From a virus, in IMG/VR virus record IMGVR_UViG_3300045988_172457, positions 13,245 through 77,244 of that record: 64,000 nucleotides of DNA; one strand, given 5' to 3'. Each line of letters starts with the position of its first letter. Positions within the stretch are counted from its first letter, which is position 1. The position numbers were made by a program, and so were the translations under genes. Under the pieces are notes generated by a model, which saw only the letters and a list, made by a program, of their open reading frames with translations, did no database searches and was not told the origin of the DNA. Of the stretch, positions 1-64,000 are shown in pieces.

Positions 1-177
1 GCGACAATAGCGACAGCATTTTTCCTAATCTCCTATACGAACGCGGGCTGATTCAGACGGTCTCGCAGACTCAATTCCAACGCCGGTTTGTCAAGGGTTC
101 ACCCGACTCTAGGGCGGGTGGTGAATTGACATAATCCTATACTATACTGGTATTCAGTCGTACTCATCAGGAACGAG

Positions 178-600
178 GTGATTGCTGTGAAACTTGAATC
201 GAATCATCATTCGGTGTTCCTCATGCATTATCATCTCGTGCTCGTCGTGAAATACCGTCGCAAAGTGTTTGATGACACGATTTCCAATCGCGCACGGGAG
301 ATTTTCGAGTACATCGCGCCCAAGTACGGCATCACGTTGGAGGAATGGAATCATGACGTGGACCACGTGCATGTCCTGTTCCGCGCCCAGCCGAAAAGCG
401 AACTGTCGAAGTTCATCAACGCGTACAAGAGCGCCAGCAGCCGACTGCTGAAACAGGAGTTCCCCGGAATCAGACGCAAGCTTTGGAAGGAGTATTTCTG
501 GAGCCGTAGCTTCTGCCTGCTTACCACGGGCGGCGCACCCGTCGAGGTGATACGCAAATACATCGAGAACCAAGGCGAGAAGAGCCGAACCCAAGCATGA
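178..600 (+). CDS. tnpA: IS200-like TnpA, HUH/Y1 single-strand transposase
   Basis: 140 aa with the HVHVL (HUH) motif and the KYRRKVF motif typical of IS200 TnpA. Overlaps tnpB by 4 nt. Confidence 0.85.
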   Translation: MIAVKLESNHHSVFLMHYHLVLVVKYRRKVFDDTISNRAREIFEYIAPKYGITLEEWNHDVDHVHVLFRAQPKSELSKFINAYKSASSRLLKQEFPGIRRKLWKEYFWSRSFCLLTTGGAPVEVIRKYIENQGEKSRTQA

Positions 601-1766
601 AGACACATATCGCCGTGAGGTTCCGCGCATATCCCACCGAAGAACAGGCGCGGCTGATAGACCGCACCATCGGCTGCGCACGCTTCGTATACAACCTCAT
701 GCTCGAAACCCGCATCGCCCACTATCAGACCACATGGGAATCATGCCGTCCCACGCCCGCCCTGTACAAGGACACGTATCCGTTCCTGCGCGAAGTGGAT
801 AGCTTCGCTCTTTGCAACGCGCAACTCGCATTGGAGAAGGCGTACAAGAGGTTCTTCGAGGACAGGAAAACAGGTTTTCCGAAGTACAAGTCGAAACGTC
901 GGGGCAGGAAGACATACACGACGAATCTGTCCCACGGCAACATCGAATTGGATGACAAGGCAAGGAGGTTGAAACTACCCAAGCTCGGATGGTTGGCGGT
1001 CCGCCAACACAAGCGTATCCCCGACGATTGGAAACTGAAATCCGTCACCGTGGAGCATTGCCCTTCCGGAAGATACACCGCGACAATCCTTTTCGAGTAC
1101 GAGACCCAAATACCCGAAAAAGTGAAGCCGGTGAAGACTGTCGGATTGGACTACGCGTCTCACGGCCTGTATGTTTCCAGTGACGGGGAGCACGCCGAAT
1201 ATCCGGGATACTATCGGAAAATGCAGGACAAGCTCGCCAGAGAGCAATGCAAGCTTTCCCATATGGTCAAAGGTTCCGCCAACTGGCGTAAACAGTGCAA
1301 GCGGGTCGCCCGACTGTATGAGAAGACCGCCAATCAAAGACGCGACTACCAGCATAAGAAAGCCAACAGGATTGTCGCATCATACGATATGGTTGGCGTG
1401 GAGGCTCTGAGCATGAAAAGCATGATGAAGAAACCCGAGCCGAAACCAGACCCCGAACGTCAGGGACATTATCTTCCCAATGGCCGCAAAGCCAGAAAAG
1501 GTTTGGCTAAAAGCACGTTGGACAACGCCTACGGCATGTTCTGCACCATGTTGGAATACAAGCTCGCCCGTCAAGGCAAACGGCTGGTACGGGTGGACAA
1601 ATGGTATCCGTCCAGCCAACTATGCCACGACTGCGGTTGCAAGAATCCTCTGGTCAAGGATTTAAGCGTCCGCGAATGGGCGTGCCCATCATGTGGAGTG
1701 TTGCATGACCGTGACGTGAACGCCGCCCGGAATATTCGGGATGAGGCAATGAGAATCATCGAGTAG
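597..1766 (+). CDS. tnpB: IS605-family TnpB (RuvC-like, OMEGA RNA-guided nuclease family)
   Basis: 389 aa. C-terminal zinc finger CHDCGC...CPSCG and the RuvC-III-like DRDVNAARNI motif. Lies directly downstream of tnpA. Confidence 0.85.
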   Translation: MKTHIAVRFRAYPTEEQARLIDRTIGCARFVYNLMLETRIAHYQTTWESCRPTPALYKDTYPFLREVDSFALCNAQLALEKAYKRFFEDRKTGFPKYKSKRRGRKTYTTNLSHGNIELDDKARRLKLPKLGWLAVRQHKRIPDDWKLKSVTVEHCPSGRYTATILFEYETQIPEKVKPVKTVGLDYASHGLYVSSDGEHAEYPGYYRKMQDKLAREQCKLSHMVKGSANWRKQCKRVARLYEKTANQRRDYQHKKANRIVASYDMVGVEALSMKSMMKKPEPKPDPERQGHYLPNGRKARKGLAKSTLDNAYGMFCTMLEYKLARQGKRLVRVDKWYPSSQLCHDCGCKNPLVKDLSVREWACPSCGVLHDRDVNAARNIRDEAMRIIE

Positions 1767-1880
1767 CACGACTCATAAATCGTGCGAACCACAGGGCATG
1801 TGGGGATAGCCTGTCAATACTGAACCCACTGGGGTTCTTGAGCAGGAAGCCCCCGCCTCTCATAAGGCGGGGGAGAATGT
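1640..1880 (+). ncRNA. Putative omegaRNA (TnpB guide-RNA scaffold) overlapping the tnpB 3' end and the IS right end
   Basis: Inference from IS605 biology. Hairpins are visible at 1770-1787 (CACGA..TCGTG) and at 1850-1873. Confidence 0.3.
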
Positions 1881-2300
1881 CACTAGTTCCCGTCCCGCAG
1901 GGAGCAGCGTCAGAGCGCCCGTTGCGATGTCGAGGCGAACCAGCTTGTCGTTCAGCAGTTCGACGGCGGCGTTTTCGAAACCGGCCTTGTATGCGTTGGC
2001 CGTTCCCTGTCCGGCTTGGCGGAGCAGTGTTTCGCTGTTGCGCTCGTATAGTCGGATTGGACGGTCTGCCTCGCCTTGGGCGAGCGTGGATACGAGGCGC
2101 ATGCCATCCTTGGTGAGGGATGGGGCTGATTGTCCGTTACGTCGGATGAGTCCGGCATCCAGCAGTCGTCTGCCGATGTTGCTTTTGAGGATGTCGGCGG
2201 TCAACCGTCCTTTTTCGATGTTGTAGAGGATTCTGGTCTCACCTTCGCTGATACCGGCCAAGAGGACGCGGAAACGTTGGGTGGAGGATTGTTCGTCCAA
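1860..2300 (-). CDS. Hypothetical protein (146 aa). Its C-terminus overlaps the IS right end.
   Basis: ORF-track ORF. Its 3' end runs into the IS right-end hairpin, which suggests the IS inserted at or near the gene's 3' end. Confidence 0.45.
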   Translation of the reverse strand: MDEQSSTQRFRVLLAGISEGETRILYNIEKGRLTADILKSNIGRRLLDAGLIRRNGQSAPSLTKDGMRLVSTLAQGEADRPIRLYERNSETLLRQAGQGTANAYKAGFENAAVELLNDKLVRLDIATGALTLLPAGRELVTFSPAL

Positions 2301-2339
2301 TGCTGTTCCTTTCGGAGGTTTAATGTTTTTTTCTAAGTC

Positions 2340-2657
2340 TCAGAGGATGTTGACGGGAGTGTCGTTCAGACAGTCCCAGTATTCGAGTCGTGCCACCGGC
2401 GACATTTCCTTGAACGTTCTGACCACGCCGTCATGCATGGTTTTGGCTTGCCAGTATTCCTCACTGGACGATTCGGGATTGTCCATAACCTTGGCGGAGT
2501 ATTCTTCCATTTCCAACAGGTCGAGCCTACGGAGTCGGACGGAACCGTTCTCGTCCAGTCCGATGTTCTCCGCTAACCACTCGCGGAGCATCCAACAATC
2601 GTTGACGAACAGGAGGATTCGTCCGCTTCTGCCATCCCGTAGCATCTGATAGTTCAC
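2340..2657 (-). CDS. Hypothetical protein (105 aa)
   Basis: ORF with a protein-like composition. Translationally coupled to the upstream ORF on the minus strand. Confidence 0.5.
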   Translation of the reverse strand: MNYQMLRDGRSGRILLFVNDCWMLREWLAENIGLDENGSVRLRRLDLLEMEEYSAKVMDNPESSSEEYWQAKTMHDGVVRTFKEMSPVARLEYWDCLNDTPVNIL

Positions 2658-3493
2658 AGGACTCCGCCATCCTCGTAGCCGACGGTGTATTCGCCTACGG
2701 TTCCGTGCAGTCCGCAGTTAATCTGCAATCCATCCAAGATGACCATGCGGTGTGGGGAGAGCTGCACGTCTTCGCGTAGGTTTTCCAAACGCATGCCTGA
2801 CGTCAGTTTTATCAACGTTTGCCAGTAGGCTCCGTCCAGTTGGCTCCAATATTTGAGATGTGAGTCTTTCAACTGTCGGAATAGAAGGAGCGCATGAACG
2901 TATTGGCCTGTCCAATCCACGTCATGCATGAGCCGTTCCAACCGGTTCAGTTGGACGGTCACGTCTTCCGGATTGTTCGCTTGGAACAGTGGCCCGTACT
3001 CATCCAATGCCTCACGTAGTTCCTGCTGTCGCATATCCCGGATTGGTGTTCCTCCGAATTGTGGACTGTTGGCGAGCCATACGGCCAAATCCCATGTTTC
3101 AGCCGCGTTCGCGTCGATGTTCGGATACGCGCAGTCACGGACTGTAGTCCAGCTGGCGCTTACCTTGACGAGTCCCCGGATTCCCGCCACGAAATTCAGG
3201 ATGGACAGGAACAGGAAGATGATTTTCCATCCTCCCGTCAGGGAGTTCGAATATGCGAGGAGACATACCGCCACCAGTAGTCCGAGCGCGTACACCACGG
3301 CTTGCGGCAGGACTCCCCTACGGAAGATGGTCTGCAAGACTGCTTCCCGGTCTCCGTTGGAACGTAAAGGGGTTTTGTTCACGGTGTAGTCTTGATTATC
3401 CAAAAGTTCAGGCTTTCGACGCTTTGATGTATTTCTTTTTCTTGAATCGTTCATCGACCCGGATGACCCAGCCGGTGTCGCTGGTTCCGGCAA
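2654..3493 (-). CDS. Hypothetical membrane protein (279 aa, two predicted TM helices)
   Basis: Hydrophobic segments VVYALGLLVAVCLLAY and WKIIFLFLSILNFVAGI. The start is uncertain; it overlaps the ORF at 3408-3797. Confidence 0.5.
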   Translation of the reverse strand: MPEPATPAGSSGSMNDSRKRNTSKRRKPELLDNQDYTVNKTPLRSNGDREAVLQTIFRRGVLPQAVVYALGLLVAVCLLAYSNSLTGGWKIIFLFLSILNFVAGIRGLVKVSASWTTVRDCAYPNIDANAAETWDLAVWLANSPQFGGTPIRDMRQQELREALDEYGPLFQANNPEDVTVQLNRLERLMHDVDWTGQYVHALLLFRQLKDSHLKYWSQLDGAYWQTLIKLTSGMRLENLREDVQLSPHRMVILDGLQINCGLHGTVGEYTVGYEDGGVL

Positions 3494-3797
3494 TCTGGTA
3501 GCGGACTCTTCGTTGGATTTTCAGTGGCCGCAGATATTTGTTGAGTCGGAGTTGTCCGACGGTGGGCGGGTCTCCTAGGATGTGGGGGATTCTTTGTATT
3601 CCGTCGTTTGTGTTGAAGTAAAGCAGGATTGGCGTCTCGTCCTTGCAGGAGTCAAGGAACCCTCCTACGGTGTCAAGGTCTTTGCGTGGACGGGAACGTT
3701 CTTGGGTTTGACTGTCCGTGATGTCCGTTTCGGTGTTCAAAAAGGAACCTTCCTTGTTTGTGACTGGTTCCACTATAACGTAGTTTTTCGCAAACAA
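3408..3797 (-). CDS. Hypothetical protein (129 aa)
   Basis: ORF with a plausible composition. Overlaps the downstream gene by 46-85 nt, so one of the two starts may be wrong. Confidence 0.4.
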   Translation of the reverse strand: MFAKNYVIVEPVTNKEGSFLNTETDITDSQTQERSRPRKDLDTVGGFLDSCKDETPILLYFNTNDGIQRIPHILGDPPTVGQLRLNKYLRPLKIQRRVRYQIAGTSDTGWVIRVDERFKKKKYIKASKA

Positions 3798-3822
3798 GGA
3801 AGGTTTCAGGAAAAATTCTTTC

Positions 3823-4194
3823 TCAGGCGAGCTTCGAATCGTAATCGTCGATGGGCTGGGTGAGCGGCTTGCCTTCCCTGACCATTTTTTCTATGTCCTC
3901 GTAGTCGTCACAAGCCGCCCACAGTCCGAGGTCAGGGTTGAGATGATACATGGTTCCAGATTTCACACCTTCGTCAACATAGAGTCCGTGACTGCAAGTG
4001 TTGTTGATGTTGGTGGGCTGTGGGTCTTGCTCGTAGTCATCGATGTTCCACGGGTCGCCTTCGGGCAACAGCACGTAGTCTCCGATGCCGTCGTGAATAT
4101 CCCGTAGGCGCTGTTCCTGTTCGTCTTGGAGGTCTTGTTCCCTGTCGAGCATGAGGTTGATTTGGTGTTCGATGCTGTTGAAGTAGTTGCTCAT
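3823..4194 (-). CDS. Highly acidic small protein (123 aa, D/E-rich). Candidate DNA-mimic / anti-restriction-like protein.
   Basis: Sequence is dominated by D/E/Q (DREQDLQDEQEQ..., DDYEQDPQP, DDYEDIE). The functional call is inference only. Confidence 0.5.
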   Translation of the reverse strand: MSNYFNSIEHQINLMLDREQDLQDEQEQRLRDIHDGIGDYVLLPEGDPWNIDDYEQDPQPTNINNTCSHGLYVDEGVKSGTMYHLNPDLGLWAACDDYEDIEKMVREGKPLTQPIDDYDSKLA

Positions 4195-4514
4195 GTTTTT
4201 CTCCTTGGCTGGCTTTTTCTATTATTGTGTGAACACTTCTAGTATAACATCATTTTCTTCTCGAATCGCCACAATGCCGATTAGGAAAGAAAATGGTTCC
4301 GCCACCCAAAAAAGAATCCACACACGGGTGGCGGAACCCGAAACACACTCCCCGAGAGGAGCTTTCCACAGAGACCGGGGAAGAAACCAGATGGTGGAAG
4401 ATATACCACGAAAACCCGGTCTCAACTGTTACAGTAAACGACTTCGAACATTCATCTGGTGCAAAACCGGAAAAACAGGAAAAGTTTTTCTAACAAGGGG
4501 CTGGGTCAACAAAA

Positions 4515-5540
4515 TCAGTTGCCGTCGGCCACGCATTGCGTGAGGAACGACTTCGTTTCGGCTTTTTCCCAACTGCTCATGGACAGCTTGTACTTGTCTT
4601 TGATGTACACGCGTTTAGCCATATACGAGCATTGGTACGTCTTGTTGGACGGGAGCCAAATGCTGGGCGTTGCGTCCTTCCACTTGGTCGAGGAACCGTT
4701 CAACGCCTCGTCCTTCACGAGGTTCACGCCCTGCTGTTTGATGTTGTTCGCTTCTCCTTCGGACGCGACGAGCACTTCCGGGTCGTTCGCGTAGGTGATG
4801 CGGTCGCCCTTGCGCGAGTCCTTCCACAGTCCGCTGGCCCAAGCGTCGTTGACCGCCACCACATGGTCGATTTGGACGGCCATGCTGTCCCCGCCTGTTT
4901 TCTTCTGTTTGCCGTTGACGGTCTCGTAGGTGTCGCGTTGGAATTTGATGGTCTTGCCGGTGTATGGGTCTTGGAGGGTTCCGGTGAGCACCTTGCAGTT
5001 CTTGTCCATGGTCACGTCGGTCATGTCGCGTTTGAGGATGTAGTCGCGGGTGGTGCCGTAACCGCAGAGCTGGTTGCTGTTCTGCCATGTGCCGAAGTCG
5101 GTTTTGCGGTTGTATCCTTTGGTGTGCGGGGTTGCGGTTTCGATGTCAGCGAGTTTGTCAAGCGCCTGTTTCGTGGTGATGGGGCTTAAAGCACCTTCAG
5201 GAACGCTTGTAGAGGCTTTTTGTGCTTGACTTGAGGAATTGTCCCCGTTTTGTGTCTGCGTCGTTTCTGAGGGCGTTTCTGTGGCTTCTGGAGTATTGGT
5301 TTGCGAATTGGAGCCGGACGGCTTCAAGGGAGGCTCCTTCAACCCCAATTTCACATCCGGCTTCACCTTGGAATCCTCACCCGGCATCAACTGGGACAGA
5401 CTGTTGATTTCCGGCAATCCGAAAATCTTCGACATGGGAGTCCACAATCCAAGATTCACGATGAGCACCATGGCCGTCAACACGACCAGAATGCCGCCAA
5501 GCAGGGAACCGGCGGACATGCCGCCTTTCTTCTTAGCCAT
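4515..5540 (-). CDS. Membrane-anchored extracellular DUF1524/HNH-like (His-Me finger) nuclease
   Basis: N-terminal TM (LLGGILVVLTAMVLIV), a Ser/Thr/Pro-rich linker, and a C-terminal domain with the GYNRKTDFGTW...CGYGTTRDYILKRDM...IDHVVAV motifs typical of secreted GmrSD-C/DUF1524 nucleases. Confidence 0.65.
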   Translation of the reverse strand: MAKKKGGMSAGSLLGGILVVLTAMVLIVNLGLWTPMSKIFGLPEINSLSQLMPGEDSKVKPDVKLGLKEPPLKPSGSNSQTNTPEATETPSETTQTQNGDNSSSQAQKASTSVPEGALSPITTKQALDKLADIETATPHTKGYNRKTDFGTWQNSNQLCGYGTTRDYILKRDMTDVTMDKNCKVLTGTLQDPYTGKTIKFQRDTYETVNGKQKKTGGDSMAVQIDHVVAVNDAWASGLWKDSRKGDRITYANDPEVLVASEGEANNIKQQGVNLVKDEALNGSSTKWKDATPSIWLPSNKTYQCSYMAKRVYIKDKYKLSMSSWEKAETKSFLTQCVADGN

Positions 5541-5562
5541 AGGAAACCTCCAAAAAATCTCA

Positions 5563-5697
5563 TCACAGGTTCAAGATGATGCTGATGACGAGACACACGA
5601 TGAACGCGATGGCGATAATCGCACCGGTCAACGGGCCATTGCTGTTGATGAACTCAGCGAACTTGTCACCCTCACTAGGCTTGTTATGTCCTGTCAT
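5563..5697 (-). CDS. Small membrane protein (44 aa). Not in the ORF track.
   Basis: Hand translation of the reverse complement gives MTGHNKPSEGDKFAEFINSNGPLTGAIIAIAFIVCLVISIILNL. An RBS (AAGGAAAA) lies upstream on the minus strand. Confidence 0.4.
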   Translation of the reverse strand: MTGHNKPSEGDKFAEFINSNGPLTGAIIAIAFIVCLVISIILNL

Positions 5698-5715
5698 TTT
5701 AGTTTTCCTTTCGGA

Positions 5716-6996
5716 TTAGTCGTTCGGACCCTCATTGGGGTCGCCGGTTACGGAACCGTCATCGGAATTCTGGGATGAACTACTGCCGTTGTTGTCGGAC
5801 GAATCCGAATCGGAGGAGTCGGAATCGTCATTGTCGGAACCGTCATCACCGGAACCGCTATCGGAATCCGATGAACTGGAATCGGAAGAATCATCATCGT
5901 CATCACTGCTGGAAGAGCCAATCAGCGAACGGTCAATGGCATTGCTGAACGCCTTCAACGTGGTCAGACTGCCTTCGGCACCCCAGTCAACGATTTTCGC
6001 GCTACCACGGGTCGGATTATGGATGAGGACGGTGACGCTCGTCTCCACGTTGCTTACCGACTTGGTGTCGGCGTTCGGGTCGTTGGCCGTACTCGCGTCA
6101 ACCTTCTTCTCGTAGGGTTTGAACGAGATGCTGACGCTCGCCGCCGCCCATTCGGGATTGTCGGACTTGTTCTGCTTGTCAACGGTCTTGCCGTCCTTGG
6201 TGCATTGCACAAGCCAGTCTAGGGACGAGTTCAGATACGAACCCAAGCTTGCGGGTTGATACATGTGGTCGCTGTTCGGGTCTCCGACAAGTACCGTCAA
6301 AGCGTTGGAGTCTTTGCCGATGTATGCTTTAGACCAAGCGCTGACCACGTTCGTCAGGCTCGTGTTCTGGTCAAGCTGAATGTAACCGTCGGGACGATAC
6401 GTGTCCGTATTGCTGTTCGAAGTGACGGTCTTGGGAAGCACGGTCGGCGTTCCCACCGCAGTAGCCACACCATCGGTGACGGCGACAAGCTGGGTGATAT
6501 CCCTCGTGCTTCCATCCGACTTGTCGGTGAGGGACATCTGATGACTCCAATACTGGGTGGTGGAACCGCTGGAATCGTCCGACGTGGATGTGCTGACTTC
6601 AGTGGCGCCATTCCACCACAGGTTCGCATACCCGTATTGGAAAGCGCCCTTGTCATCATCCAGCCAACTGTACACGGCTTGCAACGCGACCTGCTTGCCG
6701 GGCTTGTCGCCGCTGATTTCCTTGTACTTCTCCGTCAGGTAGGAACCCATTTCGTTCAACGTGTTGATTGCACGGACGGAAACCATCGGGGCGACCAGAC
6801 CGGTGCAGATGAACAGGATGATGAGAACCTTCCACTTCTGGGTGTTCTTCAACGCCTTCTTCCACGCGGTGAGTTCTATCTCGTCCTTGCGTTCTTTTTC
6901 GTCAGCGAACAGGTCGGTCTCATTGTTCGGGTTCTGCTTCGCCTTCTGCTGGCCCATCGGCTGTTTGCCGTTCTTGTCTTTCTTGCTTCCGAACAC
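5716..6996 (-). CDS. Membrane protein with a large extracytoplasmic domain and an acidic Ser/Asp-rich C-terminal tail (426 aa)
   Basis: Basic N-terminus, one TM (VLIILFICTGLVAPMV), and a C-terminal ~70 aa made of S/D repeats (SSSDDDDDSSDSSSSDSDSGSGDDGSDNDDSDSSDSDSSD). Confidence 0.65.
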   Translation of the reverse strand: MFGSKKDKNGKQPMGQQKAKQNPNNETDLFADEKERKDEIELTAWKKALKNTQKWKVLIILFICTGLVAPMVSVRAINTLNEMGSYLTEKYKEISGDKPGKQVALQAVYSWLDDDKGAFQYGYANLWWNGATEVSTSTSDDSSGSTTQYWSHQMSLTDKSDGSTRDITQLVAVTDGVATAVGTPTVLPKTVTSNSNTDTYRPDGYIQLDQNTSLTNVVSAWSKAYIGKDSNALTVLVGDPNSDHMYQPASLGSYLNSSLDWLVQCTKDGKTVDKQNKSDNPEWAAASVSISFKPYEKKVDASTANDPNADTKSVSNVETSVTVLIHNPTRGSAKIVDWGAEGSLTTLKAFSNAIDRSLIGSSSSDDDDDSSDSSSSDSDSGSGDDGSDNDDSDSSDSDSSDNNGSSSSQNSDDGSVTGDPNEGPND

Positions 6997-7229
6997 AGTT
7001 CCGCTCCGAATTCATTTCCGTTTGTCATGCACTGTCTTCAAGTCTACCTTCCGTCCGAGGTTTCCTATATCGGCTTCGGGGTTTTCAGCATGCATCCACC
7101 GGTGGTACTGGCTTCTCTGTTTTTCTTTTTCCGGAACTTTTCTTTTTTCTCTCTTCCACAAAAGGATTAGACCTGTTCAAACGTTCGAATCAGGGAAGCG
7201 AAAAAAGCATTGAGGATGACCTTTAAGCA

Positions 7230-7400
7230 GGGTTCAATCTCTTCAAAACATGAAATCTAAAAAATGGGTTTATTCTGTTTTTGATTTTTTGCTTCTTTTT
7301 AAAAAAACTTGTTTTTTGAAAAAAGAAGGGAATACAAGGGTTATTAATATTTTGTAATCTTTTGTATACCTTTTGCAGGTGTCGAAATCCCTTATGGGAG
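7230..7400. promoter_or_regulatory. AT-rich region adjacent to the iterons. Candidate DNA-unwinding element of the plasmid origin (oriV).
   Basis: A>80% AT tract (tttttgatttttttgcttctttttaaaaaaacttgttttttgaaaaaagaagg...) immediately upstream of the iteron array and rep. Confidence 0.4.
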
Positions 7401-7412
7401 TAGGCGTTTCAG

Positions 7413-7552
7413 GTCGAAAGCGTGTCAGAAGTTCCAACTTTCCGTGTCAGAAGTTCCAACTTTCCGTGTCGAAAGTTCCAACTTCCGTGTCAGAAGTGCC
7501 CACTTAGCGTGTCAGAAGTTCCAACTTTCCGTGTCGAAAGTTCCAACTTTTT
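7413..7552 (+). repeat. Iteron array: six tandem 21-22-bp direct repeats (consensus CGTGTCAGAAGTTCCAACTTTC) upstream of rep
   Basis: Units at approximately 7421, 7443, 7465, 7486 (degenerate), 7508 and 7530. A further degenerate copy lies near 7633-7650. Confidence 0.7.
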
Positions 7553-7729
7553 ATGCAGGGCGTGCCAGAATAACCCACCTATAGCGGCACCTTCTCACGC
7601 GTGCCCGAAGAGGTTGACTGCAACAGTGGAGAGGTCGAAAGTTCTAACTAGAATCAGAGAAAAGAAAACCCCGCGCTGCGGAACCAGCCGGGGTAACGGC
7701 AACCATCAACCTTAAGGAACTGTGGTCAC

Positions 7730-8599
7730 ATGACCTATGATAGCAAAGACCTCGACAAGTCAAACGCATACCGCTACGCCCCGTCCGTGATGTCAAAGCT
7801 GAGCTTCCTGCCACAGTCGAAACCGGACTCGCCATCCGTTAGGAAGACGAACGGGAACTCGTCAATCACCGTCTCAGCCTCCAACGGGGAATGGGCTTAT
7901 GGTGCGGCCCCCAGAATGTTCCTCCTCCACATTCGCTCTCTTATCAAGAACGGGAGCGACTGCGTGGACGTGGAGCATCATACCGTCTACTTGGACGACA
8001 CGTATAACTCGTTCTGCAATAGCGTCGGAATCAAATATTCCGGGTCGAACAAGAATAATGTGATGAAAATGGTTAAGAACCTAGCCACCACTTCCATCAT
8101 CCTCCAAAACTGGTCAGCAGACGGATTCATAGCCCACTCGTTCTTTGTCGCCAACACCGTGGCGCTCAACTACGGGACCGACGAAAACAAGAAGTCGTTC
8201 ATAGAATTCTCTCCCCAGATGTGGGCGCTGCTGACCGAGAACTGCGTGCCACTCAACCCGTACATCGTCCGTCGGCTTCGCAGTGACGCCCTCGCCTTGG
8301 ACATCTACCAGTGGCTCGCGTTCCGCGCGAACGGTGCCCGACGTGAAACCCGCGTAACATGGGAAGCTCTGTTGATGCAGTTCAAGTATGACGGGTATCC
8401 GATGCGTGAATTCAGACGCAAGTTCAGAAGAGCGTTGGAGAAGATTCAGCTCGCATGGCCGGAATTGAAAGTCGAAATCACGGAAACCGGCGTCATAGTC
8501 CGCCCCAGTCTCCCTTCCATCCAGTCGGGTAACGATGATGCCGACACGGACGCGGGTGGGGCAGATGATGAAGAGCCGATGAACCCGTTCGTATCCTGA
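7730..8599 (+). CDS. rep: Plasmid replication initiator protein (iteron-binding Rep, RepA-like)
   Basis: 289 aa. Position directly downstream of the iterons. The ...LDIYQWLAFRA...FRRKFRRALEKI helix-rich C-terminal half is typical of RepA-family initiators. Confidence 0.65.
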   Translation: MTYDSKDLDKSNAYRYAPSVMSKLSFLPQSKPDSPSVRKTNGNSSITVSASNGEWAYGAAPRMFLLHIRSLIKNGSDCVDVEHHTVYLDDTYNSFCNSVGIKYSGSNKNNVMKMVKNLATTSIILQNWSADGFIAHSFFVANTVALNYGTDENKKSFIEFSPQMWALLTENCVPLNPYIVRRLRSDALALDIYQWLAFRANGARRETRVTWEALLMQFKYDGYPMREFRRKFRRALEKIQLAWPELKVEITETGVIVRPSLPSIQSGNDDADTDAGGADDEEPMNPFVS

Positions 8600-8656
8600 A
8601 TGTGTTTTAGAAAAACCAATGGGACGTACGCTCTGTTGTGAGTGCCGCCCCATCTG

Positions 8657-8680
8657 GAAGACTTCGATGAAGTCTTTTTG
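8657..8680 (+). terminator. Rho-independent-type hairpin plus T-run after rep
   Basis: GAAGACTTC-gat-GAAGTCTTT followed by TTTTT. Confidence 0.4.
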
Positions 8681-8707
8681 TTCATCCGAAAATTAGTATA
8701 CCGGAGC

Positions 8708-9163
8708 CTAATCCTTCTGCTCATACTTGTCGATGAGCGACTGGTCGAAGTGCCCCTGCTGGAAGCAGTAATCCATCGCGGCATTCAACAATACAGCCTG
8801 CTTCGTCCCGTATTCGATGCTTCTCATCTTCCACGCACGCCAGTTTTCGACGGTGACGTTGCTGCCGATTCTTTTCTCTTTCGGCGGCTGATGCGTTTCG
8901 GATGGTGCCGGTGTTTCAGGATGGGTTATGTCGGTGATGAGCCGTGCCCGACGGTCGGCTTCTTCCTCCGTGAGCGTTTGGGCATGCATGTCGGCGGACG
9001 TTTGGACTGACTGGTCTGACGGTTCCCGCGTTTCAGGAACGGCCTGTGTCGGTTCCTGCTCCGTGTTCGGTTCGCTAATGTTTTCCGGTGATTCCAATGG
9101 GCGCATGTCACGCTTGTCCTGCATTCCGGTTGCGAAAGCGTTGCGTTTGATGTTCTTGACCAT
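8708..9163 (-). CDS. Putative partition adaptor/centromere-binding protein downstream of parA (151 aa)
   Basis: Operon position directly after parA. A disordered acidic N-terminus and a structured C-terminal ~60 aa. Function is inferred from context only. Confidence 0.4.
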   Translation of the reverse strand: MVKNIKRNAFATGMQDKRDMRPLESPENISEPNTEQEPTQAVPETREPSDQSVQTSADMHAQTLTEEEADRRARLITDITHPETPAPSETHQPPKEKRIGSNVTVENWRAWKMRSIEYGTKQAVLLNAAMDYCFQQGHFDQSLIDKYEQKD

Positions 9164-9193
9164 GATTGCCTACTTACTCCCCTGCTCCTGTTT

Positions 9194-9931
9194 TTATTCT
9201 TCCACCAGATTGATTTCAGACAGATAGTCGATGAGTTCCTGCACGACGCTGGAATACTCCTTGTTGTCGATTTCCGTCGTGCCGTACATGTTCTTGACGG
9301 CTTCACGTTCCGTGATGACGGTTTCGAACCGTGCGATGCCTTCCTCATCCAGTTCGCTGATGCTGTTCCGGGCGAGTTTCGTTCTCGGCTTCACGCGTGT
9401 CAACAGGACGATGCCGTTGCGTGCCGCCGCGTATGTGCGTCCCGCGTGGGTCAAATCGGATACGGATGGCTGGCATGGGATTATCACCACGTCGCCCGCG
9501 TTTATCGCCGCCTGCACCACTCCGGCGTCGGACGGTGGGGTGTCGATGATGACCCAGCCTGAATATTTTTCGCGGATGAGTTCCGGATTGTTCAATACGG
9601 CTTCGTTGGTTTGCACGACGGGGAAGCCGAGCGTGTATGGTTTCGCGTCCGGATTGTCCTGTCTGCGTCTGCGGTTTTCCTGTTCGACGTACATTTCCCA
9701 CATGGTCGCGCCGCCCGTGTTGTCGGAGTCCAAGACTGTGACTTGTTCCCCGCGTTTGTGCAATAGTTCGGCCAATGCCATTGATGTGGTTGTTTTTCCT
9801 GAACCGCCTTTGATGATTGCGACGGTGATGATGACCGTATGGTTTTTGACTCTCATGTTCTGGTTTCCTTTTTCTGCTTCCGGTGTGGACGGAATCATGG
9901 TGGGGGTATGTTTTTGTTTCGATGATAACAA
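9194..9931 (-). CDS. parA: ParA/Soj-family partition ATPase
   Basis: Deviant Walker A KGGSGKTTT. The true start may be the internal Met (MRVKNHTVII) at ~9856. Confidence 0.8.
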   Translation of the reverse strand: MLSSKQKHTPTMIPSTPEAEKGNQNMRVKNHTVIITVAIIKGGSGKTTTSMALAELLHKRGEQVTVLDSDNTGGATMWEMYVEQENRRRRQDNPDAKPYTLGFPVVQTNEAVLNNPELIREKYSGWVIIDTPPSDAGVVQAAINAGDVVIIPCQPSVSDLTHAGRTYAAARNGIVLLTRVKPRTKLARNSISELDEEGIARFETVITEREAVKNMYGTTEIDNKEYSSVVQELIDYLSEINLVEE

Positions 9932-10091
9932 CGGCGAAAAGTCGGCACGCCGAACCAGAAAACCGTTCGGAGAAACATTCCAGTAAAACAGTGGAACGGC
10001 GTACAGGTTTACAGGCGGAACAGAAAAACAGAAAGCCGCGTCCGCGATGAAACGGATACGGCCTTCTTTCGTTTTTATAGCCGAACAAAAA

Positions 10092-10445
10092 TCATTCGGT
10101 GGCTGTGAACACCAGTTTGCGAAGGAACTCCATGAACAGTGAACCGATATCAGGCATCTGGGCCGCGATATCCTTCATCCATTCACGCACGGGCAAACCC
10201 ATGACCTCCAAGACACCGGTGATAATCCACACGAACAACAGGAACGCGCAGATGGTCAACGCGGTCATCAACGCGCGGGTGCTTTTCTGCAAGATTGCGA
10301 ACACGACACTACCGGCGCAAATAATAATCATCAACAAAGTGAGGATTGCGCCCGTCGGCGTGAACACCCAAGAGAAGAACACGGTGAGCACGTCACCCAA
10401 CGTTCGTCCCGCAGTGTCAGCGGCTTGGTTTCCTACCTCTTCCAT
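10092..10445 (-). CDS. Small polytopic membrane protein (117 aa, 3 TM)
   Basis: Hydrophobic helices AILTLLMIIICAGSVVFAIL and LMTALTICAFLLFVWIITGVL. First gene upstream of the membrane-complex operon. Confidence 0.55.
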   Translation of the reverse strand: MEEVGNQAADTAGRTLGDVLTVFFSWVFTPTGAILTLLMIIICAGSVVFAILQKSTRALMTALTICAFLLFVWIITGVLEVMGLPVREWMKDIAAQMPDIGSLFMEFLRKLVFTATE

Positions 10446-10548
10446 TTTTCTAATCTCCTTGACGTTGGAAGTTTTTTCGAAAGGGGAACCGGCGTCGAAT
10501 GCTGTGGAAGATGCTCAAAACATTCGACGCCGGATGGTTAAACCGACG

Positions 10549-13500
10549 TCACTTCATGAACGGCGGTTTGGGTGTCGGCTGTCCTCCGGTCGGCGGTTTC
10601 TTCATGTGAAGATTGCCTACGGAGGGGAAACCTGTCAGGTTTGACGGGTTGGCGTCCACTGGCTGTTTGACGGTCGGTGACGGTGTGGTTGGCGGTTGCA
10701 TTCGAACCGACGGCTGTTGTCTTACCTGAGCTTGTGGCTGCGGTTGAGACTGCTGTCGCGGAGCTTGCGCCTGTACCGAACCCTTCTGTTGCGTCTGACC
10801 GGAATCAACCGTGAATTCTCTACTCGGCTGAATTCCATTCGGGTTCATGGCACGTTCCGCACTCGCAGGCATCATATCGCCCGGAAGACCCGTCGTTCTA
10901 GTCCACTCCTCCTGTGCCATACGCAAATGCTCCTCCGGAGACTGTTGCACCGGATTCTCGCGCATGTACGCCTGTTGCAGTGAATTGTTCACCGATTCAG
11001 GCATCGGAGTCGCATTGTCGGTTGCCTTCTGCCAAGTGGAGGCGGCGGACACGGCGGCGTCCATCGTTCCGGAGGGTAGGGTCTCACCGACAATCTCACC
11101 TGTCTCAGTGTTGTACACCGGCTGATTGGCATTCATCTCAGGTTGAGCCGTCACATTCTCGATAGGAGATTGATTGTTTTGGCTCATATACGCTTGGACA
11201 GAATCATCGACTTCACCGGAGGCCACGGCTTCTTGGAAAGCTTGTTCCGCATCCTCTTGAGACATGTGCTGGTTATTCGTGAAGTCTGCCATCATTCCCT
11301 CACGAACCTGATTGAACGCGGACTGTTCAGTCAACACCGGAGCCTGTCCTTGAGCGTCGGCTGGAACCGATTCAGTTGGAGTGTCCACCGGAATCGTTTC
11401 CGTCTGACCGTCAGTCGGAATCGTCTCGGTCTGACCGTCAGTCGGAATAGGCGACGCGCCACCGGCACCACCGGTTTGGGTCGGGGCATTCGGAGTCGGA
11501 GCCGTCGGGGAAGGCATAGGACTGTCACCATCGGCGGAACCACCGTTACCGGTGCCGGAGAACGGAGACGACAACGGAGCGTCACCATTAGCCATGCCCA
11601 ACACGTTGCGACGCCACTGGTCGCGTTTCCTCATACTGCCGGGAGCAGCGTTCCTGATGTCGCGGATTTTGTCCATCGCGGCTCCCGCACCCACCGCTAG
11701 GCCATGATGGAGGTTACGGTCGGTAGCTAGCTTTCCTGCGGCAATCAATCCCAACGGTGCGGTAATCGGATTGGAGAACAAAGCTCCTGCGACAGCGGCT
11801 TTCGCGGCGACCTTCGCTCCGCGTGCGGCTACGTTACGCAAAGGAGCGCTCTTCGCGGCTCGTGCGGCGAAAGCGAGACCGGCACCGGCCATTGCGGCTC
11901 CGGCTCCGGCGACTCTTGCCGCGCCTTGAAGTTTGCGTCCGGCATTGTTCAGATGGTTCATCCTTTGTGCTTTGCGTTGCACATCGTTGAGGGACATGCC
12001 CGGGTGACGTTGAGCGATACTATGGGCGAACGCCTCCGTATTGTCCTCTCCATGGAACTTGGAAACGGCTTCGTTCAACCGTCCCTTGAACTTGCCCGTG
12101 GAATCCTCAAAATGGAGTTTCGTACCGGCAAGACTTCCTCTCACCGTGCTCTTGTCCATTCGTGCCCAGTTCTTGCTTCCGCGTCCACGCGTCTGAATCG
12201 CCTCGAACTCCTTGGCGTTACGATTCATCAGATTCCTATCGCCCTGACTCAACGAATCCTGTTGCGCGCGGCTCATCTTGCTCAGGATGGTCGCGCTTTG
12301 ACGTGCTCCGTTATGGGCCATGCCAGCGCCGGTACCGTTCGTGGACAAACGTCCGACACCATTGCCGCCACGACGGAATCCGCCACGCATGGCGCGAATC
12401 ATACGGTACTGTCCAATCATGTGCATTCCCTTGCGAAGACCGGACGCCATTGCGGTTCCACCCGCCATTCCCATGAGAGCGTTGACGCTGAACGGATTAC
12501 CACACTTCAACACTTTCGAACAGAACATGCCGATTGCGGCGAGAGCCAACACCGGACTCAATCCCGCAATCAACTGGTAGGTGAACGAACCACTGCTGGC
12601 AGAGGTGAACTTCAACGTCAGGCCACAAATGAATGTTGCGAGAGCGCCGAGCGCACCGTACAACGCTCCTACCATACTCAACTGGCAGGTGTACGTCGCC
12701 CAGTTCTTCAACGCCGTCTTCGGCTTCTCGCCAATCGGGAACGCTTGGACAAGGAACGTGACCACGAGGAACAACGCCATCATTATCAGCATGAGCTTCG
12801 TCAGTATTAGAACAAGGCTCAACAATCCCCAGACCACGAGATTGACGATGCCTCCGATAAGTGTTCCGCAAGCACCCAACGTATCGACGTTGTTGTTGCC
12901 ATACATGTAGTCGATGGTTTTCTTCGCACCGCCCGTGACCGTGGAATCATCCTGAGCGTCACGAAGATTCGCCTCACTCCAAGTTCCGGAAACGTTCGGC
13001 ACGTCGAAACGCCATCCGACCGTGGCGGAGTCGCCCCAGTTGGTGTCGTTCTGCTGGTCTTTATATGTTCCGTCATCCTCCTTGTTGATATCGGTGGAAC
13101 GGGAGAAGATTACGGAACCCTGTTTGAGAATCGTCTGGCAGACCGAAGTGGTCTGTTGGATGGTTTCGTCTTCGCTGCCGTTCTGTTTCGCGTCCATCAC
13201 GCCTTTGCCACCGTTGGTCGGTTTCACATTGTCCAAGTCGTCAATTTTGACGCGTACTTTCGTACTGCCGTTCTTGATGTTCTTGGTTCCTGTGTCACCG
13301 AGATTGTTGATGAGTGTCGCCCATCCGGCTCGCGCGTAGATTTCCTGATTGCGTTTCGTGCCACAGGTTTCCCAGAACACGCCCGCACGGCTGAGATATG
13401 TCGCGTTCTCCCTTTCCAACGGCTTGTCGGTGAAGTAAGGATTACGCGGGTCTACCCAACCGTCCACGGAGAACAACCATTTGGCTCGCTGGTCGCTGAT

Positions 13501-14580
13501 GTGCAACGCCATGGCCTTGTTGGTCAAATCCTTCTGGATGGTCGTGTTCGTGTTGGCTTTCATCTCCAACACGTGGCAGTAACCTTGCCGGGCGTTTTCC
13601 GCGATACGGAACGAGGATGTTCCGGTGGTCTGCGGGTTTCCGTACTGCATGGTCACGAACGAGCGAAGGGAGGTCTCCTCCCAAATACGGTTGATGGCCT
13701 TGGTGACGTTGCTTGTATCCTGATTGCCGTTGGACTTCGCCTGTTCGTCATATGCCTGATGCATGAAGTACAGGTAATCCTGACAATTGGTTTTCGCACC
13801 GTTCGCCGCATGATGGTAGGACATCATGTTTTTATCACTGTCGGCCATACCGTCAAGGTCGAGGTTGACCGAAAGCTTGTTGATGGTGTTGTTGATTGTC
13901 TGCACGACCCACCATGGGCTTCCGGTCGCCGGTTCTGTGGCGTTCTTCCCGGTCTTGGCCGCTCCAGCTCCAAGCATCGTGATTGAAGCGAAGCAGAGAA
14001 CCATGATGACGATTCGTTTGCTCGCCTCTTTGACGGTGCCGATTTGGAATCCAGCCGCGCCAACCCAAGCCACGATGCCGAGCACTGCGATGGTGGCGGG
14101 GATGCCGCCGTCCATCAGACTTGTCACCATGGTGGACACTGCGGAGTCGATGTTCGCACCAGCCTGTTTCATTGGCTCGAACGAAGCGGCGAACTGGCTG
14201 ATGGACAATGCGGAAGACCAGCAGACCTGAGTCAACTGCATCAGAATGTTGGGAAGGACGATATGGGTCTGCGAGCTGATGGTCTGCTTGACGTTCGAGA
14301 ACCAACCGGCGACATCGCTGCCACTGTACGGTTCCGTACGCGAAGTGATTTCCCCAACGTAGTTTCCCCAACGTCCGGAAGGAAGACAACTAGAGATGTC
14401 TGATGTAGCACTGTCAGTTCCACCGTTGGCGCATGTTATCGTCGTGGTCGAATCGTTGACCTGTGCGGCGAACACGCTGGACGGCAAGACGAACAATGTC
14501 ATGACCACGCACAACATCAGAATGACGAGCAGGTTCCTTCTACCCGCCCGTTTCACTGGGTCTCGATATTTTGTATTCAA
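10549..14580 (-). CDS. Giant membrane protein (1343 aa). Candidate VirB6/TcpH-like conjugative channel component. The layout is a signal peptide, a ~550-aa extracytoplasmic domain, ~6-7 TM helices and a ~600-aa low-complexity cytoplasmic tail.
   Basis: N-terminal signal (LLVILMLCVVMTLFVLPSSVFAA). A TM cluster in residues ~560-700. A C-terminal P/Q/A/T-rich tail with the tandem peptide repeat PTDGQTETI. Confidence 0.7.
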   Translation of the reverse strand: MNTKYRDPVKRAGRRNLLVILMLCVVMTLFVLPSSVFAAQVNDSTTTITCANGGTDSATSDISSCLPSGRWGNYVGEITSRTEPYSGSDVAGWFSNVKQTISSQTHIVLPNILMQLTQVCWSSALSISQFAASFEPMKQAGANIDSAVSTMVTSLMDGGIPATIAVLGIVAWVGAAGFQIGTVKEASKRIVIMVLCFASITMLGAGAAKTGKNATEPATGSPWWVVQTINNTINKLSVNLDLDGMADSDKNMMSYHHAANGAKTNCQDYLYFMHQAYDEQAKSNGNQDTSNVTKAINRIWEETSLRSFVTMQYGNPQTTGTSSFRIAENARQGYCHVLEMKANTNTTIQKDLTNKAMALHISDQRAKWLFSVDGWVDPRNPYFTDKPLERENATYLSRAGVFWETCGTKRNQEIYARAGWATLINNLGDTGTKNIKNGSTKVRVKIDDLDNVKPTNGGKGVMDAKQNGSEDETIQQTTSVCQTILKQGSVIFSRSTDINKEDDGTYKDQQNDTNWGDSATVGWRFDVPNVSGTWSEANLRDAQDDSTVTGGAKKTIDYMYGNNNVDTLGACGTLIGGIVNLVVWGLLSLVLILTKLMLIMMALFLVVTFLVQAFPIGEKPKTALKNWATYTCQLSMVGALYGALGALATFICGLTLKFTSASSGSFTYQLIAGLSPVLALAAIGMFCSKVLKCGNPFSVNALMGMAGGTAMASGLRKGMHMIGQYRMIRAMRGGFRRGGNGVGRLSTNGTGAGMAHNGARQSATILSKMSRAQQDSLSQGDRNLMNRNAKEFEAIQTRGRGSKNWARMDKSTVRGSLAGTKLHFEDSTGKFKGRLNEAVSKFHGEDNTEAFAHSIAQRHPGMSLNDVQRKAQRMNHLNNAGRKLQGAARVAGAGAAMAGAGLAFAARAAKSAPLRNVAARGAKVAAKAAVAGALFSNPITAPLGLIAAGKLATDRNLHHGLAVGAGAAMDKIRDIRNAAPGSMRKRDQWRRNVLGMANGDAPLSSPFSGTGNGGSADGDSPMPSPTAPTPNAPTQTGGAGGASPIPTDGQTETIPTDGQTETIPVDTPTESVPADAQGQAPVLTEQSAFNQVREGMMADFTNNQHMSQEDAEQAFQEAVASGEVDDSVQAYMSQNNQSPIENVTAQPEMNANQPVYNTETGEIVGETLPSGTMDAAVSAASTWQKATDNATPMPESVNNSLQQAYMRENPVQQSPEEHLRMAQEEWTRTTGLPGDMMPASAERAMNPNGIQPSREFTVDSGQTQQKGSVQAQAPRQQSQPQPQAQVRQQPSVRMQPPTTPSPTVKQPVDANPSNLTGFPSVGNLHMKKPPTGGQPTPKPPFMK

Positions 14581-14999
14581 CGGATTTCCATTTCTTGAAG
14601 GTCGATAATGTTTTCCGGCTGAGTGGAATTCGGGTAGAAGACCTGCCCTTCAATCTTGCGGCTCTTCATATCCTGCAAGGTTCTCTTCCACCGTGTCTGT
14701 TGGGTGCGGTCTCTAATGGTGCCGACTGCGAAGAACGGAGCCAGTATTCCGCCCAACAGTACGAAGAACGAGCTGAACATGTATCCGAGCAACGGGGCGA
14801 ATATGAGGCAAAGAGCCAAGCCCGCCAATGCGCCGACGATAACGGAGAACACGGTTTTGGAACGGGCCTCAGTGTTCTTGGTTATCTGGAACGTGTTCTT
14901 CCGTTCGATTTCCTCCGGGCCGGACACTTCCGTGATGTCGTCCATCGTCAACCTCGGATGCAAGGGACCTTTGTATCCTTCGTCTTCCTCATCGCTCAT
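14577..14999 (-). CDS. Small membrane protein (140 aa, 2 TM), translationally coupled in the operon
   Basis: TM helices VFSVIVGALAGLALCLIFAPLLGYMF and FFVLLGGILAPFFAV. Overlaps the neighbouring gene by 4 nt. Confidence 0.55.
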   Translation of the reverse strand: MSDEEDEGYKGPLHPRLTMDDITEVSGPEEIERKNTFQITKNTEARSKTVFSVIVGALAGLALCLIFAPLLGYMFSSFFVLLGGILAPFFAVGTIRDRTQQTRWKRTLQDMKSRKIEGQVFYPNSTQPENIIDLQEMEIR

Positions 15000-15104
15000 G
15001 ATTCAACTCTTTTCGTACGTAAGGTTCTTAAAAGAAAACCGGAGTGGGAACAGAACCGGAAAGGTCCTCTTCGCATATCCACTCCGGTTTTCCTTCTGCG
15101 GATG

Positions 15105-15449
15105 TCAGATTCCCAGATAGGTCTTTCCACTGCTGCCAAGCGCGTCAACGAACCAGTCAATCAACTTAAGAATTGCCGGAATGGTGATGGTCGGGCCAGC
15201 GAGAATGAATCCGACTGCGAGGACGACGAGAACACGACCGATGGTCGGGCAGAACATCTGCACGACTTTGTTCTGACGTCCCAACGCCTTGCAAATGCCA
15301 CCGGCGATAAGGCCGAGTGCGAGAAGCACTGCGGCGGCAAGACCGATGTTGGTCAACACGGTTCCCGCGCTACTGCTCAAAATGGTGTCGAACATCTTAT
15401 GATAGGTGCTCTCAAGGCTGCTTCCAGCCAAGGTAATGGTTCCACCCAT
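15105..15449 (-). CDS. Small double-TM protein (114 aa). Candidate VirB2/VirB3-like T4SS pilin or membrane subunit.
   Basis: Two long hydrophobic stretches (IGLAAAVLLALGLIAGGI and VLVVLAVGFILAGPTITIPAIL). Its size and position are typical of VirB2-like proteins. Confidence 0.5.
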   Translation of the reverse strand: MGGTITLAGSSLESTYHKMFDTILSSSAGTVLTNIGLAAAVLLALGLIAGGICKALGRQNKVVQMFCPTIGRVLVVLAVGFILAGPTITIPAILKLIDWFVDALGSSGKTYLGI

Positions 15450-15615
15450 TTTTTGAGTTCCCTTTCGTTTTCCAAACGGAACTCTCCTGCATTTTTCATC
15501 CTATCAACCTACGCGGTTGTTTCCAGTCATAGCGAGGTTTTTAGGTTAAAAAAATCCGTCCGGAAGTTGAAAGTTCCGAACGGATTCTGAAAAGCGATAT
15601 GATGAACGCTAAAAA

Positions 15616-18276
15616 CTAGTCATCATCATCCATGTCACCATTGCGATAACCGTTATCGAAATCGTTCACATGAACAAGGAACGTCGGTTGCAACTGTTCT
15701 TGGGTTCGAGTGCGAACAGCCGCCGCATAACGTGGAAGATTCATCACCGCGCCCGAACGCCAACCATCCTCACCATCATTGTTCGTCAAACGTTTCGCCG
15801 TCATATCGGCAATACGCGGAATCGTCGTATTGTATGTGATGAACGTCGAATAGCCGATGAACGAATCCAACATCGCGTCGGACAACTGGGTCGGATACTG
15901 GGTGGCGAACACGAGAAGAAGACCGAACGAACGACCCTGCTCACGCAACGCGGGCATGATACCGTCATTGCCGTTAGCCAACAGGCTCAACTCGTCGCAT
16001 ACGAGCATCGTCCACTTGCCAGCCTTGTCCCAATCCTTGCAATGCGCGAACACCGTATTCCAGAAACGGTACATGAGCCAGCCGCCGAGAATCTTATCCA
16101 TACGTTCCGGCAACGAATAACCATTATGCGGTGCGAGCACAATGTGATAATCGCCAGCATGGTCGAGAATGTTCGTCCAAGTCACCTTGCCGCGACGTGC
16201 CGTGAACATGTGTTCGATGGGAAGGAACTGGTTCACCTTGTTCAACGAGGCGTTCGTCTTGGCGAGAATGTCACGGTCGGAACGAACCGTATGACCAGCC
16301 GCGTCCGGACGGCCATATAATTGCTCGGCGGCACGGGCGGCATACGTCATCTCCTCGAACATGTAGCCACTCTTCAATTCCATGCTCAACGCGCGGCACA
16401 CATGACCCAACGCTTTCGCGGAACCGGCCTGACCGTCGGAACCGCATAATGCGACGACGGCCCATCCGATTGGACTCAACTGCATTCGCAACTGTTCCGC
16501 ACCCGGATACGATTGTTCGAGCTGATGGCAACGTTTCACAATCTCGCTTTCCCAATCCTTGTTCGCGGATTCGGGATTATGCTTACGCTCCTCCTGCACG
16601 TAACGGTCAACCGCCACGCCGATGGTCAACGCTTGGGTGATGATGTTCTGCGAGTCGTTCAGAATATCACCGTCATCGAACGAGTAACGCATGGTCTTCG
16701 CCACGCTCGCCGCAGTCTCCATCGCATTGTTCCCGTCCTTCATGCCAAGCATGTCCAAGCACACACTGTTCGGGTCTGCCAAATAGACGACGCGTTGCGG
16801 ACTGGTGAAACCGTGACGTTTGCGATAACGTTCCAACACGTTAACACCGGTATCATCCTTCATCCAAAAATGGATGATACGGGAGTCGCGTCCCCAGATT
16901 TTCGGACTGGTGGTCTCGCGTGCGCTGATGGCCCACTGGCTGATGCCATGGGTGAGCACGGTCTTACCGGAACCGGCCTCGCCGTTGATGGCGATACCGC
17001 CGAACAATTGCGACGGGTCGAGATAACAGTTACGTCCCGTATCATCCTTCCCAAGGAAGATGCCATCATGCGACAATACTTCCGGAACCGGATGCAACTC
17101 CTGTTTCATCGCCACTCCCTGAGTGACCGGAGTGAACACGGAACTTACGATAATCGGGGAAAGAATCAACGTGGTACGTTGCGCACCATAAGCCGACACG
17201 CGCTCCTTATGAGTGCGCACGCCAAGACGGGTCTGATTATCGGACTCGTTCGCGCCACGGTCGTTCGCAATCGCATAATATCTGCGTGGCGTTTGGAAAA
17301 TATCATCCCACAACGTCCAATTCTTCCAACGGATGAACGCGAAGACAAGAAGCGGAACGAAAAGAATCGGAATGAACGTCGGAAGCGGAAGCAACCCCAA
17401 CAGCAGGTAAAGCATGAGCGCCACCGCTCCACCAGCAATCTGAGGTCGCGGAATGTAAACGAACGGAATGCACGACAACAGCATGAGGAACAGGAACACG
17501 ACCAACGTCACCGCAAGCAGTGGAAGCGCGATTCCGAAACCCCAAGCGGAATGGAACAATGGGAACACGCCATCCATCACGTATCCTCTTGCAAGACCGC
17601 ACACACTCCAAATCACGGACAACACTTCCAACAGCATGCTGACGAACAGCAAACCGAATTTCGGACGGCTCGCATGACTGGACATGTTGGATATGAGCGG
17701 GCAGATGATTTGACCAATCTTCTGCGCAAGCTGTCGGTTACGCGAAACCTGACGGCAACCGAAACTCACACGGGCGCACATCGTGTTGGTCGAAGCAAGT
17801 TCGCTTGAATCCTCGACCGCATTGTATTCGTCGCTAATCCAATTACGAATACGAATCTGCTCGAAGTATCCCTGATTGCGAAGCGTGACGCTCACATAAC
17901 TGTCCGGCGGCATGACCTTCTCGATGCTTGTACGAACGCCGGAATAGTTCGTCCGCATTTTCTCCATGTTGCTTTTCGAGTTCAACCGGGCACGGAACGG
18001 GATGAGAGGATGCGCCGCACTGTTCACGCCATCCGGCAACACCGGTTCCTCATCACCTTCGACCAGTCTCGCGTCAAAACCAGCCAACTGTCCGGCGTTG
18101 ACGATTCCCTCGCCGTCGCCGTAAATATATTCCTTGACCGGCTCCTCGCCCTTCTTGATGAGGAGAAGGGTGCAACCATCCAGTTCGGCGGGAATGCTCT
18201 CCACTTTCGAACGTTGCTCGTCCGGGTCTAACTGTTGCAACGTTCTGGTTATCTGATACCAGTTCGGATTACCCAT
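15616..18276 (-). CDS. Membrane-anchored P-loop ATPase of the FtsK / VirD4 / VirB4 superfamily (886 aa). Probable conjugative DNA translocase or coupling ATPase.
   Basis: ~4 TM helices in residues ~190-330. Walker A GEAGSGKT, Walker B MLVCDELSLL, then ...VFATQ. Confidence 0.75.
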   Translation of the reverse strand: MGNPNWYQITRTLQQLDPDEQRSKVESIPAELDGCTLLLIKKGEEPVKEYIYGDGEGIVNAGQLAGFDARLVEGDEEPVLPDGVNSAAHPLIPFRARLNSKSNMEKMRTNYSGVRTSIEKVMPPDSYVSVTLRNQGYFEQIRIRNWISDEYNAVEDSSELASTNTMCARVSFGCRQVSRNRQLAQKIGQIICPLISNMSSHASRPKFGLLFVSMLLEVLSVIWSVCGLARGYVMDGVFPLFHSAWGFGIALPLLAVTLVVFLFLMLLSCIPFVYIPRPQIAGGAVALMLYLLLGLLPLPTFIPILFVPLLVFAFIRWKNWTLWDDIFQTPRRYYAIANDRGANESDNQTRLGVRTHKERVSAYGAQRTTLILSPIIVSSVFTPVTQGVAMKQELHPVPEVLSHDGIFLGKDDTGRNCYLDPSQLFGGIAINGEAGSGKTVLTHGISQWAISARETTSPKIWGRDSRIIHFWMKDDTGVNVLERYRKRHGFTSPQRVVYLADPNSVCLDMLGMKDGNNAMETAASVAKTMRYSFDDGDILNDSQNIITQALTIGVAVDRYVQEERKHNPESANKDWESEIVKRCHQLEQSYPGAEQLRMQLSPIGWAVVALCGSDGQAGSAKALGHVCRALSMELKSGYMFEEMTYAARAAEQLYGRPDAAGHTVRSDRDILAKTNASLNKVNQFLPIEHMFTARRGKVTWTNILDHAGDYHIVLAPHNGYSLPERMDKILGGWLMYRFWNTVFAHCKDWDKAGKWTMLVCDELSLLANGNDGIMPALREQGRSFGLLLVFATQYPTQLSDAMLDSFIGYSTFITYNTTIPRIADMTAKRLTNNDGEDGWRSGAVMNLPRYAAAVRTRTQEQLQPTFLVHVNDFDNGYRNGDMDDDD

Positions 18277-18301
18277 GTTTTACCTTCCTTTCCTTTTTTG
18301 T

Positions 18302-18778
18302 TTAATCATCCGTGCTCTGCTGATACAACTGCGCGTATGGGAAACCTTCCGGCTTCTGGAAAGTGGAAAGCCTCTCACGTAACGACAATTGGAGAAGCCA
18401 CGTCGTCATCCGGACGGTTTTCTCCTTCGACTCCAACGCCCAACCCAATGTCACGTAACCATCGTTCACACTCGAATCATCGTTGATGGTTTCACGCATG
18501 ACGCGGATTGTTTTGTTCGCAATCCGCCGGGAAGTGTTGAACATTATCGAATCCAACTGCCAGAGTCGTATCTTCCGTAATGCGGGAACACGTTGCATGT
18601 TCGCCATCAGAAACGGAATGACCAAATGTCTACGTCCCGTCTCACATAATGTCTGAACCTGTTGCAAAGCCCGCGCACGTTCCAATCTTGCTACATCCAA
18701 CGCGTCCTGTGTCTGTTGGAATGATTCCTCAGTGGAGACCATCGCAATCCTTTCCAATGAAACCGTAGAAACCGCCAC
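18302..18778 (-). CDS. Hypothetical protein (158 aa)
   Basis: ORF in the operon. Overlaps the upstream gene by 50 nt, so the start may be the internal Met. Confidence 0.4.
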   Translation of the reverse strand: MAVSTVSLERIAMVSTEESFQQTQDALDVARLERARALQQVQTLCETGRRHLVIPFLMANMQRVPALRKIRLWQLDSIMFNTSRRIANKTIRVMRETINDDSSVNDGYVTLGWALESKEKTVRMTTWLLQLSLRERLSTFQKPEGFPYAQLYQQSTDD

Positions 18779-19925
18779 GGTACGCTTCCGGCATCGTCCA
18801 ACCGGAAACGTCCCAACCCCAATCCTTTTTGATGATGTCCCACGTCACGTCCCAACCCCATTCGCTGACTTTGCGAACGTCACGAACTTGCGGAGTGTAT
18901 TGCACCCACTCGTCGGAGAAAATGTTGCGCCGTGTTCCACTCATGTCCGTATATTCACCGAACCTGTCGGTTGGAATTCCATGCTCGAACCATTCATCCC
19001 AAACCGCGACTCCCATTCGTTGCGACACGGTCGGATTGCCCACGACCATTTCCGTCATGCCTTGCGTGCGTTGTATCACCGCATTGAACGATTCGTAACC
19101 TTCGTTCGCCTTCGGTATCTGCAACCATACGCAGATGAGTCCGCGACGTTTCATCGGAGAGTAGGCGAGCATCTTCGCCCAGTTCTGCATCTTCTTATCC
19201 AATTCGCTGTTCGACGTTTGGATTTCGATACCCGCCAACACATTGTTCCGGCACAACGTCACCACATCGGTAGCGCAAGCCTTGCCGACTTTCGATTCGG
19301 CAACAGCCTGTGGGTCAACGCTACGGAATTTCCCCCAACCATCACCGGATGAAAATTTCACACGTGAATCGCGTGCCAACATCAATCCCGCGTGCGCCGC
19401 ATAAGTGTTATGCCGAACATGGAAACGATTCCCCGCGTAATAGGAAACCGCCATCGTCTCACGCATCCACTTTTCCATCCCGTACAATTTCATCGCACGG
19501 TTGATAAGACGTGGACTGTTCGACGGTGAAAGCCAAACATGATTCACGGTCTGACCGTACAATCGTTCCGCCTGACTGAAACCGACGTTGATGATTCCTA
19601 AACGGTTCATCGCACCATACAGGTTCGGTTCGTCACGCTCGAAAGCGGGAGCGCCTTTGATGGAAAGTCCCGCACGCAGTTGGTCAACCGTGCATGTCTT
19701 CCAAGTGAACAATGCTCCGAGGATACTCGAAACGAGTTCGCTGTTCGCTTTCACCATTGTCTCCGCGAACAGTTTGTTCGCAACGAACCACGGGTGGGTC
19801 TGCGCGAACAATCCGGGATGCTCCATCTCGAACATGTCGTTGCCTTTATACCAGTCGGCAATGCTTCCGGTCTTCCAAAGATTCTCATCGTTCGGGTCGA
19901 AAAGAAAACGGTCATCGAATGTCAC
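18729..19925 (-). CDS. Hypothetical protein (398 aa), Trp-rich C-terminus
   Basis: Long ORF with protein-like composition. The C-terminus carries the WGWDVTWDIIKKDWGWDVSGW repeats. Coupled to the ATPase upstream. Confidence 0.6.
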   Translation of the reverse strand: MTFDDRFLFDPNDENLWKTGSIADWYKGNDMFEMEHPGLFAQTHPWFVANKLFAETMVKANSELVSSILGALFTWKTCTVDQLRAGLSIKGAPAFERDEPNLYGAMNRLGIINVGFSQAERLYGQTVNHVWLSPSNSPRLINRAMKLYGMEKWMRETMAVSYYAGNRFHVRHNTYAAHAGLMLARDSRVKFSSGDGWGKFRSVDPQAVAESKVGKACATDVVTLCRNNVLAGIEIQTSNSELDKKMQNWAKMLAYSPMKRRGLICVWLQIPKANEGYESFNAVIQRTQGMTEMVVGNPTVSQRMGVAVWDEWFEHGIPTDRFGEYTDMSGTRRNIFSDEWVQYTPQVRDVRKVSEWGWDVTWDIIKKDWGWDVSGWTMPEAYRGGFYGFIGKDCDGLH

Positions 19926-21136
19926 TTACGCCCACGACCTTTCTTTCCTTCACTGTTCTTAGCGTTCGGATTGAATCTTTCCGGATTGAAACCACGGTCG
20001 GGCAAAGCCCAGTTAAGAATGTTCTCCCTAGCAAAAGCAAGACCGGGGTCATCCCATCTGACATCACCGTTGGCGATATGGTTGCTTGCCTCGACCGTCT
20101 GATATTCGGTTCCGAGAAACGTCCCATATCTCGTATAGTCGAGCCGTCTGTAACCTTGCAGTCCGACCGGAACAGTGTCCTTGATGCCGATGAGTTCCTT
20201 CGGAAGATGATGCTCAGCCAAGGCCGTCAGCAGATTCAACGCGTCTATCTGCGTCTGCCTTCCAGCCTTGACGATAACCAGACAAGGGTCTCCCGATTGA
20301 ATGTATGGAAGCAGTAAACCGTTGGCGATATTCTCCCTATCATCCAAATCGTCCGCGCTGATTCGGTCAAGGTCGAGCACGACGAAATCCCACAGTCGGC
20401 GTGCCGCTTGGATGTACTGACGGTATATCTGCCAGTCCACTCCGACGCCTGCTGGAGGTGCGAAACAGATGTCGTATGGAACCCCAAGGTCACGTCCTCG
20501 ATTGGCTCCGACCTGCACCTGCATGCCCGGTCGCCAGTCGGCTATCGTATGCAATGGCTTGTCCTGTCTCGGGTCGAAAAAACTACGTTGGCTGGACTGT
20601 CTGATGTTCCCGTCGATGAGTAGAACACGCAATCCGGCTTGCGACGCACGGTCTGCCAACTGTCGGCTGGACGTGGTCTTCCCCACTCCTCCGGTGTTGG
20701 ATGTGATGGGTAGGAGAACCGCAGTCTCCTTCACTTTGTTTTGGAGGATATCGACTACGAGACGCTTGTCCGCAAGCTGGATTCCCCAATAAGTCCGTGC
20801 GAAATCAGCCACGCTCATGCGTAACATCTGTTCGCTCATGCCCATGGCTCCGACCGGTATCTGACCGGTGTTGCACCAGTAGACCATGTATCCGGCGTTG
20901 GCTATCGGAAGCCAGTTTCCAGCCCTGTCGGTGAAGATGATTCCTTTGAACCCGGAGGGCACCGGATGTCTTATCAGATAGTCGGCCTGTGCTTGAATAT
21001 TGTCTGCGGCGGGCACCTGCCAACGCATGTTTCCGGCTCTCGTAAGGGCCTTTTTGATGGTTGTGAGAAGCCCTCCGGAGCCGATTATCAGGGAAATCGT
21101 TCGTTTTTCCAATAAGACCGCCTCCTGATGGGTCAT
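19922..21136 (-). CDS. ParA/MinD-family P-loop ATPase with an N-terminal ~150-aa extension (CpaE/TadZ-like architecture)
   Basis: Deviant Walker A TGGVGKTTSS. First gene of the ~11 kb minus-strand operon. Confidence 0.7.
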   Translation of the reverse strand: MTHQEAVLLEKRTISLIIGSGGLLTTIKKALTRAGNMRWQVPAADNIQAQADYLIRHPVPSGFKGIIFTDRAGNWLPIANAGYMVYWCNTGQIPVGAMGMSEQMLRMSVADFARTYWGIQLADKRLVVDILQNKVKETAVLLPITSNTGGVGKTTSSRQLADRASQAGLRVLLIDGNIRQSSQRSFFDPRQDKPLHTIADWRPGMQVQVGANRGRDLGVPYDICFAPPAGVGVDWQIYRQYIQAARRLWDFVVLDLDRISADDLDDRENIANGLLLPYIQSGDPCLVIVKAGRQTQIDALNLLTALAEHHLPKELIGIKDTVPVGLQGYRRLDYTRYGTFLGTEYQTVEASNHIANGDVRWDDPGLAFARENILNWALPDRGFNPERFNPNAKNSEGKKGRGRK

Positions 21137-21875
21137 GTTCCGTTGTTTTCATCGGAACGTTTACGGTTTTGTCCGAGTTCTGGCATTTATAGTTTTTTGA
21201 TATTTAGTTTTTTTGTTGGTTCTGCTGTTGCTTTTTTTCATTGCATTGGCTGTTCCTGTATTGATGTTACCTTGTTTTGATTGTCGTTGACCTTGTTAGT
21301 GAGACTATTGACCTTTCGCTGTTGTCGTTTTGTGCTGTGGTTGTTGTGTGCCGTCGTGTTGATACTGATGTTCGGTTTGTCTTGTGATGGTGTGGCTTGT
21401 TGCTTTTCTTGTTTCTTGGGGTGTTTGGTGATGTCGTTCTTCTGTTCTGTATGTCATATGGGTTGATGTGCTGTTCTTTTGTGGATGGTTGCGTTGCCTC
21501 TGTTGTTTTCATACGTTGTATTCCCGATTTAGGGGTAGGCGTTTCTTCTTCTGTTGTCCTTTTCTCTGTTGTTCTTTTCCTGATTATGTTGCTGGGTGTT
21601 GTCCTGTTCTTCTGTTGCTTCTATTTGCTTAGGATGTCTTCTCTTATTTCTCTTATGTTCTTCTTTTTCTTTTTTCTTTCTGGTTTTCTTGGTTCTTCTT
21701 TTTGATGTGATGGTGTTTGTTTTCTGATTTTTGGTGGTGAGTGTTTTCTATCTTTTTGTCTTTTTGGTTTTGGTCATCTTTTCTTTTTTTGAATCCGCTA
21801 TTCATGTTGGCCTACCGGCGCGGGCGGCGCGGGGAATTGTTTTTTCCCGTTTTCCTCGTTTAGGGATGCCGTCGG

Positions 21876-21900
21876 GCGTTACACTCGTGAATTGAAAATA
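21876..21900 (+). promoter_or_regulatory. Candidate promoter related to the repeated GTTATACTGG family, upstream of 21956
   Basis: The gcGTTACACTcgtGAATTGaaaataca region shares the GTTAyACT..GAATTG core with the motif family listed below. Confidence 0.3.
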
Positions 21901-21955
21901 CAGAACACCTCGTTCCGACTGTTAACAGCCTGTACGACCGGAGTGTTCTCTGGAT

Positions 21956-22678
21956 ATGACGAAAGAAGGTATGATGCCAGACTTCACCAATTGGGGATTC
22001 AACAACAACCAGCAGTCGGAGCAGGACAATGGTTACGGTTCCGACAATTATGCTGAACCGGAGCAGTCTTCTGTCGAGGAGTCGCAGACGGAATCCGATT
22101 CTCTTAATCAGGAGAGTTCGGAGCCTGTCGCTGACGCGTCCGCACCGGCTGATGGTGAGGACATGAACGTGGACGCTGAGTCCACTGAAACCGAAGACAA
22201 GCCGAAGGGGAAAGGTAAGGGCCGTTCCAACCGCAAACCGCGTGAGAAGACCATGCCGCACATCGAGGAACAGTTCGGCAAGAAGCTGATTCCTCTTGTC
22301 AAATCGTTGGATGACGAGCGTGTGGTTTCTCTCGCCAAGGCGTTGACCGATACGAAGAAGAGCACTCCGGAAGCAGTGCTGGACGCATTGACCGAGCCGA
22401 AGAACCAACGTCGAATCTCCGAGTTCGCGTCCGCGTTGGAAGGGTTGGCTACAGCCGAGCCGGGCATGATTGCCGCAGAGGTGACGTTGGTGTTCGCGCA
22501 GGGCAAGGATATGACCAACCTGCTGTTCTCCGTGCTGAACGCGGTCGCGCCGGAGAAGAATTTCGGCCGTCCGGTTGACGACCAGTCTCCTGCCGGAATG
22601 CGTAAGAACCTGAGCAAGATTGTCGATAATTGGGGTGACGGTGTTGACCTTTCCGTTATCGATGAGCTGAAAATCTGA
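21956..22678 (+). CDS. Hypothetical protein (240 aa) with an acidic disordered N-terminus
   Basis: ORF. The N-terminus is rich in E/S/D/Q; the C-terminal ~130 aa looks structured. Confidence 0.55.
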   Translation: MTKEGMMPDFTNWGFNNNQQSEQDNGYGSDNYAEPEQSSVEESQTESDSLNQESSEPVADASAPADGEDMNVDAESTETEDKPKGKGKGRSNRKPREKTMPHIEEQFGKKLIPLVKSLDDERVVSLAKALTDTKKSTPEAVLDALTEPKNQRRISEFASALEGLATAEPGMIAAEVTLVFAQGKDMTNLLFSVLNAVAPEKNFGRPVDDQSPAGMRKNLSKIVDNWGDGVDLSVIDELKI

Positions 22679-22744
22679 GTTCCCATTCCGACATCATTGA
22701 GGGGAGTCGTCCTTACGGTCGGCTCCCCTCTGTTCATACTCGAA

Positions 22745-23509
22745 CTATTGTCTGCGACGTAATCTCAAAGCGTCTTCGGACGAGTACACTCCGAACGGGC
22801 TGATGGTCACGCTGTATTTCGTTATACGATACGTCCACTCGTTCTGCCTGTCGTTTAACTCCTTGAATCTATTTAGAAGATTCTGCTTGGAGAGGCTTTG
22901 CCTGCTTGCTGGAAGCAGTGATGGAAGGTCTGCCCGTTCGATGATGAGCCTATGGTCGTTCGGACAATACAATGCCGCCAATACGAGCAGGTCTATCGCT
23001 ATGGCGCTACCCGCGTTGGGGTACAGACACTTCAACGGCATCTGCCGGACGTTCCTTGTCATCATTTTTACGAACGGTTCCGTGAACGTGATTTTCCGAT
23101 GCTCGATAGTGAGACTGTCGGCGGTGATTTCGGTGTGTTCGACCGGCGTGACTTTGACTCCGTCTGCTCCGGTGAACTGGATTGACGAGAGCATGAGAAG
23201 CTGGTTCCGGACGGTAGTGCGTCCGTCTCCTCCACTGTTCAACCCGCATTTGTTGGCGAGGAAGAAGAAGTCGTCACCGATGGTGAGCGTGCGGGTTTCC
23301 GCATCCCATTCGCGGCTTGGCGTGTTGATGAGAGTGGTGATGATTATGCTTAACAGTCTCGGTACTCTACCGGAGAAACTGTTCTTGGTTTTCGCACGAT
23401 AGGGTGCGAACAGCGGATAGGATTCCGCGGTGAGATAGCCGATATCGTAGCCGAGTATCGTATGATAGTCGGCTTTCAGGGTCTCCAGCCCATAGGTTCC
23501 TTCGTTCAT
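22745..23509 (-). CDS. Rep-like protein (254 aa). Possible second replication initiator paralog.
   Basis: Segment-by-segment architectural resemblance to the Rep at 7730-8599 (hydrophobic RLLSIIITTLINT block, ...AIDLLVLAALYCPN..., C-terminal basic helix NLLNRFKELNDRQNEW). No iterons were seen nearby. Confidence 0.35.
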   Translation of the reverse strand: MNEGTYGLETLKADYHTILGYDIGYLTAESYPLFAPYRAKTKNSFSGRVPRLLSIIITTLINTPSREWDAETRTLTIGDDFFFLANKCGLNSGGDGRTTVRNQLLMLSSIQFTGADGVKVTPVEHTEITADSLTIEHRKITFTEPFVKMMTRNVRQMPLKCLYPNAGSAIAIDLLVLAALYCPNDHRLIIERADLPSLLPASRQSLSKQNLLNRFKELNDRQNEWTYRITKYSVTISPFGVYSSEDALRLRRRQ

Positions 23510-23633
23510 TGTGTCTCCTTATAAAAATGACGGGCGTGTGGTTCCGTCGATAACACAATGATACCCCCAGTATTGTGAGGTCGGATACCAAAAGGTGCCG
23601 GTTGACAGCATCGTCAACCGGCACCCTTATAGG

Positions 23634-23942
23634 TTATAAGTCTTTCCTATCCGGCTTTGAACCGTTCCCATCCGTATCGGGTTTTTTATCCCTACCCACA
23701 GGTCTACGAAGTCCAGAGCCGGATTGTCCGGCCACACGACGTTCCAATCGAAGCTGGTATCGAATCTTCTCCAAGGTCTTCGACGTGTCAGTGATGTTCC
23801 CTTTACGGGCTTCACGAATCCACAGTTGACAACCCCGGTCGAGCATGACGACGTCGGATAGTTTCGGTTGCCTTCCGGAACGTTTCAGTGACTTCGCCGG
23901 TGTCTGGTTTTGGTGTTGCTCATCGTCGTACATTCCGCCCAC
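23634..23942 (-). CDS. Small basic protein (102 aa) with a C..WIREA motif (paralog family)
   Basis: GCQLWIREARKG motif, shared with 25437-25778 and 25775-26116. Confidence 0.4.
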   Translation of the reverse strand: MGGMYDDEQHQNQTPAKSLKRSGRQPKLSDVVMLDRGCQLWIREARKGNITDTSKTLEKIRYQLRLERRVAGQSGSGLRRPVGRDKKPDTDGNGSKPDRKDL

Positions 23943-24151
23943 CTTTCCTTTTCACTGGGGTGGGCGAGCTGGTGTTGCGCCCACTTTCTCGCTTGTTTCA
24001 TAGCGGCTTTCTTGCCGCCGTTGAGAGTGTGGGCAGTACCGTTCGCAATGGGAGTGAAGAATCCTTCATCTTCCACTTCGGCGCTCCACAGATATGACAT
24101 GAAACCGTTTCTGCGGACATTGATATCGAACTTGTATCCGTCACGGTTCAC
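23885..24151 (-). CDS. Hypothetical protein (88 aa)
   Basis: ORF coupled to the AAA ATPase gene. Confidence 0.4.
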   Translation of the reverse strand: MNRDGYKFDINVRRNGFMSYLWSAEVEDEGFFTPIANGTAHTLNGGKKAAMKQARKWAQHQLAHPSEKERWAECTTMSNTKTRHRRSH

Positions 24152-25104
24152 TGGTTGGGAACCTCCATCTTCAGAGAGTTGAAAGCATTGACGAACAGGT
24201 CGGTCGGAATGGTTTCCGAACCGAAAATCAAAGTCTTGCGGGCCAGATTGTCCACGGTTTGGACAAGCAGGGCCGGACTAACATCTTCTATGTCGATGTC
24301 GAGCGGTTGACCGTCGGCTTGGATGTTCAACTCCTTGAGTCGGTGCATGATGATAAGTCTTGAAGTCGCCTTGTCCGGTAGTGTCATATGAACCCGGACG
24401 TCGAACCTACGCCATGCGGCACGGTCTATAAGACTGCTCATGTTGGTGGCGCAGACGAGAATGCAATCATCTGGTAGCGTGTCGATTTTCTGGAGTACGA
24501 GATTGGTGGCTCGACGCATTTCGGCAACGTCATGGGAGTTGTCGCGTCGGGCAAGAAGCATGTCGCATTCGTCTATGAACAGGAGCTTTCGTTCCATGTG
24601 GAGCCGGTCGAACACCAAGGCGATATTGGTTAACGTCTTGCCGAGCTGACTGCTGATAACACGGTCTGCACGAAGAATAACACCGTCCAGTCCAAGCCTC
24701 TTCGACAGGATGGAAGCAAAGGTGGTCTTACCCGTGCCGGGCGCTCCAGTGAGTATGATTCGATTACGGGGAGCGAGATTATGCGCTGTCAGAACATCCA
24801 GTTTCTTATACTCGGCAACCAGTCCGTCCAACAGTTCCCGCACGGTCTTATCCCACACAGGCTTATGAGTACCGTCCGGTGGGAGCAACGGTTCGGTCAA
24901 CCCGTCAACCGGTGCCAGACTCGCATTGACAGCCAGTCCCTTCTCTCGTTCCGACTCCGCCAGCCGACGTAGATTCGTGGTGTAAGCGGTCGGCTTGGCT
25001 TTCTCCACCGAGTCGGCCAGCAAGTCGATTTGCTGGGACAGTTTCAAATGGTCTCCGTTGCATGCGGCTCTGACCAGTCGAAGCATTTCCGTGCTGTTTA
25101 ACAT
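24148..25104 (-). CDS. AAA+ ATPase (318 aa)
   Basis: Walker A GAPGTGKTT, Walker B LLFIDECD, and sensor-like ATN. Confidence 0.75.
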   Translation of the reverse strand: MLNSTEMLRLVRAACNGDHLKLSQQIDLLADSVEKAKPTAYTTNLRRLAESEREKGLAVNASLAPVDGLTEPLLPPDGTHKPVWDKTVRELLDGLVAEYKKLDVLTAHNLAPRNRIILTGAPGTGKTTFASILSKRLGLDGVILRADRVISSQLGKTLTNIALVFDRLHMERKLLFIDECDMLLARRDNSHDVAEMRRATNLVLQKIDTLPDDCILVCATNMSSLIDRAAWRRFDVRVHMTLPDKATSRLIIMHRLKELNIQADGQPLDIDIEDVSPALLVQTVDNLARKTLIFGSETIPTDLFVNAFNSLKMEVPNQ

Positions 25105-25206
25105 ACTGACCTTCCTGCTTTCTGAAAATGATTCTTGTCAATAAACGTTATGGTCAATGTTTGAGAAGTAGAAGGAAGTATAAATACGGCAGTCTTCCAA
25201 TCCAAT

Positions 25207-25437
25207 CTATTTGAGAGAGGAACCGTAGACGATGATGGAACCCACCGAAACCGACAACACCAGCAGTGACACGACGGTCATCAGCCGATAGTTGAACAGG
25301 TCTGAACGGGATTTCTCGTCAGGCATCCGACTCATTCTTCCTATCGACAGTCGAGCGTAATGCACCAGCGCGGTCAAGCTCAACGCCGACAATATTATGA
25401 GAGAAACCATGCAACATATCTGCTCTTTGGAATACAT
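25207..25437 (-). CDS. Small membrane protein (76 aa, 2 TM)
   Basis: Helices MVSLIILSALSLTALV and LMTVVSLLVLSVSVGSIIV. Confidence 0.4.
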   Translation of the reverse strand: MYSKEQICCMVSLIILSALSLTALVHYARLSIGRMSRMPDEKSRSDLFNYRLMTVVSLLVLSVSVGSIIVYGSSLK

Positions 25438-25778
25438 CAGGCGCCTTTACGAAGCCACAAATCTGGATGGTCGAGATACGGGTACAGTTCGGGAATCTTT
25501 CGCACAGCTTCCCGAATCCAACCGTTCTCGCAGATACGTTCTAAATAATCTAATGGCTTGCGTTGCAGGGACTTCGACTTGGTGTTCCGTGCCTTGTGGA
25601 TTGCTTCCACAGCCTTCTTGTTCGCCTGTTGGAATGTGATTTTCCCTTTGGCCTTATCGTCCGAAATGGTTTGCAACCTTGCTATCAGACGGTTGATGGT
25701 AGCCATATCCTTGGCGTATGGGCGTGCCGGAATGGCTGTTCTGCTTATGTCTTCCTTGCCGAATCCGTTGCCGCTCAA
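25437..25778 (-). CDS. Small protein, C..NGWIREA paralog (113 aa)
   Basis: Motif LERICENGWIREAVRKIPELYPYLDHPDLW. Paralogous to the adjacent gene. Confidence 0.55.
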   Translation of the reverse strand: MSGNGFGKEDISRTAIPARPYAKDMATINRLIARLQTISDDKAKGKITFQQANKKAVEAIHKARNTKSKSLQRKPLDYLERICENGWIREAVRKIPELYPYLDHPDLWLRKGA

Positions 25779-26116
25779 ACCGTTGCCTTCCTTTCCTTTT
25801 TACGGCTATGGTCTCGATGTTTGCCCCACCGTTCCGGGCTGTCCAAGTCCGGGTAAACCAAGCCCATCTCGTTTGCCGCTTCACGAATCCAACCGTTGGT
25901 GCAAAGCTTGCAGAGTCTTACCATGGGGCCGCTCGTGGCGCGTGGCATTCCTCCGTTGGCGGTCGCCACCGCGTCCACGGCGAGATGGTTCGCCTCCTCA
26001 TATGAGATTGTTCCGTCGCTTTTACCGTCGGCTATCTCCCACAATCTTTTACGCAGATTGAAGAGCTTCTTGGCCTTCTCGAACGTTGGATGGTATGTCT
26101 GTATGGTTTCCGGCAT
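25775..26116 (-). CDS. Small protein, C..NGWIREA paralog (113 aa)
   Basis: Motif LCKLCTNGWIREAANEMGLVYPDLDSPERW. A tandem paralog of 25437-25778. Confidence 0.55.
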   Translation of the reverse strand: MPETIQTYHPTFEKAKKLFNLRKRLWEIADGKSDGTISYEEANHLAVDAVATANGGMPRATSGPMVRLCKLCTNGWIREAANEMGLVYPDLDSPERWGKHRDHSRKKERKATV

Positions 26117-26175
26117 TGTCCTGTCCGAATACTCCTTTCAGTGTTGTCCACTGTGCTCGGATTGCGTTTTTCGGG

Positions 26176-26556
26176 TCAGAGTCCAGCCTGTTGGAAACGG
26201 CCAATCCAATATTTGTAGTCGGCGTCCGCATACGCTTTGTTGCATGTGGTGAGAATTTCCTGATATCGGACTTGAAGGTCGGGTTGGTATCGTTCAGTGG
26301 ACTTCGGGAGCACTGTGGTCATGGCCCCATGGTTGAACAGCAACACCTCACGGTCAGCGGCCTCGTGTTCGAGTTTGCGGTCGATTCCCTCAAACCATTG
26401 GTGTACCTCGTCGTCGTTTGGCAGTCGGCCTTCGCCAATCATTCTGCTCATGGTGTCCTTGAGGTCGAGCAGCGCGTCCTGCATGCGTTCGTTCTTGAAC
26501 AGGAGTCGTTCCACTTCGGTTCTCGGCTCTCGTTCGGTGTTGTTTTTATCGTCCAT
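26176..26556 (-). CDS. Hypothetical protein (126 aa)
   Basis: ORF with a plausible composition, followed by a hairpin (GGCATGCCTATGCCCCAGTCCGTTCGGGCTGGGGCAT). Confidence 0.5.
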   Translation of the reverse strand: MDDKNNTEREPRTEVERLLFKNERMQDALLDLKDTMSRMIGEGRLPNDDEVHQWFEGIDRKLEHEAADREVLLFNHGAMTTVLPKSTERYQPDLQVRYQEILTTCNKAYADADYKYWIGRFQQAGL

Positions 26557-26626
26557 TGGTTTCCTTCGTTCTTGCGAACATGCCTATGCCCCAGTCCGTT
26601 CGGGCTGGGGCATTCCTTTTTTGTTT

Positions 26627-26803
26627 TTAGGCGTCGAGTTTCTTGATGAAGTGAGCGAACAGTGCGGTGGAGCTGAGTAGGAATGTGATGCTGGTGATTG
26701 CCATTACCACGTGGCCGTAATCCTGTCTCCACATGAGGAATGCGCTGACGATTGTGATGAGTGTCAGTGTCAGGTTGATGTTGTTTTCCGTCTGTTTGCT
26801 CAT
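26627..26803 (-). CDS. Small membrane protein (58 aa)
   Basis: MSKQTENNINLTLTLITIVSAFLMW...ITSITFLLSSTALFAHF. Start chosen at the internal Met of ORF 26627-27043. Confidence 0.4.
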   Translation of the reverse strand: MSKQTENNINLTLTLITIVSAFLMWRQDYGHVVMAITSITFLLSSTALFAHFIKKLDA

Positions 26804-27003
26804 GGTTTCTTCTTTTTGTTCTGGCGTGTTGGGGAGGTGTGCGACTCCCTTTTTTGTGGACGATTCCAGTATAACAAAGGGTATGGTCGAACGCAAATCA
26901 TCCGACCGCGAATCCCCGAACGCTTGCATACCCCCACCTAGTGTGTTAAGCTGACCTCGCCCACACAAAACATTCCACAGGAACGGAAAAGACCACAGAA
27001 ACA

Positions 27004-27228
27004 ATGAGCGCAACCAAATACGACAACGGCAACACATCCGCACTCCAAATCGTCGGCAACGAGGGAACCAACAAGCTCACAATCCTCCAATCCCCCAGCT
27101 TCGGCAAGGAACTCATGTTCACCATCACCGACAGCGACACCGCGACCAGCGTCGTCGTCAACGATATAGAAACCCTCCGCAAAATCAGAGACTTCCTCAA
27201 CGAAAGCATCCACTGGATGGAAGCGTGA
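27004..27228 (+). CDS. Hypothetical protein (74 aa)
   Basis: ORF with an RBS-like upstream sequence. First gene of a plus-strand block. Confidence 0.5.
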   Translation: MSATKYDNGNTSALQIVGNEGTNKLTILQSPSFGKELMFTITDSDTATSVVVNDIETLRKIRDFLNESIHWMEA

Positions 27229-27231
27229 ACC

Positions 27232-27783
27232 ATGGTCGAAGACACCGTTTGCACCATCGGCGTATATGGTGGCCGACAACCGTCCATACTCGTCAACAAC
27301 CATCTCGTCTACGGTCGAATACCAGACTCCGAAACCCAGCCGGACATCATCGCGGACGTTCCGAAGAACAGGCTCGTTGCCAACCTCAACCCAGCCTCCG
27401 ACGGCATGACGGACAGTCCCAGACTTCCGTTGGAACTGTTCGCCGCATGGCTCGCCAACGGTGACGTGGGCCTCAGCTCGCTCGCCATCGTCCAACGGCT
27501 CACCGGAATCACAATGACCGTGAACGGCACGCGCGAACATGGTTGCGAGGACACTCCGAAAGACCCCGGAGACCTACGTCGGATACTCGGAATGTTCGAC
27601 ATGGTGCCAGTCGCACGTGCCTATCTGAGTCTCATGCGCGACGTGTCGGACGATTGGAAAACCATCATCGACCATTGGAGCGAACTCGAAAAACAGTATC
27701 GGAAAGAGGAACACAATCCATCCGGTTGCGCCCCCAAAACCTACCGGATGCTGAAACGATTGAAGGAAGGAAACCATGCCTAA
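27232..27783 (+). CDS. Hypothetical protein (183 aa)
   Basis: ORF coupled to the next gene. Confidence 0.55.
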   Translation: MVEDTVCTIGVYGGRQPSILVNNHLVYGRIPDSETQPDIIADVPKNRLVANLNPASDGMTDSPRLPLELFAAWLANGDVGLSSLAIVQRLTGITMTVNGTREHGCEDTPKDPGDLRRILGMFDMVPVARAYLSLMRDVSDDWKTIIDHWSELEKQYRKEEHNPSGCAPKTYRMLKRLKEGNHA

Positions 27784-29539
27784 CAAAGACATCAAAACCG
27801 AACCACGGTTCATGACCATGATTCAGAAAGACCTCCTCCCGACATGCAAGGCGTTGAATCTCGACGTTGACTCATTCGCCAACGCGCGGACAGTGTTCAT
27901 CGACCGTGACAGCGTGGGACGGATTCTCTCCTACATGAGCGACCATGAAATCAACCCCGAATGGTACGGCCTACTGCCTGATAATCTGTTCGTCGGAACC
28001 GGACTGCCAGTCCTCACCGGCGTCGAAGGAGAATACTTCGCCCGTATGACCGGACGGAACCTCACCAAGAAAGTCGCGGCGAAAACATTCATCGCGGATA
28101 TGGAAGCCTACTGGCTGAGCAAAGACAATCTGAAACGGACTGACGGTACGAAAAGCAGCGGAACCACGCTCGGTTTCGGACGTTGCTCCGGAATGCGTGA
28201 GGCCAGCCGATACAACGAACGCATCTTCAAAAACAACGAATACGAGTACACGAACCCCGTGGACGAGTACGGCATCGACACTGTTTCACGTTACCGTCAG
28301 GTTGGTGAAATCTACAATGAGGTCGGCCAATGCTTCAAGGGAATGGCACAGGCGCGTACTCCCCTCGCACCATTCGTCTTCCTCACCCATAAGGAATACG
28401 AGGGCGGACTGGACACGGTTGTGAACCACTGCCCATACATCACCCATTCGGACGCCACCCGCATCATCGACGGAATGAAACAGTTCCCTCCGAAACGAAG
28501 CGTGGACAGGTTCATGCTCGCGTTCACCATGACCGCGTTCGCGTTCGCCATGAATCAGGTCGAGGAATCCGAACAGTACGAGACGGTCGAAGTGAAACCA
28601 CCGAAAACCGAAATCAGACGGCATTCCGGCGCTCCGAAAACCACGTTGCTCATCCATTTGAAACCGGAAGAGCCAGCACCCAAGGCCACGCCATCCTACG
28701 CCAGTGAAACCGACGAATACGATTGGGACAGCATCACCGGACGGGTCGAAACCATCACACCGGACGTTGCCAAGGAAATGCTCGGCGTGAACACCAACAA
28801 CCGCAACGTGAGCCGCACACAGGTCGAACTGTTCGCCCGAACCATGGCGCAGAAGGCTTGGAAAATGAACGGCGAAGCCATCAAATTCAGCAACACGGGA
28901 CGCTTGTTGGACGGACAGCACAGGCTCCTCGCATGCGTCGAATCCGGTGTTCCGTTCCGCACTCTGGTCATTCGCGGACTGCCCGAAGACACGCAGGAGA
29001 CCATGGATGCGGGCAAGGTCCGCACCATGGCTAACGTGCTCGAACTGAAAGGCCGTAACAACGCCAAACAGCTTTCCACCGTGGCCCGTTCCATCTATCT
29101 GAGCGAACAGTTGGGTGTGGAAGCCGCATGCGTCAACAACATGTCACCGACCCGAAATGAACTGCTGACGTTCATCGAAAGCACTCCGCAATTGGAGGAT
29201 ACGCTACGACAGGCCAGCACGTTCTACACGAAAAGCAATCATCTCATGTCCACCAGCATGGCCGCGCTCCTCTACTGGACGTTCAACGAAATCGACGGTG
29301 AGGCGTGCGAACGGTTCTTCGACATGCTCGCCTCCGGCGCTAACCTTGACGAGGGAAGCCCCATTCTCGTACTCCGCAACACGCTGTTCGATATCAATAA
29401 GCGTGGAGCGCACAGCGACCGTCCAACCCGCCGACGCATCGTCGGAATCACCATCAAAGCGTGGAACAAATGGCGTGAGGGAGCGACTGTGAAACTCCTC
29501 AAATTCTCTCCGAACGAACAGTTCCCGGACGCAATCTGA
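27776..29539 (+). CDS. Large protein (587 aa) with a C-terminal DGQHR / ParB-like (DndB-like) domain
   Basis: Motif FSNTGRLLDGQHRLLACVESGVPFRTLVIRGLPED in the C-terminal half. The N-terminal ~330 aa are uncharacterised. Confidence 0.65.
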   Translation: MPNKDIKTEPRFMTMIQKDLLPTCKALNLDVDSFANARTVFIDRDSVGRILSYMSDHEINPEWYGLLPDNLFVGTGLPVLTGVEGEYFARMTGRNLTKKVAAKTFIADMEAYWLSKDNLKRTDGTKSSGTTLGFGRCSGMREASRYNERIFKNNEYEYTNPVDEYGIDTVSRYRQVGEIYNEVGQCFKGMAQARTPLAPFVFLTHKEYEGGLDTVVNHCPYITHSDATRIIDGMKQFPPKRSVDRFMLAFTMTAFAFAMNQVEESEQYETVEVKPPKTEIRRHSGAPKTTLLIHLKPEEPAPKATPSYASETDEYDWDSITGRVETITPDVAKEMLGVNTNNRNVSRTQVELFARTMAQKAWKMNGEAIKFSNTGRLLDGQHRLLACVESGVPFRTLVIRGLPEDTQETMDAGKVRTMANVLELKGRNNAKQLSTVARSIYLSEQLGVEAACVNNMSPTRNELLTFIESTPQLEDTLRQASTFYTKSNHLMSTSMAALLYWTFNEIDGEACERFFDMLASGANLDEGSPILVLRNTLFDINKRGAHSDRPTRRRIVGITIKAWNKWREGATVKLLKFSPNEQFPDAI

Positions 29540-29541
29540 CC

Positions 29542-29940
29542 TTGGAAAGGACGAACAAAAGCATGGTCGAAAAACCGAAAAAACCGAACACATCCCCGGC
29601 GAAGCTTCTGACCGCAGACGAGGCTTTGGCCTTGGGAAGACGGCCGGAAGTCGTCAACGTCTTGAAAAACAAGCACGGATGGTGGGTAATCTTCACCACC
29701 CAATTCCAAGACGAAGTGACCCTCCGATATCTGCAAGGGGAACGTCCCTCGGAGATATTCCGCAGTCACAATCTCGGACCGGAAGTCCTCGGATACAAGC
29801 GCATAGAACGTTGCGTATACCGGTGGGTCAACCATCCCAGCAAATCCCGTGTCAAACGTTGGCAAACGGAACACCGCCTGTATGAGACGTTGAACAAGAA
29901 TCAGACCAACACCGGCAAGAAGGAGAACAACGACAAGTGA
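29542..29940 (+). CDS. Hypothetical basic protein (132 aa), coupled to dnaB. Possible helicase-associated or DNA-binding protein.
   Basis: Its stop overlaps the dnaB GTG start (GTGA). Confidence 0.45.
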   Translation: MERTNKSMVEKPKKPNTSPAKLLTADEALALGRRPEVVNVLKNKHGWWVIFTTQFQDEVTLRYLQGERPSEIFRSHNLGPEVLGYKRIERCVYRWVNHPSKSRVKRWQTEHRLYETLNKNQTNTGKKENNDK

Positions 29941-31277
29941 GCGTCCCCACACCAATCCACAAGGACATGGCCGAGCAAGTATTGTTGGGGGCCATGCTTC
30001 AAGACGCGGAAACGTTGGACAAGGTCATCAGCCAACTTTCCGAAGAGGACTTCTACCAGCCGACCAACCAGACCATCCTCCATAATATAAAGGAACTGGC
30101 CGCAGACAATAACCGTGTGGACGCGCAAATGCTGTCCTCGCACATGATGGACAACGGACAGTTGGAACAGGTCGGCGGCATCGACTACATCGCCCAGCTT
30201 GTCGGCTCCGCGCCCACGTCGAACAACAGTGACTATTTCATCAAGCAGATTCGTGACGCGGCCATCCTCCGCCACATCAACATGGTCGGACAGCAGTTGC
30301 AACAGATGAGCAACGTATCCGACGCGTCAGCCGAAGATGTGCTCAGCAAATCGTTGGAGGCCGCGTTCTCGTTGGAGGATTCAAGCCGTTCCGAAGACGA
30401 CGAGTTGAAGACCGCATACCGCCTGTCCGACGAAATGCTCCAACAGTTGGATGAAATGTCACAGAATCCGAACGAGTTCGGAACACCCACCGGCTTCCGT
30501 GACATCGACGCGTTGACGCACGGATTGCAAGCCGGACAAATGGTCATAGTCGCGGGCCGTCCGGGCATGGGCAAGAGTACTCTCGGCATGGATTTCGCGC
30601 GTAACGCCGCACTGCACAAGGGTCTGCCGACTGTGATTTTCAGTCTGGAAATGGGCGGTCACGAACTCATGCAACGCATGTTCGCAGCCGAAACAGGCAT
30701 CCGTCTCGCATCGTTCCAACATCCCGAGAATCTGAACTCGAATGATTGGAACAAACTCAACGCGCTCTGCCATCAGGTCGAGAAGGCACCATTGTGGGTT
30801 GATGATTCCGCCATCATCAACATGAGCACCATCCGTGCGAAATGCCGTGCTCTCAGCCGCAAGGTCAACGGGTTGAAGCTTATCGTCATCGACTACCTGC
30901 AACTCATGTCCTCCGGTAAAACCGTCGAGAACCGTCAGCAGGAAGTGTCGAACTTCTCCCGCCAATGCAAAATGCTCGCCAAGGAACTGCAATGCCCCGT
31001 GGTCGTGCTCTCCCAGTTGAACCGTAATGCGGAACAGCGTGCCGACAAGAAGCCGGAACTGTCCGACCTGAGAGAGTCCGGTTCCATCGAACAGGACGCC
31101 GACATGGTGTTCCTCGTGCATCGTCCCGAATACTACGACCGTGAGGAACGTCCGGGCGAAGCCGACGTGATTCTCGCCAAGCACCGTAACGGGCCTACCG
31201 AAACGTTCAATCTCGCGTTCATGGGCGAATGCTCCAAATTCGCGGACATGGCCGCAGGTTTCGAAAACGAGTTCTGA
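29937..31277 (+). CDS. dnaB: Replicative DNA helicase DnaB
   Basis: N-terminal DnaB domain (LLGAMLQD...), Walker A GRPGMGKST, and a C-terminal RecA-like domain with the LSDLRESGSIEQDADMV motif. Confidence 0.85.
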   Translation: MSVPTPIHKDMAEQVLLGAMLQDAETLDKVISQLSEEDFYQPTNQTILHNIKELAADNNRVDAQMLSSHMMDNGQLEQVGGIDYIAQLVGSAPTSNNSDYFIKQIRDAAILRHINMVGQQLQQMSNVSDASAEDVLSKSLEAAFSLEDSSRSEDDELKTAYRLSDEMLQQLDEMSQNPNEFGTPTGFRDIDALTHGLQAGQMVIVAGRPGMGKSTLGMDFARNAALHKGLPTVIFSLEMGGHELMQRMFAAETGIRLASFQHPENLNSNDWNKLNALCHQVEKAPLWVDDSAIINMSTIRAKCRALSRKVNGLKLIVIDYLQLMSSGKTVENRQQEVSNFSRQCKMLAKELQCPVVVLSQLNRNAEQRADKKPELSDLRESGSIEQDADMVFLVHRPEYYDREERPGEADVILAKHRNGPTETFNLAFMGECSKFADMAAGFENEF

Positions 31278-31328
31278 AACAAGTTCTGTCATAGTGGGTA
31301 TGCCCACAAAAAAAGAAAGGAAAAGTCA

Positions 31329-32726
31329 ATGCCAACAACATTGATAATCGTCGCGGCAGTGGCGATACTCATCATCCTGCTCGCAACCGCAAGCTACAAG
31401 GTCTGCCCCGCCGACCGGGTAATGGTCATCACCGGGCCGGGTGGACGACGCTTCGTCTCCGGCGGAAGCGCGTTCATCATACCCTTCATCATGCGCGTGG
31501 ACTGGCTCTCCCTCGGAGCGGTGCAGTCGCTCCTGAGAACCGACACGCCGATTCCGACGAAGGACGCAATCCTCATCGACGTGAACGCCGTCGCGAACTT
31601 CCAGATAGCATCCGAGACCATGACCGTGGACGAGAACGGTAAACAGGTGAAGGCGTTGGAGAACGCCGCCAAGAACTATCTGAACCAGTCCAAGGAGCGA
31701 ATGGAGAAGGACGTGACGCAGGTGCTCTTGGGCAAGCTGCGCGAGGTCATCGGCAAGACCGAGTTGAAGGAGCTCATGGAGAACAGGGACACGTTCGCCG
31801 CGACCGTGGCCGAATCCGCCCGCGTGGATATGGAACGGCTTGGCCTTCAATTGACCACGTTCAACATTCAAGACTTCACCGACCGTCAGAACGTCATCGC
31901 CAACATGGGCGCTGAAATGGCCGCCGAAATCAGCCGGAATGCGAAGCTCGCGTCCATCAACGCGGAACAGGATGTGGCCGTCCGTCAGAACCAGCTCGAC
32001 CTGAAACGAGCCGAACTCCAATCCATCTCCGACAAGGCGCAGGCCGAGGCCGACGCGGTGAAGGGCATCACCGCCGCCGAACAGTCCAAAACTCTCAAAG
32101 TCAAGGAGCAAGAGGCTGAAATCGCCGCCGCCGAAAAGAAGGCAGTCCTCGAACAGAAGAACGCCGAAATCGAAGAGCAAAAACTGAACGCGACCATCCG
32201 CAAGAAGGCCGACGCCGACCGTTACGCCGCCGAACAGCAGGCCGACGCGCAAATGTACACAACCCAAAAACACGCCGACGCGGAACTGTACCTACGCCAG
32301 CAGGAGGCTCAGGCCATCCAATCCACAGCCGACGCGGACGCACACGCGACCGAAGTCAAAGGCAAGGCTGAAGGCTCCGCCGCACAGGCCAAGGGCGTGG
32401 GCGAGGCGGAGGCAATCCGCGCCCAAGGCCGAGCCTACAATGCGATGAACAACACGTACATCCTCGCCCAACAGTACATTCAGATTCTCCCCGACATGGT
32501 TCGAGCCGCCGCCGAACCGCTCACCAAGGTTGACCACATCACCATGTACGGCGACGGAAACAGCACGAAGCTCGTGGGCGACACGGTGAACAGTGTGAGC
32601 CAGTTGAGTGAGGGATTGTCGCAATCCTTGGGCATCGATTTGAAAGCCTTGCTGAACAGTATGGTGGCCGGTCATGCCGCCGGTTCCGCATTGAGTGAGA
32701 AAGGTTCCGAACAGTCCGGAAACTAG
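31329..32726 (+). CDS. Flotillin-like SPFH/Band-7 domain protein
   Basis: N-terminal TM, an SPFH core, and long A/E/Q/K-rich coiled-coil repeats typical of bacterial flotillins (FloT/YuaG-like). Confidence 0.8.
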   Translation: MPTTLIIVAAVAILIILLATASYKVCPADRVMVITGPGGRRFVSGGSAFIIPFIMRVDWLSLGAVQSLLRTDTPIPTKDAILIDVNAVANFQIASETMTVDENGKQVKALENAAKNYLNQSKERMEKDVTQVLLGKLREVIGKTELKELMENRDTFAATVAESARVDMERLGLQLTTFNIQDFTDRQNVIANMGAEMAAEISRNAKLASINAEQDVAVRQNQLDLKRAELQSISDKAQAEADAVKGITAAEQSKTLKVKEQEAEIAAAEKKAVLEQKNAEIEEQKLNATIRKKADADRYAAEQQADAQMYTTQKHADAELYLRQQEAQAIQSTADADAHATEVKGKAEGSAAQAKGVGEAEAIRAQGRAYNAMNNTYILAQQYIQILPDMVRAAAEPLTKVDHITMYGDGNSTKLVGDTVNSVSQLSEGLSQSLGIDLKALLNSMVAGHAAGSALSEKGSEQSGN

Positions 32727-32732
32727 CCTGTT

Positions 32733-32780
32733 CAGGGGCATGTTGGAGGGGTATGGGAAGCCATGCCCTCCTTATTTTTA
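32733..32780 (+). terminator. Rho-independent terminator after the flotillin gene
   Basis: GGAGGG-(gtatgggaagccatg)-CCCTCC followed by TTATTTTT. Confidence 0.5.
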
Positions 32781-32906
32781 AGGGCTGAAAGCATTCTTTC
32801 AAGGTTTTTAATGAGGGTGCGTGCGGTATATTAGGAATGCAATCCGATATTGACCCCGTTCGATGAATGAACGTGCGCCGGGTCTAGTAAGGAAAGGAAA
32901 ACAAAG

Positions 32907-34601
32907 GTGAAAACCAAAAACCCGTTGAAGGCAACGGTCGCCACGCTTGTGGCCGGTGCCATGGGTTTGGCTGGAGTCGGCTCCGCCATGGCGGCTGATA
33001 CTCGTGTTGACGCATCCAAGTTTGATGCGGCTGCTCGTCAGACGTTGACCGTCGCTGCTAATGGTGATATTAGCAATCGCACGTTGAAGGCTGTGCCGCT
33101 CGCCTACTATTCGTATGCGCAGACTGATGGTACTAATATTACCGGCTTTGACCTGATTGACGCGGGCAAGGCTTCTGCTATTGCTGACGCATTGACTAAA
33201 GCCAGTATTGACACTAAGTCCAAGAAAGACCAGACTGCCGGATACGACTATAATGCGTCCAATCCGATGGTGTGGGTCGTGCAGAATCTCCTTGATTCCG
33301 AGAACAGTCCGTGGGCTGGCAAGCTTCGTGACTTCATCGACCAGTTGAAGAACGAGGCCGCTGTCATCGGCGACAAGGGCACCGCGTTCGCCAAGGGCGC
33401 CGACGCCAAGCATATGACCGCTTCTGTCCGTCCGGGCGTGTACGCGGTCGTGGACACCACCAAGACCGGTCAGGCGTCCATCGTCATGTTCAACGGCACC
33501 GGCATCGATGGCAAGACCACGTTGAAGAACGGCGCCAAGACCTACACGCTGGGCACCGTGGACTATAAGGTACACGGCACCACCGTCACGAAGAAGATTA
33601 CCGCCGCCGAAAACGGCACCGTCGAAAACAGTGGCGCGACCGCCGAAACCGCTATCGGCAAGAAGGTCAGCTTCGAAATGACCAGCAAAGTGCCGAACTG
33701 GACTGGCTACGACAAGTACTATTACGCCATCAACGATACGTATTCCAAGGGCCTGACTTATGACGCGGCCAAGGACAACATGGTCGTGACCGTGGACGGT
33801 AAGACCCTCATCCGCGACACCGATTACAAGGTCACTACTGAGGATGGCAAGTTCCACATCATCTTCGCTCCGACCACCGGTGACTCCACCACCACATCCG
33901 ACATTGTGGCGATGAAAGCCAAGTTCCCGGTCGATGCCGCCGTTGACGTCAAGTACGGCATGTACGTGAACAAGAACGCCGTCTCCGGAACCGCCGACGC
34001 CAACACCAACGAGGTCGAATACTCGCATAATCCGAACACCGTCACCGACCATGAGACCACCCCGGGCCAGACCGACAAGGTGTACGTCGGCAAGTTCACC
34101 CTCACCAAGCACGACACGAACAACGCTCCGCTCGCCGGAGCCGAGTTCAAGGTGTACGAGGGCGACCAGACCACCACCCCGGTCAGGTTCGTCAAGTCCT
34201 CCGACGGCCTGACCTACCGCAAGGCCGACCTGACCGAGAGCACCGGCACCACCGACACCGTCACCAGCGTCGCTACTAGCAATGGCGTGCTCACGCTGAC
34301 CGGCCTCGACGGCAAGTACACGGTCAAGGAGACAAAGAGTCCGTTCAACGGCTCCATCCTGCCGCAGTTCACCCTGACCATCAAGGTGAACCAGTCGAAC
34401 GGCTCCTACATGCTCAGCCAGTTCGATAAGGACGCCAACAATCTGGCTTCCGAGAACGTTGACAAGATGGGTGTGACCGTCATCAACGCCCGCAACATCG
34501 CTGACATGCCGAAGACCGGTGCGGTCTGGCTGTCCATCTTCGGCGTGATGACCGTCCTGTTGGCTGGCGCTTCCGCCCTGCTGCTTCGTCGCAAGGCGTG
34601 A
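32907..34601 (+). CDS. Sortase-dependent major pilin (isopeptide-forming fimbrial subunit) with an MPKTG sorting signal
   Basis: Signal peptide, E-box-like GKYTVKETKSPFNG, and C-terminal ...DMPKTG + TM + RRKA. GTG start with a strong RBS. Confidence 0.8.
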   Translation: MKTKNPLKATVATLVAGAMGLAGVGSAMAADTRVDASKFDAAARQTLTVAANGDISNRTLKAVPLAYYSYAQTDGTNITGFDLIDAGKASAIADALTKASIDTKSKKDQTAGYDYNASNPMVWVVQNLLDSENSPWAGKLRDFIDQLKNEAAVIGDKGTAFAKGADAKHMTASVRPGVYAVVDTTKTGQASIVMFNGTGIDGKTTLKNGAKTYTLGTVDYKVHGTTVTKKITAAENGTVENSGATAETAIGKKVSFEMTSKVPNWTGYDKYYYAINDTYSKGLTYDAAKDNMVVTVDGKTLIRDTDYKVTTEDGKFHIIFAPTTGDSTTTSDIVAMKAKFPVDAAVDVKYGMYVNKNAVSGTADANTNEVEYSHNPNTVTDHETTPGQTDKVYVGKFTLTKHDTNNAPLAGAEFKVYEGDQTTTPVRFVKSSDGLTYRKADLTESTGTTDTVTSVATSNGVLTLTGLDGKYTVKETKSPFNGSILPQFTLTIKVNQSNGSYMLSQFDKDANNLASENVDKMGVTVINARNIADMPKTGAVWLSIFGVMTVLLAGASALLLRRKA

Positions 34602-34736
34602 GATTGGAAGATTGGAATACTGCCGTATGAGAAAACTTTTCTGACCGTTTGACGGTTGGAAAAGCATGAAATGTTCCGCTTGGCGTGTCGGGAACCCAAA
34701 TATCGACACGCCACCTTTTAGATTCTTTATAACCGC

Positions 34737-35642
34737 ATGGGAGGGGTTTTGGGAAAACATACGGCGAAACCGAAAGGCTTGGGAAATCGAGCCATAGCGG
34801 GACTTCTCTGCCTAATCCTATCCGCCCTGTCCGGAACCATCCCATTCATTCTCATGATTTCGAACAGCAGCCAATCCAACCGGTTGACCGACTCCCACGC
34901 GCAAGCCGTGGAAAACACTGACGTGAAACGAATCGCCCAAGAGTATGCGGACGCGCAAGCCTACAATCAACGCCTATACGAGGAAGGCCAGCCCATTCTT
35001 GGTGAGGCGGAAGACCCTTGGACAGGCGTCAACAAGTCCGAAACGGACAACACGTATCGGAAGCAACTATCCACCCCCAAGGATGGGGTCATGGCCACCA
35101 TCAAATATCCACGCTTGGGCATCAACCTGCCCATCCGGCATGGCACGTCGCAAAACGTGTTGGCCGCTGGAGCCGGACACTTATATGGTTCCAGTCTCCC
35201 CGTCGGCGGCAAGAACACGCATACTGTCATATCCGCGCACACGGGTTTGGCAGACCAGCTCATGTTCGACAAGCTACGAGGCTTCGGCAGTGAAGCCAAA
35301 AAAAGTGACGTCTTCTATCTGATAACCGCCGGACATACGCTCGCCTACAAGGTCACAAGCATTGATGTGGTAGACCCATCCGATTTCACCAAACTGAAAA
35401 TCGTCGCCGGAAAAGACCTCGCCACACTCCTAACCTGCACGCCATACGGCATCAACAACAAGCGACTCCTAGTGACCGGCACGCGCACCAGCATGCCGCA
35501 CCCCGCACCCAGACCCGAAAACGCGCCGAAAGACCACACGAACCAATGGCTCATACTGTACGTCGGCGGCTTCTGGCTTGCGGTAATCATCATCACCATT
35601 CTCATCATCCGTAGAAAAAACCACGCAAAGAAGGAACACTAA
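34737..35642 (+). CDS. srtC: Class C (pilus-specific) sortase
   Basis: TLLTCTPYG catalytic-Cys motif, N- and C-terminal TM segments, and position between the pilin and tip protein genes. Confidence 0.8.
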   Translation: MGGVLGKHTAKPKGLGNRAIAGLLCLILSALSGTIPFILMISNSSQSNRLTDSHAQAVENTDVKRIAQEYADAQAYNQRLYEEGQPILGEAEDPWTGVNKSETDNTYRKQLSTPKDGVMATIKYPRLGINLPIRHGTSQNVLAAGAGHLYGSSLPVGGKNTHTVISAHTGLADQLMFDKLRGFGSEAKKSDVFYLITAGHTLAYKVTSIDVVDPSDFTKLKIVAGKDLATLLTCTPYGINNKRLLVTGTRTSMPHPAPRPENAPKDHTNQWLILYVGGFWLAVIIITILIIRRKNHAKKEH

Positions 35643-38600
35643 TGGGTATTCTCAAAAAGCATGTGGCACATCCGGTAGCATTATTGGCCGCAATCGCCAC
35701 ACTGTCATCCGGCCTGATATGCATGACCAATCCGGTAGCCTCTCCGAAAGCGCATGCGGACGAGTTGAAACCCGCATATGCTACTGCGAAAATCGTTAAG
35801 AAAGCCGACGGTACGGGGCATGGCACGAGTTCGCAAACGTTCGTGAATTCGAAGAACGGGTTCGCCACGGGCGATGATTCCCCTACCGATGGCGTGGTCG
35901 CATCCGGTGATACGGTCGAATATTCTCTCACGTTGAACTTCAACGCGGCGGGCAAGCGTACCATCAACGTGAAGTTCGACTTGGATGACGCGCCGTATTT
36001 GCAGACTGCTGACGGTGGTGGCTTCTGCCAGCCGGGACAACTCGTCACCGCGAAGAAAAACAGTGACGGCTCCTGCTCCTACACGGTTCCAGCCGGTGGC
36101 GTGGAAACCATGACCCAAACCTTCTATCTGAAAGCAAAAGACACGGGAGGCTTGGTCAAGCCGGGTCAGATTCCGAAAATCGTCGTCGCCCGCGAAGGTG
36201 GAACGTCAACCACGTATCGTACGGATGAGCTGACTGTAGTATCCGCTCCGGCGGCTGACTTGGTCATTGACAATGGCGGCAATCCGGTGAAAGGCCAATA
36301 CTCGTATGAGCATCGTACTTATTGGAGTCAGAACACCGATGCGACCGGTGATTTCACTATTCGTACCGACGCGTTGACCTATCCGGGTTATTCGTCCACG
36401 AAGGGCGCGTCCACCAGCATCGATTGGACTACCAAAGTGGATATTTCCGACTTCCCGCAGGGCACCGTGTGGACTGTAGGCGGTCAGCGGATTACCCGTA
36501 ACAGTGATAAAGAACAGTATTTGACCGTATCCAGTGGCAAAAACGGTACGGCGGCGACAATCAGCTACAGGATTCCCGCCGGAACCGACGCGCTCAAAAA
36601 CATGAAAGAAGGAGACGTCAAATATTACGATGTCCACCTTGTTCCCGACGAAACCGTGTTCAGCGTCAAAGACGATAACGGCAACGCACTGTTGAACATG
36701 GGCAAGGGCGGCGAACCCGGCTGGAACATTGGACGGGACAAGAGCACCTACAACAAGGATACGGGTGCCCGCGTCGGCTACCCGTACGCGAACAATGACT
36801 GGTCACGAGCCATCATCCAACGGCTCAAGCCGACTCCAGCTGGCAAGATTCCACTGTTCGGCAAAGGACTGCAACGTCCTAACACTGCGTCCAAGACCAT
36901 GTTCGACAAGGAGAATCTGACGTTCGACGCCGCCGAAGGCAAAGCCGACATCTACCATTACTATTCCGACGGTTCCGGCGACACCGTGTCCCGTGGAACG
37001 CAAGTCAAAACCATTTTGGAAATGTATGCGGCGAACGTTACTGCGGACAAGCTTAAAAACACTACGCCGACCATGCAGGATGAGTGGGATAATACGCGCA
37101 TGCGGTGGGATGGAAGCTTGGAAGTCACCCAGAACGGTGCTCCGGTTTCCGACTACAAAGTTCAATGGGCTGATAGCAAAGACAATTGGCATGACGGGGA
37201 ACCATCCGACACGGACGCTCCGAACGTCAAGAAGATTCGGGTGACGTTCAACCCCGACACGTTGACTTTAGGAAAGGGTGCGCCGAACGTTCAGGTCACG
37301 TTCAACACGCTCGCCATAGCCGACGTGTCCAAAGGCAATGTGGAAGCTTTGGATACGCTGACCGCATGGCTTACCGAAGACGATAAGGCGAGCGTCACCA
37401 ATTGGGTGTGGATTGCCAAGCCGGTAGACCCGACCACCAGTATCGACATCAGTCTGAAAGCCTACGATGGTGAAGGCAATCAAGTGTATGCGAACAACAG
37501 TTCCAATCACCCGTCCGGAAGCGCAGTCGATTTGACTCCCGGCATGCGAGTGGATTATACGGTCACGGAACAGTTGCGCACCATTCTCCTGTCCAATACA
37601 AGCATGACGCCGACCATCACGGTGCCGAAACCGAAAGGCTTGTACAATCCGACCTGTGATGATTCGTTCTGGCAGATGAAAGTGGACGGGAATAATCTCG
37701 TGTTCACGCCACGTTCTGGCAAAGTCACGCCGGAAGTAGACCGTATGGGGTCGGCCACTTTGCCTGACCTGCATTTCAGTGGCATCGTATCCAATCTCGC
37801 CACCGGGACTGTGACCGCCAGTGCGAATATGAGCGTGGACGTTGACGAGAACGGCGCATTGCAAGCCCAAACCATCAAAAGCAATACGCCCAGCGTCCCA
37901 TTCCCCGTCTCCAATGCGGAAACCAACAGTGGCATCATGCGTGTGAAGACCACGAAGGCTGAAATCGGTGACCCGCTTACTTGGGAGTTCAACGTGTACG
38001 GCAAGGGCGGCGGTCACACCGGCACCATGGATAGCATGCTACTGCTTCCTGCGAATGGTGATGAGAAGTACGTGCAGGACAAGCTGGTCGAATATGAGCG
38101 TGGATACAGCAACTATCATGGCTCCTACGAACTGACCCAGCCCATCACGGTCAATATGGACAATTCGACCAGTACGACCGTCTACTATTCAACCACCACC
38201 GGAAAGAAGTCGGATAATCCGGCTGACTACGAGTGGAAGACATGGGACAAGTTGACGGATTCGGACAAGAAGAACATCACCGCCATCCGACTGACCAGCA
38301 CAGTCGTCGCATCCGACGAAAAACTATCCTATTCCGCAGTGAACGGCACCATCACGCTCAACCCGTCCGACAATGTGAAAGACGACAAGTACACGCTATG
38401 GTTGGGCCGCAACTATTATTCCGACACGGCAGGCAAGCCAGCAGGCAACCAGCCATGGCCTGACGTGGCGAACGTCGTCGTCGGTAGCATTTCCGGTACC
38501 GTCTGGTGGGATAAGGATGAGAACACGCTCATCGGAGATGGTGAGGAACGTATCGAAGGCGTGGAAGTCATCCTCAGCAAGCAGGATGCGAATGGTGCTT

Positions 38601-41245
38601 GGCAGTCCGTCAAGACAGTGAAAACCGACAAGGACGGGTATTACGAGTTCGACCTGCTCCACTCCGGCACGTACAAGACTTCGGTGAAACGCAATACGGG
38701 CACCAGTACGGGCGACGGCGTGCAAACCCAAGTCAAAACCTACTACGGCAAATTGGAAGACGTGACGAACACGCGCAGCTGGTCTAACAAAATCAAGTCC
38801 AACGCGACAGACACGTCCGACGACATCCACCTAGGTATCGGCATCAACCAGACCCACGTGGACTACGGTTACGCGAAACCAGACCTGAAAGCCACCGTAG
38901 ACAAAACCGTCACCGGCACCAATTGCACGGACACAAAATGCGTCATCAACTGGGATGTGAAGGTGCAGAATAAGGGCAAGAGCACCGAGAAGGCACCGAG
39001 TGTACCACCACTGAAGACATTTGCCGCAGGCGGCGCGCATTCACTCGCCTTGGATTCGGAAGGTCACCTATGGGCATGGGGATATAACCATGATGGCACG
39101 GGAACTGACCAGAGCACGCCGATTTTGGTTTCCGACGGTCATGTTTGGAAGTCTGGTGTTCAGGTTGTTCCTGATACTTCCACTGAGTCTTCCGGCACGT
39201 CTCGTTTTGATACTTCCAGTGTCGTGTCTGACCGTATGAGTGCTGATGTGCATGATGTGACGGCTACGGCGGGTACTGTGAGTATTGAATCCGGTGGTGC
39301 GAAGCAGGTTGCGACGAGTGGCGACCATAAGTTTGTGTTGACGAATGAGGGCTTGTTGTATGCGTGGGGTAATAACCAGTATGGTCAATTGGGTTTCAAG
39401 CCTGACTCCACGAACACGAGTACTCCGGTGAACGTGAACAAGCCGACCATCATCAACGGTAGTTGGCTGAAAGTCGCCGCCGGTGGCAAACATTCCGCCG
39501 CCATCAGCACGGACGGACACCTGTACACGACCGGTTGGAATAGTAGAGGCCAATTGGGTACGGGTGATACGGACAATCGTTTCGAATGGACGGAAGTCGC
39601 TTCGGATAAGACGTTCACGGACGTGGCATGCGGCAACCAGTTCACCGTCGCCATCGCCAGTGACGGAACCCTGTGGGCCACGGGAAACATTGGCAACAAG
39701 ACTTACACGAGTCTGACCCAGATTAGCTCCGTCACATCCACGCAAGTCAGCGCAAGCATGGACTCGTTCATCGCATTGACCAAGAACGGCGGAAGCCTGT
39801 ATGCGGGCGCTTCGACCGCATTAACCCCAAAAGGAAGCGGCTATATGCAGGTGGCCGCCGCATTCGGTCAAGTATACGCGTTGACCAATTCGGGCACCGT
39901 CCAACCGGTAGCCACCCTGAACCGCGACGGCTATTCGCCCAACGTGTCCAGTCTGAAGGACATCACACTCATCAGCGGCGGCTATCAGACCTTGTACGCC
40001 ATCGACAAGAACCAACACTTGTGGGCTTCAGGCTGGAATGGTGACGGACAATTGGCGAACGGCAAGACCGGCAACGGCATGTATTGGACGGACGACTCCA
40101 CCGGTAACAACACGGACATCATCGGCACGCCAGTCGATACGGGCATCATCGCCTCCGACGTGGCGGGCGGCGACCGTGACGTGCTCATTCTTGGCAAGCA
40201 GGTCATGATTGCGGGCTTCGACCCGTATGGTGACGGTAAGACGGGTGGCGCGCGTTCGATCGGTTTGAAGGGTATGGCGGTCTCGTCCGACCCGACCGCC
40301 GTACCTGTCGAACCATCGAGCGAAACCACTGAGAATGGGTTGACTACCCGCACGTACAATCTGCCGTATTCGATTGAGCCGGGCGGCTATGTCATCTACC
40401 ATTTCACCGGCACAGTTGACCGTGAGACCGCTGACATGACGGGCAAAGACCAGACGTACATTGACGAGTGGGTTAAGAAGAATACGAAGACCATTCTCAA
40501 CCAAGCATGGTTCGACTCCGAACACACGCCATATTCGGGCACGCCACACGCAAGCGGCAAAAACAAGCCGAACACTCCGGACGCTACGAAACTGGATGCC
40601 AACACGAATGATGTGACCGGCAATCCGACATGCCGCACCGACACGGACTATACGGAGGAAGGACGCCAACACTGGTTCAGCACGTCCGATGAGGACTCCT
40701 GCGACCAAGTCGGCACCATCATCACACCAACCACCACCGCGAAGAAACTCGGTTCCATCAGCGGCCTGTATTGGGAGGATACCAACAAGAACGGCATTCA
40801 AGATGAAGGTGAGAACACGCATTTCGCCGGTCAGACGGTCATTCTGACTGACGAGAACGGCAAACAGTTGGCAACCACCAAGACCGACAAGGATGGCAAG
40901 TACATTTTCAAACGTCTGGACGCGAACGGCAACAAATACCGTATCCAATTCACCAAAGTGAACCACCGGGACTTCACCACGCCGGATGTGGGAGACAAGA
41001 CTCCTGCGGCGGATGGAAGCTCCACTGATTCGGATGCTTACACGGATGAAGCCAACAAGCTGACCATCACCCTCACCCAAGATGCTCCAACCAAGGAGCA
41101 TGTGGATGCGGGTGTCCTGCCTGAAACATGGTTGGCGACCATGCCGCACACGGGCATGGGATTGCTGTTGCCGCTCCTCATGCTCGTCAGCATCAGCGGA
41201 CTCGTCGCGGCAATCATCCTCCTACGAAAGAAGGAAGAACAGTGA
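35642..41245 (+). CDS. Giant sortase-anchored surface protein / putative pilus tip adhesin (1867 aa) with a ~7-blade RCC1-repeat beta-propeller and CnaB/SdrD-B-like domains. Its sorting signal is MPHTG.
   Basis: Signal peptide. RCC1 repeats (HLWAWGYNHDGTGTDQ, LYAWGNNQYGQLG, LYTTGWNSRGQLGTG, LWASGWNGDGQLANG). SdrD-B-like ISGTVWWDKDENTLIGDGEERIEGVEV... and LYWEDTNKNGIQDEGEN... segments. C-terminal LPETWLATMPHTG + TM + RKKEEQ. Confidence 0.8.
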   Translation: MGILKKHVAHPVALLAAIATLSSGLICMTNPVASPKAHADELKPAYATAKIVKKADGTGHGTSSQTFVNSKNGFATGDDSPTDGVVASGDTVEYSLTLNFNAAGKRTINVKFDLDDAPYLQTADGGGFCQPGQLVTAKKNSDGSCSYTVPAGGVETMTQTFYLKAKDTGGLVKPGQIPKIVVAREGGTSTTYRTDELTVVSAPAADLVIDNGGNPVKGQYSYEHRTYWSQNTDATGDFTIRTDALTYPGYSSTKGASTSIDWTTKVDISDFPQGTVWTVGGQRITRNSDKEQYLTVSSGKNGTAATISYRIPAGTDALKNMKEGDVKYYDVHLVPDETVFSVKDDNGNALLNMGKGGEPGWNIGRDKSTYNKDTGARVGYPYANNDWSRAIIQRLKPTPAGKIPLFGKGLQRPNTASKTMFDKENLTFDAAEGKADIYHYYSDGSGDTVSRGTQVKTILEMYAANVTADKLKNTTPTMQDEWDNTRMRWDGSLEVTQNGAPVSDYKVQWADSKDNWHDGEPSDTDAPNVKKIRVTFNPDTLTLGKGAPNVQVTFNTLAIADVSKGNVEALDTLTAWLTEDDKASVTNWVWIAKPVDPTTSIDISLKAYDGEGNQVYANNSSNHPSGSAVDLTPGMRVDYTVTEQLRTILLSNTSMTPTITVPKPKGLYNPTCDDSFWQMKVDGNNLVFTPRSGKVTPEVDRMGSATLPDLHFSGIVSNLATGTVTASANMSVDVDENGALQAQTIKSNTPSVPFPVSNAETNSGIMRVKTTKAEIGDPLTWEFNVYGKGGGHTGTMDSMLLLPANGDEKYVQDKLVEYERGYSNYHGSYELTQPITVNMDNSTSTTVYYSTTTGKKSDNPADYEWKTWDKLTDSDKKNITAIRLTSTVVASDEKLSYSAVNGTITLNPSDNVKDDKYTLWLGRNYYSDTAGKPAGNQPWPDVANVVVGSISGTVWWDKDENTLIGDGEERIEGVEVILSKQDANGAWQSVKTVKTDKDGYYEFDLLHSGTYKTSVKRNTGTSTGDGVQTQVKTYYGKLEDVTNTRSWSNKIKSNATDTSDDIHLGIGINQTHVDYGYAKPDLKATVDKTVTGTNCTDTKCVINWDVKVQNKGKSTEKAPSVPPLKTFAAGGAHSLALDSEGHLWAWGYNHDGTGTDQSTPILVSDGHVWKSGVQVVPDTSTESSGTSRFDTSSVVSDRMSADVHDVTATAGTVSIESGGAKQVATSGDHKFVLTNEGLLYAWGNNQYGQLGFKPDSTNTSTPVNVNKPTIINGSWLKVAAGGKHSAAISTDGHLYTTGWNSRGQLGTGDTDNRFEWTEVASDKTFTDVACGNQFTVAIASDGTLWATGNIGNKTYTSLTQISSVTSTQVSASMDSFIALTKNGGSLYAGASTALTPKGSGYMQVAAAFGQVYALTNSGTVQPVATLNRDGYSPNVSSLKDITLISGGYQTLYAIDKNQHLWASGWNGDGQLANGKTGNGMYWTDDSTGNNTDIIGTPVDTGIIASDVAGGDRDVLILGKQVMIAGFDPYGDGKTGGARSIGLKGMAVSSDPTAVPVEPSSETTENGLTTRTYNLPYSIEPGGYVIYHFTGTVDRETADMTGKDQTYIDEWVKKNTKTILNQAWFDSEHTPYSGTPHASGKNKPNTPDATKLDANTNDVTGNPTCRTDTDYTEEGRQHWFSTSDEDSCDQVGTIITPTTTAKKLGSISGLYWEDTNKNGIQDEGENTHFAGQTVILTDENGKQLATTKTDKDGKYIFKRLDANGNKYRIQFTKVNHRDFTTPDVGDKTPAADGSSTDSDAYTDEANKLTITLTQDAPTKEHVDAGVLPETWLATMPHTGMGLLLPLLMLVSISGLVAAIILLRKKEEQ

Positions 41246-41256
41246 AAGGAACAAGA

Positions 41257-42189
41257 ATGGGCGAACACGCCACACAATCACACGGGAGCCGTCACATGGT
41301 TCGGCGGCTCCTCGCCACCCTCGCCATCATGAGCGCGGTCTGCGGCGGCTTCCTCACCGGTAGTGCAATAGCCGCCGAACCAGCCAAATGCAATACTGGC
41401 GTGGACAAGGTTTGCTACGCGGGCTATAACGCGGCGGGATTGAAACAGATTGCCGACGATTTAAGCGAGAAAGGCAAAGGAAGCACATACTATGCCGCAA
41501 TGGAAAAGAACCTGACCGACGGGGTCAAAGGCACGCTCACCCTATCAGACGGCTCGAACCTCCCATTCCGACTCATCGGCATCCTCCACGACGACAAAGC
41601 CGACGGAAGTGGACGAAAAGCAGGATTGACGTTCATGGCTTGGAACGCGTTACCGAAAGCGTATGCCATGAACAATAGTCACACCAATAATGGCGGCTGG
41701 CGTGACAGTCTTCTCCGCAATCAGATGAACAATGGTGAAATCTGGAACCAATTCCCAACCGACTTCCAAAACAACGTCACAACCGTGCTGAAACAAACCA
41801 ACAACATGGCCTACGGAAGCACAGTCGGTTCAAGCGCGTCAGCCACGGCAGACAAAGTATGGCTCGTCTCCTACCGTGAACTCGTACCAACCTTATACGA
41901 TGGTTGGAAGACCTCTGGTGGTTTCCAAGCGTTGAATCAGGAGGGAAGCCAATACGAGTATTTCCACGGTAAGGTGACAAATAACTGGTCGGGTAATAGC
42001 ATTCTCTCCGGCATCTACAAGACCGTTTCCGGTTCCACTCCTCTTGGTGCTAGCTACGGCAGTTGGTGGGAGCGTTCGCCCCACCTGGGCAACAACTACT
42101 TTTTCCTCCTAGTGCACTCGCACGGCGACCCCAGCTACAGCGGCGGTGCCTACGATCGCTGCTCCGTTGTCCCCGCTTTCTCCTTCTAA
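41257..42189 (+). CDS. DGR target gene: secreted protein (310 aa) with the variable region (VR) at its C-terminus
   Basis: Signal peptide (LLATLAIMSAVCGGFLTGSAIA). Its 3' 168 bp match a downstream template repeat with adenine-specific differences. Start chosen at ATG 41257, which has an RBS. Confidence 0.7.
   Translation: MGEHATQSHGSRHMVRRLLATLAIMSAVCGGFLTGSAIAAEPAKCNTGVDKVCYAGYNAAGLKQIADDLSEKGKGSTYYAAMEKNLTDGVKGTLTLSDGSNLPFRLIGILHDDKADGSGRKAGLTFMAWNALPKAYAMNNSHTNNGGWRDSLLRNQMNNGEIWNQFPTDFQNNVTTVLKQTNNMAYGSTVGSSASATADKVWLVSYRELVPTLYDGWKTSGGFQALNQEGSQYEYFHGKVTNNWSGNSILSGIYKTVSGSTPLGASYGSWWERSPHLGNNYFFLLVHSHGDPSYSGGAYDRCSVVPAFSF
42022..42189 (+). repeat. DGR variable region (VR)
   Basis: Aligns with TR 42820-42987 at a fixed offset of 798 bp. 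About 23-24 mismatches lie at TR adenines and only 1 non-A mismatch lies in the body. Three non-A mismatches in the last 10 nt look like IMH (homing-signal) end differences. Confidence 0.8.
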
Positions 42190-42201
42190 TCCCCAATCCT
42201 T

Positions 42202-42228
42202 GGGTGGTGGGGTTCATCCCCACCACCC
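42202..42228 (+). promoter_or_regulatory. Perfect 11-bp-stem hairpin immediately 3' of VR (DGR target-site hairpin/cruciform candidate)
   Basis: GGGTGGTGGGG-ttcat-CCCCACCACCC lies 12 nt after the target stop codon. Confidence 0.6.
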
Positions 42229-42261
42229 CTCCAAACTCAAATCTCACACAAAAGGAGTCCT

Positions 42262-42777
42262 ATGACGGTTCCCGCAAGCAAACGTACAAAAGCCAAAAGC
42301 GAATATGCGAATCAGGCCAGAATCGTGCTCTTGGCTACCAGAAATCTGTTCCGCAAATGGCCTAAAAGCCGTAACTGCATTGAAACCGTGCATGTCATGC
42401 ATATCGCCTACGAAATGTACTCCTCCGCCTACAGTGCCGACATCATTTATGCAAGCACTGTAGAAGAGCATGAGATGAAACTGCAACTGTTGTGCAAGGC
42501 CCAAGGCATGCTGAACTCACTCTCCGGTCTTGTGGACGATTGGATGGAGTTTCCTCCACGGGAAAAAGACTTGGAAGCCTACAGGAAATATCCGGAAGGC
42601 GACCCCAGATACAATCCCGTCGTCAAGGAGAAGAAATTCGTGAACTATGCGGGAATCCTCTACAAGGCGATGGGCGTGTTCACCGGAGCCGTCAAGTATG
42701 AGCGAGACCAGTTGAAGAAAGCTAAAAACGCCGAGTCGAAAACGAACACTATAATGGATACTCGGGCGCAAGCCTAA
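42262..42777 (+). CDS. avd: Putative DGR accessory variability determinant (Avd-like, 171 aa, basic)
   Basis: Position between VR and TR, as in the canonical DGR cassette order. Basic helical small protein with a good RBS. The assignment is by synteny. Confidence 0.5.
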   Translation: MTVPASKRTKAKSEYANQARIVLLATRNLFRKWPKSRNCIETVHVMHIAYEMYSSAYSADIIYASTVEEHEMKLQLLCKAQGMLNSLSGLVDDWMEFPPREKDLEAYRKYPEGDPRYNPVVKEKKFVNYAGILYKAMGVFTGAVKYERDQLKKAKNAESKTNTIMDTRAQA

Positions 42778-42819
42778 AATATAATTGAACAAAATCGGCC
42801 ATATCCAAACTATGGTGAC

Positions 42820-42987
42820 ACCGTTTCCGGTTCCACTCCTCTTGGTGCTAACAACAACAATTGGTGGGAGCGTTCGCCCAACCCGAACAACAACAACAAT
42901 TTCCTCCAAGTGAACTCGAACGGCGACCCCAGCTACAACAACAATGCCAACAATCGCTACTCCGTTGTCCCCGATTCCTCTTACCAA
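42820..42987 (+). repeat. DGR template repeat (TR), rich in AAC/AAT codons
   Basis: Near-identical to VR except at adenines. TR AAC AAC AAC AAT corresponds to VR AGC TAC GGC AGT, and similarly elsewhere. Confidence 0.8.
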
Positions 42988-43167
42988 AAACTAACATCAG
43001 ATAGGCCAGTAGCCCAATGGGTGAAAGCCTCCCGAAGGGGAAGGGGATATGGTCGAATGCGCGGCCCCTCGAAAAATGGGTTGCGTGTGAAATAGGTTGA
43101 GGGAGATATTAAGACTGTCGGAAACGACGGATACTCGCCCCTTAAGCTGGGCGTCCAACATCATTGC

Positions 43168-44397
43168 ATGTCTTGGGTTGTTGCCGACGACCTGCCCTCA
43201 ACCATTCTTTTCTCTTTCCCTAGTGAAGGAAGCATTAAAATCGTGAATGCGAGTCAAAGACGTAGAAGACGCCAACGCAGACTGCAACAACGCTCGGATG
43301 ATAAGTACAGGAAGCTCCACCGTTACATCGACTTCCAACAAACATTCGGATTCGACGCGCTCTACCAAGCCGCAAGAAAATGCAAACGCGGCGTCACATG
43401 GAAAAACACAGTGTTGAACTTCGACAATAGGCGTGCCGTCAACTGTTGGAAACTCGCCCAAGAATTAGAGGACGGCACATACAAGAAGAGAGCGCCAATC
43501 CGATTCGACATTTCCGAACGAGGCAAACTCCGCCACATCAGCGCGGTATCCTTCCGAGACCGGGTGGTGCAACGCGCCTTATGCGACAACAGTCTCGTCC
43601 CCATCGTGGAAAGCCAACTGATATACGATAATGCGGCAAGCCTACCGAAACGTGGAACATCGTTCGCCCGAAAACGGTTCGAACTACACTATAAGCGGGC
43701 TTTGGGCAAATGGGAGCATCCGTATGCTGTCATCTTCGACTGTGCCAACTATTTCGGAAGTATCAGCTCCCAACGAGCGTTCGATATGATTTCCACCCTG
43801 TACCGGAGCATCGCCCGCACCGGACGGGAGAAGCAGGATGTGGAACGGATTCTAACCGTATTGAGAATCTTCGTATTGGACGAACCTCACTTGGGTTTAG
43901 GCAATCAGACAAGCCAAACCATGGCTATCTGGTATTTGAACAAGGTTGACCACTGGTGCATGTCGCAAGGATTCTACGGACGGTATATGGATGATGCCTA
44001 CTGTTTCTGCAAGAATCGTGAACAGGCCGAACGTGTGCTGGCCGGTTACGAGCGGCATGTCAATCAATTGGGATTGCGGTTGAACAAGCGCAAGACCCGC
44101 ATAGTGGACTGTCGCACCGGTCAACTCACATTCCTGAAACGCGTATACAGCGTACAGGATGACGGCAGTATTCTTATCCGCATGCACCATAAGGCGTTGC
44201 GTGCAAGCCGACGGCATGCGCGTAACCTTATCCGCTCATATGATGGCGTGCATGTGGGATTGCGGACAGTTCAGGATTCTTGGACGAGCCATGAGAGCAC
44301 ACTGTCGGGTCTAACTCACCGTCGTGGACTGTGCGCTCGGGAGAAAGCGTGGTATCGGAGGCATTGTGAAATGCGGAAGCTGGCTTTTCACCCGTGA
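43168..44397 (+). CDS. DGR reverse transcriptase
   Basis: Conserved DGR-RT N-terminal block (AARKCKRGVTW...ELEDGTYKKRAPIRFDISERGKLRHISAVSFRDRVVQRAL). The motif-4 SQ variant (LGNQTSQTMAIWYL) is a DGR hallmark. YMDD catalytic motif. Confidence 0.85.
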   Translation: MSWVVADDLPSTILFSFPSEGSIKIVNASQRRRRRQRRLQQRSDDKYRKLHRYIDFQQTFGFDALYQAARKCKRGVTWKNTVLNFDNRRAVNCWKLAQELEDGTYKKRAPIRFDISERGKLRHISAVSFRDRVVQRALCDNSLVPIVESQLIYDNAASLPKRGTSFARKRFELHYKRALGKWEHPYAVIFDCANYFGSISSQRAFDMISTLYRSIARTGREKQDVERILTVLRIFVLDEPHLGLGNQTSQTMAIWYLNKVDHWCMSQGFYGRYMDDAYCFCKNREQAERVLAGYERHVNQLGLRLNKRKTRIVDCRTGQLTFLKRVYSVQDDGSILIRMHHKALRASRRHARNLIRSYDGVHVGLRTVQDSWTSHESTLSGLTHRRGLCAREKAWYRRHCEMRKLAFHP

Positions 44398-44554
44398 TTT
44401 CCGGACTTTCCAGATTGGTGGAGGGGTGTAATCTGCTGGAAGCGGTGGCGCAGAATCTTCCGCTTCCTCAATCGTTTGGATGAGATTTCGTGAGGCTTGG
44501 ATTGTATCGTATTTCACTCGGCATGCTTGTCGACTAGTTTTTCTTCCCAGCTTG

Positions 44555-44577
44555 GTGTTACACTGGGTTTACTTGCA
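44555..44577 (+). promoter_or_regulatory. Member of the repeated promoter/leader motif family (GTGTTACACTGGGTTTACTTGCA)
   Basis: Matches the family consensus TGTTAyACTGG..(10-12 nt)..CA. Lies ~90 nt upstream of the 44667 start. Confidence 0.4.
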
Positions 44578-44666
44578 TTTCCTTCCTCGGGACTTCGCCC
44601 ATGTGGGGCTTTAGAGGTTATCAGCGCATTGGTCAGAGTATGCCGTTTGAGTGAAAGGAAACTGTC

Positions 44667-45278
44667 ATGGCAGGTTTTGATGATATTACGGTCACTCGCA
44701 GTGATGTCCGTTTGAAGGTTAAGGCTCCGTATAATCCGTTGTTCGCACGTCGCTCCCGCGCGTTGGGTGGAACGTTTGATGACAAGTTGAAGACTTGGAC
44801 GTTCGATATGCGTGTGGAAAGGCTGGTGTTCGAAGCTTTAGACAAATATTTCTGGTGGCATAAGGGCGTGGACGCTGAAAAGCGTGTCACAGTCACCATC
44901 GACCCCTACGACTACTTGTACGCGTACTCCAAGCAGGATAGCGACATTATCTGGTTCGCTGGTCGAATCCTAGTCGAAAAATATCAGCCCGACCGTCCAC
45001 CGCGCATGATGCCGAATGTGGCTCTCGTGGATGGCATGTGGCCTAAAACCGGCTTGTATACGGGGTTGAATCTCAGTCCCGACAAACTCCGATTATTGGT
45101 ATGGGATGTTCCCACCAGTTTTCTGGAACGACTGTCGTCCGGCAAGTATGAGTTGTCTGAGCCGGATGGTGACACGTTGACTGCGGTTGACGTTCGTATT
45201 CAGGCTGTGGAGGAACGGTTAGGCCGGTTGAGGGAACTCCGAACCCGACTCGCCTCTAATAGTGAGGATGGTGAATGA
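44667..45278 (+). CDS. Hypothetical protein (203 aa)
   Basis: ORF with RBS GAAAGGAAAC before the ATG. Confidence 0.6.
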   Translation: MAGFDDITVTRSDVRLKVKAPYNPLFARRSRALGGTFDDKLKTWTFDMRVERLVFEALDKYFWWHKGVDAEKRVTVTIDPYDYLYAYSKQDSDIIWFAGRILVEKYQPDRPPRMMPNVALVDGMWPKTGLYTGLNLSPDKLRLLVWDVPTSFLERLSSGKYELSEPDGDTLTAVDVRIQAVEERLGRLRELRTRLASNSEDGE

Positions 45279-46282
45279 TGCTCTCCGTGCCGATTAATGG
45301 TCAAGTCCAGTCGCGTCTCATTCCGCCCACGTTCGTGGAAGACAACATCAGCGACATGTTCAAGGCTGTGGACGCCGGACACAATATCGTCGTGACGGCA
45401 GTGGACGAGTACGGTAATCGAACCAGTATTACCACGCCGGATAATGTGAATCATGACATGCTGGGGCGTCCTCTCGAATTCGCGTCCCATCCCGTACTGA
45501 TGCGGAATGTGCGCCGTTGGATGGTTTGGCTGTTGCAAGCGCAATACTGCAAGGATTACAAGTGGGATACGAACAGGCTTGGAGGTTGGATGGAAGTGTT
45601 GGGTTTACCAGCCGACCTTGATATTCCCGTAACGGAGGAACATTTACGCGTGTTGAAGCCTGTGTTTAACAAGGATGATGCCGACCCGTATCGGCTTGTC
45701 GCACGATACGACAAGCAACATTATGCTTCATGCACCCTCAGCACTCTCATACGGTTAGCCGAACAAACCACGCCGAACTATGCCCTGAACAATCCCGCCC
45801 GCTGGTGTCAAACCGACCGATACCGCAAACTCAGCATCCAACCCAATCCGAAAGAAAACTGGGACGGAATGGACAGGGTACGCGACTGTTGGAGCGGATG
45901 CGAATGGGCATACCCCGCATTGGAACGCTACTATAATCCGATTCGACTATTACGCGACGAATACCGGCGGGGAGGACTACCTGAAACCTTCCACTATCCA
46001 ATACACACGACAAGAGGAGAATACCGGTTGGCGAAAGGACAAATCAGCCCCCACGCAACAATCCTCCTCAACGGCAAGCCGGTAGGACTCATGTTCAGCG
46101 ACGATTGCGAGGAACCATTCACCGACCGGATACCACCCGAATGGTGCGCCACACCCTTACCGGAAAACTATAAGACCACGCCACTCAACCGAAACATTCC
46201 CGTAAACGGCGAATTCAAACCATCATTCCAGCAAGCCATGCTGGGATTCGTGGAATGGTATGAGAAAACGCACAAGGGATAG
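45275..46282 (+). CDS. Hypothetical protein (335 aa)
   Basis: ORF translationally coupled (ATGA) to the upstream gene. Confidence 0.6.
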   Translation: MMLSVPINGQVQSRLIPPTFVEDNISDMFKAVDAGHNIVVTAVDEYGNRTSITTPDNVNHDMLGRPLEFASHPVLMRNVRRWMVWLLQAQYCKDYKWDTNRLGGWMEVLGLPADLDIPVTEEHLRVLKPVFNKDDADPYRLVARYDKQHYASCTLSTLIRLAEQTTPNYALNNPARWCQTDRYRKLSIQPNPKENWDGMDRVRDCWSGCEWAYPALERYYNPIRLLRDEYRRGGLPETFHYPIHTTRGEYRLAKGQISPHATILLNGKPVGLMFSDDCEEPFTDRIPPEWCATPLPENYKTTPLNRNIPVNGEFKPSFQQAMLGFVEWYEKTHKG

Positions 46283-46292
46283 CAAAAAGAAA

Positions 46293-46317
46293 AGCCCCTC
46301 GACTGAGGGGCTTTTTC
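46293..46317. terminator. Bidirectional rho-independent terminator
   Basis: AAAAAG-AGCCCCTC-gact-GAGGGGCT-TTTTT, between convergent genes. Confidence 0.6.
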
Positions 46318-46389
46318 AGTAAATGTCACATGGTGTCGGGATTGAATTCTTCCAGCTTGTCCATGCTAAACCGCCCAGAACAACAAAAC

Positions 46390-47547
46390 CTAGTTCTCCG
46401 AGCGTTCGCTGATATTCTCCCGCATCTGCAAATAAGCCCCATGCTCACGCAAGTAATCCCGCAAATACGGCATTTTGAAAGCGACTTCACCGTAACCGAC
46501 CGGCTCAATCAAATCGTTCTCAATCAGCTTGGTTCTATACACGTTGGCGAACTGTGGCGAACGGTTCAACCGACGGGCGATTTCACCTGTATTCGACACC
46601 GTATCATCCACCGACATGGCAAGTAGATAGTTCACCGCATGGGATGGCAAGCCATGCAATGCTGGGGCGTGAACCATATCCCCTAGTTTGGCTTGGGCTT
46701 TTTCGATACCCTTGACCGCGTCCTCCTCGGTCACTTGATTCACATGACCGTTGGTTTCGGACATCCGCCAAGCCCAATAGCCCACCAGCTGAATCATGAA
46801 CGGATAACCGTGAGTGGCGTTGGTCAACCGTATCAGCGTTTCCATTCCGGCTTTCTTCTCGCCGCTGAAGGATTCCTCGAACGCCTTCAATACCTTTTCC
46901 GTGGGGACAGACCCCAAATGGTATCGTTCCGCCCGTTGCAGGAAAGTGATGGCATTGTCGGACAGCACGTCGTTCACTGCGGACGGCAGTCCGGCGAAAA
47001 CGAACGCGATGTTCCGTCCTTCCCGGATGAGATGCTGCACTGCGGTAGACAGTGCTCTGATTTCGTCCATGGAACCGGACTGCACCTCATCCAATGTGAT
47101 GAGGATTCCTTGTTTGGTCTCGTTCATTTTGTCCAATCGTTTTCCGACCGCTTGGCGGAGTGTCAGGGAACGTTCCTCATTATGTTCGAGTTCGATTCTC
47201 CCTAAGCTCAGTTCAAGATTCCCGACGTCCCCTTTCAATCCTACTTTGGGCATGTCGTATGCGGATATGCGGGTGGTGTCCTTGCCGGTGAGCGCGTCCA
47301 CGAGTCTTCGGGTGAAGCCTTTGTCGGCGCTTTCGTTGTAGATTTGCCAACCTTGTTTTTTGGCGTGCTCTCCCAGTGTGTCCAGCATGACTGTTTTGCC
47401 GACTCCTCTGGCTCCTGTGAGGAACATCAGCCGTCCGGGGCTTCCCACACCGTCTTTCAGCGCATAGTCGAAGTCTTCGATGATTTCTTCTCGTCCGACG
47501 AGTATCGGTGGGATACGTCCGGCGGTTGGTTTGAATGGGTTGGTCAT
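46390..47547 (-). CDS. AAA-type ATPase with a C-terminal winged-helix domain (ORC/Cdc6-like 'archaeal ATPase' family), 385 aa
   Basis: Walker A GARGVGKT, Walker B ILITLDEVQ. Start placed at the Met with RBS AAGGAAACAGAC. The ORF-track 5' extension reads through an AT-rich promoter. Confidence 0.7.
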   Translation of the reverse strand: MTNPFKPTAGRIPPILVGREEIIEDFDYALKDGVGSPGRLMFLTGARGVGKTVMLDTLGEHAKKQGWQIYNESADKGFTRRLVDALTGKDTTRISAYDMPKVGLKGDVGNLELSLGRIELEHNEERSLTLRQAVGKRLDKMNETKQGILITLDEVQSGSMDEIRALSTAVQHLIREGRNIAFVFAGLPSAVNDVLSDNAITFLQRAERYHLGSVPTEKVLKAFEESFSGEKKAGMETLIRLTNATHGYPFMIQLVGYWAWRMSETNGHVNQVTEEDAVKGIEKAQAKLGDMVHAPALHGLPSHAVNYLLAMSVDDTVSNTGEIARRLNRSPQFANVYRTKLIENDLIEPVGYGEVAFKMPYLRDYLREHGAYLQMRENISERSEN

Positions 47548-47784
47548 GTCTGTTTCCTTGATTTTATAATAATTATAATAAGTATAATACTTTAAAAAAG
47601 CATGTACCAAGAGGTTAAGTTCGATAATGGGCGAGCTTTGTCGAGAGTAGAGGTTGACGACCTAAACGGAAGTGGTTTAAAATAGATTCTTGTTTGAGAT
47701 AAGGTCACTTTTTCTAAAAGGCATTGAGGGACGGTTCCCGTTTCGGTTTCCGTTCCTCTTTTTTGTGTTGTTTTCATACTTGAG

Positions 47785-47806
47785 GTATACTGGAATTGTT
47801 CACACA
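47785..47806 (+). promoter_or_regulatory. Repeated promoter/leader motif copy 1 (GTATACTGGAATTGTTCACACA)
   Basis: Extended -10 (TG-n-TATACT) followed by the conserved GGAATTGTTCACACA. ~30 nt upstream of the ATG at 47836. Confidence 0.55.
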
Positions 47807-47835
47807 GGAAAAGTCGAAAAACCAAGGAGCAAAAA

Positions 47836-48660
47836 ATGAGCAACATCGACAGCATCATCGAACGCATCAACAACCTCATGGCAATAGCCGAAAACGAAGC
47901 ATCCAGCGACAATGAGGCGCAAATGGCGTTCGAGCGGGCACAGAAACTCATTAACGAATATCGTATCGAAGACTGGAAACGCGACCGCACCCGCACGAAC
48001 AAGCCAATCATCGAACGTGGCGTGAACGTAAGCAAAACCACCATCTACCATCAGCAAGGCTACCTTGCGACCATCATCGCCCAAGCTAACGAATGCCGCG
48101 CCTACCTTCACGAAAGCCGGTGTGGCGGAAGGATTGAGGAACGTGCCGTCATGTTCGTAGGCGAGGAGGACGATGTGAACGCCGCAGTCCTTCTCTTCCA
48201 AAGCATCGACCTATACTGCTCAGTCCACGCCCGTACTAGCTACGCGGACATGATTGACAAGCACGCCAAAGCGTACTATGAGGACAACAAGGAATACGTC
48301 GAAACGCATTACGGACGTGAATCCTATCCGACGCTGACGGAATGCAAACAGTACATGCGTCGTGATTATCCACGCGCCAAGTTCTACTATGGTTATCGCG
48401 GTGGATTCAACGAACGTTTGAGCGAACGTTTCGAGGAGCTTCGCAAGCAGAGTCTCGCCATTCCTTCCGGTCGTGAGCTGGTGTCATGTAAGAGTCAGCG
48501 TCTGAACGAGTATTTTGACAAGCTTGAGCTGGTGTCGGGTCATGCGGCCACTGCTCGTGGTAGCAAGGATGGTTTTGCCCGTGGTGTGAGTGACGCGAAC
48601 AATGTGGGTTTGGGTTTGTCTGAAATGGGTGTTTCGTCCCACGCTTTGCTGAATGCCTGA
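47836..48660 (+). CDS. DUF2786-like protein (274 aa)
   Basis: N-terminal IERINNLMAIAENEASSDNEAQMAFERAQKLINEY matches the DUF2786 signature. Confidence 0.6.
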   Translation: MSNIDSIIERINNLMAIAENEASSDNEAQMAFERAQKLINEYRIEDWKRDRTRTNKPIIERGVNVSKTTIYHQQGYLATIIAQANECRAYLHESRCGGRIEERAVMFVGEEDDVNAAVLLFQSIDLYCSVHARTSYADMIDKHAKAYYEDNKEYVETHYGRESYPTLTECKQYMRRDYPRAKFYYGYRGGFNERLSERFEELRKQSLAIPSGRELVSCKSQRLNEYFDKLELVSGHAATARGSKDGFARGVSDANNVGLGLSEMGVSSHALLNA

Positions 48661-48667
48661 CTATGAT

Positions 48668-48689
48668 GTATACTGGAATTGTTCACACA
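48668..48689 (+). promoter_or_regulatory. Repeated promoter/leader motif copy 2 (GTATACTGGAATTGTTCACACA)
   Basis: Identical 22-mer to copy 1. Confidence 0.55.
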
Positions 48690-48712
48690 AGATATGCCGA
48701 GAAGGAGAAACC

Positions 48713-49678
48713 ATGGACAACGACGCAATCAACAGTCTTACCAAAAAGTGGACTGCCAACCTCGTTTACTGCTTCGAGGACTTCGACAACGAAACCCACT
48801 CGCAACGACTGAGCGCATACATCGACCAGAAGTCCTTAGACAAATTCAAGGAAGCCAACCTAATCGAACTGACCAAGGAACGCGACCGTTGGAAGCTTAC
48901 CAACAAGGGAATCGACCTGCTGGAAAGCATTAAGAACATCTACCGGAGTGGAAGAATATTCCCTCTCCCCTTACCGTTCCGTCACTATTACATCAACTGC
49001 AAGTTGAAGTACAACATGAAAATCGAGGACGGAAAGATATACGACGGACTGCGTGAAACCGTGTTGAAAGACCGGAGTCGTGACGTTCGCCGCAAGGTGG
49101 CCGAATATTTGGAATACAAGGGAAAACTCAACTATAAGACCGCGACCAGCCTCGCCAAGGACAAAGACCCCGAACTACGCAAGCTCGCCGCAAAGCATAC
49201 CGTTGCAAGCCTGTGCTGGGAGGAAACGGATTACGACGTTATCCGCTACATGGTGGAAAACAAGCTGGCCGATAGGCTCTGCTTCGAGCATTGGGTGAAA
49301 AGCGAAGACGAAACCATCCGCGCCCTATCGGCACCGTTGGCGGAGGAAACGGACATAGACCCGTTGTTGGACTCCCTTTCCGACGAATCCGCCATCCAAG
49401 TCTTGTTCAATAATCCGGAATGGGTCAAAGGTAAGCGTGCCGTGCGCTTGTGGCGTCGCATGGGCGGGGAAAACCGCCGTTGGATTATGTCCTTTATGTG
49501 GGATGTTCCCGATTCTCTAATTGAGGAGTCGTTAGCGGAACCTCGTAATTGGCAAATCTCTTCTCGATTGGAGGAGTATAAGAAGGCGTTGCAGACCGTG
49601 GCCCGTATGGAGCGCTTGTTTGCCAAGGGTAGTGAGATTAAACGCAAGATGCGTGCCCGTGCCGGTTTGTCCGATTGA
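48713..49678 (+). CDS. Hypothetical protein (322 aa) with HEAT/PBS-like helical repeats
   Basis: Start chosen at the Met with RBS GAAGGAGAAACC. Repetitive ...DPELRKLAAKH.../...DETIRALSAPLAEE... units. Confidence 0.55.
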   Translation: MDNDAINSLTKKWTANLVYCFEDFDNETHSQRLSAYIDQKSLDKFKEANLIELTKERDRWKLTNKGIDLLESIKNIYRSGRIFPLPLPFRHYYINCKLKYNMKIEDGKIYDGLRETVLKDRSRDVRRKVAEYLEYKGKLNYKTATSLAKDKDPELRKLAAKHTVASLCWEETDYDVIRYMVENKLADRLCFEHWVKSEDETIRALSAPLAEETDIDPLLDSLSDESAIQVLFNNPEWVKGKRAVRLWRRMGGENRRWIMSFMWDVPDSLIEESLAEPRNWQISSRLEEYKKALQTVARMERLFAKGSEIKRKMRARAGLSD

Positions 49679-49760
49679 GGTTTGATGGGGGGGGGAAGGC
49701 GGGATGCTGTTTTGGTGTCCCGCTTTTGTTTTTTGGGGTTTTGCGGTTTTTCTCAAGTGT

Positions 49761-49783
49761 GCTATAGTGGAATTGTTCACACA
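49761..49783 (+). promoter_or_regulatory. Repeated promoter/leader motif copy 3 (GCTATAGTGGAATTGTTCACACA)
   Basis: TATAGT -10 variant; the downstream element is identical. Confidence 0.5.
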
Positions 49784-49812
49784 AAGAGCGATAGGCAAAA
49801 GGAGCACATAAC

Positions 49813-50073
49813 ATGTACGCAATCCACTACATCGGCGGCGCAATCAACGTCAAGAAAATGCCCAAAAAACAAGCAGTCGAATACGCCAAACAAATCAACG
49901 ACAACGCCCTCTCAAGCACCTTCCCCGAAAGCGTGAAACTCGTTCAAAGTCCCGAAGCCCGCACCATCATGCAAAACAGACTCTTCGCAAAAGACATCTA
50001 CGCCCGCCACAGCGACGTATACAGCATGAGCATGGCTGAACTCGTCAACGCAGTCAACGAATACTGTTGCTGA
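49813..50073 (+). CDS. Hypothetical small protein (86 aa)
   Basis: ORF with RBS AAAAGGAGCAC. Confidence 0.5.
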   Translation: MYAIHYIGGAINVKKMPKKQAVEYAKQINDNALSSTFPESVKLVQSPEARTIMQNRLFAKDIYARHSDVYSMSMAELVNAVNEYCC

Positions 50074-50119
50074 AAAACAATCACCACAAACCCCAATTAC
50101 ACGAAAAAGGACAATCAGA

Positions 50120-50482
50120 ATGTACTCGAAAATCAGCGAAGACACCTATCGGAAACTCATCGACAAACTCGTCAGAATCCCCTACGTGACCGGCGCTCAC
50201 GCAACCCGAGCCATCTTCGGAGACGGAATCGAAGTCGCATTCCAACACCGTTACATGGGCAAGCAGGTCGAGTACTATCTGGTGGCCGACTCGCAACGAG
50301 ACGGCAGACGTTCCTACCGTTGGCGTGGCGGAGTATACACGGTTCCGTCCGCACACTGGACTTTCGATGACGGGGAATACACGCCCGTCGAACTGGAAGA
50401 ACATAAGCTGGAATCGTTGGATGTTGACGGACTGTATGACGCGATTGTGTCCGATTTAGACAAGGCCATGAGAGAATTGTAG
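50120..50482 (+). CDS. Hypothetical protein (120 aa)
   Basis: ORF with RBS AAAAGGACAA. Confidence 0.5.
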   Translation: MYSKISEDTYRKLIDKLVRIPYVTGAHATRAIFGDGIEVAFQHRYMGKQVEYYLVADSQRDGRRSYRWRGGVYTVPSAHWTFDDGEYTPVELEEHKLESLDVDGLYDAIVSDLDKAMREL

Positions 50483-50492
50483 GAAAACGAAA

Positions 50493-50867
50493 ATGCGATT
50501 CACCGACGGCAAGGAAAAGCTGGAAATCGAAATCCACGAAGGCCAGCATTCTTGGGATACAACGGTAGAATTCTTCGACCATTTGACGACTCCCATTCTG
50601 AATGGGACTCGTCAGGTGGGAAACGTTCGCACTCTACTGACGAACGTGTACAACAGGATTCTAGGCATGTCCGACTATCCCGCACCGGAAGCCGACACTC
50701 GGGCAATCTACACCATCGCCGACTTGGCTGGAACCATTGTCAGGGAAGGTTCTTTCACTTCGTCCAACAATCCAGCCAACACGTATTGCAGTGGTTGCGG
50801 TTGCCTTCTCAGCGAGGAGAACGAGAACCTTTGCGGTGATACCAGCTGGTGCGATAACTGCTACTGA
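50493..50867 (+). CDS. Hypothetical protein (124 aa) with a C-terminal Cys-rich zinc-ribbon-like motif
   Basis: CSGCGCLLSEENENLCGDTSWCDNCY. Confidence 0.5.
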   Translation: MRFTDGKEKLEIEIHEGQHSWDTTVEFFDHLTTPILNGTRQVGNVRTLLTNVYNRILGMSDYPAPEADTRAIYTIADLAGTIVREGSFTSSNNPANTYCSGCGCLLSEENENLCGDTSWCDNCY

Positions 50868-50934
50868 GATTGGAAGACTGCCGTTTCTATGCTTCCTTAT
50901 TGTTCTATCGGATTGTGTTTTGCGCTAATATCAT

Positions 50935-50956
50935 ATATACTGGAATTGTTCACACA
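50935..50956 (+). promoter_or_regulatory. Repeated promoter/leader motif copy 4 (ATATACTGGAATTGTTCACACA)
   Basis: Same motif. Confidence 0.55.
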
Positions 50957-50985
50957 GCAAGAAGTTGCATCCTACAAGGAGAAAA

Positions 50986-51240
50986 ATGAGCAACACCACC
51001 ACAGAAATCAACTGGCACAACACCCTCCCCCAAAACTTGGAAGGCCACAAGTGCATCGCCGTCACCAAAACCGGCGAAACCATCGAAGGCATACTGGAAT
51101 ATCGCACGGCACAACCCGACATGTATGTGAGAATCGATAGCCTCCACTTCCCCGGCGTCAAACCATGGGTTATTGTCAACCAATGCGAATCCGGCAACGA
51201 AATGGGCGAAGAATTCCAGTCCGTGAAAGTGTTCGCCTGA
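50986..51240 (+). CDS. Hypothetical small protein (84 aa)
   Basis: Start at the Met with RBS AAGGAGAAAA. Confidence 0.5.
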   Translation: MSNTTTEINWHNTLPQNLEGHKCIAVTKTGETIEGILEYRTAQPDMYVRIDSLHFPGVKPWVIVNQCESGNEMGEEFQSVKVFA

Positions 51241-51251
51241 AAGGTTCACGA

Positions 51252-51416
51252 ATGAGTAACCACGACTGGGTAGCAACCGACAGTCCCAATAAAAACAACA
51301 CTCACAAGAACAACCGTTCCACTCATAACGGATGGGACGCCGGTAGCGCTTGGAACCCGCAATCCACGAAACGAAACGAATTCGGCATACGCAATACCGA
51401 CTGGAGCAATGACTAG
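51252..51416 (+). CDS. Hypothetical small protein (54 aa), N/W-rich
   Basis: Internal Met of ORF 51165-51416. Weak RBS. Confidence 0.3.
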   Translation: MSNHDWVATDSPNKNNTHKNNRSTHNGWDAGSAWNPQSTKRNEFGIRNTDWSND

Positions 51417-51455
51417 CTCCCACGTCAAAAAAACGTTAGACCAAAAGGATAAAAA

Positions 51456-51785
51456 ATGAACAGCGACTACTATGAGTATCTGACCACCTCAGCCAAAAAC
51501 GACCCTGAACTGAACGAGCACGACAAAGAGACCGTATTGGCTTTCCTGAAACGACTCGACGCCAACCCCGACAAGTATGCGGTAGCCCCAAGAACAATCG
51601 CATACTTGAATGAAGAATCTTTGGAATACGCTGACATTACAACCGAAACCCTTAAGAAGCTCGACATGAGCGCTACGCAACTGTTGGACGAATGGTGGGA
51701 AAACGTTTGGGGTAGCGCTACTATTGAGGACGATTGCCTTGAGGGACTAAACGAAGTTCTAGAACTTCACGGAGTCAGTAAATGA
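51456..51785 (+). CDS. Hypothetical acidic protein (109 aa)
   Basis: ORF with RBS AAAAGGATAAAAA. Confidence 0.5.
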   Translation: MNSDYYEYLTTSAKNDPELNEHDKETVLAFLKRLDANPDKYAVAPRTIAYLNEESLEYADITTETLKKLDMSATQLLDEWWENVWGSATIEDDCLEGLNEVLELHGVSK

Positions 51786-51851
51786 TACCAGAATGCCCGT
51801 GGAAAACGACTTCCACGGGTATTCTCGTCTCAATTTTTGGAAGGAGCGCGA

Positions 51852-52067
51852 ATGCCCCATTACTTGTTGGACGCGGCTAATGACGCGACTGAACTCCCAT
51901 CCGCAGACTTGGATAACATCCAGTCGGTTCTGCGTACCACGCCTACTCTTGATTCAGAAGCGACCGTGTTGGCTTGCGAGATTCTGAATGCTTGGGACGA
52001 GGATTGTAGGATTCTTCGCCGCCGTCCGAGGCTGGTGTTGTTGAATGTTGAGGAGCCGGAATTCTAA
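51852..52067 (+). CDS. Hypothetical small protein (71 aa)
   Basis: ATG with RBS AAGGAG at spacing 5. Confidence 0.45.
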   Translation: MPHYLLDAANDATELPSADLDNIQSVLRTTPTLDSEATVLACEILNAWDEDCRILRRRPRLVLLNVEEPEF

Positions 52068-52107
52068 GTGTGGGAAGGTGGTTTTTCGTTCTTTGCATTA
52101 CCCCTGT

Positions 52108-52132
52108 TGTGTTAGAGTGAGATAGCCCACAC
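52108..52132 (+). promoter_or_regulatory. Diverged member of the promoter/leader family (TTGTGTTAGAGTGAGATAGCCCACACC)
   Basis: Shares the GTGTTAnAnTG...CACAC framework. Upstream of 52149. Confidence 0.35.
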
Positions 52133-52148
52133 CAAAAAAGGAAAACCA

Positions 52149-52394
52149 ATGGCCTTAAAAGAACTTCCCTATCAAGACGGAATCAACTGGAAAGAATTCG
52201 AAGGCAAGTCCGCGATATTCAAATGGAACGGCAAACCCATGGCCGGAACCCTCTACTTGGACGGTTTCAGCAATCTCGCAGTTCGTGAACTGTCCGGTTA
52301 CATGCCGGTCTTATATATTTGGCCGGATGATACGAGTCATGTCAACGTCGAGCGTGTGACGGATTTTCATGTGTTCGAGTTCGTTGAGGATTAG
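52149..52394 (+). CDS. Hypothetical small protein (81 aa)
   Basis: ORF with RBS AAAAGGAAAACC. Confidence 0.5.
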   Translation: MALKELPYQDGINWKEFEGKSAIFKWNGKPMAGTLYLDGFSNLAVRELSGYMPVLYIWPDDTSHVNVERVTDFHVFEFVED

Positions 52395-52824
52395 TGTAGT
52401 TCGGGACGCTGGCACTGCGGCTTCTATTCCCATTCCGGGGACAATCCGAACGTATTATCCCGGCTTCGATATTTGGTTCAACCGCACGGTTCTCCCCTCA
52501 TTGGGGAAAGGCCGTGCGATTCTTTTAGCCCGCATAAACGGTGAGTTGGCGGGGTTTTGCGTTCTCAAGAGAAATCCGTCTGAACGGAAGATTTGCACTT
52601 TGTATGTCTACGAGGGTTTTCGGAGTCGAGGGGTTGGTTCCACGCTGGTCGAATATGCATTGAAATCGCTGGATGAACGGTTCCCTCTGGTGACAGTGCC
52701 GGAAGAGCTGTTGCCGATGTATGAGGGTTTCTTCCGTCGTTTTGATTTTCGTCTGTCCGGCTCTCGTGTGGGTTTGTATCGGGTTGGGAAGAGGGAGTTC
52801 TTTTTTAACGGGACGCTGGCTTAG
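52369..52824 (+). CDS. GNAT-family N-acetyltransferase (start uncertain)
   Basis: Acetyl-CoA-binding motif FRSRGVGSTLVEYAL and a GNAT-like C-terminal fold. The annotated start overlaps the upstream gene. Confidence 0.55.
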   Translation: MCSSSLRISVVRDAGTAASIPIPGTIRTYYPGFDIWFNRTVLPSLGKGRAILLARINGELAGFCVLKRNPSERKICTLYVYEGFRSRGVGSTLVEYALKSLDERFPLVTVPEELLPMYEGFFRRFDFRLSGSRVGLYRVGKREFFFNGTLA

Positions 52825-52855
52825 GTTTGCGTGTTGCGTTTTTCTACCCCCTTGT

Positions 52856-52877
52856 GTTATAGTGGGATTGTTCACAA
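52856..52877 (+). promoter_or_regulatory. Repeated promoter/leader motif copy (GTTATAGTGGGATTGTTCACAA)
   Basis: Same family. Confidence 0.5.
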
Positions 52878-52909
52878 CAAAAACAAAGACAACCAAAAAG
52901 GAGAACGCA

Positions 52910-53281
52910 TTGAATCAAGCAACTAAATTCGGCAAACGAATCCTCTTCGATGACCACCCAACTCGCGCAGTATTCGACACCAAGGAACTGCCAACAGACG
53001 ACTCCCATGCGCTCTACCGCGTATACCTGCGCTCTTGGCAACGGCATTCCTGCCGACCGGGAACCGAGAATACACCCATGTTCGACGTGATATGCCCGAC
53101 AAGATGGTGCCGTTGGATTACCCACATCAGCATTCTGAACTATTTGGACGGCATAAGCTGGCTGGCTTGGCCAGTGGAAGGTGGCGTCAGCTGGCGGCAT
53201 AGGACAATCGACCCCTATTCCGTCCACTATTCCACCGATACCCATATTCCGGTAATCGACCTGCGCAAAAGCGAAGAATAG
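52910..53281 (+). CDS. Hypothetical protein (123 aa) with a TTG start
   Basis: TTG preceded by RBS GGAGAACGCA. The protein is W/C/H-containing. Confidence 0.4.
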   Translation: MNQATKFGKRILFDDHPTRAVFDTKELPTDDSHALYRVYLRSWQRHSCRPGTENTPMFDVICPTRWCRWITHISILNYLDGISWLAWPVEGGVSWRHRTIDPYSVHYSTDTHIPVIDLRKSEE

Positions 53282-53289
53282 GAGAGAAC

Positions 53290-53685
53290 ATGTCCGACGC
53301 TCAGAACACGCCCCGATTCTCGACCATAGGCATCACCTACACGAAGCATCAGAACAATGCGGCGCTTAGCATGAGTCCCGCCGAAGATTCGACCATGCGC
53401 CGACTGGGATTCACCGACCACCGTGAGGGGTATTGGTACCTCTGCCGTTCAGTCTCCCCCGACCATGACATGACATTGAATGTCGAGATTGCCAAGGACG
53501 GTAGCGACTGGCAGATAGACGTGTTGGACGAGAACTTCTGCCAACCCTACGACTACCAGTATTTACTCAACTTGAACCCGACGTTGGATTATCCCAACAA
53601 GGTGGCTGACGAATGCGAGAAATGGTTCCGGAAACTATCCGAATGGGGTTTGCTACACGGCTGGCATGAGGGAATGTACGTCTGA
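53290..53685 (+). CDS. Hypothetical protein (131 aa)
   Basis: ORF with RBS GGAGAGAAC. Confidence 0.5.
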   Translation: MSDAQNTPRFSTIGITYTKHQNNAALSMSPAEDSTMRRLGFTDHREGYWYLCRSVSPDHDMTLNVEIAKDGSDWQIDVLDENFCQPYDYQYLLNLNPTLDYPNKVADECEKWFRKLSEWGLLHGWHEGMYV

Positions 53686-53711
53686 AAAAAACAGAAAGGA
53701 AAAACAAAAAA

Positions 53712-53981
53712 ATGAGCATTCTCAACGAAGAACTGGAAGAACGGTATCCCATCGAGGAAGGCGACTGCATCACGCTCACACGGGAACAGTTGGCGTTACA
53801 GTTGCGTCGCGCATACAAGGCGGGTGCGACCCGCGACTATAAGCGCACTCCGCACGGGCATACGGAACTGTTGAAGATTATCGGAATCCTTCAAGACTCC
53901 CGCCTATTGCCCGACAACACCGACTTCGAGGATGTCGTAAGAACGGTTCTGGACGGACGAGTCAAGGCTATTACCAGATAA
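53712..53981 (+). CDS. Hypothetical small protein (89 aa)
   Basis: ORF with an RBS-like AAAGGAAAAACAAAAAA upstream. Confidence 0.5.
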   Translation: MSILNEELEERYPIEEGDCITLTREQLALQLRRAYKAGATRDYKRTPHGHTELLKIIGILQDSRLLPDNTDFEDVVRTVLDGRVKAITR

Positions 53982-53984
53982 GGC

Positions 53985-54007
53985 GTTATACTAGAAACGT
54001 CCACACA
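53985..54007 (+). promoter_or_regulatory. Repeated promoter/leader motif copy (GTTATACTAGAAACGTCCACACA)
   Basis: Same family. 26 nt upstream of the exonuclease gene's ATG. Confidence 0.5.
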
Positions 54008-54032
54008 TTCACTTACCCGAGGAGACCACACC

Positions 54033-54617
54033 ATGAGCTGGGACAAATACCAAAGTCGAGACCCCAGAAGAATCGACCCAATGAAAACACCACTCTACGA
54101 TTACGTGGTCTTGGATACCGAAACCACCGGTTTCAAACCCGAAAACGGGGCCAAACTCATTGAAATCGGAGCCGTGAAAATCCATAACGGAAAACTCGTA
54201 GACCGATACGAGCAACTGATTGACCCACACCAGCCAATCCCCGAATACATCACCTCGCTCACCGGAATCAACGACAGCATGGTCATCGGACAACCCGACG
54301 TAAGTCAAGCCATCATCCGATTCGACAAGTGGCTTGGCCCACGAACCATCATCATGGCGCATAACGCGTCATTCGATTTAAGTTTCTTGGACGCGGCCAT
54401 GAAAACCGTGAACGGTGGAATGTTCTTCTTCCCCCACCGGTTCGTGGACACGTTGGAAATGAGCCGGAAAATCCATCCCGAAAAGCCAAGCCATAAGGTT
54501 GCCGTGCTTATCCGCGACTATGGTATCGGTGACGTGGAAGAGCATCGCGCCTTGTCCGACGCGACTCAGGAAAACATGCTGTATGAAGCCATGCGCAGAG
54601 AGGAATTTGGCCGCTAA
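54033..54617 (+). CDS. DEDDh 3'-5' exonuclease (DnaQ / DNA Pol III epsilon-like)
   Basis: Exo I YVVLDTETTG, Exo II ...AHNASFDLSFL, and Exo III H..LSDA motifs. Confidence 0.8.
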   Translation: MSWDKYQSRDPRRIDPMKTPLYDYVVLDTETTGFKPENGAKLIEIGAVKIHNGKLVDRYEQLIDPHQPIPEYITSLTGINDSMVIGQPDVSQAIIRFDKWLGPRTIIMAHNASFDLSFLDAAMKTVNGGMFFFPHRFVDTLEMSRKIHPEKPSHKVAVLIRDYGIGDVEEHRALSDATQENMLYEAMRREEFGR

Positions 54618-54875
54618 ATGGGATACGAGGACATGTTCAGTCCCGAATGCAGGGACTATCTGAAATCACGCAAACCGTCGCAACGGGAGCGGGAGATAGC
54701 GAAGCTTGAGATACAGGCCGACAACAAGCACGACATGTATGGCAACAAAAGCCTCTATGAGGTTTCCGGTGAGACTACGGCCATCTACGAAAGCCAGAAG
54801 GCGTTGCGCTTGAGGTTGGAAAGCATCGAGAAAAAACTGGACGAACTCTTAAGGACTCAGAAAGGACTGGGGTGA
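54618..54875 (+). CDS. Hypothetical small protein (85 aa)
   Basis: ORF directly abutting the exonuclease stop. Confidence 0.45.
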   Translation: MGYEDMFSPECRDYLKSRKPSQREREIAKLEIQADNKHDMYGNKSLYEVSGETTAIYESQKALRLRLESIEKKLDELLRTQKGLG

Positions 54876-55441
54876 GAAACCTTCTTACATGCCCATGCTG
54901 TAACAGCATTCCCGAATTTAAGTATCGGGCTAAATCTGAACTCCACTGCACTTGGGACGACGAGCAATATTTTCTGCCGAAAGGTTGGGAATACTCCCAC
55001 TTTTGTCCAGTGGATAATGGTTTGCGAACATCTGGCGGAGTCGGCTTCCAAACCTTGCACGACGCACAGCGCGACTGGAACTGTAAGGTTGGAAGTTTTC
55101 TCCGTAACCCGCTGAACAGTTTCCACTCGTCCATCGAAACCGGTGCGGAACTGCTGGTCGAATTAGATGATTGTTTCGTTGGACAGCGAATTCAGCTTGG
55201 CGACCGGATATTATTGAGTCGGCGTTCTCTAACCGTTCGAGGTATCGTGCAGTTCATCCAACGGGACAGCGTTGGCGAAATCAGCATCATCCTGCGGGAT
55301 ACGGACACCATCAAGTATGTGATTTATTCGCCGGTCCGGGAGCGCCGAAAGTACATGTTTTCCTATCATGTCGAAAGGCGGTTTCATTGGATAAAAAAGC
55401 CGAAAGGCTCCTCTGCGACGCATACCATCGTGGACGACTAG
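54872..55441 (+). CDS. Hypothetical protein (189 aa) with an N-terminal CxxC...C motif
   Basis: GTG start coupled to the upstream gene. CPCCNSIPEF...HCTW. Confidence 0.45.
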   Translation: MRNLLTCPCCNSIPEFKYRAKSELHCTWDDEQYFLPKGWEYSHFCPVDNGLRTSGGVGFQTLHDAQRDWNCKVGSFLRNPLNSFHSSIETGAELLVELDDCFVGQRIQLGDRILLSRRSLTVRGIVQFIQRDSVGEISIILRDTDTIKYVIYSPVRERRKYMFSYHVERRFHWIKKPKGSSATHTIVDD

Positions 55442-55473
55442 CGGAGGTTAACGAACATAATCAGGACGCGGCT

Positions 55474-55590
55474 ATGTCCCTTATCGATAACGGGTATGCC
55501 GACTATTGGCGTACTCTGTTGGGACACGAGGCCATCAGGCTTACCGACCATGGGCTTGGTGTCGCGCGGAAACTGGAGTTGGATTACTGA
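55474..55590 (+). CDS. Possible very small ORF (38 aa)
   Basis: The only ORF with an ATG after the upstream stop. Weak RBS. Confidence 0.25.
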   Translation: MSLIDNGYADYWRTLLGHEAIRLTDHGLGVARKLELDY

Positions 55591-55616
55591 TTTTCCAGCG
55601 TTTTAAAGACTGGATT

Positions 55617-55640
55617 GTTATAGTGAAACAGTGGGCACAA
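55617..55640 (+). promoter_or_regulatory. Repeated promoter/leader motif copy (GTTATAGTGAAACAGTGGGCACAA)
   Basis: Same family, diverged downstream half. Confidence 0.4.
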
Positions 55641-55681
55641 TACTGTGCTCGCTGTTTTTCTTATTCTCAGGAGGAACCGGA

Positions 55682-55942
55682 ATGTCCCAGCATAGCAACA
55701 AAAGTCACAAGAACAAGAAGGCCGTGGTCATCGAGAAGGTGCGGGACAAGTATGGTTCCGTCATTGCCTTGAAGGTCGTATTGTATCGTCGGCATGATAC
55801 TGAGAATGGGAAGGTTTGGAATATGAAGCGTTCTCATACGTTCAGTGCGGCTTTCAGTCGTCGTGCTTGTAGGGAACAGGCGAAGACGTTGGCTCGTCAG
55901 TGGGCTGATAAGTATGGTGCGAAGGTTGTGAAGAGGGGTTAG
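55682..55942 (+). CDS. Small basic protein (86 aa)
   Basis: RBS GGAGGAACCGGA before the ATG. K/R-rich. Confidence 0.5.
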   Translation: MSQHSNKSHKNKKAVVIEKVRDKYGSVIALKVVLYRRHDTENGKVWNMKRSHTFSAAFSRRACREQAKTLARQWADKYGAKVVKRG

Positions 55943-55961
55943 TTACCCTCTTTGGTTTTAT

Positions 55962-55984
55962 GTTATACTGGGGGCGTTCACATA
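55962..55984 (+). promoter_or_regulatory. Repeated promoter/leader motif copy (GTTATACTGGGGGCGTTCACATA)
   Basis: Same family. Confidence 0.5.
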
Positions 55985-56010
55985 AAACCATTCCAAAAAA
56001 GGAGAACACC

Positions 56011-56310
56011 ATGCAGAACATCAACCTCTACAAACTGACGTCAAAACTGTACGCCCGACCCGAAGTCGAGGACGCTGACATCGTGAGCTGTATGTACACG
56101 GACGACACCATCAAAACGGTCATGCGCAACGGCACGGTCGTCGCCATCGGCGTGCAGGACGAATATCCAGCGGTCGCACTGTACACCATATACGCCAACG
56201 ACGAGGGCTACCGAAACAAGGAGCCTCTGATTGAAGGCTTGCACTACGACTTCGAAGACGACCACGACTACAAGGACGGCGTGGAAGCCATCATCAAGGA
56301 GGCGTGCTAA
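56011..56310 (+). CDS. Hypothetical small protein (99 aa)
   Basis: RBS AAGGAGAACACC before the ATG. Confidence 0.5.
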   Translation: MQNINLYKLTSKLYARPEVEDADIVSCMYTDDTIKTVMRNGTVVAIGVQDEYPAVALYTIYANDEGYRNKEPLIEGLHYDFEDDHDYKDGVEAIIKEAC

Positions 56311-56313
56311 CCC

Positions 56314-56694
56314 ATGGACACCATCATCTTCGTCAAAGACCGCGACTGGCCGGGCACCGACAGTCGTGTCTACGAAATTCAGGTGTCCAACTTGGTTGCG
56401 ATATGCGTATCCTGCTGGGTGCTGCTGGAGGACGGACGGTTCTCTGGCGACGTGCTTCCCGACAAGGGGCTGCGCGAACGGTATTTCGCATTGTACGAAC
56501 ATGGCGGCGAACAGGCCAACTGGGATGCGTTCATCGACGACCTTTGGCAGACCGCCGATGACATGGGCTTGGAGGAGCTGTCCGACTGGTTCGCTGAAAT
56601 GAACGACCCCACCACCATCAATGCCCGCTACTGGATTCACGACGGCGTCGAATACTTGGACGCCGCGCACACCATGCCAAGGAGCGAAATGTGA
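56314..56694 (+). CDS. Hypothetical protein (126 aa)
   Basis: RBS AAGGAGG. Coupled to the upstream gene. Confidence 0.5.
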   Translation: MDTIIFVKDRDWPGTDSRVYEIQVSNLVAICVSCWVLLEDGRFSGDVLPDKGLRERYFALYEHGGEQANWDAFIDDLWQTADDMGLEELSDWFAEMNDPTTINARYWIHDGVEYLDAAHTMPRSEM

Positions 56695-56769
56695 CCTGTC
56701 TTATCACGAAAACCCCAAAGCCAAGCAGAAACAACCTCAACCTTCCCCTATGAAAAAAGGAGTGGAGAA

Positions 56770-57180
56770 ATGACCGGTTTCATCGCCGTCGATATGCTGT
56801 CCGAAATCAGCAAGGCCCTCGAATACGAAAACGATTGGACTCAACTGAAGGACGGCGTGCTGGAATGCCGACTGCGAGACCAGTATGACGGCGAGCACAC
56901 CGGCCTCGCCCGCGTCACTATAAACAAGGCGGGTAAGGTGTCCGTTATGGCATGGTCGGACAATCCGTACGAATACAAGACCATGCCCGAGCCGGATTGG
57001 ACGCATGAATACGATTCGACCGACCCGGAAGCCATCGCGGAGGACATTTGGAACCGTTGCCCATACTGCGGGCGGGAATCCGACAAGTGCGTGTGCGAAC
57101 GTTGCGCGGGCTGCGGTGTTCTTTTGGACTGGGACAACAGGGCGGACGGCGATTATGGCTACTGCGAATACTGCCATTAG
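56770..57180 (+). CDS. Hypothetical protein (136 aa) with a C-terminal multi-Cys zinc-ribbon motif
   Basis: CPYCGRESDKCVCERCAGCGVLLDW...YCEYCH. Confidence 0.5.
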   Translation: MTGFIAVDMLSEISKALEYENDWTQLKDGVLECRLRDQYDGEHTGLARVTINKAGKVSVMAWSDNPYEYKTMPEPDWTHEYDSTDPEAIAEDIWNRCPYCGRESDKCVCERCAGCGVLLDWDNRADGDYGYCEYCH

Positions 57181-57198
57181 AAAAAAGGAGAAACGGAA

Positions 57199-57849
57199 AT
57201 GTTGAGAATCGAGAAGACGCTGAAAGAACTGCGTGACCTTCAAAACACCTTGCATGGACTCGGAATCGAAATGTCCATCAATGATGCGGATGTCGAAACG
57301 AAAAGCGATTACGAGGATGCGGCGATGACCATTGACATATACGAGCCGTGTCGTTGTTTCGCGTGGGTCGGCATGGACGGCGTGGTTCACATGAGATGGA
57401 ATTCGTATCCCGATGCCTTCACGTGGTTTCGGATGAACCTGCTTTTGGACCTCGCTCGCGGCTACATGCTGAAAGCGGACAATATCACGAAATCGTGGAC
57501 GCACCTTCGCAGGAATCTCGACGGACAAGCCGACGAAATGCCCCTCCCCGACAAACTGGCCGGAAGGAAAGCGGAATACGAGGATGCAGCCAACCGGCTA
57601 CGCGACCTTATCAAAGCTGACCCGATTGCAATGGATTTATCCCCTTACGAATGCGAACGCCTTGAAAGGTTCCTCCGCGACCCGCAGAAGGAGCGTCTTC
57701 TGGAGTACGACCCGGACGACCCGTTTTATCGGAATATGTTCAACAGGGGATTGATTGACCGCGAGGGACTGACTGAACTGGGACGAAAGGCTATGGAACA
57801 TTACATTTCCGTGCGTCAACCTCGGATACGGGTTGGTTTGTCTTCTTAA
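57199..57849 (+). CDS. Hypothetical protein (216 aa)
   Basis: RBS AAAAAGGAGAAACGGAA before the ATG. Confidence 0.55.
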   Translation: MLRIEKTLKELRDLQNTLHGLGIEMSINDADVETKSDYEDAAMTIDIYEPCRCFAWVGMDGVVHMRWNSYPDAFTWFRMNLLLDLARGYMLKADNITKSWTHLRRNLDGQADEMPLPDKLAGRKAEYEDAANRLRDLIKADPIAMDLSPYECERLERFLRDPQKERLLEYDPDDPFYRNMFNRGLIDREGLTELGRKAMEHYISVRQPRIRVGLSS

Positions 57850-57857
57850 CCAACTGT

Positions 57858-57880
57858 GTTATACTGGGGGTGTTCACATA
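57858..57880 (+). promoter_or_regulatory. Repeated promoter/leader motif copy (GTTATACTGGGGGTGTTCACATA)
   Basis: Near-identical to the 55962 copy. Confidence 0.5.
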
Positions 57881-57925
57881 AAAAAACAGTCGAAAAGACC
57901 ACCATCCCGATTCGGAGTAACAACA

Positions 57926-58552
57926 ATGCATAGCCTATACAAGACCGCAGGTAAATGCACTCTCAACCGAAACAAAGTGCGTTACCCCAACCAAAAGGAA
58001 GCCCAACTCGCCTTGGCCGTCATCAAAGGACGAGGCAATCCGAAACACACTGAGAAACGCGCATACCATTGCCCCGTCTGCCACGGATGGCATCTGACTA
58101 GCGCCGAAACCGTTAATGATACAGTCCTGTCCGGGAGTGTGCTCCAACACACCAATCCAGACGCGTTCGACACAGGAATGAAAGCGTTCCTCTCTGGTTC
58201 CAAACGCGGCAAATATTCCGCAAGCAAAGCCAGCCTGACCCGACGTGTCCGACATTTGCTCCACTTGTTCGCGGCTAACGATATTCCGAAGGACTCTTGG
58301 GACAATCCATGGTTGTGGGCAACTCTTAGATTCCAAGTCATGTGGAGGGGCGGAGACCAGAAGGCCGAACAGCTTCTATCCACTTCGAAGAAAACGGTCA
58401 AAATGGCGGGCGACATGCTCACCGAAGACAAGGAGCCGTTCCTTCGCGTGGCTGAAACCCGGAAGGAAGCACAGAAATTACAGAATACACCACTACCGGC
58501 ATGGTTGGCCGTCGCACTGATGTCCGACAAGGGAAAGGAGCAGAAAGTTTGA
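57926..58552 (+). CDS. Hypothetical protein (208 aa) with a CPVCHGWH zinc-finger-like motif
   Basis: Start at the Met downstream of the promoter copy. HCPVCHGWH. Confidence 0.5.
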   Translation: MHSLYKTAGKCTLNRNKVRYPNQKEAQLALAVIKGRGNPKHTEKRAYHCPVCHGWHLTSAETVNDTVLSGSVLQHTNPDAFDTGMKAFLSGSKRGKYSASKASLTRRVRHLLHLFAANDIPKDSWDNPWLWATLRFQVMWRGGDQKAEQLLSTSKKTVKMAGDMLTEDKEPFLRVAETRKEAQKLQNTPLPAWLAVALMSDKGKEQKV

Positions 58553-58728
58553 ACGAAAACGAACTGAAAGAAAGGGCCGTCCACTCATTGCTCCAATCGA
58601 AGCTTGGTAAAGTCGCCCCGGCGGAAGCGTTCGTCATCGGATGGCGGAAAGGCTGGGACGAGGCTATCGACATGGCTTTGGAAATCCTTCGCAATGAACT
58701 CGATAAAGATGGCGAGGACGAATCGTGA
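58549..58728 (+). CDS. Possible small ORF (59 aa, TTG start)
   Basis: TTG preceded by AAGGAGCAGAAAG. Coupled to flanking genes. Confidence 0.3.
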   Translation: MNENELKERAVHSLLQSKLGKVAPAEAFVIGWRKGWDEAIDMALEILRNELDKDGEDES

Positions 58729-58997
58729 TTTGTTCCAAATACACATGCATGTTGTGCGGAAGAGTCACCGACTTGGACACCGGCTACAAGTACATCATCT
58801 CCGTCGTCCAAACAGGCGGTCACGGTCGATGCTCATACGCTCGAACATTGGTCATCTGCCAGCATTGCATGCGCACGCATAAAACCGTCATGACCTTGCA
58901 ACGCAAATCCTTGAATGAGGAAAACGTTCTTGAATTCCACAGGCCACCGAAAACCCGAAAAACGTCCACCAAGAAAACCAGCGGGAAGAAAGGCTGA
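58725..58997 (+). CDS. Small zinc-ribbon protein (90 aa)
   Basis: GTG start overlapping the upstream stop. CMLCGRV...CQHCMRTH. Confidence 0.45.
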   Translation: MICSKYTCMLCGRVTDLDTGYKYIISVVQTGGHGRCSYARTLVICQHCMRTHKTVMTLQRKSLNEENVLEFHRPPKTRKTSTKKTSGKKG

Positions 58998-59005
58998 ACC
59001 GTTTT

Positions 59006-59893
59006 ATGGACACTAGTGAAAAGCAGATTATCGGAGAGAACGCCAAATACGTTTCCGACACCATCCCGCAGGAAACCAAGGATGGGCTTCGCGCCCATTT
59101 GAAGCCCGGATACGCCATGCCGGACGGCACCCATTATGCGACAGGCATGGATTACACGGAACTTATGCGCAATCTGCGCAACATCCAATACTGTGGCTGT
59201 CCGCTCTGCCACGACACGCAGTCCGGATTGGAAACCATTCTCGCGACCAGCGGCATGACCGTCCGTGAGCTTGCCGAGGAAATCGCATGCGACGAATACG
59301 ATTCGTATTCTGTCTCTGAAATCCGCGACCTTGACCCGGAACAGTTGAAGCCAGTGGACGAGATTATCGAGGATATCAACCGTTGGAGCCACGACCAGCA
59401 TGCGCTCGAACACGCTTCCTTCGGCACTGTCAGGCTTCTGTCCGTCTACTTGAACGTCAGCCTCGACCAGATGTACGACGAATTGGATTATCAGACGCTC
59501 ATCTACACGCCATGGGAGGAGGACTCCCACATTCACGGCTATGTGACGGTCATCCGTTACAAGGACGGAAAGTATGAGGTGGATGTTCCGGAATGCCGAT
59601 ACCAGTGCGACGAAATGTATTGGAACGCGCGTCGCAAGATGGAAGAATCCAACACTCCCATCACGTTGGATGTTCTGCGTAGCGAACCGTGGAGCAAGGA
59701 GCATCGCACTCCCGTGGCATTGCCGGAACAGTATCGTGGCAAACAGTATCATCTGGGAGACCCTTACAGCCTGTCAACTTTGCTGGACAAGCTGGCCTCA
59801 CATGATGTTCCGGTGGACGAGAGAGTTCTTATCGCCCTCGAACTGGAGGAACAGTTCCCGTTGCGGTTGACTCCACTGTCCGAAAAGGACTGA
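59006..59893 (+). CDS. Hypothetical protein (295 aa)
   Basis: Long ORF containing a CGCPLCHD motif. Confidence 0.55.
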   Translation: MDTSEKQIIGENAKYVSDTIPQETKDGLRAHLKPGYAMPDGTHYATGMDYTELMRNLRNIQYCGCPLCHDTQSGLETILATSGMTVRELAEEIACDEYDSYSVSEIRDLDPEQLKPVDEIIEDINRWSHDQHALEHASFGTVRLLSVYLNVSLDQMYDELDYQTLIYTPWEEDSHIHGYVTVIRYKDGKYEVDVPECRYQCDEMYWNARRKMEESNTPITLDVLRSEPWSKEHRTPVALPEQYRGKQYHLGDPYSLSTLLDKLASHDVPVDERVLIALELEEQFPLRLTPLSEKD

Positions 59894-59953
59894 CATTTTC
59901 TAGGGAGAAGCCGATAGCAGCCTCTCCCTCTCTTAGTCAAGAAAGGAAACCCG

Positions 59954-61009
59954 ATGGTTAGAAAAATGGTGAGCGTTCAAAAGATTGAGGGAGTGTATCC
60001 CATTGAGAACGCAGACCGTATCGAGAAGATTCGCATTGGCGGTTGGATTGTCGTAGTAGGCAAGGACATGGGATTAAAGCCCGGCGACCATGTGGCCTAT
60101 TACGAAATCGACTCCATGCTGCCCGCCGACGACCCACGCTATACGGACTTGCAGAAGCGTGGTCAGCGTACCGTTCCCGTGTCCAACACGATTACCGGCG
60201 AAGAGAAGGAAATCACCGGACACGTGCTACGTACCGCGCGACTGCGCGGAGTGTACAGTCAAGGACTAGTCATGCCGCTTTCAACGATTGGCGTACCGGA
60301 GGACACTCCCATCGGCACTGATATCACCTTACAGGCGGACGTATGGAAGTATGAGGAACTGCCACCATTGAAAGGCGGTGACATGGTTGGTGCTTTCAAC
60401 GCGCCATGCTCCAAGTCCGACGCCACGCGAGTGCAGAATCTCACCGCGTATTGGGATGAAATCAGGCGGATTGCGTGGACTCCGACCGTGAAGGTGGACG
60501 GTACCAGCACCACAATCTACCGTGATATGGATGATACGGTTCACGTCTACTCTCGCAATTGGGAGTTGAAGCCGGAATGCACGAACATGCAGGTGGCGGT
60601 GAAAACCGGATTGGTTGACGCGTTGGAGAAAGGCATGGTCTGCCAGTTCGAGCTGTGCGGCCCAAGTGTCAACGGCAACAGGTTGAAGCTGGCGTCCTAT
60701 CGTCCATTCGTGTTCGCCGTATGGCGTGACAATATGAAACTCGACCGTAGGGATTGGCCGAAAGCCATGCTTGACAACGCCGTCCCACTGTTAGACGAGA
60801 CCGAGTGGAAGCCGACCGGCGATGTGATGGACATGATTGCCAAAGTGGACGGTCTGCGCGGCAACGTGACCCGCGACTTGTTGGACGAAGGAATCGTCTG
60901 GCATGCGAAAGCGGGCGAACGGTTGAGCGACGACCTGTACAACGAGCTTGGCAGCAACCGTTGCTTTAAAATCATCAACAACAAGTATCTGACTAAGCAT
61001 GGTCTTTGA
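59954..61009 (+). CDS. ATP-dependent RNA ligase family protein (351 aa)
   Basis: N-terminal OB-like domain (KIEGVYPIENADRIEKIRIGGWIVVVGKD...GDHVAYYEIDSMLP). Nucleotidyltransferase motif I KVDGTS (the adenylated lysine). Resembles the DraRnl/NgrRnl-type Rnl family. Confidence 0.6.
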   Translation: MVRKMVSVQKIEGVYPIENADRIEKIRIGGWIVVVGKDMGLKPGDHVAYYEIDSMLPADDPRYTDLQKRGQRTVPVSNTITGEEKEITGHVLRTARLRGVYSQGLVMPLSTIGVPEDTPIGTDITLQADVWKYEELPPLKGGDMVGAFNAPCSKSDATRVQNLTAYWDEIRRIAWTPTVKVDGTSTTIYRDMDDTVHVYSRNWELKPECTNMQVAVKTGLVDALEKGMVCQFELCGPSVNGNRLKLASYRPFVFAVWRDNMKLDRRDWPKAMLDNAVPLLDETEWKPTGDVMDMIAKVDGLRGNVTRDLLDEGIVWHAKAGERLSDDLYNELGSNRCFKIINNKYLTKHGL

Positions 61010-61079
61010 TGTCGAATAGGGGGCTGGGCTTACTTTTGTGTTCAGACCCCTGTTTCGTCTTTCATATCATTCCTGTCTT

Positions 61080-61102
61080 GTTATACTGGGGATGTTTACA
61101 AA
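61080..61102 (+). promoter_or_regulatory. Repeated promoter/leader motif copy (GTTATACTGGGGATGTTTACAAA)
   Basis: Same family. Located inside the 3' end of the RNA ligase gene region. Confidence 0.4.
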
Positions 61103-61108
61103 CGCCGG

Positions 61109-61306
61109 ATGAAACAAAGAAGTGGCGAATTGAATATCTCCAACATGTCGGAAGAGACGATAGAAGAAAACCTACCCGACCTGTCCCCGCATTTAGAGGA
61201 TGGGTTCAGTCTGAAACAGCTTGAAACACTCCACGATTATGCCGTGGAAGCTTTCAAGGCCGGAATCGAATACGCCAACAACAATCGAAAAGGAGCCGTA
61301 AATTGA
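61109..61306 (+). CDS. Hypothetical small protein (65 aa)
   Basis: ORF with a weak RBS. Sits just downstream of the promoter copy. Confidence 0.35.
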   Translation: MKQRSGELNISNMSEETIEENLPDLSPHLEDGFSLKQLETLHDYAVEAFKAGIEYANNNRKGAVN

Positions 61307-62301
61307 CCGATAGGAAAACGTGGGTCATCTCCATTCCACCAGTCAAATGTCCCGATGACATGACCGGCATCCCTAACTATTACATTCAAATATGGGAAAA
61401 GTACGTCGGCAAGGTCAAGCCGGAAGGTGGAGACCGTGAGGATTGGATTGAAACCTGTTCCCGACTTTACTGGGGTGTCCGCAATCTAGGTGAGGACGCC
61501 ATAGTCCGAGTGCATGGGAAAACCGACATCGACCCGAAACAGCTAATCGGATTACCGCACTTCGGACAAGTGTTGGACATGCCGCCAATCGACCAGTATG
61601 CAGACCCATCTCATGCCGACCGTTACGCCATCAATTCCAACGTGCGTATGCTCATGCATCGGAAGGCGAAACTCAGTTCCATCTACGAGGATGACATCAA
61701 ACATGCGTTCGCTTCTCTTATTAGGGACGGTGTTTCGTCGTTCTTCATCAAATTCATGAACCAAGCCAAATGGCTACCGAATTTGAAAATCTCCGGAACT
61801 AATCTTGACGAGCTTGAACAGCAGGTGCAGGAGTGGGGAGGTTGGGCGTTTGTTCATGCGGATGATGACCCGAATGCTCTGCTTATTCAGGAGAATGTCG
61901 ATGTCCAATACGAGTATCGCATGTTCATGGTCGGCAACCAGCCTGTCTGCGGCGCTGGCAATATCGGATTGAAAACACCAATCGACAACATGCATACGAG
62001 ATTTGACCCTCAAATGCAGAAGATTCGTGACGACACCACCGTTAAGAACGTTGAACTCAGACCGGATTTGGCGGAACGATACCGTGAGTTCGCCACGCGA
62101 GCCGGACGAATGTTCTCACACTGCGGTTACGGCGCGTACACGCTCGACCTGTGTCTTATCAAGGGTGAAGTGTCAATCGTGGAATTGAACGGCATGATGA
62201 ACGCCGGACTGTTCGCATTGAACATGAACGATTTGACGAGCGCGTTGCGAGTCAATTGGAAACAGTGTCTTCCCCCGGTTCTACTCGAAACGGCTATCTA
62301 A
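61303..62301 (+). CDS. ATP-grasp fold enzyme (332 aa)
   Basis: C-terminal ...YTLDLCLIKGEVSIVELNGMMNAG fits the ATP-grasp Mg/ATP-binding E-x-N motif. TTG start with RBS AAAGGAG. Confidence 0.5.
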   Translation: MTDRKTWVISIPPVKCPDDMTGIPNYYIQIWEKYVGKVKPEGGDREDWIETCSRLYWGVRNLGEDAIVRVHGKTDIDPKQLIGLPHFGQVLDMPPIDQYADPSHADRYAINSNVRMLMHRKAKLSSIYEDDIKHAFASLIRDGVSSFFIKFMNQAKWLPNLKISGTNLDELEQQVQEWGGWAFVHADDDPNALLIQENVDVQYEYRMFMVGNQPVCGAGNIGLKTPIDNMHTRFDPQMQKIRDDTTVKNVELRPDLAERYREFATRAGRMFSHCGYGAYTLDLCLIKGEVSIVELNGMMNAGLFALNMNDLTSALRVNWKQCLPPVLLETAI

Positions 62302-62317
62302 AAAGAGAGGAATAATA

Positions 62318-62818
62318 TTGGAAAACGGAGAAAAAGAATGCCCCTCATGTGCCAGACGTGAGGTGTCGTTATCGGATTATCCAGATTGGAGTCAATGCAA
62401 CAGTTCAGCACTCCGCGATTGCGTCAATCGGCTCAACAATTACGATGCTGGAATCGTATTCGGAATGCATTTCGGAAACCCGGACTTCGTACTGGAAGGC
62501 GACCCTAATCCAGCAAAAAAGAACATTCTGTTCTTCAAAGCGGATAAAAAGTACGTTTATCTGGAAGTTGTCACTATGGAAGATGGGAACGTGCCGAAAG
62601 AGCATATTCCAATAGTCCGAATGTGCAAACCTTGCATGGCTCTTATGGGGGAATATTTTTGGAGCGAATATCTTCCGAAAGAGTTTTGGGAAGGATACGA
62701 GCAAAATGTGTTGCACACTCTGAAAAGACTGGTGGGCGACCCCAGTGTCGAATCAAACGCCGACCTGATTAAGTATGCGAGAGAAATCGTCCACGGCGAC
62801 ATGCTCATCGACTGGTAG
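62318..62818 (+). CDS. Hypothetical protein (166 aa) with CPSC...C motifs
   Basis: TTG start after RBS AAAAGAGAGG. Internal Cys pairs CPSCARREV and MCKPCMALM. Confidence 0.45.
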   Translation: MENGEKECPSCARREVSLSDYPDWSQCNSSALRDCVNRLNNYDAGIVFGMHFGNPDFVLEGDPNPAKKNILFFKADKKYVYLEVVTMEDGNVPKEHIPIVRMCKPCMALMGEYFWSEYLPKEFWEGYEQNVLHTLKRLVGDPSVESNADLIKYAREIVHGDMLIDW

Positions 62819-63246
62819 TGTCTGTTGGCTTGTTTTTAAATAGAGAGGGAGTATTTTTGCGACCACAATCAGAAGACACCGTGGAACTCACCACCGTCAT
62901 CGACCCCGCGTCCATCACACGCATGGCGTCCAGCCGTCCGGACAATAGGGAAACCACCATGTATGGCAGACACGGCAAGCATGACAGCAAGCCGCCAAAA
63001 ATCAAAAAGTCACGGGCTAAAACGGATAAAACCAAACATCCCATAGAACAGGTCATGCCATTCGTCATGCTCGCCGTAAGCATTGTTTTCTTGGCGGGGA
63101 TGGTTCCGATTCTCTGGCTTATGCCGGTTTCGGAACCAGAGGATATGATTGTCCGTCCTATTCTGACCGGCCTGATTGGTGTGGTGGCGGTTTCCGCCAA
63201 CATTCCGGCTTGGGTGTATTTCTCCCGTTGGCGTCGAGATTCATAG
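62818..63246 (+). CDS. Membrane protein (142 aa, 2 TM), start uncertain
   Basis: Helices VMPFVMLAVSIVFLAGMVPILWLM and ILTGLIGVVAVSANIPAWVYF. Confidence 0.45.
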   Translation: MSVGLFLNREGVFLRPQSEDTVELTTVIDPASITRMASSRPDNRETTMYGRHGKHDSKPPKIKKSRAKTDKTKHPIEQVMPFVMLAVSIVFLAGMVPILWLMPVSEPEDMIVRPILTGLIGVVAVSANIPAWVYFSRWRRDS

Positions 63247-63272
63247 AAAAGCTAAATCCGAAACATTTCCTT

Positions 63273-63295
63273 GTTATACTGGAAACAACCACATT
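63273..63295 (+). promoter_or_regulatory. Repeated promoter/leader motif copy (GTTATACTGGAAACAACCACATT)
   Basis: Same family. Confidence 0.45.
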
Positions 63296-63317
63296 CAAGC
63301 AAAAGCAAGGAAAACAC

Positions 63318-63587
63318 ATGCCTAGAACCACACTAGCCGATGTCGCATCCGACTACGTGCGCAAACACCAGCACGAACGGCAATGCCGTCAACTCGACTC
63401 CGATAGTCGCGTCACGCTCACGGTAATCCAAAACCAGTGGGCGAAACTCGCCGGACAGGAACCCATGACCATTTTCGACGCGCCGGAGGTCGTAATTAGA
63501 AGCATCGAAAACACGCAACGCGGACACGAACTGTTCGACCGCACAAAAGAAACAAACGGGGTCGTCTACTACGGCCTGAAAAATTGA
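63318..63587 (+). CDS. Hypothetical small protein (90 aa)
   Basis: RBS AAGCAAGGAAAACAC before the ATG. Confidence 0.5.
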   Translation: MPRTTLADVASDYVRKHQHERQCRQLDSDSRVTLTVIQNQWAKLAGQEPMTIFDAPEVVIRSIENTQRGHELFDRTKETNGVVYYGLKN

Positions 63588-63604
63588 AAGGAAACAAAAA
63601 CATA

Positions 63605-63991
63605 ATGTCGGAACTCGCAGAGGACACCAGAAGGGTAACGCTTCTACTGGGAGACAATCCGGAAGGAAATCAATGGCATACATGCTTGGACTTGTCCCAC
63701 AACGAGTATGCCATCCAAAAACTGCGTGAGACCGGAAGACTGGAAGCAGGGAAGGCCACTTCGCTGACCGTCGAACAGTTGCAGAACCTTCTCACCAAGG
63801 CGCAGAAGGACGCCCACGGGTTCCAAGACACTCCCACCGGCAAATGCTTGCGAGGCAGTGAGCCTGAACGGAGACTACAGGCATACAAGTTCGCTGAAAA
63901 CCTCAACCGTGCCCTCTGTGAAGGCTCTCCCGTGTATTGTTCGGAGTCTGAGCCGAGGCTGGACTTATCTTTCCCGAGTTTCAAGGACTGA
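63605..63991 (+). CDS. Hypothetical protein (128 aa)
   Basis: ATG with RBS GAAAGGAAAC. Confidence 0.5.
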   Translation: MSELAEDTRRVTLLLGDNPEGNQWHTCLDLSHNEYAIQKLRETGRLEAGKATSLTVEQLQNLLTKAQKDAHGFQDTPTGKCLRGSEPERRLQAYKFAENLNRALCEGSPVYCSESEPRLDLSFPSFKD

Positions 63992-64000
63992 CCATAATTG

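Follow-up and report, generated by a model that had tools for sequence, protein, structure and literature searches.

A recurrent −10-plus-box motif heading gene cassettes on an uncultured relative of the Bifidobacterium megaplasmid pMP7017, a probable promoter module of the plasmid family

The window (the whole 64,000-nt stretch of DNA analysed, positions 13,245 to 77,244 of IMG/VR record IMGVR_UViG_3300045988_172457) comes from an uncultured element of 205–231 kb that is frequently found in gut metagenomes. Genes for replication, partition, pilus and sortase functions are present in the window, and none for virion proteins was recognised. Judged by its sequence, the element is a plasmid distantly related to pMP7017, a conjugative Bifidobacterium megaplasmid: the backbone proteins of the two are ~52–53% identical (DnaB 53%, Orc1-like ATPase 52%), and pilin, sortase, large-surface-protein, partition and accessory genes are common to both. 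It nevertheless belongs to a separate uncultured lineage, with a GC content of ~52% versus 57% for pMP7017, and its only nucleotide-level match to that plasmid is one 514-bp cassette.

Between 44667 and 63991 lie ~36 plus-strand genes, in agreement with the run of more than 30 small ORFs described in the initial annotation. That annotation had, however, placed every gene of the region on the plus strand, and the gene for a 385-aa ATPase at 46390–47547 is on the minus strand, as it is in the gene calls of all related contigs. Eleven copies of a short motif in the 47.8–63.3 kb interval head short units of one to five small genes each, several of which close with a terminator hairpin, and those cassette genes that can be named have nucleic-acid-handling or establishment-type functions. 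The motif copies and neighbouring features are given below; for each copy the span is followed by the first T of its −10 hexamer and by its score in a position-weight scan of the window, in which the noise floor lay at ~8 bits (0–7 hits per shuffle).

3757–3782, minus strand: motif copy, −10 at 3777, 27.6 bits; ahead of the gene 3740–3408
4226–4251, minus strand: motif copy, −10 at 4246, 34.5 bits; ahead of a 123-aa gene, 4194–3823
26853–26878, minus strand: motif copy, −10 at 26873, 36.8 bits; ahead of a series of small genes on the minus strand, beginning near 26804 (gene calls in related contigs L024 and L025)
31285–31310, plus strand: weaker copy outside the array, −10 at 31290, 18.5 bits; between dnaB and an SPFH/Band_7 gene (31329–32726), start codon 39 nt downstream
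44554–44579, plus strand: doubtful copy, −10 at 44559, 9.6 bits (noise level); −10-like TTACACTGG without the CACA box, 108 nt before the gene 44667–45278
46390–47547, minus strand: Orc1/Cdc6-like AAA+ ATPase, 385 aa (Pfam AAA_16), divergent from the first strong motif copy
47781–47806, plus strand: motif copy TGAGGTATACTGGAATTGTTCACACA, −10 at 47786, 37.0 bits; ahead of a DUF2786/DUF7168 gene (47836–48660, Pfam), start codon 50 nt after the −10
48664–48689, plus strand: motif copy, −10 at 48669, 35.0 bits; ahead of a 321-aa gene, 48713–49678
49695–49727, plus strand: intrinsic-terminator-like hairpin and T-run, 15 pairs of which 6 are GC, then GTTTTTTGGG; closes the previous cassette
47728–47744, 55929–55954 and 57815–57837: similar, weaker hairpins
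49758–49783, plus strand: motif copy, TATAGT variant, −10 at 49763, 36.0 bits; preceded by the terminator 49695–49727 and followed by genes 49813–50073, 50120–50482 and 50493–50867
50931–50956, plus strand: motif copy, −10 at 50936, 32.3 bits; ahead of genes 50986–51240 through 51852–52067
52108–52133, plus strand: diverged copy TTAGAGTGAGATAGCCCACACC, −10 at 52113, 14.4 bits; ahead of 52149–52394 and a GNAT gene (52369–52824), and present also in related contig L003
52853–52878, plus strand: motif copy, −10 at 52858, 34.1 bits; ahead of 52910–53281, 53290–53685 and 53712–53981
53982–54007, plus strand: motif copy with GTCCACACA box, −10 at 53987, 30.9 bits; ahead of an RNase_T-type 3′-5′ exonuclease gene (54033–54617, Pfam) and the genes that follow it
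55614–55639, plus strand: doubtful copy, −10 at 55619, 8.8 bits (noise level); TATAGT, no box in register, overlapping a strong hairpin at 55625–55658
55959–55984, plus strand: motif copy, −10 at 55964, 34.1 bits; preceded by the hairpin and T-run 55929–55954 and followed by 56011–56310, 56314–56694, 56770–57180 and 57199–57849
57855–57880, plus strand: motif copy, −10 at 57860, 35.6 bits; ahead of genes 57926–58552 through an RNA ligase gene (59954–61009)
61077–61102, plus strand: motif copy with GTTTACA box, −10 at 61082, 30.5 bits; ahead of 61130–61306, an ATP-grasp gene (61303–62301, Pfam) and genes to 63246
63270–63295, plus strand: motif copy with AACCACA box, −10 at 63275, 25.5 bits; ahead of 63318–63587 and 63605–63991

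Three further copies lie past the window end on the same contig, at 64510, 65789 and 66395. Terminator-like hairpins stand ahead of copies 47786, 49763, 55964 and 57860, and no convincing hairpin was found ahead of the remaining ones, a convincing upstream terminator being present at only about half of the copies.

Among the 13 positions first listed, ten carry strong copies, all on the plus strand, which score 25–37 bits and fit TG-n-TATA(C/G)T-GGRRnn-GT(T/C)CACA. The motif is ~24 bases long with a chance expectation in the window of ~0, and its recurrence is non-random: the full 24-mer at up to three mismatches has 10 matches in the window versus 0 in 100 shuffles, and the core TATANTGGNNNNGTTYACA has 12 matches versus 0.4 expected. 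The other listed positions fared less well, 52108 being a diverged copy and 44555 and 55617 lying at noise level, and a supposed relative at 21876 does not score in the scan. The 19-mer ATACTGGAATTGTTCACAC, originally counted in four copies, is common to only three, since the copy at 49763 reads TATAGT. The array does hold copies in the 44.6–64 kb interval assigned to it, but others lie at 31290 (plus strand) and at 26873, 4246 and 3777 (minus strand), each oriented towards the gene that follows it on that strand. All 15 good copies fall between genes and share the orientation of the gene that follows, and they precede a ribosome-binding site (nearly always AAGGA) and a start codon, as had been proposed, with 36–66 nt between the −10 and the start codon.

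A −35 element (at least four of six matches) is present in 15% of copies versus 11% of controls and is therefore not above chance, which upholds the idea of −35-independent promoters; 75% of copies have a G at −14, and 54% have the full TGn. Since many window-lineage copies have neither a −35 nor a full TGn, it is uncertain how strong they would be with only the host polymerase. Each copy of the motif consists of a −10 hexamer of the housekeeping-sigma type (TATACT), which usually has a G or TG ahead of it and lacks a −35, followed by a GG discriminator and, at a fixed spacing of 6 nt, the box GT(T/C)CACA(C/T)A. Transcription is predicted to begin at the box, the G of which lies 7 nt after the −10, and to proceed through an A-rich, unstructured leader of 25–54 nt to a strong ribosome-binding site. 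The leaders are ~46% A, show no tendency to fold (z ~0) and matched no Rfam family, which argues against the structured RNA-level control element that had been considered possible.

A 34-bp motif overlapping the −10 has been described on the Bifidobacterium breve megaplasmid pMP7017 (Dineen et al. 2024, Microb Biotechnol 17:e14405; PMC10832533). RNA-seq revealed it ahead of strongly transcribed genes; it does not occur on bifidobacterial chromosomes and is present on the plasmid in 19 copies driving 56 genes; six of the motif promoters are among those of the most highly transcribed pMP7017 genes, and the authors proposed a transcription factor site at the motif (PMC10832533). Transcription starts were inferred there from ordinary RNA-seq, in which, according to the authors, ~20 nt are lost at the 5′ end (PMC10832533). 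A matrix built from the window only recovers ~26 copies on pMP7017, and their consensus, TATGTTATACTGAATATGTCCACATAAAA, is the published motif AWAYATGY-TATACT-GAATATGTCCACATAAAAWA (PMC10832533). These copies precede annotated genes, including the orthologs of the window's DUF2786/DUF7168 gene, of its exonuclease (56% identical, with flanks ~30% identical) and of its RNA ligase operon.

The two motifs are alike in their TATACT −10, spacing and GT(C/T)CACA(T/C)A box, in standing ahead of start codons in many copies per plasmid, in some of the genes that follow them and in the plasmid family that carries them; TATACT-GGAATT-GTTCACACA in the window and TATACT-GAATAT-GTCCACATA on pMP7017 have the same length and register. 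They differ in consensus (GGAATTGTTCACACA in the window versus GAATATGTCCACATA), and the window lineage has fewer −35 elements and a less conserved leader than pMP7017. Because the same motif had already been described on pMP7017 in 2024, the window adds a further case of a known element; the motif is in all probability a promoter module of the Bifidobacterium megaplasmid family, the same element as on pMP7017. Its promoter activity in the window is inferred from the RNA-seq on the homologous plasmid, and the single regulon envisaged by the initial annotation has its counterpart in the presumed plasmid-specific regulon of pMP7017 (PMC10832533).

In orthologous promoters of the window and pMP7017 the −10 and the CACA box are kept, and the 40 nt upstream are only 28–30% identical. 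A third plasmid lineage has the motif as well, and in the IMG/VR collection 354 sites were counted on more than 107 stretches. A pattern scan of 185,579 species, each represented by a single genome, gave only three isolated hits, in MAGs of the unrelated phyla Chloroflexota and Lentisphaerae. The retention of the motif across at least three plasmid lineages, with its flanks randomised, is new here.

Gene content between motif copies differs among the ten related contigs compared, in keeping with the modular cassettes originally suggested. Explicit chimeric copies were found. Copy 48669 is recombinant, with the 6 nt upstream matching one cassette of related contig L002 and the downstream flank matching another; homology to L002 ends at 48662 and restarts exactly at 48669. 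Copy 49763 has different upstream neighbours in L003 and L002. Homology blocks begin at −30 to 0 of the motif in 9 of 27 within-array cases (versus ~5% expected), and flank-partner switching at the motif is ~2-fold that at control points. When indels were allowed, 25 junctions fell at the motif versus 7–16 at controls, a modest enrichment, and junctions also occur elsewhere. The motif marks the boundaries of cassettes that differ between plasmid copies, with crossovers inside it; this, too, is new, neither cassette shuffling at the motif nor the resemblance to a DnaA box discussed below being in the pMP7017 paper. Each unit of promoter plus genes behaves as a cassette, with plasmid copies differing in the cassettes they carry, and the 20–26 bp of identity at the motif is probably a preferred crossover point.

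The coincidence of cassette boundaries and crossovers with the motif could also mean that it is primarily the recombination site of a dedicated cassette-exchange system, like integron attC, and that its promoter likeness is secondary. We consider this highly improbable: gene calls and Pfam gave no integrase or other site-specific recombinase associated with the array, the motif shows neither dyad symmetry nor the capacity to form a hairpin, many junctions lie elsewhere, and conserved backbone genes outside the variable array are preceded by motif copies as well. Integron cassettes are promoterless and come with attC and an integrase, whereas here each cassette has its own predicted promoter. 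In T4-type phages the promoter-early stem-loops (PeSLs; Arbiol et al. 2010, PMC2839356; Comeau et al. 2014, PMC4122927) are likewise brief conserved motifs of a promoter (plus terminator) that are repeated amid small variable genes and are points of homologous exchange between otherwise unrelated sequences. Unlike these phage elements, to which it has no sequence relationship, the motif of the window sits on a plasmid, has the terminator half at some copies only, and is conserved downstream of the −10 rather than over the −35 and a stem-loop; the junction enrichment is, by comparison, modest.

Within the promoter module, the box is most likely a protein-binding site, which would give the plasmid coordinated control of its units. 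A tentative alternative is that no dedicated factor is involved and that the box belongs to the promoter and leader proper, where it would fix the start site, aid promoter escape or give a favourable mRNA 5′ end; selection for strong expression, together with copy-and-paste or gene conversion among copies, would keep the module uniform. The box practically never occurs without a −10 at the fixed spacing, and the GG after the −10 and the purine at the predicted +1 fit the known polymerase preferences, namely sigma region 1.2 contacts and start-site selection. On pMP7017 the similarity extends through the leader to the ribosome-binding site (AAATAATCGAAAGAGGAAA), so that it looks like a propagated expression cassette; moreover, the chimeric copies show that recombination between copies occurs, and the promoters are highly active in the established plasmid. 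However, across lineages with ~50% identical proteins and otherwise unalignable leaders, the seven bases at +1 to +7 have stayed invariant or almost so, a degree of conservation beyond what contacts with polymerase usually require. The box is not seen in host promoters, and a few box-only sites do exist on pMP7017.

Should the box be read by a protein, it could be the operator of a plasmid-encoded regulator, as with ArdK (IncN) or KorA/KorB (IncP), one candidate being the ATPase encoded at 46390–47547; we regard this as possible, if doubtful. The limitation of the motif to the plasmid family and its absence from host chromosomes fit a plasmid-borne reader, and the box is asymmetric, its distance from the −10 being rigid. 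The ATPase gene is at the same place in 10 of 10 related contigs, its pMP7017 counterpart (52% identical) adjoins a motif copy, and the ATPase gene of the third lineage has one immediately after it. The AlphaFold model of the protein (pLDDT 82, pTM 0.75) has an AAA+ module and a C-terminal winged helix, and its best fold matches are the DNA-bound archaeal Cdc6/Orc1 structures 1fnn, 2qby and 1w5s. The presence beside the array of a gene for a predicted Orc1/Cdc6-like DNA-binding ATPase is new here, and the protein is a speculative candidate for the DNA-binding factor of the motif. Yet close homologs occur in ordinary chromosomal surroundings in B. panos (87% identity) and, in one case, in Bombiscardovia, and these loci have no motif copy; the ATPase's own promoter region lacks the box, nothing ties its winged helix to the motif sequence, and the window array has no further gene for a recognisable DNA-binding protein.

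As summarised in PMC6289460, which cites Delver & Belogurov 1997, IncN plasmids such as pKM101 carry CUP (conserved upstream) repeats in the leading region, with ArdK as repressor. Like the motif, these repeats are conserved promoter-region elements on a conjugative plasmid, where they precede several genes for establishment or anti-restriction. The CUP elements are described as read by one plasmid-encoded repressor, whereas no ArdK-like or other recognisable regulator was seen among the array gene calls; phylum and sequence also differ, and the pMP7017 promoters are active in established cells.

The protein may instead be supplied by the host. From its sequence the downstream box appears to match the actinobacterial DnaA box TTGTCCACA, a likeness new here, and host DnaA, the initiator of replication, would then bind ~−2 to +7 of every such promoter, a reading that we put forward with considerable reserve. 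TTGTCCACA is the high-affinity DnaA box of Mycobacterium and Streptomyces (PMC4285127, Table 1), and the predicted B. longum oriC boxes include TTGTCCACA and TTATTCACA (PMC2430713). The 9-mer of the window lineage is TTGTTCACA in 28 of 59 non-redundant copies; 30 of the 59 fit TT[A/G/T]TNCACA exactly and 13 more do so at one mismatch. The 9-mer of the pMP7017 lineage is ATGTCCACA, with 1 of 30 copies exact to TT(A/G)TNCACA and 22 of 30 at one mismatch. The T/C position that separates the box consensus of the two lineages is the N of the DnaA-box consensus, all six exact DnaA-box matches in 71 kb of plasmid lie within motif promoters in one orientation, and one third-lineage copy is exactly TTGTCCACA.

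As at promoter-overlapping DnaA boxes, where DnaA serves as a transcription factor, the 9-mer TTGT(C/T)CACA lies over the predicted start site in one orientation, but its first two positions (TT) are only 64–70% conserved, position 1 being A in the pMP7017 lineage. We know of no system with a DnaA box at dozens of plasmid promoters. The likeness was, moreover, noticed after several other consensus sequences (CRP, LexA, ECF) had been tried and so carries a multiple-comparison penalty. Conservation runs beyond the box (CACA-yA-A), which DnaA leaves unexplained, and a site at +1 predicts repression, yet six such promoters are among those of the most highly transcribed pMP7017 genes; nor are such DnaA boxes reported in the study of the pMP7017 replicon. 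If host DnaA did bind the box, expression of the cassettes would be tied to the DnaA state of the host, and the plasmid would incidentally carry at least 30 DnaA-binding sites.

The recurrence of the motif, a module of about 24 bases in which a -10 hexamer is followed by a 6-nt spacer and a GT(T/C)CACA box, was confirmed. A search with the 24-mer, allowing up to three mismatches, returned 10 matches in the window and none in 100 dinucleotide-preserving shuffles, and the core TATANTGGNNNNGTTYACA matched 12 times against 0.4 expected. From an alignment of the copies we made a position-weight matrix, and a new scan of both strands with it led to a corrected list of copies.

Motif copies in the array (first T of the -10; strong copies score 25–37 bits)
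47786, plus strand, strong copy
48669, plus strand, strong copy
49763, plus strand, strong copy
50936, plus strand, strong copy
52113, plus strand, diverged copy (52108 in the initial annotation), 14 bits
52858, plus strand, strong copy
53987, plus strand, strong copy
55964, plus strand, strong copy
57860, plus strand, strong copy
61082, plus strand, strong copy
63275, plus strand, strong copy

Motif copies outside the array, each directed toward the following gene of the same strand
31290, plus strand
26873, minus strand
4246, minus strand
3777, minus strand

The initial annotation had counted 13 copies in the array. Ten of these are strong, and the one at 52108 is real yet diverged, with an identical diverged version in a related contig. 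Those at 44555 and 55617 have a -10-like hexamer without the box and are doubtful, with scores of 9–10 bits, a level at which shuffled sequence yields 0–7 matches. A proposed relative at 21876 did not score in the matrix scan, and a 19-mer said to be common to four copies is shared by three only. Neither is the motif limited to the array: besides the four copies elsewhere in the window, three more lie on the same contig shortly beyond the window end. The genes of the region are not all on the plus strand either, the exception being an Orc1/Cdc6-like ATPase gene (46390–47547, minus strand).

Alignment of 59 non-redundant copies from the window lineage gave the consensus tg-n-TATACT-GGaAtt-GTtCACAcA-aaa, in which the -10 hexamer, the GG that follows it and the CACA are near-invariant. 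The spacer between hexamer and box has a constant length of 6 bases and is partly variable in sequence. Of the copies, 75% carry a G at -14 and 54% the complete TGn; a -35 element with at least four of six matches was found in 15% of window-lineage copies versus 11% of controls, which is not above chance. Judged from the usual spacing, the transcript would begin with the G of the box, giving leaders of 25–54 nt that are 46% A and end in an AAGGA-type ribosome-binding site, with the start codon 36–66 nt past the -10. These leaders are unstructured, with a mean folding z of about 0 and no excess over shuffled controls, and we therefore dropped a riboswitch or attenuator reading; a search of the whole window against Rfam at gathering thresholds gave no match. 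The motif was also compared with a CRP-like dyad (TGTTA-N12-TCACA), with a LexA box, with an ECF-type -35 and with a -35/-10 pair in a different register, and each of these readings was rejected on spacing and on the weak conservation of the left arm. Shortly upstream of several copies lie terminator-like elements.

Terminator-like hairpins with T-runs
47728–47744
49695–49727
55929–55954
57815–57837

Between 47.8 and 63.3 kb, eleven copies partition some 34 genes into units that hold one to five each (gene calls being those supplied with the related contigs). Recognisable products are a DUF2786/DUF7168 protein, a GNAT acetyltransferase, an RNase_T-type exonuclease, an RNA ligase and an R2K ATP-grasp protein; the remaining array genes received no family assignment. 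A protein with a GmrSD_C-type restriction endonuclease domain (4515–5540, minus strand) adjoins the minus-strand motif copies. Directly upstream of the array is a diversity-generating retroelement (42020–44397), whose template and variable repeats differ at 29 of 170 positions, 24 of them adenine in the template.

Parts of the retroelement
42020–42189, variable repeat, at the 3′ end of a DUF6273 gene
42818–42987, template repeat
43168–44397, reverse transcriptase gene

The window encodes a ParA-like ATPase, a RepA_C-type replication protein, DnaB and an SPFH protein, along with a pilin, a sortase, an 1867-aa surface protein and a reverse transcriptase. DnaB is 52–54% identical to that of pMP7017, a conjugative Bifidobacterium breve megaplasmid, and of its B. 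longum relatives, the best plasmid matches. The window is identical to a 116-kb metagenome contig save for one base in 14 kb. Proteins of the window recur unchanged on 205–231 kb contigs from many human-gut samples, and in a public metagenome collection single proteins of the lineage turn up in about 500 indexed blocks. The host is almost certainly Bifidobacterium, judging by sequence relatives: all named homologs of the Orc1/Cdc6-like ATPase come from Bifidobacterium or Bombiscardovia, and one cassette shares 97% identity with plasmid DNA of B. longum. In IMG/VR many such megaplasmids are entered as viral genomes, for example the 217-kb IMGVR_UViG_3300029338_000174. This listing is probably a misclassification, since the window carries plasmid functions and no virion genes were seen in it. 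Megablast of the region against phage records gave no match.

The motif itself has been published for pMP7017, which was profiled by RNA-seq (Dineen et al. 2024, PMC10832533). That study found 13 further copies, predicted that the copies together drive 56 genes (24% of coding capacity) and suggested a transcription factor site; the motif also precedes comparable genes on related plasmids and is missing from bifidobacterial chromosomes (PMC10832533). Our matrix, trained on the window only, recovered about 26 copies on pMP7017, in register with those of the window and nearly all ahead of annotated genes. Orthologs headed by the motif in both lineages are DUF2786, the exonuclease, the RNA ligase operon and a 179-aa protein, and their promoters retain the -10 and CACA box whereas the 40 nt upstream are 28–30% identical, as expected at random. 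A third lineage with the motif was reached through an ATPase homolog assigned to B. thermophilum, and a search covering one genome of each bacterial species returned only three isolated matches, in unrelated phyla. These comparisons make the motif a conserved, selected signal specific to the family. The window element is homologous to the pMP7017 motif and is therefore not new in kind, motif and presumed regulon having been published for that plasmid in 2024. What is new here is the cross-lineage conservation, the cassette junctions, the resemblance of the box to a DnaA box and the neighbouring Orc1/Cdc6-like gene, the last two being leads, not findings.

Across ten related contigs the array flanks are held in common and the genes between motif copies differ. 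Relative to one of them, L002, homology ends two bases past the DUF2786 stop codon and restarts precisely on the first -10 T of the 48669 copy, skipping 8 kb of other cassettes; the six bases upstream of this copy match one L002 copy and its downstream flank matches another. The same cassette also stands behind differing upstream neighbours, and the same upstream flank before differing cassettes. Homology starts within -30 to 0 of a motif at 9 of 27 de-duplicated breakpoints inside the array, versus about 5% expected for random points. Among 472 sites from all contigs compared, 25 downstream flanks at the motif have at least two different upstream partners, against 7–16 at control offsets; this count uses indel-tolerant clustering of flanks instead of clustering by Hamming distance, which overstates the enrichment (39 against 3–7). 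These breakpoint and flank-partner counts indicate that the motif is a preferred, but not exclusive, junction. In serving as a junction it resembles the PeSLs of T4-type phages, promoter/terminator motifs that mediate small-gene shuffling (PMC2839356, PMC4122927). The earlier interpretation of the array as modular cassettes under one regulon is supported.

One cassette (56681–57194, 514 bp) matches B. longum plasmid p1 (NZ_CP065398.1) at 97% identity; beyond this match to B. longum plasmids, megablast against plasmids gave nothing for the region. Ahead of the cassette, p1 carries a copy of the pMP7017-type motif together with a tiny start-stop ORF (GAGGAGCGAAATGTGA). On the window side the homology starts at GGAGCGAAATGTGA, just past the expected place of the motif, with the end of ORF 56314–56694 fused to it. 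This suggests that the two plasmid lineages have recently exchanged DNA. Genes for IS200/IS605-family TnpB and Y1 transposase are scattered in and around the arrays (window 597–1766; contigs L002, L005, L006, L010 and L011) and in the related contigs sometimes interrupt cassettes. Variant arrays also hold cassettes missing from the window, among them ones for an ArdC-like anti-restriction protein (ArdcN + Peptidase_M78) and a 59-aa HTH_17 protein, which fits an establishment or anti-defence role of the array.

Variant-array cassettes not in the window
L004, 20747–20825
L002 and other loci, 12700–12879

The box almost never occurs without a -10 at the constant spacing, apart from a few cases on pMP7017. 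There, GTCCACATAAAA boxes without a -10 at the usual spacing lie at 60373, 107051 and 147856, and one of them falls inside an HTH regulator gene (106877–107530) divergent from a motif copy. Host DnaA, a plasmid-encoded protein or no factor at all may account for the box, and we regard these three as about equally probable.

As a putative DnaA box, the 9-mer ending in CACA reads TTGTTCACA in 28 of the 59 copies of the window lineage; on pMP7017 it is ATGTCCACA. The high-affinity box of Mycobacterium and Streptomyces is TTGTCCACA (PMC4285127), and both TTGTCCACA and TTATTCACA are among the oriC boxes predicted for B. longum (PMC2430713). TT[A/G/T]TNCACA is exact in 30 of 59 copies, the T/C base that distinguishes the box consensus of the two lineages is the N of the DnaA-box consensus, and all six exact DnaA-box matches in 71 kb lie within motif promoters. 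However, box positions 1–2 are weakly conserved, conserved bases continue beyond the box, and a site at +1 predicts repression, but several pMP7017 copies are highly transcribed. The likeness was, moreover, reached after other consensus sequences had been tried. A literature search for TTGTCCACA alone returned primer sequences only.

Should a plasmid-encoded protein read the box, the candidate is the Orc1/Cdc6-like ATPase. Its gene lies beside the array in all related contigs, and it is 52% identical to a pMP7017 protein re-annotated as DnaA-like by Dineen et al. Its alignment-based predicted fold, an AAA+ module with a winged helix (pLDDT 82, pTM 0.75), best matches archaeal Orc1/Cdc6. Close homologs, however, occur in chromosomal surroundings without the motif, and the link between ATPase and motif is therefore positional only. 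The promoter region of the ATPase gene (47563–47589, minus strand) itself carries three tandem 9-bp units, TATTATA(C/A)(T/A), giving -10-like hexamers that overlap within a strongly AT-rich stretch without a box. We also searched window-lineage sequence covering part of the plasmid for the WhiB and HTH regulators of pMP7017, and WhiB was not found there. Finally, the box may be read by no factor, being part of promoter and leader, with its uniformity maintained through selection and copy-to-copy exchange.

A joint reading, which we consider unlikely, is that the putative box would be a genuine DnaA box on the start of 20–40 promoters per plasmid across this gut Bifidobacterium megaplasmid family. 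DnaA, possibly with the plasmid's Orc1/Cdc6-like protein, would then gate a quarter of plasmid genes, the plasmid would be a large DnaA sink, and the same 20–26 bp module would act as a homology patch for cassette swaps between plasmids.

Megaplasmids of this type are common in human gut bifidobacteria, and a large fraction of their genes, mostly of unknown function, appears to be governed by the motif; several of these look like establishment or nucleic-acid-handling functions. Because it is conserved in at least three plasmid lineages, missing from chromosomes and bounds exchangeable cassettes, the motif offers a compact, testable handle on the regulation and cargo diversification of these plasmids. 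As a predicted promoter with its leader, it would also be a ready-made portable module for Bifidobacterium genetics.

Follow-up and report, generated by a model that had tools for sequence, protein, structure and literature searches.

The region between positions 46390 and 63991 of the analyzed DNA (the window, 64,000 nucleotides of IMGVR_UViG_3300045988_172457) holds a long same-direction run of small genes on a gut-bacterial conjugative megaplasmid, just 5′ of the DNA-transfer genes. With somewhat better than even confidence, we interpret this run as the largest variable cassette array of a plasmid-specific promoter regulon, carried by a divergent pMP7017-family megaplasmid (Bifidobacterium type, human gut).

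A one-directional array of small genes

The initial annotation had described strictly one-directional small ORFs, and ORF and RBS analysis bore this out. Every plausible gene between 47836 and 63991 lies on the plus strand (~33 ORFs at 47.8 to 64 kb). Independent calling of genes on the metagenome contigs L002, L008, and L009, whose sequences are identical or nearly so, returned the same orientation. The array extends ~5 to 7 kb beyond the window end, as read from the right flank on L007, L008, and L016, and comprises ~11 co-directional transcription units from 47.8 kb to ~69 to 70 kb in window-equivalent coordinates. These units share one plan: an extended −10 promoter with a conserved downstream box, a short leader, an RBS, and then one to six small genes. 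Many of the genes look operonic, as they overlap or abut the next one. Start codons were improved at 48713, 50986, 51852, and 52910, while the first-pass ORFs 50889-51140, 51165-51416, 51793-51987, the 5′ part of 52721-53281, and 61006-61224 were probably miscalled.

About 24 of the 33 ORFs match neither Pfam nor PHROG, including the three ORFs in 49813..50867. CxxC zinc-ribbon-like ORFs number at least six (50493, 54872, 56770, 57926, 58725, and 62318), in line with the multiple zinc-ribbon proteins reported at first. ORF 54872 was also tested as a Lar-like protein and rejected. The array does not consist of housekeeping genes; of two ORFs tested, ORF 59006 has just 7 related clusters among 5.8 billion proteins, and ORF 56770 has just 18 among 1.84 billion representatives. 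Lineage-specific cassettes are interleaved with a thin conserved core, which consists of the genes for the DUF2786 protein, the DEDDh exonuclease, and the HEAT-like protein, plus the 89-aa gene and, past the window, a 179-aa/105-aa pair. The HEAT-like protein is 23% identical (E = 2e-7) to the product of the first gene of the pMP7017 array 5′ of the VirB4-like gene, and the 89-aa gene (63318) is conserved in pMP7017 and B. longum plasmids. ORFs 53290 and 56770 are 60% and 96% identical, respectively, to B. longum plasmid genes. ORF 62857 has a C-terminal hydrophobic stretch that appears to be membrane spanning.

Table 1. Features of the array region, in window coordinates
Feature	Position	Strand	Evidence or remarks
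AAA_16 P-loop ATPase	46390..47610	-	Pfam AAA_16 E 2e-12; left neighbor, outside array
Promoter copy P1	47783..47805	+	RBS, then ATG at 47836
DUF2786 + DUF7168 protein, first gene of array	47836..48660	+	Pfam (E 3e-9 and 1e-8, respectively)
Promoter copy P2; also exact cassette junction	48669..48688	+	Motif scan, L023 alignment
321-aa HEAT-repeat-like protein, conserved core gene	48713..49678	+	Weak Pfam HEAT_2, HTH_45 (winged-helix)
Intrinsic-terminator-like hairpin with T run	49695..49727	+	
Promoter copy P3	49763..49782	+	Motif scan
Three small ORFs (86, 120, and 124 aa); last with C-terminal zinc ribbon	49813..50867	+	RBS, translations
Promoter copy P4; points to 84-aa ORF 50986-51240, then 109-aa ORF 51456-51785	50936..50955	+	
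Small ORFs 51852-52067, 52149-52394, then GNAT 52369-52824	51852..52824	+	Same calls on L002
Promoter copy P5; points to ORFs 52910-53281, 53290-53685, 53712-53981	52858..52877	+	
Promoter copy P6	53987..54006	+	Motif scan
DEDDh (DnaQ/PolC-exo type) 3′-5′ exonuclease, conserved core gene	54033..54617	+	Pfam, PDB
ORFs 54618-54875, 54872-55441 (N-terminal zinc ribbon), 55387-55590, 55682-55942	54618..55942	+	
Terminator-like hairpins	55625-55658 and 55929-55954		
Promoter copy P7	55964..55983	+	Motif scan
Four-ORF cassette: 56011 (99 aa), 56314 (126 aa), 56770 (136 aa, acidic, zinc ribbons), 57199 (216 aa)	56011..57849	+	
Promoter copy P8	57860..57879	+	Motif scan
ORFs 57926 (208 aa, zinc ribbon), 58549 (59 aa), 58725 (90 aa, zinc ribbon), 59006 (295 aa, acidic)	57926..59893	+	phrog_3424 (ORF 57926)
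Rnl5-type RNA ligase: N-terminal OB domain + nucleotidyltransferase domain	59954..61009	+	Pfam, phrog_968, PDB 5COT
Promoter copy P9, most degenerate	61082..61101	+	Motif scan
Probable R2K-clade ATP-grasp enzyme	61303..62301	+	Sub-cutoff Pfam, VELN motif
ORFs 62318 (166 aa, zinc ribbon), 62857 (129 aa), 63318 (89 aa), 63605 (128 aa)	62318..63991	+	

Enzymes of the array and the left-hand ATPase

Domain searches upheld the DUF2786, GNAT, and DnaQ-like exonuclease assignments made from the sequence at the outset. The GNAT matches Pfam Acetyltransf_1, _7, and _10. The exonuclease matches RNase_T (E = 2e-33) and PolC-exo/DnaQ chains in PDB and shares 56% identity with its pMP7017 counterpart (82026-82622), itself 2.2 kb 5′ of the VirB4-like gene of that plasmid. 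Of the proposed RNA ligase and ATP-grasp pair, the ligase was confirmed: it combines a PHA02142 OB domain with RNA_ligase, matches the Naegleria Rnl5 ligase over its full length (PDB 5COT, E = 4e-35), and shares 62% identity with the RNA ligase of a B. longum plasmid. Neither a kinase nor a phosphatase for end healing in RNA repair was detected adjoining it. Support for the ATP-grasp member was weaker, as R2K_3 and R2K_2 matched only below threshold (22.8 bits versus a Pfam cutoff of 26.3). The single-sequence structure model was unusable (pLDDT of 32). An ortholog carries the precomputed annotation “R2K_3 (faint),” and the C terminus contains a ...LDL...VELN... motif typical of ATP-grasp enzymes. 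Judged on these sequence features, the product is a probable R2K-clade ATP-grasp enzyme.

The gene at 46390, first called an ORC/Cdc6-like ATPase, encodes a generic AAA_16 P-loop ATPase whose sole PDB match spans 55 residues of a DnaA P-loop stretch (E = 0.004); PADLOC gives no match for it. It is divergent from the array and is missing from relatives L021 and L022, in which the array begins directly after a sortase gene.

A pMP7017-family plasmid with the array beside transfer genes

Sequence comparison places the window, as a divergent member, in the pMP7017 family of conjugative megaplasmids from Bifidobacterium. By tblastn, window positions 3.4 to 31.3 kb are syntenic with 159 to 180 kb of the B. 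longum plasmid NZ_CP065396.1 at 50 to 60% amino acid identity. RepA_C, ParA, and DnaB were all found, and the VirB4-like protein is 63 to 67% identical to those of the six Bifidobacterium megaplasmids in PLSDB, pMP7017 included. The array ends directly 5′ of same-strand transfer genes for a VirB4-like ATPase, a 256-aa protein, a peptidoglycan hydrolase, and an FtsK-like coupling protein. This continuity from the array to the VirB4-like, hydrolase, and FtsK genes is seen on L007 and L016, and the layout is repeated on a 202-kb contig and on pMP7017. A DUF3310 gene lies just beyond the window end. No relaxase or oriT was recognizable in the window, its flanks, or the annotated family relatives, and MOB-suite calls the annotated relatives “non-mobilizable.” The ssb and orphan methyltransferase pair of the family is distant from the array in the B. 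longum relative.

A repeated promoter motif and cassette gain and loss

Nine array promoters share the extended −10 type motif TGT-TATACT-GGAATTGTTCACAC. The window holds 11 copies (chance expectation, 0), 9 of them on the plus strand of the array, and every copy sits 5′ of an RBS and start codon. With nine copies for ~33 ORFs, or one per one to six genes, the earlier view that each ORF has its own strong promoter did not hold, and a generic sigma-70 scan found no enrichment (14 sites versus 14.1 expected). The array motif matches the published pMP7017 regulon motif, which is 34 bp long, overlaps the −10 element, has 19 copies for ~56 genes, and does not occur on chromosomes (PMC10832533). The regulon includes an orphan methyltransferase and SSB pair and, as listed in Table S1 of that study, the DnaQ-type gene p0108 with its neighbors (PMC10832533). 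The pMP7017 motif sits on genes that are highly transcribed in established, mid-log cells (PMC10832533), so a simple “repressed until entry” model lacks support from the only expression data. Motif copies also occur at the homologous pMP7017 array and in L016, L021, and L023. Similarly organized arrays that share the motif run on the opposite strand at window 4246(−) and 26873(−) and are also found at several pMP7017 loci; the style is therefore a plasmid-wide feature and not a leading-region marker.

A presence/absence matrix revealed rapid gene-content turnover among near-identical plasmids. Relatives differ by gain and loss of cassettes with boundaries at the promoter motif, as observed at a few junctions. 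The window from 48669 aligns to L023 from 17321 at 99.6%, and a 6.5-kb insert of L023 sits immediately before, its right junction coinciding exactly with the 48669 motif copy. An additional 104-aa gene in L023 has a duplicated promoter-leader on both sides. The close relative L002 lacks window 55.8 to 57.9 kb, including the four-ORF cassette, and one indel boundary (window 55774) falls within a gene, not at a motif. That the promoter-leader itself forms the repeated boundary suggests homologous recombination and not a site-specific process. As in integron-type cassette arrays, short cassettes are gained and lost modularly at a repeated boundary sequence; unlike in integrons, no integrase or attC-type sites were seen, and every cassette carries its own promoter.

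Possible functions and alternative readings

As elements of a cassette array, the promoter-leader repeats may serve both as the recombination substrate for cassette exchange and as a co-regulation handle for a putative plasmid factor binding over −10/+1. The products may act on nucleic acids and host functions in favor of the plasmid: the Rnl5 ligase would seal RNA nicks, the exonuclease would trim 3′ ends, the ATP-grasp and GNAT enzymes could modify proteins or small molecules, and the small zinc-ribbon or acidic proteins could be binders. Their role would most likely be in establishment in a new host, and counter-defense may be included. For ~24 of the 33 products, no relative with a known function could be detected, so these roles are inferred.

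The initial annotation had read the region as a candidate leading-region island. In such a model, the array would be the first part to reach the recipient, in single-stranded form, would be expressed immediately, and would provide new anti-restriction, anti-CRISPR, and SOS-type inhibitors. We regard this as unlikely, although its setting held up: the plasmid is of conjugative type, the array adjoins T4SS genes that lie downstream and are co-directional with it, and its lineage-restricted ORFs turn over rapidly. In an F-like leading region, array and transfer genes would likewise follow each other co-directionally if oriT lay between the array and the T4SS genes. Many small, acidic, or zinc-ribbon products fit this reading as well, as do the pMP7017 DUF2786 gene, which heads an array with two orphan adenine methyltransferases directly 3′, and the methyltransferase and SSB pair within the regulon. 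However, a relaxase and oriT are not recognizable anywhere in the family, and known anti-defense genes were not found in the array; the absence of ArdA, SSB, PsiB, and relaxase stated at the outset was confirmed, with no family match in any ORF scanned. As single-stranded DNA, the noncoding stretches show no unusual degree of structure (z −0.1 to −1.7), no ssDNA-promoter-like structure was found, and Rfam gave no match. With same-motif arrays on both strands at several loci, at most some could be “leading,” and the FtsK-like translocases of the family make even single-stranded transfer an assumption. DUF2786, RNA ligase, and DUF3310 are phage typical and absent from the supplementary family tables examined from Samuel et al. 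2024 (PMC11541004). The islands of that study resemble the array in their unidirectional small ORFs, conjugative element, rapid turnover, uncharacterized families, and adjoining transfer genes, but the array has no oriT/relaxase anchor, no ArdA, KlcA, Acr, PsiB, SSB, or methyltransferase, and repeated ordinary double-stranded-DNA promoters instead of a Frpo/ssi-like structure, and its style recurs on both strands elsewhere on the plasmid.

Less probable still is that the array is mainly an RNA/DNA-maintenance module, with the small ORFs accessory, whose ligase, exonuclease, and ATP-grasp enzyme would repair or modify the translation apparatus and the nucleic acids of the plasmid or its host, for example, by resealing RNAs cut by host or competitor nucleases and so complementing the tRNA array and tmRNA of pMP7017 relatives. 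The pMP7017 report describes expression of tRNAs and a tmRNA (PMC10832533), which counts for such a role. So do the presence of an Rnl5-type ligase, a DEDDh exonuclease, and a probable ATP-grasp enzyme in one array, the description of the pMP7017 repB region with tRNA genes, and the start of the B. longum plasmid ligase array right after a ~7-kb CDS-free stretch adjoining repA. Nevertheless, it fits just 3 or 4 of the ~33 genes, the enzymes are split among different transcription units, and neither an end-healing kinase/phosphatase nor a tRNA gene was found in the window. Capture of a remnant or module (early-gene region) of a temperate phage or phage-plasmid is very improbable. The DUF2786, RNA ligase, and exonuclease families are PHROGs, many phage proteins match the DUF2786 model, the neighboring DUF3310 gene points the same way, and the repeated regulatory motif is reminiscent of phage early promoters. 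Early/nonstructural arrays of actinobacteriophages also combine small lineage-restricted ORFs with a DnaQ-like exonuclease, RNA ligase, DUF2786, and DUF3310 and repeat one regulatory sequence many times. In contrast, the array is linked to Rep/Par and T4SS genes without a phage structural or lysis module; the window ORFs scanned had no phage structural, terminase, or integrase match (several large ORFs matched nothing), 50,697 phage records gave no nucleotide match, ~24 of the 33 ORFs have no PHROG match, and the promoter motif is common to the backbone arrays of the plasmid family.

Comparison with the pMP7017 array

The closest known system is the B7017_p0103-p0108 array of pMP7017 (NZ_KM406416.1, 79.2 to 84.7 kb), 5′ of the VirB4-like gene (Dineen et al. 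2024, PMC10832533). Both arrays have the promoter motif over the −10 element, the same place and orientation directly 5′ of the genes for the VirB4-like ATPase, the hydrolase, and FtsK, orthologous DEDDh exonucleases (56% identity), a HEAT-like gene (the first one in pMP7017), the 89-aa gene, and mostly genes of unknown function. The array described here is ~4 times longer (~22 kb versus 5.5 kb) and unites gene sets found at separate places in pMP7017 and B. longum plasmids, namely, the RNA-ligase set, the DUF2786 head, and the 136-aa gene. The backbone is only 50 to 67% identical, the G+C content is lower (0.51 to 0.53 versus 0.55 to 0.59), and most cassettes have no homolog in characterized plasmids.

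A divergent lineage of the pMP7017 plasmid family

The window comes from a large plasmid. Besides Rep, ParA, and DnaB genes and a pilus cluster (see the feature table), it encodes IS200/IS605 elements. Synteny and homology of the Par, DnaB, conserved ATPase cluster, VirB4-like, and FtsK-like genes place it in the family of pMP7017, a characterized conjugative megaplasmid of Bifidobacterium. In a tblastn map, 159 to 180 kb of NZ_CP065396.1, a 198-kb Bifidobacterium longum plasmid of this family of conjugative megaplasmids, is syntenic with window 3.4 to 31.3 kb in inverted order, and the mapped backbone shows 50 to 60% amino acid identity. The VirB4-like protein is 63 to 67% identical to its counterparts in all six PLSDB Bifidobacterium megaplasmids. 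At the DNA level, the region matches PLSDB plasmids over only ~514 bp, while many human-associated metagenome contigs, some of 116 to 207 kb, carry identical or near-identical pieces. The family synteny, the scant PLSDB match, and the recurrence in metagenomes together indicate a lineage that is divergent and uncultured, lacks a PLSDB representative, and belongs to a plasmid family already known. The G+C content of the window is 0.53, versus 0.55 to 0.59 in characterized relatives.

When the 886-aa ATPase was used as the single backbone query against GTDB species-representative genomes, no relatives turned up. A phage origin was rejected, as the region has no megablast match to phage DNA and few PHROG matches; the window ORFs scanned matched no phage structural families. 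A tRNA search found no tRNA genes in the window, and no Rfam families were found over its whole length. The lineage is frequent in public metagenomes, with 959 member sequences in the cluster of VirB4-like proteins and with contigs (such as L016, L017, and L023) of 92 to 207 kb. A single Rep gene is present in the window, and its product is 33% identical to B. longum RepA. Its pMP7017 counterpart is highly conserved yet dispensable for replication (PMC8313286), and the pMP7017 RepA gene is divergent from the FtsK-like transfer genes.

Features of the window and of the sequence beyond its right end (window coordinates)
Feature	Position	Strand	Remarks
IS200/IS605 TnpA/TnpB	178-1766
Motif copy outside array	4227-4246	-
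DUF1524/GmrSD_C-type nuclease homolog	4515-5540	-
RepA_C-type Rep protein	7730-8599
ParA	9194-9931	-
Conserved backbone cluster	10549-21136	-
Motif copy outside array	26854-26873	-
DnaB helicase	29937-31277
SPFH/Band 7 protein	31329-32726	+	downstream of DnaB
Sortase-dependent pilus and adhesin cluster	32907-41245
Class C-type sortase	34737-35642
Diversity-generating retroelement	41128-44397		complete
DUF6273 gene	41128-42189
Variable repeat	42022-42189		3' end of DUF6273 gene
171-aa ORF	42262-42777
Template repeat	42820-42987
Reverse transcriptase	43168-44397
AAA_16 ATPase	46390-47610	-
Motif copies in array	47786, 48669, 49763, 50936, 52858, 53987, 55964, 57860, 61082	+
DUF2786 + DUF7168 protein	47836-48660	+
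HEAT-like protein	48713-49678	+
Zinc-ribbon-like proteins	50493, 54872, 56770, 57926, 58725, 62318	+
GNAT	52369-52824	+
RNase_T/DEDDh exonuclease	54033-54617	+
Acidic zinc-ribbon protein, 136 aa	56770-57180	+
Rnl5-type RNA ligase	59954-61009	+
Probable ATP-grasp protein	61303-62301	+
89-aa gene	63318-63587	+
VirB4-like ATPase (AAA_10), 886 aa	after array	as array
256-aa protein	after VirB4-like gene	as array
Multidomain peptidoglycan hydrolase (lysozyme, glucosaminidase, CHAP)		as array
FtsK/SpoIIIE protein, 1130 aa, and further ATPases	after two minus-strand genes	as array

Gene content of the array

The array of small ORFs in the right part of the window is a real and coherent feature, and most of the gene content listed for it in the initial annotation was recovered, including the DUF2786 protein (with an additional DUF7168 domain), the GNAT, and several zinc-ribbon-like proteins. 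Its one-directionality also stands: every credible gene between 47.8 and 64 kb lies on the plus strand, both in our own analysis and in independent calls (related contigs L002, L008, and L009). The DnaQ-like exonuclease covers 158 of the 164 positions of PF00929 (E = 1.8e-33) and matches PolC-exo and DnaQ chains in the PDB (E = 1e-22 to 1e-11). The RNA ligase combines the N-terminal OB domain PF21189 with the C-terminal nucleotidyltransferase domain PF09414, as in NgrRnl and DraRnl, and is a full-length relative of Naegleria Rnl5 (PDB 5COT, E = 3.9e-35, residues 2 to 316). The proposed ATP-grasp partner is probable: it has a VELN motif, but two R2K models score 22.8 and 21.3 bits against gathering cutoffs of 26.3 and 26.2, and it has no sequence match in the PDB. 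Judged from sequence, the Rnl5 ligase, DEDDh exonuclease, probable ATP-grasp protein, and GNAT suggest that nucleic acid ends are processed and that proteins or small molecules are modified. Enzymes for end healing were not found alongside the predicted ligase. The DUF2786/DUF7168 fold shows no more than a KH-like resemblance and lacks the GXXG loop; we keep it as a lead. About 24 of the ~33 array ORFs have no Pfam or PHROG match. For ORF 54872, a Lar-type anti-restriction domain was considered from its N-terminal CPxC...WN and rejected, as there was no Pfam match at E ≤ 5.

The ATPase preceding the array had been called ORC/Cdc6-like and counted as part of it. This did not hold up: the protein has only generic AAA_16/AAA_22 matches, with none to ORC/Cdc6 AAA+ or C-terminal winged-helix domains, its sole PDB match is a 55-residue stretch of the DnaA P-loop (E = 0.004), and its gene lies on the minus strand and is missing from relatives in which the array begins directly after the sortase gene. 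PADLOC, applied to the ATPase, the neighbors of the reverse transcriptase, and the first array genes, matched the reverse transcriptase only.

A conserved promoter motif

Each array ORF had been credited with its own strong promoter, which is an overstatement. A generic sigma-70 scan found 14 sites where 14.1 were expected, and neighboring genes often abut or overlap. The true signal is a family-specific extended -10 element with a weak TTGnGT -35, a type of site outside the scoring of such a scan. This signal was first noticed as a repeat while noncoding stretches were being folded. The sequence TATACTGGAATTGTTCACAC has seven copies in the window at three or fewer mismatches, with none expected by chance. 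Relaxing the pattern slightly raises the number to 11, again with none expected: nine in the array on the plus strand and two elsewhere on the minus strand. In most copies TG(T) precedes the motif, making an extended -10 element, and a ribosome binding site and start codon follow each copy 15 to 50 nt downstream, which allowed several array gene starts to be corrected.

The motif of pMP7017 has been published as AWAYATGY-TATACT-GAATATGTCCACATAAAAWA (PMC10832533). According to Dineen et al. 2024, the motif spans 34 bp, overlaps the -10 (…ATGY-TATACT-GAATATGTCCACATAAAA…), and has 19 copies predicted to drive ~56 genes; it is absent from bifidobacterial chromosomes and was read as the transcription factor site of a plasmid-specific regulon (PMC10832533). 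In Table S1 of that study, the regulon includes the DnaQ-type gene p0108 with its neighbors, an orphan methyltransferase and SSB pair, and CRISPR-Cas genes; the RNA-seq and promoter mapping concern pMP7017 alone (PMC10832533). The copies in the window have the same arrangement, overlapping the -10 upstream of a ribosome binding site and start codon. Motif copies also precede the homologous genes in pMP7017 and occur in relatives of the window, one of which (contig L023) has 11 copies within 10 kb. The minus-strand copies at 4246 and 26873 precede minus-strand arrays of small genes, and the regulon is therefore plasmid-wide and runs in both orientations.

Position upstream of the transfer genes

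Overlapping contigs show that the array extends 5 to 7 kb past the right end of the window, through a DUF3310 gene and a conserved pair of 179-aa and 105-aa genes, followed by two repeat proteins and a TnpB insertion. The genes for a VirB4-like ATPase and other transfer proteins follow on the same strand, and the same layout is found on a 202-kb contig. Orthologs of the VirB4-like protein are present, as "ATP-binding protein," in the B. longum plasmid and in pMP7017. In pMP7017, a 5.5-kb co-directional array (79.2 to 84.7 kb) containing a 3'-5' exonuclease likewise ends at the VirB4-like gene and holds homologs of the HEAT-like, exonuclease, and 89-aa genes of the window in the same order. This layout and these shared genes identify the region as a conserved regulon array, proximal to the T4SS genes, in expanded form. 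It differs from pMP7017 and the B. longum plasmid in joining gene sets that are scattered there, namely, the DUF2786 head, the RNA ligase set, and the 136-aa gene, which is located close to a metallophosphoesterase gene.

In the B. longum megaplasmids, the VirB4-like gene (39181-43500 of NZ_CP065396.1) encodes 1,439 aa because of an inserted Hom_end/LAGLIDADG homing endonuclease segment that looks like an intein; the uninterrupted form of ~885 aa occurs in the lineage of the window and in pMP7017. The 886-aa protein encoded at window position 15616 was compared with the VirB4-like protein of contig L007 and proved unrelated to it despite the equal length. A conserved minus-strand protein of ~330 aa, encoded between the hydrolase and FtsK genes, was rejected as a relaxase candidate; with its hydrophobic N-terminal segment and Trp-rich remainder, it appears membrane- or surface-like.

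Turnover of cassettes

Close relatives of the array differ by entire cassettes. Contig L002 has 90 to 96% DNA identity to the window yet lacks the four genes at 55.8 to 57.9 kb, L016 has different genes at 62.3 to 63.3 kb, and L021 and L022 share the gene order and lack many of the genes. L023, which is 97 to 99.6% identical, carries a 6.5-kb insert of nine small genes, a TnpB gene, and six motif copies. This insert starts immediately behind the stop codon of DUF2786 and ends exactly where the motif at 48669 begins. The same contig has an additional 104-aa gene between the copies of a duplicated 76-nt promoter-leader. From these few junctions, we infer that the repeated promoter-leader may double as a recombination substrate for the gain and loss of cassettes.

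The array ORF families are tiny, too small for deep alignments; two ORFs searched in depth gave only 7 and 18 related clusters among billions of proteins. The 18 clusters, among 1.84 billion representatives, are those of the 136-aa zinc-ribbon ORF. Its product is 96% identical to that of a B. longum plasmid gene (97% DNA identity over ~514 bp), compared with 50 to 60% for the backbone, suggesting that plasmids have recently exchanged this single cassette gene. TnpB copies of the IS200/IS605 type are frequent in and around the arrays (L007, L016, and L023); one falls between the array and the VirB4-like gene, another is part of the L023 insert, and these elements may contribute to rearrangements.

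Leading-region island or regulon array

The initial annotation had interpreted the region as a candidate leading-region island that enters the recipient first and is rich in anti-defense functions. The layout is compatible with this, since the plasmid family is conjugative and the array adjoins the transfer genes and runs in their direction; the leading region, oriT, and tra operon of the F plasmid are arranged in this way. The high turnover of small, lineage-restricted products also fits, as does the pMP7017 DUF2786 gene, which is the first gene of an array that also holds two orphan adenine methyltransferases. However, no testable diagnostic feature supports the interpretation. Neither the window nor its flanks nor annotated relatives showed a recognizable relaxase or oriT. 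Pfam, NCBIfam, and PDB searches with large backbone ORFs from both the window and the B. longum plasmid gave no relaxase, and MOB-suite typed the relatives as nonmobilizable. The absence of ArdA, SSB, PsiB, and relaxase, which the annotation itself had stated, was borne out, and Pfam, PHROG, and NCBIfam gave no KlcA, Acr, orphan methyltransferase, or known SOS inhibition family among the array ORFs either. Four noncoding stretches folded as single-stranded DNA had z scores of -0.13 to -1.66, which are not significant, and the Frpo/ssi models include no actinobacterial version.

The marker families on which the leading-region interpretation relied are common in phages and are absent from the available part of the supplementary files of Samuel et al. 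2024 (PMC11541004). The same array style and promoter recur at several plasmid loci on both strands, so that style alone cannot mark a leading region. In the B. longum plasmid, tens of kilobases separate the ssb and methyltransferase pair of the family from the T4SS genes. In pMP7017, the motif was found on genes with high transcription in established cells (PMC10832533), a poor fit to a simple silent-until-entry model. The best description of the region is the principal cassette array of the promoter regulon of the pMP7017 family, which in this new lineage lies immediately upstream of the transfer genes. As such, it is an enlarged instance of a regulon already described, with a putative function.

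A further proposal, which we consider unlikely, is that this array and its sister arrays form an establishment regulon whose small proteins would be new inhibitors of defense (restriction-modification and type I-E CRISPR), fired together on entry and swapped as cassettes by promoter-leader recombination. The carrier would be an abundant, uncultured Bifidobacterium-type megaplasmid lineage with dozens of lineage-restricted small proteins. If true, this would be a plasmid counterpart of phage anti-defense hotspots, independent of a single-stranded leading region. Bifidobacteria are key gut commensals whose defense systems make genetic manipulation difficult, and to our knowledge, pMP7017-type megaplasmids are their only known large conjugative plasmids. 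Cassettes that neutralize restriction or CRISPR, if some do, would be useful tools for bifidobacterial genetics and would extend the anti-defense island idea to the Actinobacteria. The promoter-bounded cassettes offer a concrete route to listing candidate genes across many variants, and the value of the region lies in this clear list together with a testable establishment regulon hypothesis.

Other elements in the window

The conserved backbone cluster encodes a 1,343-aa protein, two small proteins, an 886-aa ATPase, and proteins of 158, 398, and 404 aa, the last a ParA/CobQ-like ATPase. The B. longum plasmid has this cluster at 48 to 62% identity, and a pMP7017 gene run is similar by appearance only. 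Apart from the ParA-like P-loop, no Pfam or NCBIfam family could be assigned to the cluster, and it is a putative conserved machine. The GmrSD_C-type nuclease homolog is possibly a defense gene against modified DNA. An SPFH/Band 7 gene follows DnaB. The pilus cluster encodes a GramPos_pilinBB/SpaA pilin backbone and an 1,867-aa RCC1-repeat/SdrD_B surface protein besides its sortase, and comparable pilus/adhesin clusters occur in pMP7017 and the B. longum plasmid. Directly downstream of the giant RCC1/SdrD adhesin gene lies the complete diversity-generating retroelement, in which the reverse transcriptase gene follows the template repeat. The template has AAC-rich codons and is 83% identical to the variable repeat, and almost all mismatches replace a template A with any base in the variable copy.

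Follow-up and report, generated by a model that had tools for sequence, protein, structure and literature searches.

The RNA ligase and the ATP-grasp enzyme encoded side by side in the DNA analysed here (64,000 nucleotides of an IMG/VR virus record, hereafter the window) are both members of known families. We read them, with roughly even confidence, as parts of two neighbouring and separable accessory units of a megaplasmid of the pMP7017 family, which together form a loose RNA- and translation-support set and not an obligate repair module. The two genes adjoin only in some relatives, which argues for loosely associated genes over one repair machine. The features that enter into this reading are the following.

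57857-57883, + strand: upstream copy of a repeated promoter motif, TGTTATACTGGGGGTGTTCACA, found by motif search
57926-58552, + strand: 208-aa protein with homologues in relatives and weak matches to uncharacterised PHROG families
59954-61009, + strand: Rnl5-family ATP-dependent RNA ligase, 351 aa with an ATG start, from profile and motif matches
61013-61057, + strand: terminator-like hairpin (core stem 61019-61051) with a U-rich tract after it, from fold statistics
61076-61105, + strand: promoter-motif copy (core 61079-61100) between the ligase and the small ORF, found by motif search
61109-61306, + strand: small acidic protein, predicted helical, listed at 65 aa and probably 58 aa from TTG 61130
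61303-62301, + strand: R2K-clade ATP-grasp amide ligase, 332 aa with a TTG start and a pre-ATP-grasp plus ATP-grasp architecture
62318-62818, + strand: 166-aa Cys-rich protein directly 3' of the ATP-grasp gene, conserved in all window-like loci

A predicted RNA ligase of the Rnl5 family

A preliminary description of this DNA had recognised a KVDGTS adenylation motif and an N-terminal OB-like domain in the upstream enzyme and had called it an ATP-dependent RNA ligase, and profile searches bore out each of these points. Residues 5-109 matched the PHA02142 OB-fold model (Pfam PF21189; E=4.6e-20, 72 bits where the cut-off is 27), and KVDGTS occupies residues 180-185 (nt 60491-60508), with K180 as the predicted lysine nucleophile. 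Residues 175-320 matched Pfam PF09414 (RNA_ligase; E=7e-10), and residues 7-348 aligned with positions 4-341 of 341 in the NCBIfam model TIGR02306 (RNA_lig_DRB0094; E=3.9e-29); since the TIGR02306 score of 101.6 bits lies below the equivalog cut-off of 151.15, we regard the protein as a DRB0094 family member and not as a close equivalog. NgrRnl (PDB 5cot) aligned with residues 2-316 (E=3.9e-35), its N domain from residue 2 and its K170, in KLDG, opposite K180. The PHROG match was to phrog_968 (E=1e-46); a weak match to phrog_548 (E=0.0046) was confined to the motif I region, and the Rnl1-type model PF09511 (RNA_lig_T4_1) gave no match. The preliminary description had named assignment to a DNA ligase or mRNA-capping family as decisive against its call; the profile searches made no such assignment, the best matches being RNA ligase and Rnl5 models, and we rejected both identities.

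The ligase ATG is preceded by a Shine-Dalgarno sequence, AAAGGAAA, and six homologues of 34-92% identity show no variation in NTase motifs I, Ia, III, IIIa, IV and V. The conserved residues are K180-V-D182-G183, S200-R-N-W-E204, Q231-x-E233, F254, E312-G-x-V315 and F338-K339...K348. The C-terminus lies three residues beyond motif V K348, and a C-terminal add-on domain is absent. As judged from its sequence, the protein is thus a full-length, motif-complete Rnl5-family (DraRnl/NgrRnl) ATP-dependent RNA ligase, catalytically intact by its residues and predicted to be active. The family is also present in 331 phage records, and cultured-phage homologues of the window ligase reach at most 37.5% identity. 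DraRnl (DR_B0094) and NgrRnl have the same N-terminal OB-like and NTase domains without a C-terminal module, and DraRnl, the founding Rnl5, is likewise encoded on a megaplasmid (PMC5397189). The window and pMP7017 ligases differ from these two in sitting within a plasmid accessory array, and that of pMP7017 also in adjoining a tRNA/tmRNA cluster.

Rnl5 enzymes seal 3'-OH/5'-PO4 nicks in duplexes and are feeble on single-stranded RNA (PMC4408790), and they require the 3'-OH strand to be RNA (PMC4408790, PMC5397189). The preliminary description had likened the window ligase to phage T4 Pnkp+Rnl1, which counters the anticodon nuclease PrrC. The likeness extends to an ATP-dependent RNA ligase that is carried by a mobile element and plausibly protects translation RNAs. 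T4 Rnl1, however, has a C-terminal tRNA-specificity domain that the window ligase lacks, and the T4 system has a kinase/phosphatase healing enzyme, whereas a scan of a subset of the flanking ORFs at 44-64 kb of the window turned up no kinase, phosphatase or phosphoesterase family. Because the window ligase is a duplex-sealing Rnl5, not an Rnl1/Rnl4 enzyme of the anticodon-loop type, and has no Pnkp-like neighbour among those scanned, the T4 analogy is not directly transferable.

Predicted transcription signals around the ligase gene

The gap between the ligase and ATP-grasp genes measures 293 nt, slightly more than the 280 nt first given for it. The terminator-like hairpin begins 4 nt past the ligase stop codon and folds as RNA with a dG of -24.7 kcal/mol (z=-3.56 against shuffles). 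Among related loci, it is kept in L017, and L001 has an analogous inverted repeat. The hairpin escaped a simple terminator scan and has no Rfam match. The promoter copy that follows, already noticed in the preliminary description, has an extended -10 TG at 61079-61080, TATACT at 61082-61087 and a downstream GTTTACA at 61094-61100. It is one of 10 same-strand copies of the motif TGnTATACTGG-N4-GTTyACA between 47786 and 63293; across the window the pattern occurs 15 times where 1.8 occurrences would be expected, a count that none of the shuffled sequences attained. On its own, a generic scan for sigma-70 promoters and terminators revealed no enrichment in the region, and both the promoter and the terminator are assignments predicted from the letters of the DNA.

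The motif recurs after the Rnl5 stop codon in L001, L004 and L042 and upstream of the (120-aa)-small-ORF-ATP-grasp unit in L004, L042 and L034; between the ligase and the cassette of L033 it is missing. On the other side of the window ligase, a search tolerating up to 3 mismatches gave no further copy from 57878 to 61082, so that the copy at 57857-57883 is the nearest upstream and is the probable promoter of the unit ending in the ligase gene. An equivalent copy lies upstream of the 208-aa gene preceding Rnl5 in L001 and L042. This gene had a listed start at 57833, and the first ATG past the promoter is at 57926. Its homologues (69-85% identity) precede Rnl5 in L001, L042, L033 and L004, making it the most conserved gene before Rnl5 among close relatives. 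As both units have the same type of promoter, they are probably co-regulated.

An ATP-grasp enzyme and its probably coupled small partner

The tiny ORF noted between the enzymes proved to be a real gene under purifying selection, as judged from its pN/pS of 0.06-0.29 against four diverged relatives. An in-frame TTG at 61130 is invariant and has an SD-like tract upstream, and the conserved core of the protein reads NLPxLxPHLEDGFSLKQLExLHDYAxEAFxAGIxYA. A single-sequence AF2 model (pLDDT 76) predicts a short helix, a conserved loop and a long helix, and the protein has a weak, tentative match to RraB (E=0.0034). The small ORF and the ATP-grasp gene share 4 nt where the one stops and the other starts, and an SD sequence lies within the 3' end of the small ORF, which suggests that the two proteins are translationally coupled.

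The second enzyme was described beforehand as an ATP-grasp protein with an E-L-N motif, and this description is upheld by E294-L-N296, by matches to R2K models and by its structural neighbours. Its catalytic set comprises two lysines (K150 and K156), E204-x-R206, D282 and E294-L-N296, read against the R2K feature list of two RAGNYA lysines, ExR, a conserved Asp and ExN (PMC4431377). K150, E204, R206, D282, E294 and N296 are invariant in the family alignment, and the second lysine (K155/156) is kept in at least 90% of 50 members of 23-60% identity. The window protein scored just under the gathering thresholds of both R2K_3 (PF14243; 22.8 against 26.3 bits) and R2K_2 (PF18299; 21.3 against 26.2), with a roughly equal fit to each, so its subfamily appears to be poorly captured by either model. 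Across the 50 family members, R2K_2 was matched by 48 and R2K_3 by 45 at E<=1e-3, with a best E of about 1e-12. From these matches and the shared domain architecture and residues, we assign the protein to the described R2K (Cdc123) clade; it is not an orphan (PMC4431377).

R2K proteins occur sporadically on mobile elements and are predicted protein-peptide ligases in biological conflicts, a function that is a prediction even for the published bacterial families (PMC4431377). Their published contexts (GNAT, ADP-ribosylglycohydrolase, T6SS) differ from that of the window, and links of the clade to a small coupled ORF, an RNA ligase or tRNA arrays go unmentioned in PMC4431377. RimK, the glutamyl ligase of ribosomal protein S6, and LysX/ArgX, which work with the small acidic carrier LysW, share only 12-13% identity with the window enzyme. 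The small protein is not LysW-like in sequence, since its C-terminus is variable and non-acidic and a zinc-ribbon is absent, and lysine or arginine biosynthesis genes are not found near the window cassette.

A short, translationally coupled ORF directly upstream of an ATP-grasp gene could also encode a precursor peptide, with the enzyme acting as a graspetide-like macrocyclase or peptide ligase to give a secreted or toxic product, or the enzyme could make a small-molecule amide. The structural neighbours of the ATP-grasp protein do include RiPP macrocyclases (PsnB, CdnC, MdnC and AMdnB) and small-molecule ligases (DcsG, Ddl, GshB and BacD). We nevertheless consider this highly improbable, as the best family is R2K, whose members are predicted protein modifiers, and prediction makes the small protein a stable helix-loop-helix whose entire core is conserved, unlike a leader followed by a hypervariable or repeat core. 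It is moreover missing beside most ATP-grasp relatives, and the cassette contains no evident transporter, protease or immunity gene.

The 166-aa gene is probably in one transcription unit with the ATP-grasp gene. Residues ~70-160 of its product match ATP-grasp-adjacent ORFs in L004 (downstream) and L038/L039 (upstream), and the protein has no family match among Pfam, NCBIfam, PHROG and PADLOC profiles. PADLOC gave no match for any of eight local proteins.

A replicon related to pMP7017

The preliminary description took the ligase to be plasmid-borne, and protein comparison agrees with this: the replicon is large and plasmid-like, a distant relative of the Bifidobacterium megaplasmid pMP7017, which is experimentally conjugative (PMC10832533, PMC8313286). 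The two backbones are collinear and 47-59% identical, and there is no similarity at the DNA level. Shared backbone proteins are an 886-aa ATPase (59%), an exonuclease (58%), a ParA-like protein (57%), DnaB (54%), a GmrSD-like protein (51%) and a sortase (40%). Both enzyme genes belong to an array of small accessory genes, all on one strand, in which the promoter recurs. By analogy, this could plausibly be an establishment or leading region; neither oriT nor a relaxase of this plasmid family was located in the window. The window ORFs include a DUF2786/DUF7168 protein, a GNAT and an exonuclease, and those scanned yielded no recognised anti-restriction family. In pMP7017, the homologous region carries Lar, toxin-antitoxin genes and a large orphan methyltransferase.

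The element might instead be a huge phage or phage-plasmid, with the array as an early or host-takeover region and the ligase countering host RNases. In keeping with this, 28 relatives of up to 217 kb are classed as viral contigs in IMG/VR, several window proteins match PHROG families, and Rnl5 is common in large phages, of which tRNA arrays, dense small genes and repeated strong promoters are also typical. We find a phage quite improbable given the collinearity with a conjugative plasmid, sortase-pilus and ParA/DnaB modules like those of pMP7017, and the lack of capsid, terminase, portal or tail families among 18 window ORFs scanned against PHROGs. The ATP-grasp gene, too, has no DNA or close protein match among 50,697 phage records.

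Linkage of the two enzymes across relatives

The preliminary description proposed that the ligase and the ATP-grasp protein form a candidate RNA-repair module directed against tRNA- or rRNA-cleaving defence toxins. Such a module, with the small protein as a member, would protect the incoming plasmid or its host, and the ATP-grasp enzyme would be a new repair component that modifies, for instance, the nuclease, the ligase or a protein partner of the damaged RNA. Some of the comparative evidence points this way. Four lineages keep the two genes adjacent, at identities as low as 60% for the ATP-grasp (L004, where Rnl5 adjoins the cassette) and 78% for the ligase. The three genes of L033 (ligase, small ORF, ATP-grasp) are spaced only ~40 nt apart without promoter or hairpin, so that all three may be co-transcribed there. 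The L033 spacing and the L004 adjacency fit a tighter functional link than our preferred reading proposes. ATP-grasp homologues also occur on 8 of 15 Rnl5-carrying PLSDB plasmids. A member of the same ATP-grasp family in L013 adjoins, on its other side, a T4-Pnk-kinase/Rnl1 (Trl1-like) fusion, an independent juxtaposition, and on an Arthrobacter megaplasmid RtcB lies 4.7 kb from the ATP-grasp gene. The compared loci are often related elements, so these co-occurrence counts are not independent.

The pairing does not hold up as a conserved one, and we regard the single module as unlikely. In the window itself the predicted hairpin and promoter intervene, and in L042 the cassette of small ORF and ATP-grasp lies 6.6 kb from the ligase, the post-ligase promoter there directly preceding a homologue of 62818-63246. 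On the eight PLSDB plasmids with both genes the separation is about 8-226 kb, and on Bifidobacterium megaplasmids 8.4 to about 66 kb; pMP7017 itself carries Rnl5 (62% identical) and ATP-grasp (33%) genes 8.4 kb apart, neither of which is discussed in published pMP7017 studies. No RNA ligase was found within 10 kb of the ATP-grasp gene at 12 distant genomic loci, nor nearby in ATP-grasp lineages of 67%, 53-58% and 48-49% identity. The absence of a healing enzyme among scanned neighbours, the preference of Rnl5 for duplex nicks over loops (PMC4408790) and the lack of PADLOC matches also weigh against a module, as does the absence of amide-forming ATP-grasp enzymes from the known RNA-repair systems (PMC7824862).

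Among close relatives the most constant partner of the ATP-grasp enzyme is, by these comparisons, the coupled small protein and not the ligase. Homologues of the small protein precede the ATP-grasp gene in window-like loci, L001, L033, L034-36, L042 and L004, including loci where the ligase is not adjacent. Its family was undetectable near ATP-grasp relatives of 61% identity or less, except in L004, so the partnership is constant within the close family only. In Bifidobacterium the ORF upstream of the ATP-grasp gene is not homologous to the small protein (126 aa in pMP7017).

RNA context and proposed roles

Both genes have tRNA arrays close by in relatives; the window itself is free of tRNA genes. 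In pMP7017 an 18-tRNA array lies 1.1 kb upstream of Rnl5, in a region reported to hold 20 tRNAs and a tmRNA (PMC10832533); in phage Mimi, Rnl5 is inside a tRNA cluster; and arrays stand 1-6 kb from the ATP-grasp gene in L007, L038, L066, L067, L053, L055 and L061. Together with the L013 fusion, the arrays next to Rnl5 lend contextual support to the tRNA-related role proposed earlier.

Rnl5 biochemistry also allows another substrate. On a DNA template, NgrRnl joins a 3'-OH strand of RNA to DNA (PMC4408790), at least two ribonucleotides at the 3'-OH end suffice for DraRnl, and deletion of DraRnl slows genome reassembly after irradiation; its authors leave undecided whether Rnl5 enzymes serve DNA or RNA repair (PMC5397189). 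The window ligase could accordingly seal ribonucleotide-terminated nicks or RNA:DNA junctions during plasmid replication, repair or conjugative establishment, the ATP-grasp enzyme being unrelated, and the window does encode DnaB, ParA and, in the array, a 3'-5' exonuclease. We hold this to be distinctly unlikely: the ligase lies ~29 kb from DnaB and does not adjoin replication genes, the tRNA arrays that adjoin or enclose Rnl5 in pMP7017 and phage Mimi point to RNA, and the kinase fused to an Rnl1-type ligase in L013 is a bona fide RNA-end-healing enzyme.

Returning to the two separable units, we infer their extent, substrates and physiological role as follows. The first unit would end with the ligase, in which K180 would be adenylylated by ATP and the AMP moved to a 5'-phosphate; the enzyme would then seal 3'-OH/5'-PO4 nicks in a base-paired structure whose 3'-OH strand is RNA. 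Candidate substrates are tRNA or rRNA stems, or RNA:DNA hybrids. With no end-healing partner among the ORFs scanned, the ligase would mend only breaks that already bear a 3'-OH and a 5'-phosphate. The second unit, from its own promoter, would yield the 58-65-aa protein and the ATP-grasp enzyme, probably with the 166-aa protein. The ATP-grasp enzyme most likely uses ATP to turn a carboxylate into an acyl-phosphate and would then make an amide bond, through which a protein gains a short peptide or a single amino acid; our leading guess for this target protein is a component of the translation apparatus. The small protein may be its adaptor, regulator or substrate.

In Anabaena PCC 7120, the translational-stress regulon of TrcR places tRNA genes of a megaplasmid operon, the RNA ligase gene rtcB and the ATP-grasp gene rimK under one regulator (PMC10272220), the same trio of functions that is scattered on these actinobacterial megaplasmids. 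The Anabaena system has RtcB in place of Rnl5 and RimK in place of R2K, most of its genes are chromosomal, and co-regulation in the window is suggested by the shared promoter motif only. A looser link between the ligase and the ATP-grasp enzyme, through a common RNA and translation context, is thus plausible for this megaplasmid family.

An Rnl5-family RNA ligase

The preliminary description had proposed an RNA ligase and an ATP-grasp enzyme as a module repairing RNA cut by anticodon nucleases, and both open reading frames are in place exactly as it had them. The genes at issue are:

59954-61009, + strand, RNA ligase, 351 aa, ribosome-binding site AAAGGAAA
61109-61306, small ORF between the two enzymes
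61303-62301, + strand, ATP-grasp protein, 332 aa, TTG start
62318-62818, 166-aa protein

In Pfam, ligase residues 5-109 match the PHA02142 OB-fold domain (E=4.6e-20) and residues 175-320 the RNA_ligase domain (E=7e-10), both over threshold, and the NCBIfam model TIGR02306 'RNA_lig_DRB0094' spans the whole protein (E=3.9e-29) with a score under its equivalog cut-off. The closest solved structure is Naegleria gruberi Rnl5 (5cot; E=3.9e-35, residues 2-316), and among PHROGs the protein matches phrog_968, 'RNA ligase' (E=1e-46). We used these family profiles to check the alternative of a DNA ligase or capping enzyme, and the best matches were all to Rnl5 or RNA ligases, which upholds the original call. 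We also aligned homologues 34-92% identical from related elements, the conjugative Bifidobacterium megaplasmid pMP7017, Arthrobacter phage Mimi and Microcystis phage Mic1. Unvarying in this alignment are K180-x-D-G (motif I), SRNWE200-204 (Ia), Q231-x-E233 (III), F254 (IIIa), E312-G-x-V (IV) and F338-K339...K348 (V). Judged by these motifs, the protein is a motif-complete Rnl5 ligase and neither a DNA ligase nor a capping enzyme.

Rnl5, like Rnl2, seals duplex 3'-OH/5'-PO4 nicks and requires an RNA 3'-OH strand, its action on single-stranded RNA being 'comparatively feeble'; breaks in the loops of stem-loops are sealed by Rnl1 and Rnl4 (PMC4408790). The window enzyme would most likely reseal 3'-OH/5'-PO4 nicks in base-paired RNA or RNA:DNA. 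The physiological role of Rnl5 has been called 'uncharted', and DraRnl, which is megaplasmid-encoded, has been tied to genome reassembly after irradiation (PMC5397189). A DNA-side role of the window ligase, to which DraRnl lends some colour, seems to us quite unlikely.

We searched the flanking ORFs 59006-59893 and 62318-62818 for a healing enzyme and found no family match in Pfam, NCBIfam, PHROGs or PADLOC, nor was a P-loop or 2H motif seen in them by eye. PrrC-type nucleases leave cyclic-phosphate/5'-OH ends, which the ligase cannot handle because no healing enzyme is present among the scanned ORFs. The suggested T4-like repair of PrrC cuts therefore does not carry over directly to a ligase family that seals duplex nicks.

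The gene before Rnl5 that is most conserved across four related loci (L001, L042, L033 and L004; 69-85% identity) encodes a 208-aa protein, at 57926-58552 in the window, with a CPVCHGW zinc-ribbon-like motif and weak PHROG matches to function-less families. This protein is a better candidate for a ligase partner than the ATP-grasp enzyme.

A diverged R2K ATP-grasp enzyme

The ATP-grasp gene begins at a TTG 7 nt downstream of a strong AAGGAG, inside the 3' end of the small ORF, and a later start is impossible because W7, V8, P13 and P17 near the N-terminus are unvarying in the family. The protein scores just under the Pfam thresholds for R2K_3 (22.8 bits against 26.3) and R2K_2 (21.3 against 26.2). 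Across 50 family members at 23-60% identity, however, R2K_2 is matched by 48 and R2K_3 by 45; K150, E204, R206, D282, E294 and N296 are among the unvarying residues, and a second lysine, K155/156, is kept in at least 90%. Two lysines, an ExR, an Asp and an ExN are the hallmark set of the R2K clade (PMC4431377), so the ATP-grasp protein is a member of a described clade and no orphan. The preliminary description had presented it as a possible new component with no obvious role: it is indeed diverged, but its clade already has a predicted function, the addition of amino acids or peptides to proteins as part of conflict systems, although the substrate of the bacterial R2K enzymes is not established (PMC4431377). 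By sequence comparison, then, ligase and ATP-grasp each add a new, diverged member to a known family.

At 90% identity the close family of the ATP-grasp protein comes to just 29 clusters, every one from a metagenome assembly; in an HMM scan of 1.84 billion representatives, 520 relatives passed E<=1e-3, of which 401 also passed E<=1e-10. A genome-contig scan with the close-family alignment A1 gave no match; because the 50-member alignment A3 was too diverse for pattern design, a 16-member subset, A4, served for the scan instead. A PDB sequence search returned only chance matches to RimM, which called for a structure search. When the same element pairs are compared, the ATP-grasp protein is 78, 74, 60 and 33% identical where the ligase is 92, 83, 78 and 62% identical; this much faster divergence would fit a protein that tracks a variable target.

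Together with its small partner, the ATP-grasp enzyme would most likely attach an amino acid or peptide to a protein. That the small ORF and ATP-grasp instead yield a peptide or small-molecule product seems to us hardly credible beside the activity predicted for the clade.

Two predicted transcription units

The small ORF, noted in the preliminary description and overlapping the ATP-grasp start by 4 nt, is a real gene: its pN/pS is 0.06-0.29 at pS 0.3-0.8 against four diverged relatives, with the out-of-register rows of L034 and L004 left out. An in-frame TTG at 61130 is unvarying and preceded by a purine-rich tract, making it the likely start of a 58-aa product. The protein has a core of about 50 aa (NLPxLxPHLEDGFSLKQLExLHDYAxEAFxAGIxYA), which a single-sequence model renders as two helices, the first short and the second long, joined by a conserved loop. 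A weak match to RraB (E=0.0034) was not supported, the model being a simple helix-loop-helix.

The promoter copy noted earlier between the two enzymes also proved real (61079-61100). Its motif, TGnTATA(C/G)TGG-N4-GTTCACA, combines an extended -10 with a conserved box and has 15 matches window-wide against 1.8 expected. Ten + strand copies lie between 47786 and 63293, one per 1-3 kb of the accessory array, with further copies at 3759, 4228 and 26855 (-), and the motif is conserved in the related elements L001, L004, L033, L034 and L042. Since GTTCACA just past the -10 is unvarying, the whole accessory array may be governed by a common operator or start-site element. Directly 3' of the ligase stop is a predicted hairpin (-24.7 kcal/mol, z=-3.6) with a U-rich tail. 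Neither the repeated promoter nor the hairpin was picked up by a generic sigma-70/terminator scan, which saw no enrichment either.

With a hairpin and a promoter copy between the genes, the sequence reads as two transcription units. We infer that the first runs from the promoter copy at 57857-57883 to the end of the ligase gene, and that the second starts at about 61094 and comprises the small ORF, the ATP-grasp gene and probably 62318-62818. The C-terminal half of the 166-aa protein encoded by this last ORF recurs beside ATP-grasp, on either side, at three other loci (L004, 7188-7418; L038, 7185-7403; L039, 4122-4376), which suggests a second co-travelling ATP-grasp partner.

Pairing of the two genes is lineage-specific

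We compared the arrangement of the two genes in related loci, lineage by lineage.

Arrangement of ligase and ATP-grasp genes in related loci (percentages, ATP-grasp identity)
Window-like (93-99%), L001 (78%), L033 (74%), L004 (60%): Rnl5 immediately upstream; one extra gene in L004
L033: about 40 nt from ligase stop to small-ORF TTG; neither promoter nor hairpin
L042 (74%): unit of 120-aa gene, small ORF and ATP-grasp 6.6 kb, about 13 genes, away from Rnl5
L034-L036 (73-74%): small ORF and ATP-grasp; no ligase within 8 kb
67%, 53-58% and 48-49% branches: no ligase within the DNA scanned, 1.5-8 kb per side
pMP7017: Rnl5 to ATP-grasp 8.4 kb
Seven other PLSDB plasmids with both genes: about 60-226 kb between them
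12 named-genome loci, mostly Micrococcales: no Rnl5, Rnl1 or RtcB within 10 kb

Given their shared upstream synteny, the lineages with Rnl5 upstream probably retain one ancestral arrangement, and in L033 the short gap without promoter or hairpin makes co-transcription probable. In L042 the post-ligase promoter is predicted to drive a homologue of 62818-63246 directly; the arrangement there indicates that the small ORF and ATP-grasp, with or without the 166-aa gene, behave as a movable cassette. The small-protein family accompanies ATP-grasp in all close lineages down to 60% identity (L013 excepted, the 67% branch excluded) and was not detectable beside relatives below 60%. In Bifidobacterium the ORF upstream of ATP-grasp (126/127 aa) likewise has a 4-nt overlap with the ATP-grasp start, and it shows no detectable similarity to the small protein.

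Ligase and ATP-grasp are thus not a fixed pair: their arrangement varies, with 6.6-226 kb between them in some relatives, and the pairing belongs to particular lineages. The dedicated RNA-repair module of the preliminary description, which the adjacency in the window-like lineages favours and these separations oppose, we consider unlikely. We give even chances to a reading in which the two units, though co-regulated, are separable and form part of a loose RNA/translation-support set.

The replicon probably belongs to a megaplasmid family

In protein comparison the window runs collinear with pMP7017, a conjugative megaplasmid of Bifidobacterium breve, at backbone identities of 47-59%, which backs the earlier plasmid framing. 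Matched proteins include an 886-aa ATPase (59%), an exonuclease (58%), a ParA-like protein (57%), DnaB (54%), a GmrSD/DUF1524-like protein (51%), a 1343-aa protein (48%) and a sortase (40%). The relationship is visible at the protein level only, and megablast of 59000-63300 against PLSDB and INPHARED gave no match. pMP7017 and B. longum megaplasmids also carry Rnl5 (62-63% identical) and ATP-grasp (33-34%).

IMG/VR treats 28 relatives (L014-L041) as viral contigs, the longest of 217 kb, which would favour a phage, but the 18 window ORFs that we compared with PHROGs gave no match to a capsid, terminase or tail family. We regard a phage as very unlikely; the 'viral' relatives are probably a megaplasmid family misfiled as viruses. 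The GC content of related loci, 0.50 to 0.65, suggests several host lineages.

PADLOC defence models matched none of eight proteins (ligase, ATP-grasp, small ORF, four neighbours and a fusion protein from L013). Elsewhere in the window, a reverse transcriptase at the start of the accessory array (43168-44397) matches PADLOC generic RT and DRT/UG-type models (best E=6e-26). A TnpB (IS605-family OrfB) gene and a GmrSD_C/DUF1524-like nuclease gene lie at 597-1766 and 4515-5540 (-); the nuclease, being 51% identical to its pMP7017 counterpart, is conserved backbone, not cargo.

RNA ligases and tRNA arrays near the two genes

In L013, whose ATP-grasp is 61% identical to the window's, a 584-aa fusion lies directly downstream (7204-8958). 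It joins an N-terminus resembling T4 polynucleotide kinase (match to 1ly1, E=8e-7) to a C-terminus that matches the ligase domains of Trl1 (6n0v, E=7e-9) and T4 Rnl1 (2c5u, E=4.5e-7); no phosphatase or CPD domain was detected in it. Since the ligase is of another family and on the other side of ATP-grasp, this is an independent juxtaposition. On the Arthrobacter sp. zg-Y1110 megaplasmid (L050), RtcB lies 4.7 kb downstream of ATP-grasp in the same array (features at 5902-7913 and 11664-12848); the ATP-grasp homologue there is longer, at 458 aa, and overlaps a downstream SLOG-family gene. Among the matches listed, 8 of the 15 PLSDB plasmids with Rnl5 also carry an ATP-grasp homologue, which occurs in 20 of 72,556 PLSDB records, the eight co-carriers all being actinobacterial megaplasmids and not independent.

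Since we found no tRNA genes in the window, nor a match to Rfam families anywhere in it, the link to tRNAs is drawn from relatives. In pMP7017 (L049), ARAGORN found an 18-tRNA array (121375-125804) ending 1.1 kb upstream of Rnl5 (126895-127932) on the same strand. The published transcriptome counts 20 tRNAs and a tmRNA in that array, and ligase and ATP-grasp go unmentioned (PMC10832533). The closest phage Rnl5, that of Mimi, sits inside a tRNA cluster. Arrays of 6-14 tRNAs also lie 1-2 kb downstream of ATP-grasp in L007, L038, L066 and L067, all of the 53-58% branch, and 3-6 kb from it in three Micrococcales genomes (L053, L055 and L061).

L067 also has SecE and SecG homologues, as does pMP7017. 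Its ATP-grasp homologue is truncated, and an ADP-ribosylglycohydrolase gene (1061-1852) lies upstream at a distance of about 6 kb, a placement reminiscent of the R2K-ARG linkage that Burroughs et al., 2015, described (PMC4431377).

The trio of tRNAs, RNA ligase and ATP-grasp has a published precedent in Anabaena, where a translational-stress response places a megaplasmid tRNA operon, rtcB and the ATP-grasp gene rimK under common control of the repressor TrcR (PMC10272220).

Implications

This analysis corrects two likely misreadings, that the pair is a fixed operon and that the IMG/VR relatives are viruses. RimK acts on S6 and Cdc123 on eIF2; by analogy with these enzymes, and given the tRNA-array context, a translation component is our leading guess for the ATP-grasp target. 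Mildly new is the context that, on actinobacterial megaplasmids, links one R2K subfamily as well as Rnl5 to tRNA arrays and several RNA-ligase types, which the R2K, Rnl5 and pMP7017 papers cited here do not discuss (PMC4431377, PMC5397189, PMC10832533). The clues are that Rnl5 adjoins a tRNA/tmRNA array in a conjugative megaplasmid and lies within a tRNA cluster in a phage, and that an R2K subfamily recurs near tRNA arrays and near three RNA-ligase types.

A bolder and improbable reading is a distributed 'translation-protection kit' on actinobacterial megaplasmids and some large phages, made up of tRNA/tmRNA genes, Rnl5 and an R2K ATP-grasp with a small adaptor. Metal-dependent nucleases acting as defences or toxins would leave 3'-OH/5'-PO4 nicks in tRNA or rRNA for Rnl5 to reseal, and the fast-evolving ATP-grasp would tag a translation-apparatus protein, or the attacking toxin, with an amino acid or peptide. 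Because pMP7017 has both genes, is transferable and has a B. breve transcriptome, hypotheses on Rnl5 and R2K can be tested in an existing genetic system. The significance would grow if the ATP-grasp enzyme modified the translation machinery or cooperated with RNA repair, and the kit, if real, would provide the first physiological role for Rnl5 and the first substrate for bacterial R2K enzymes.
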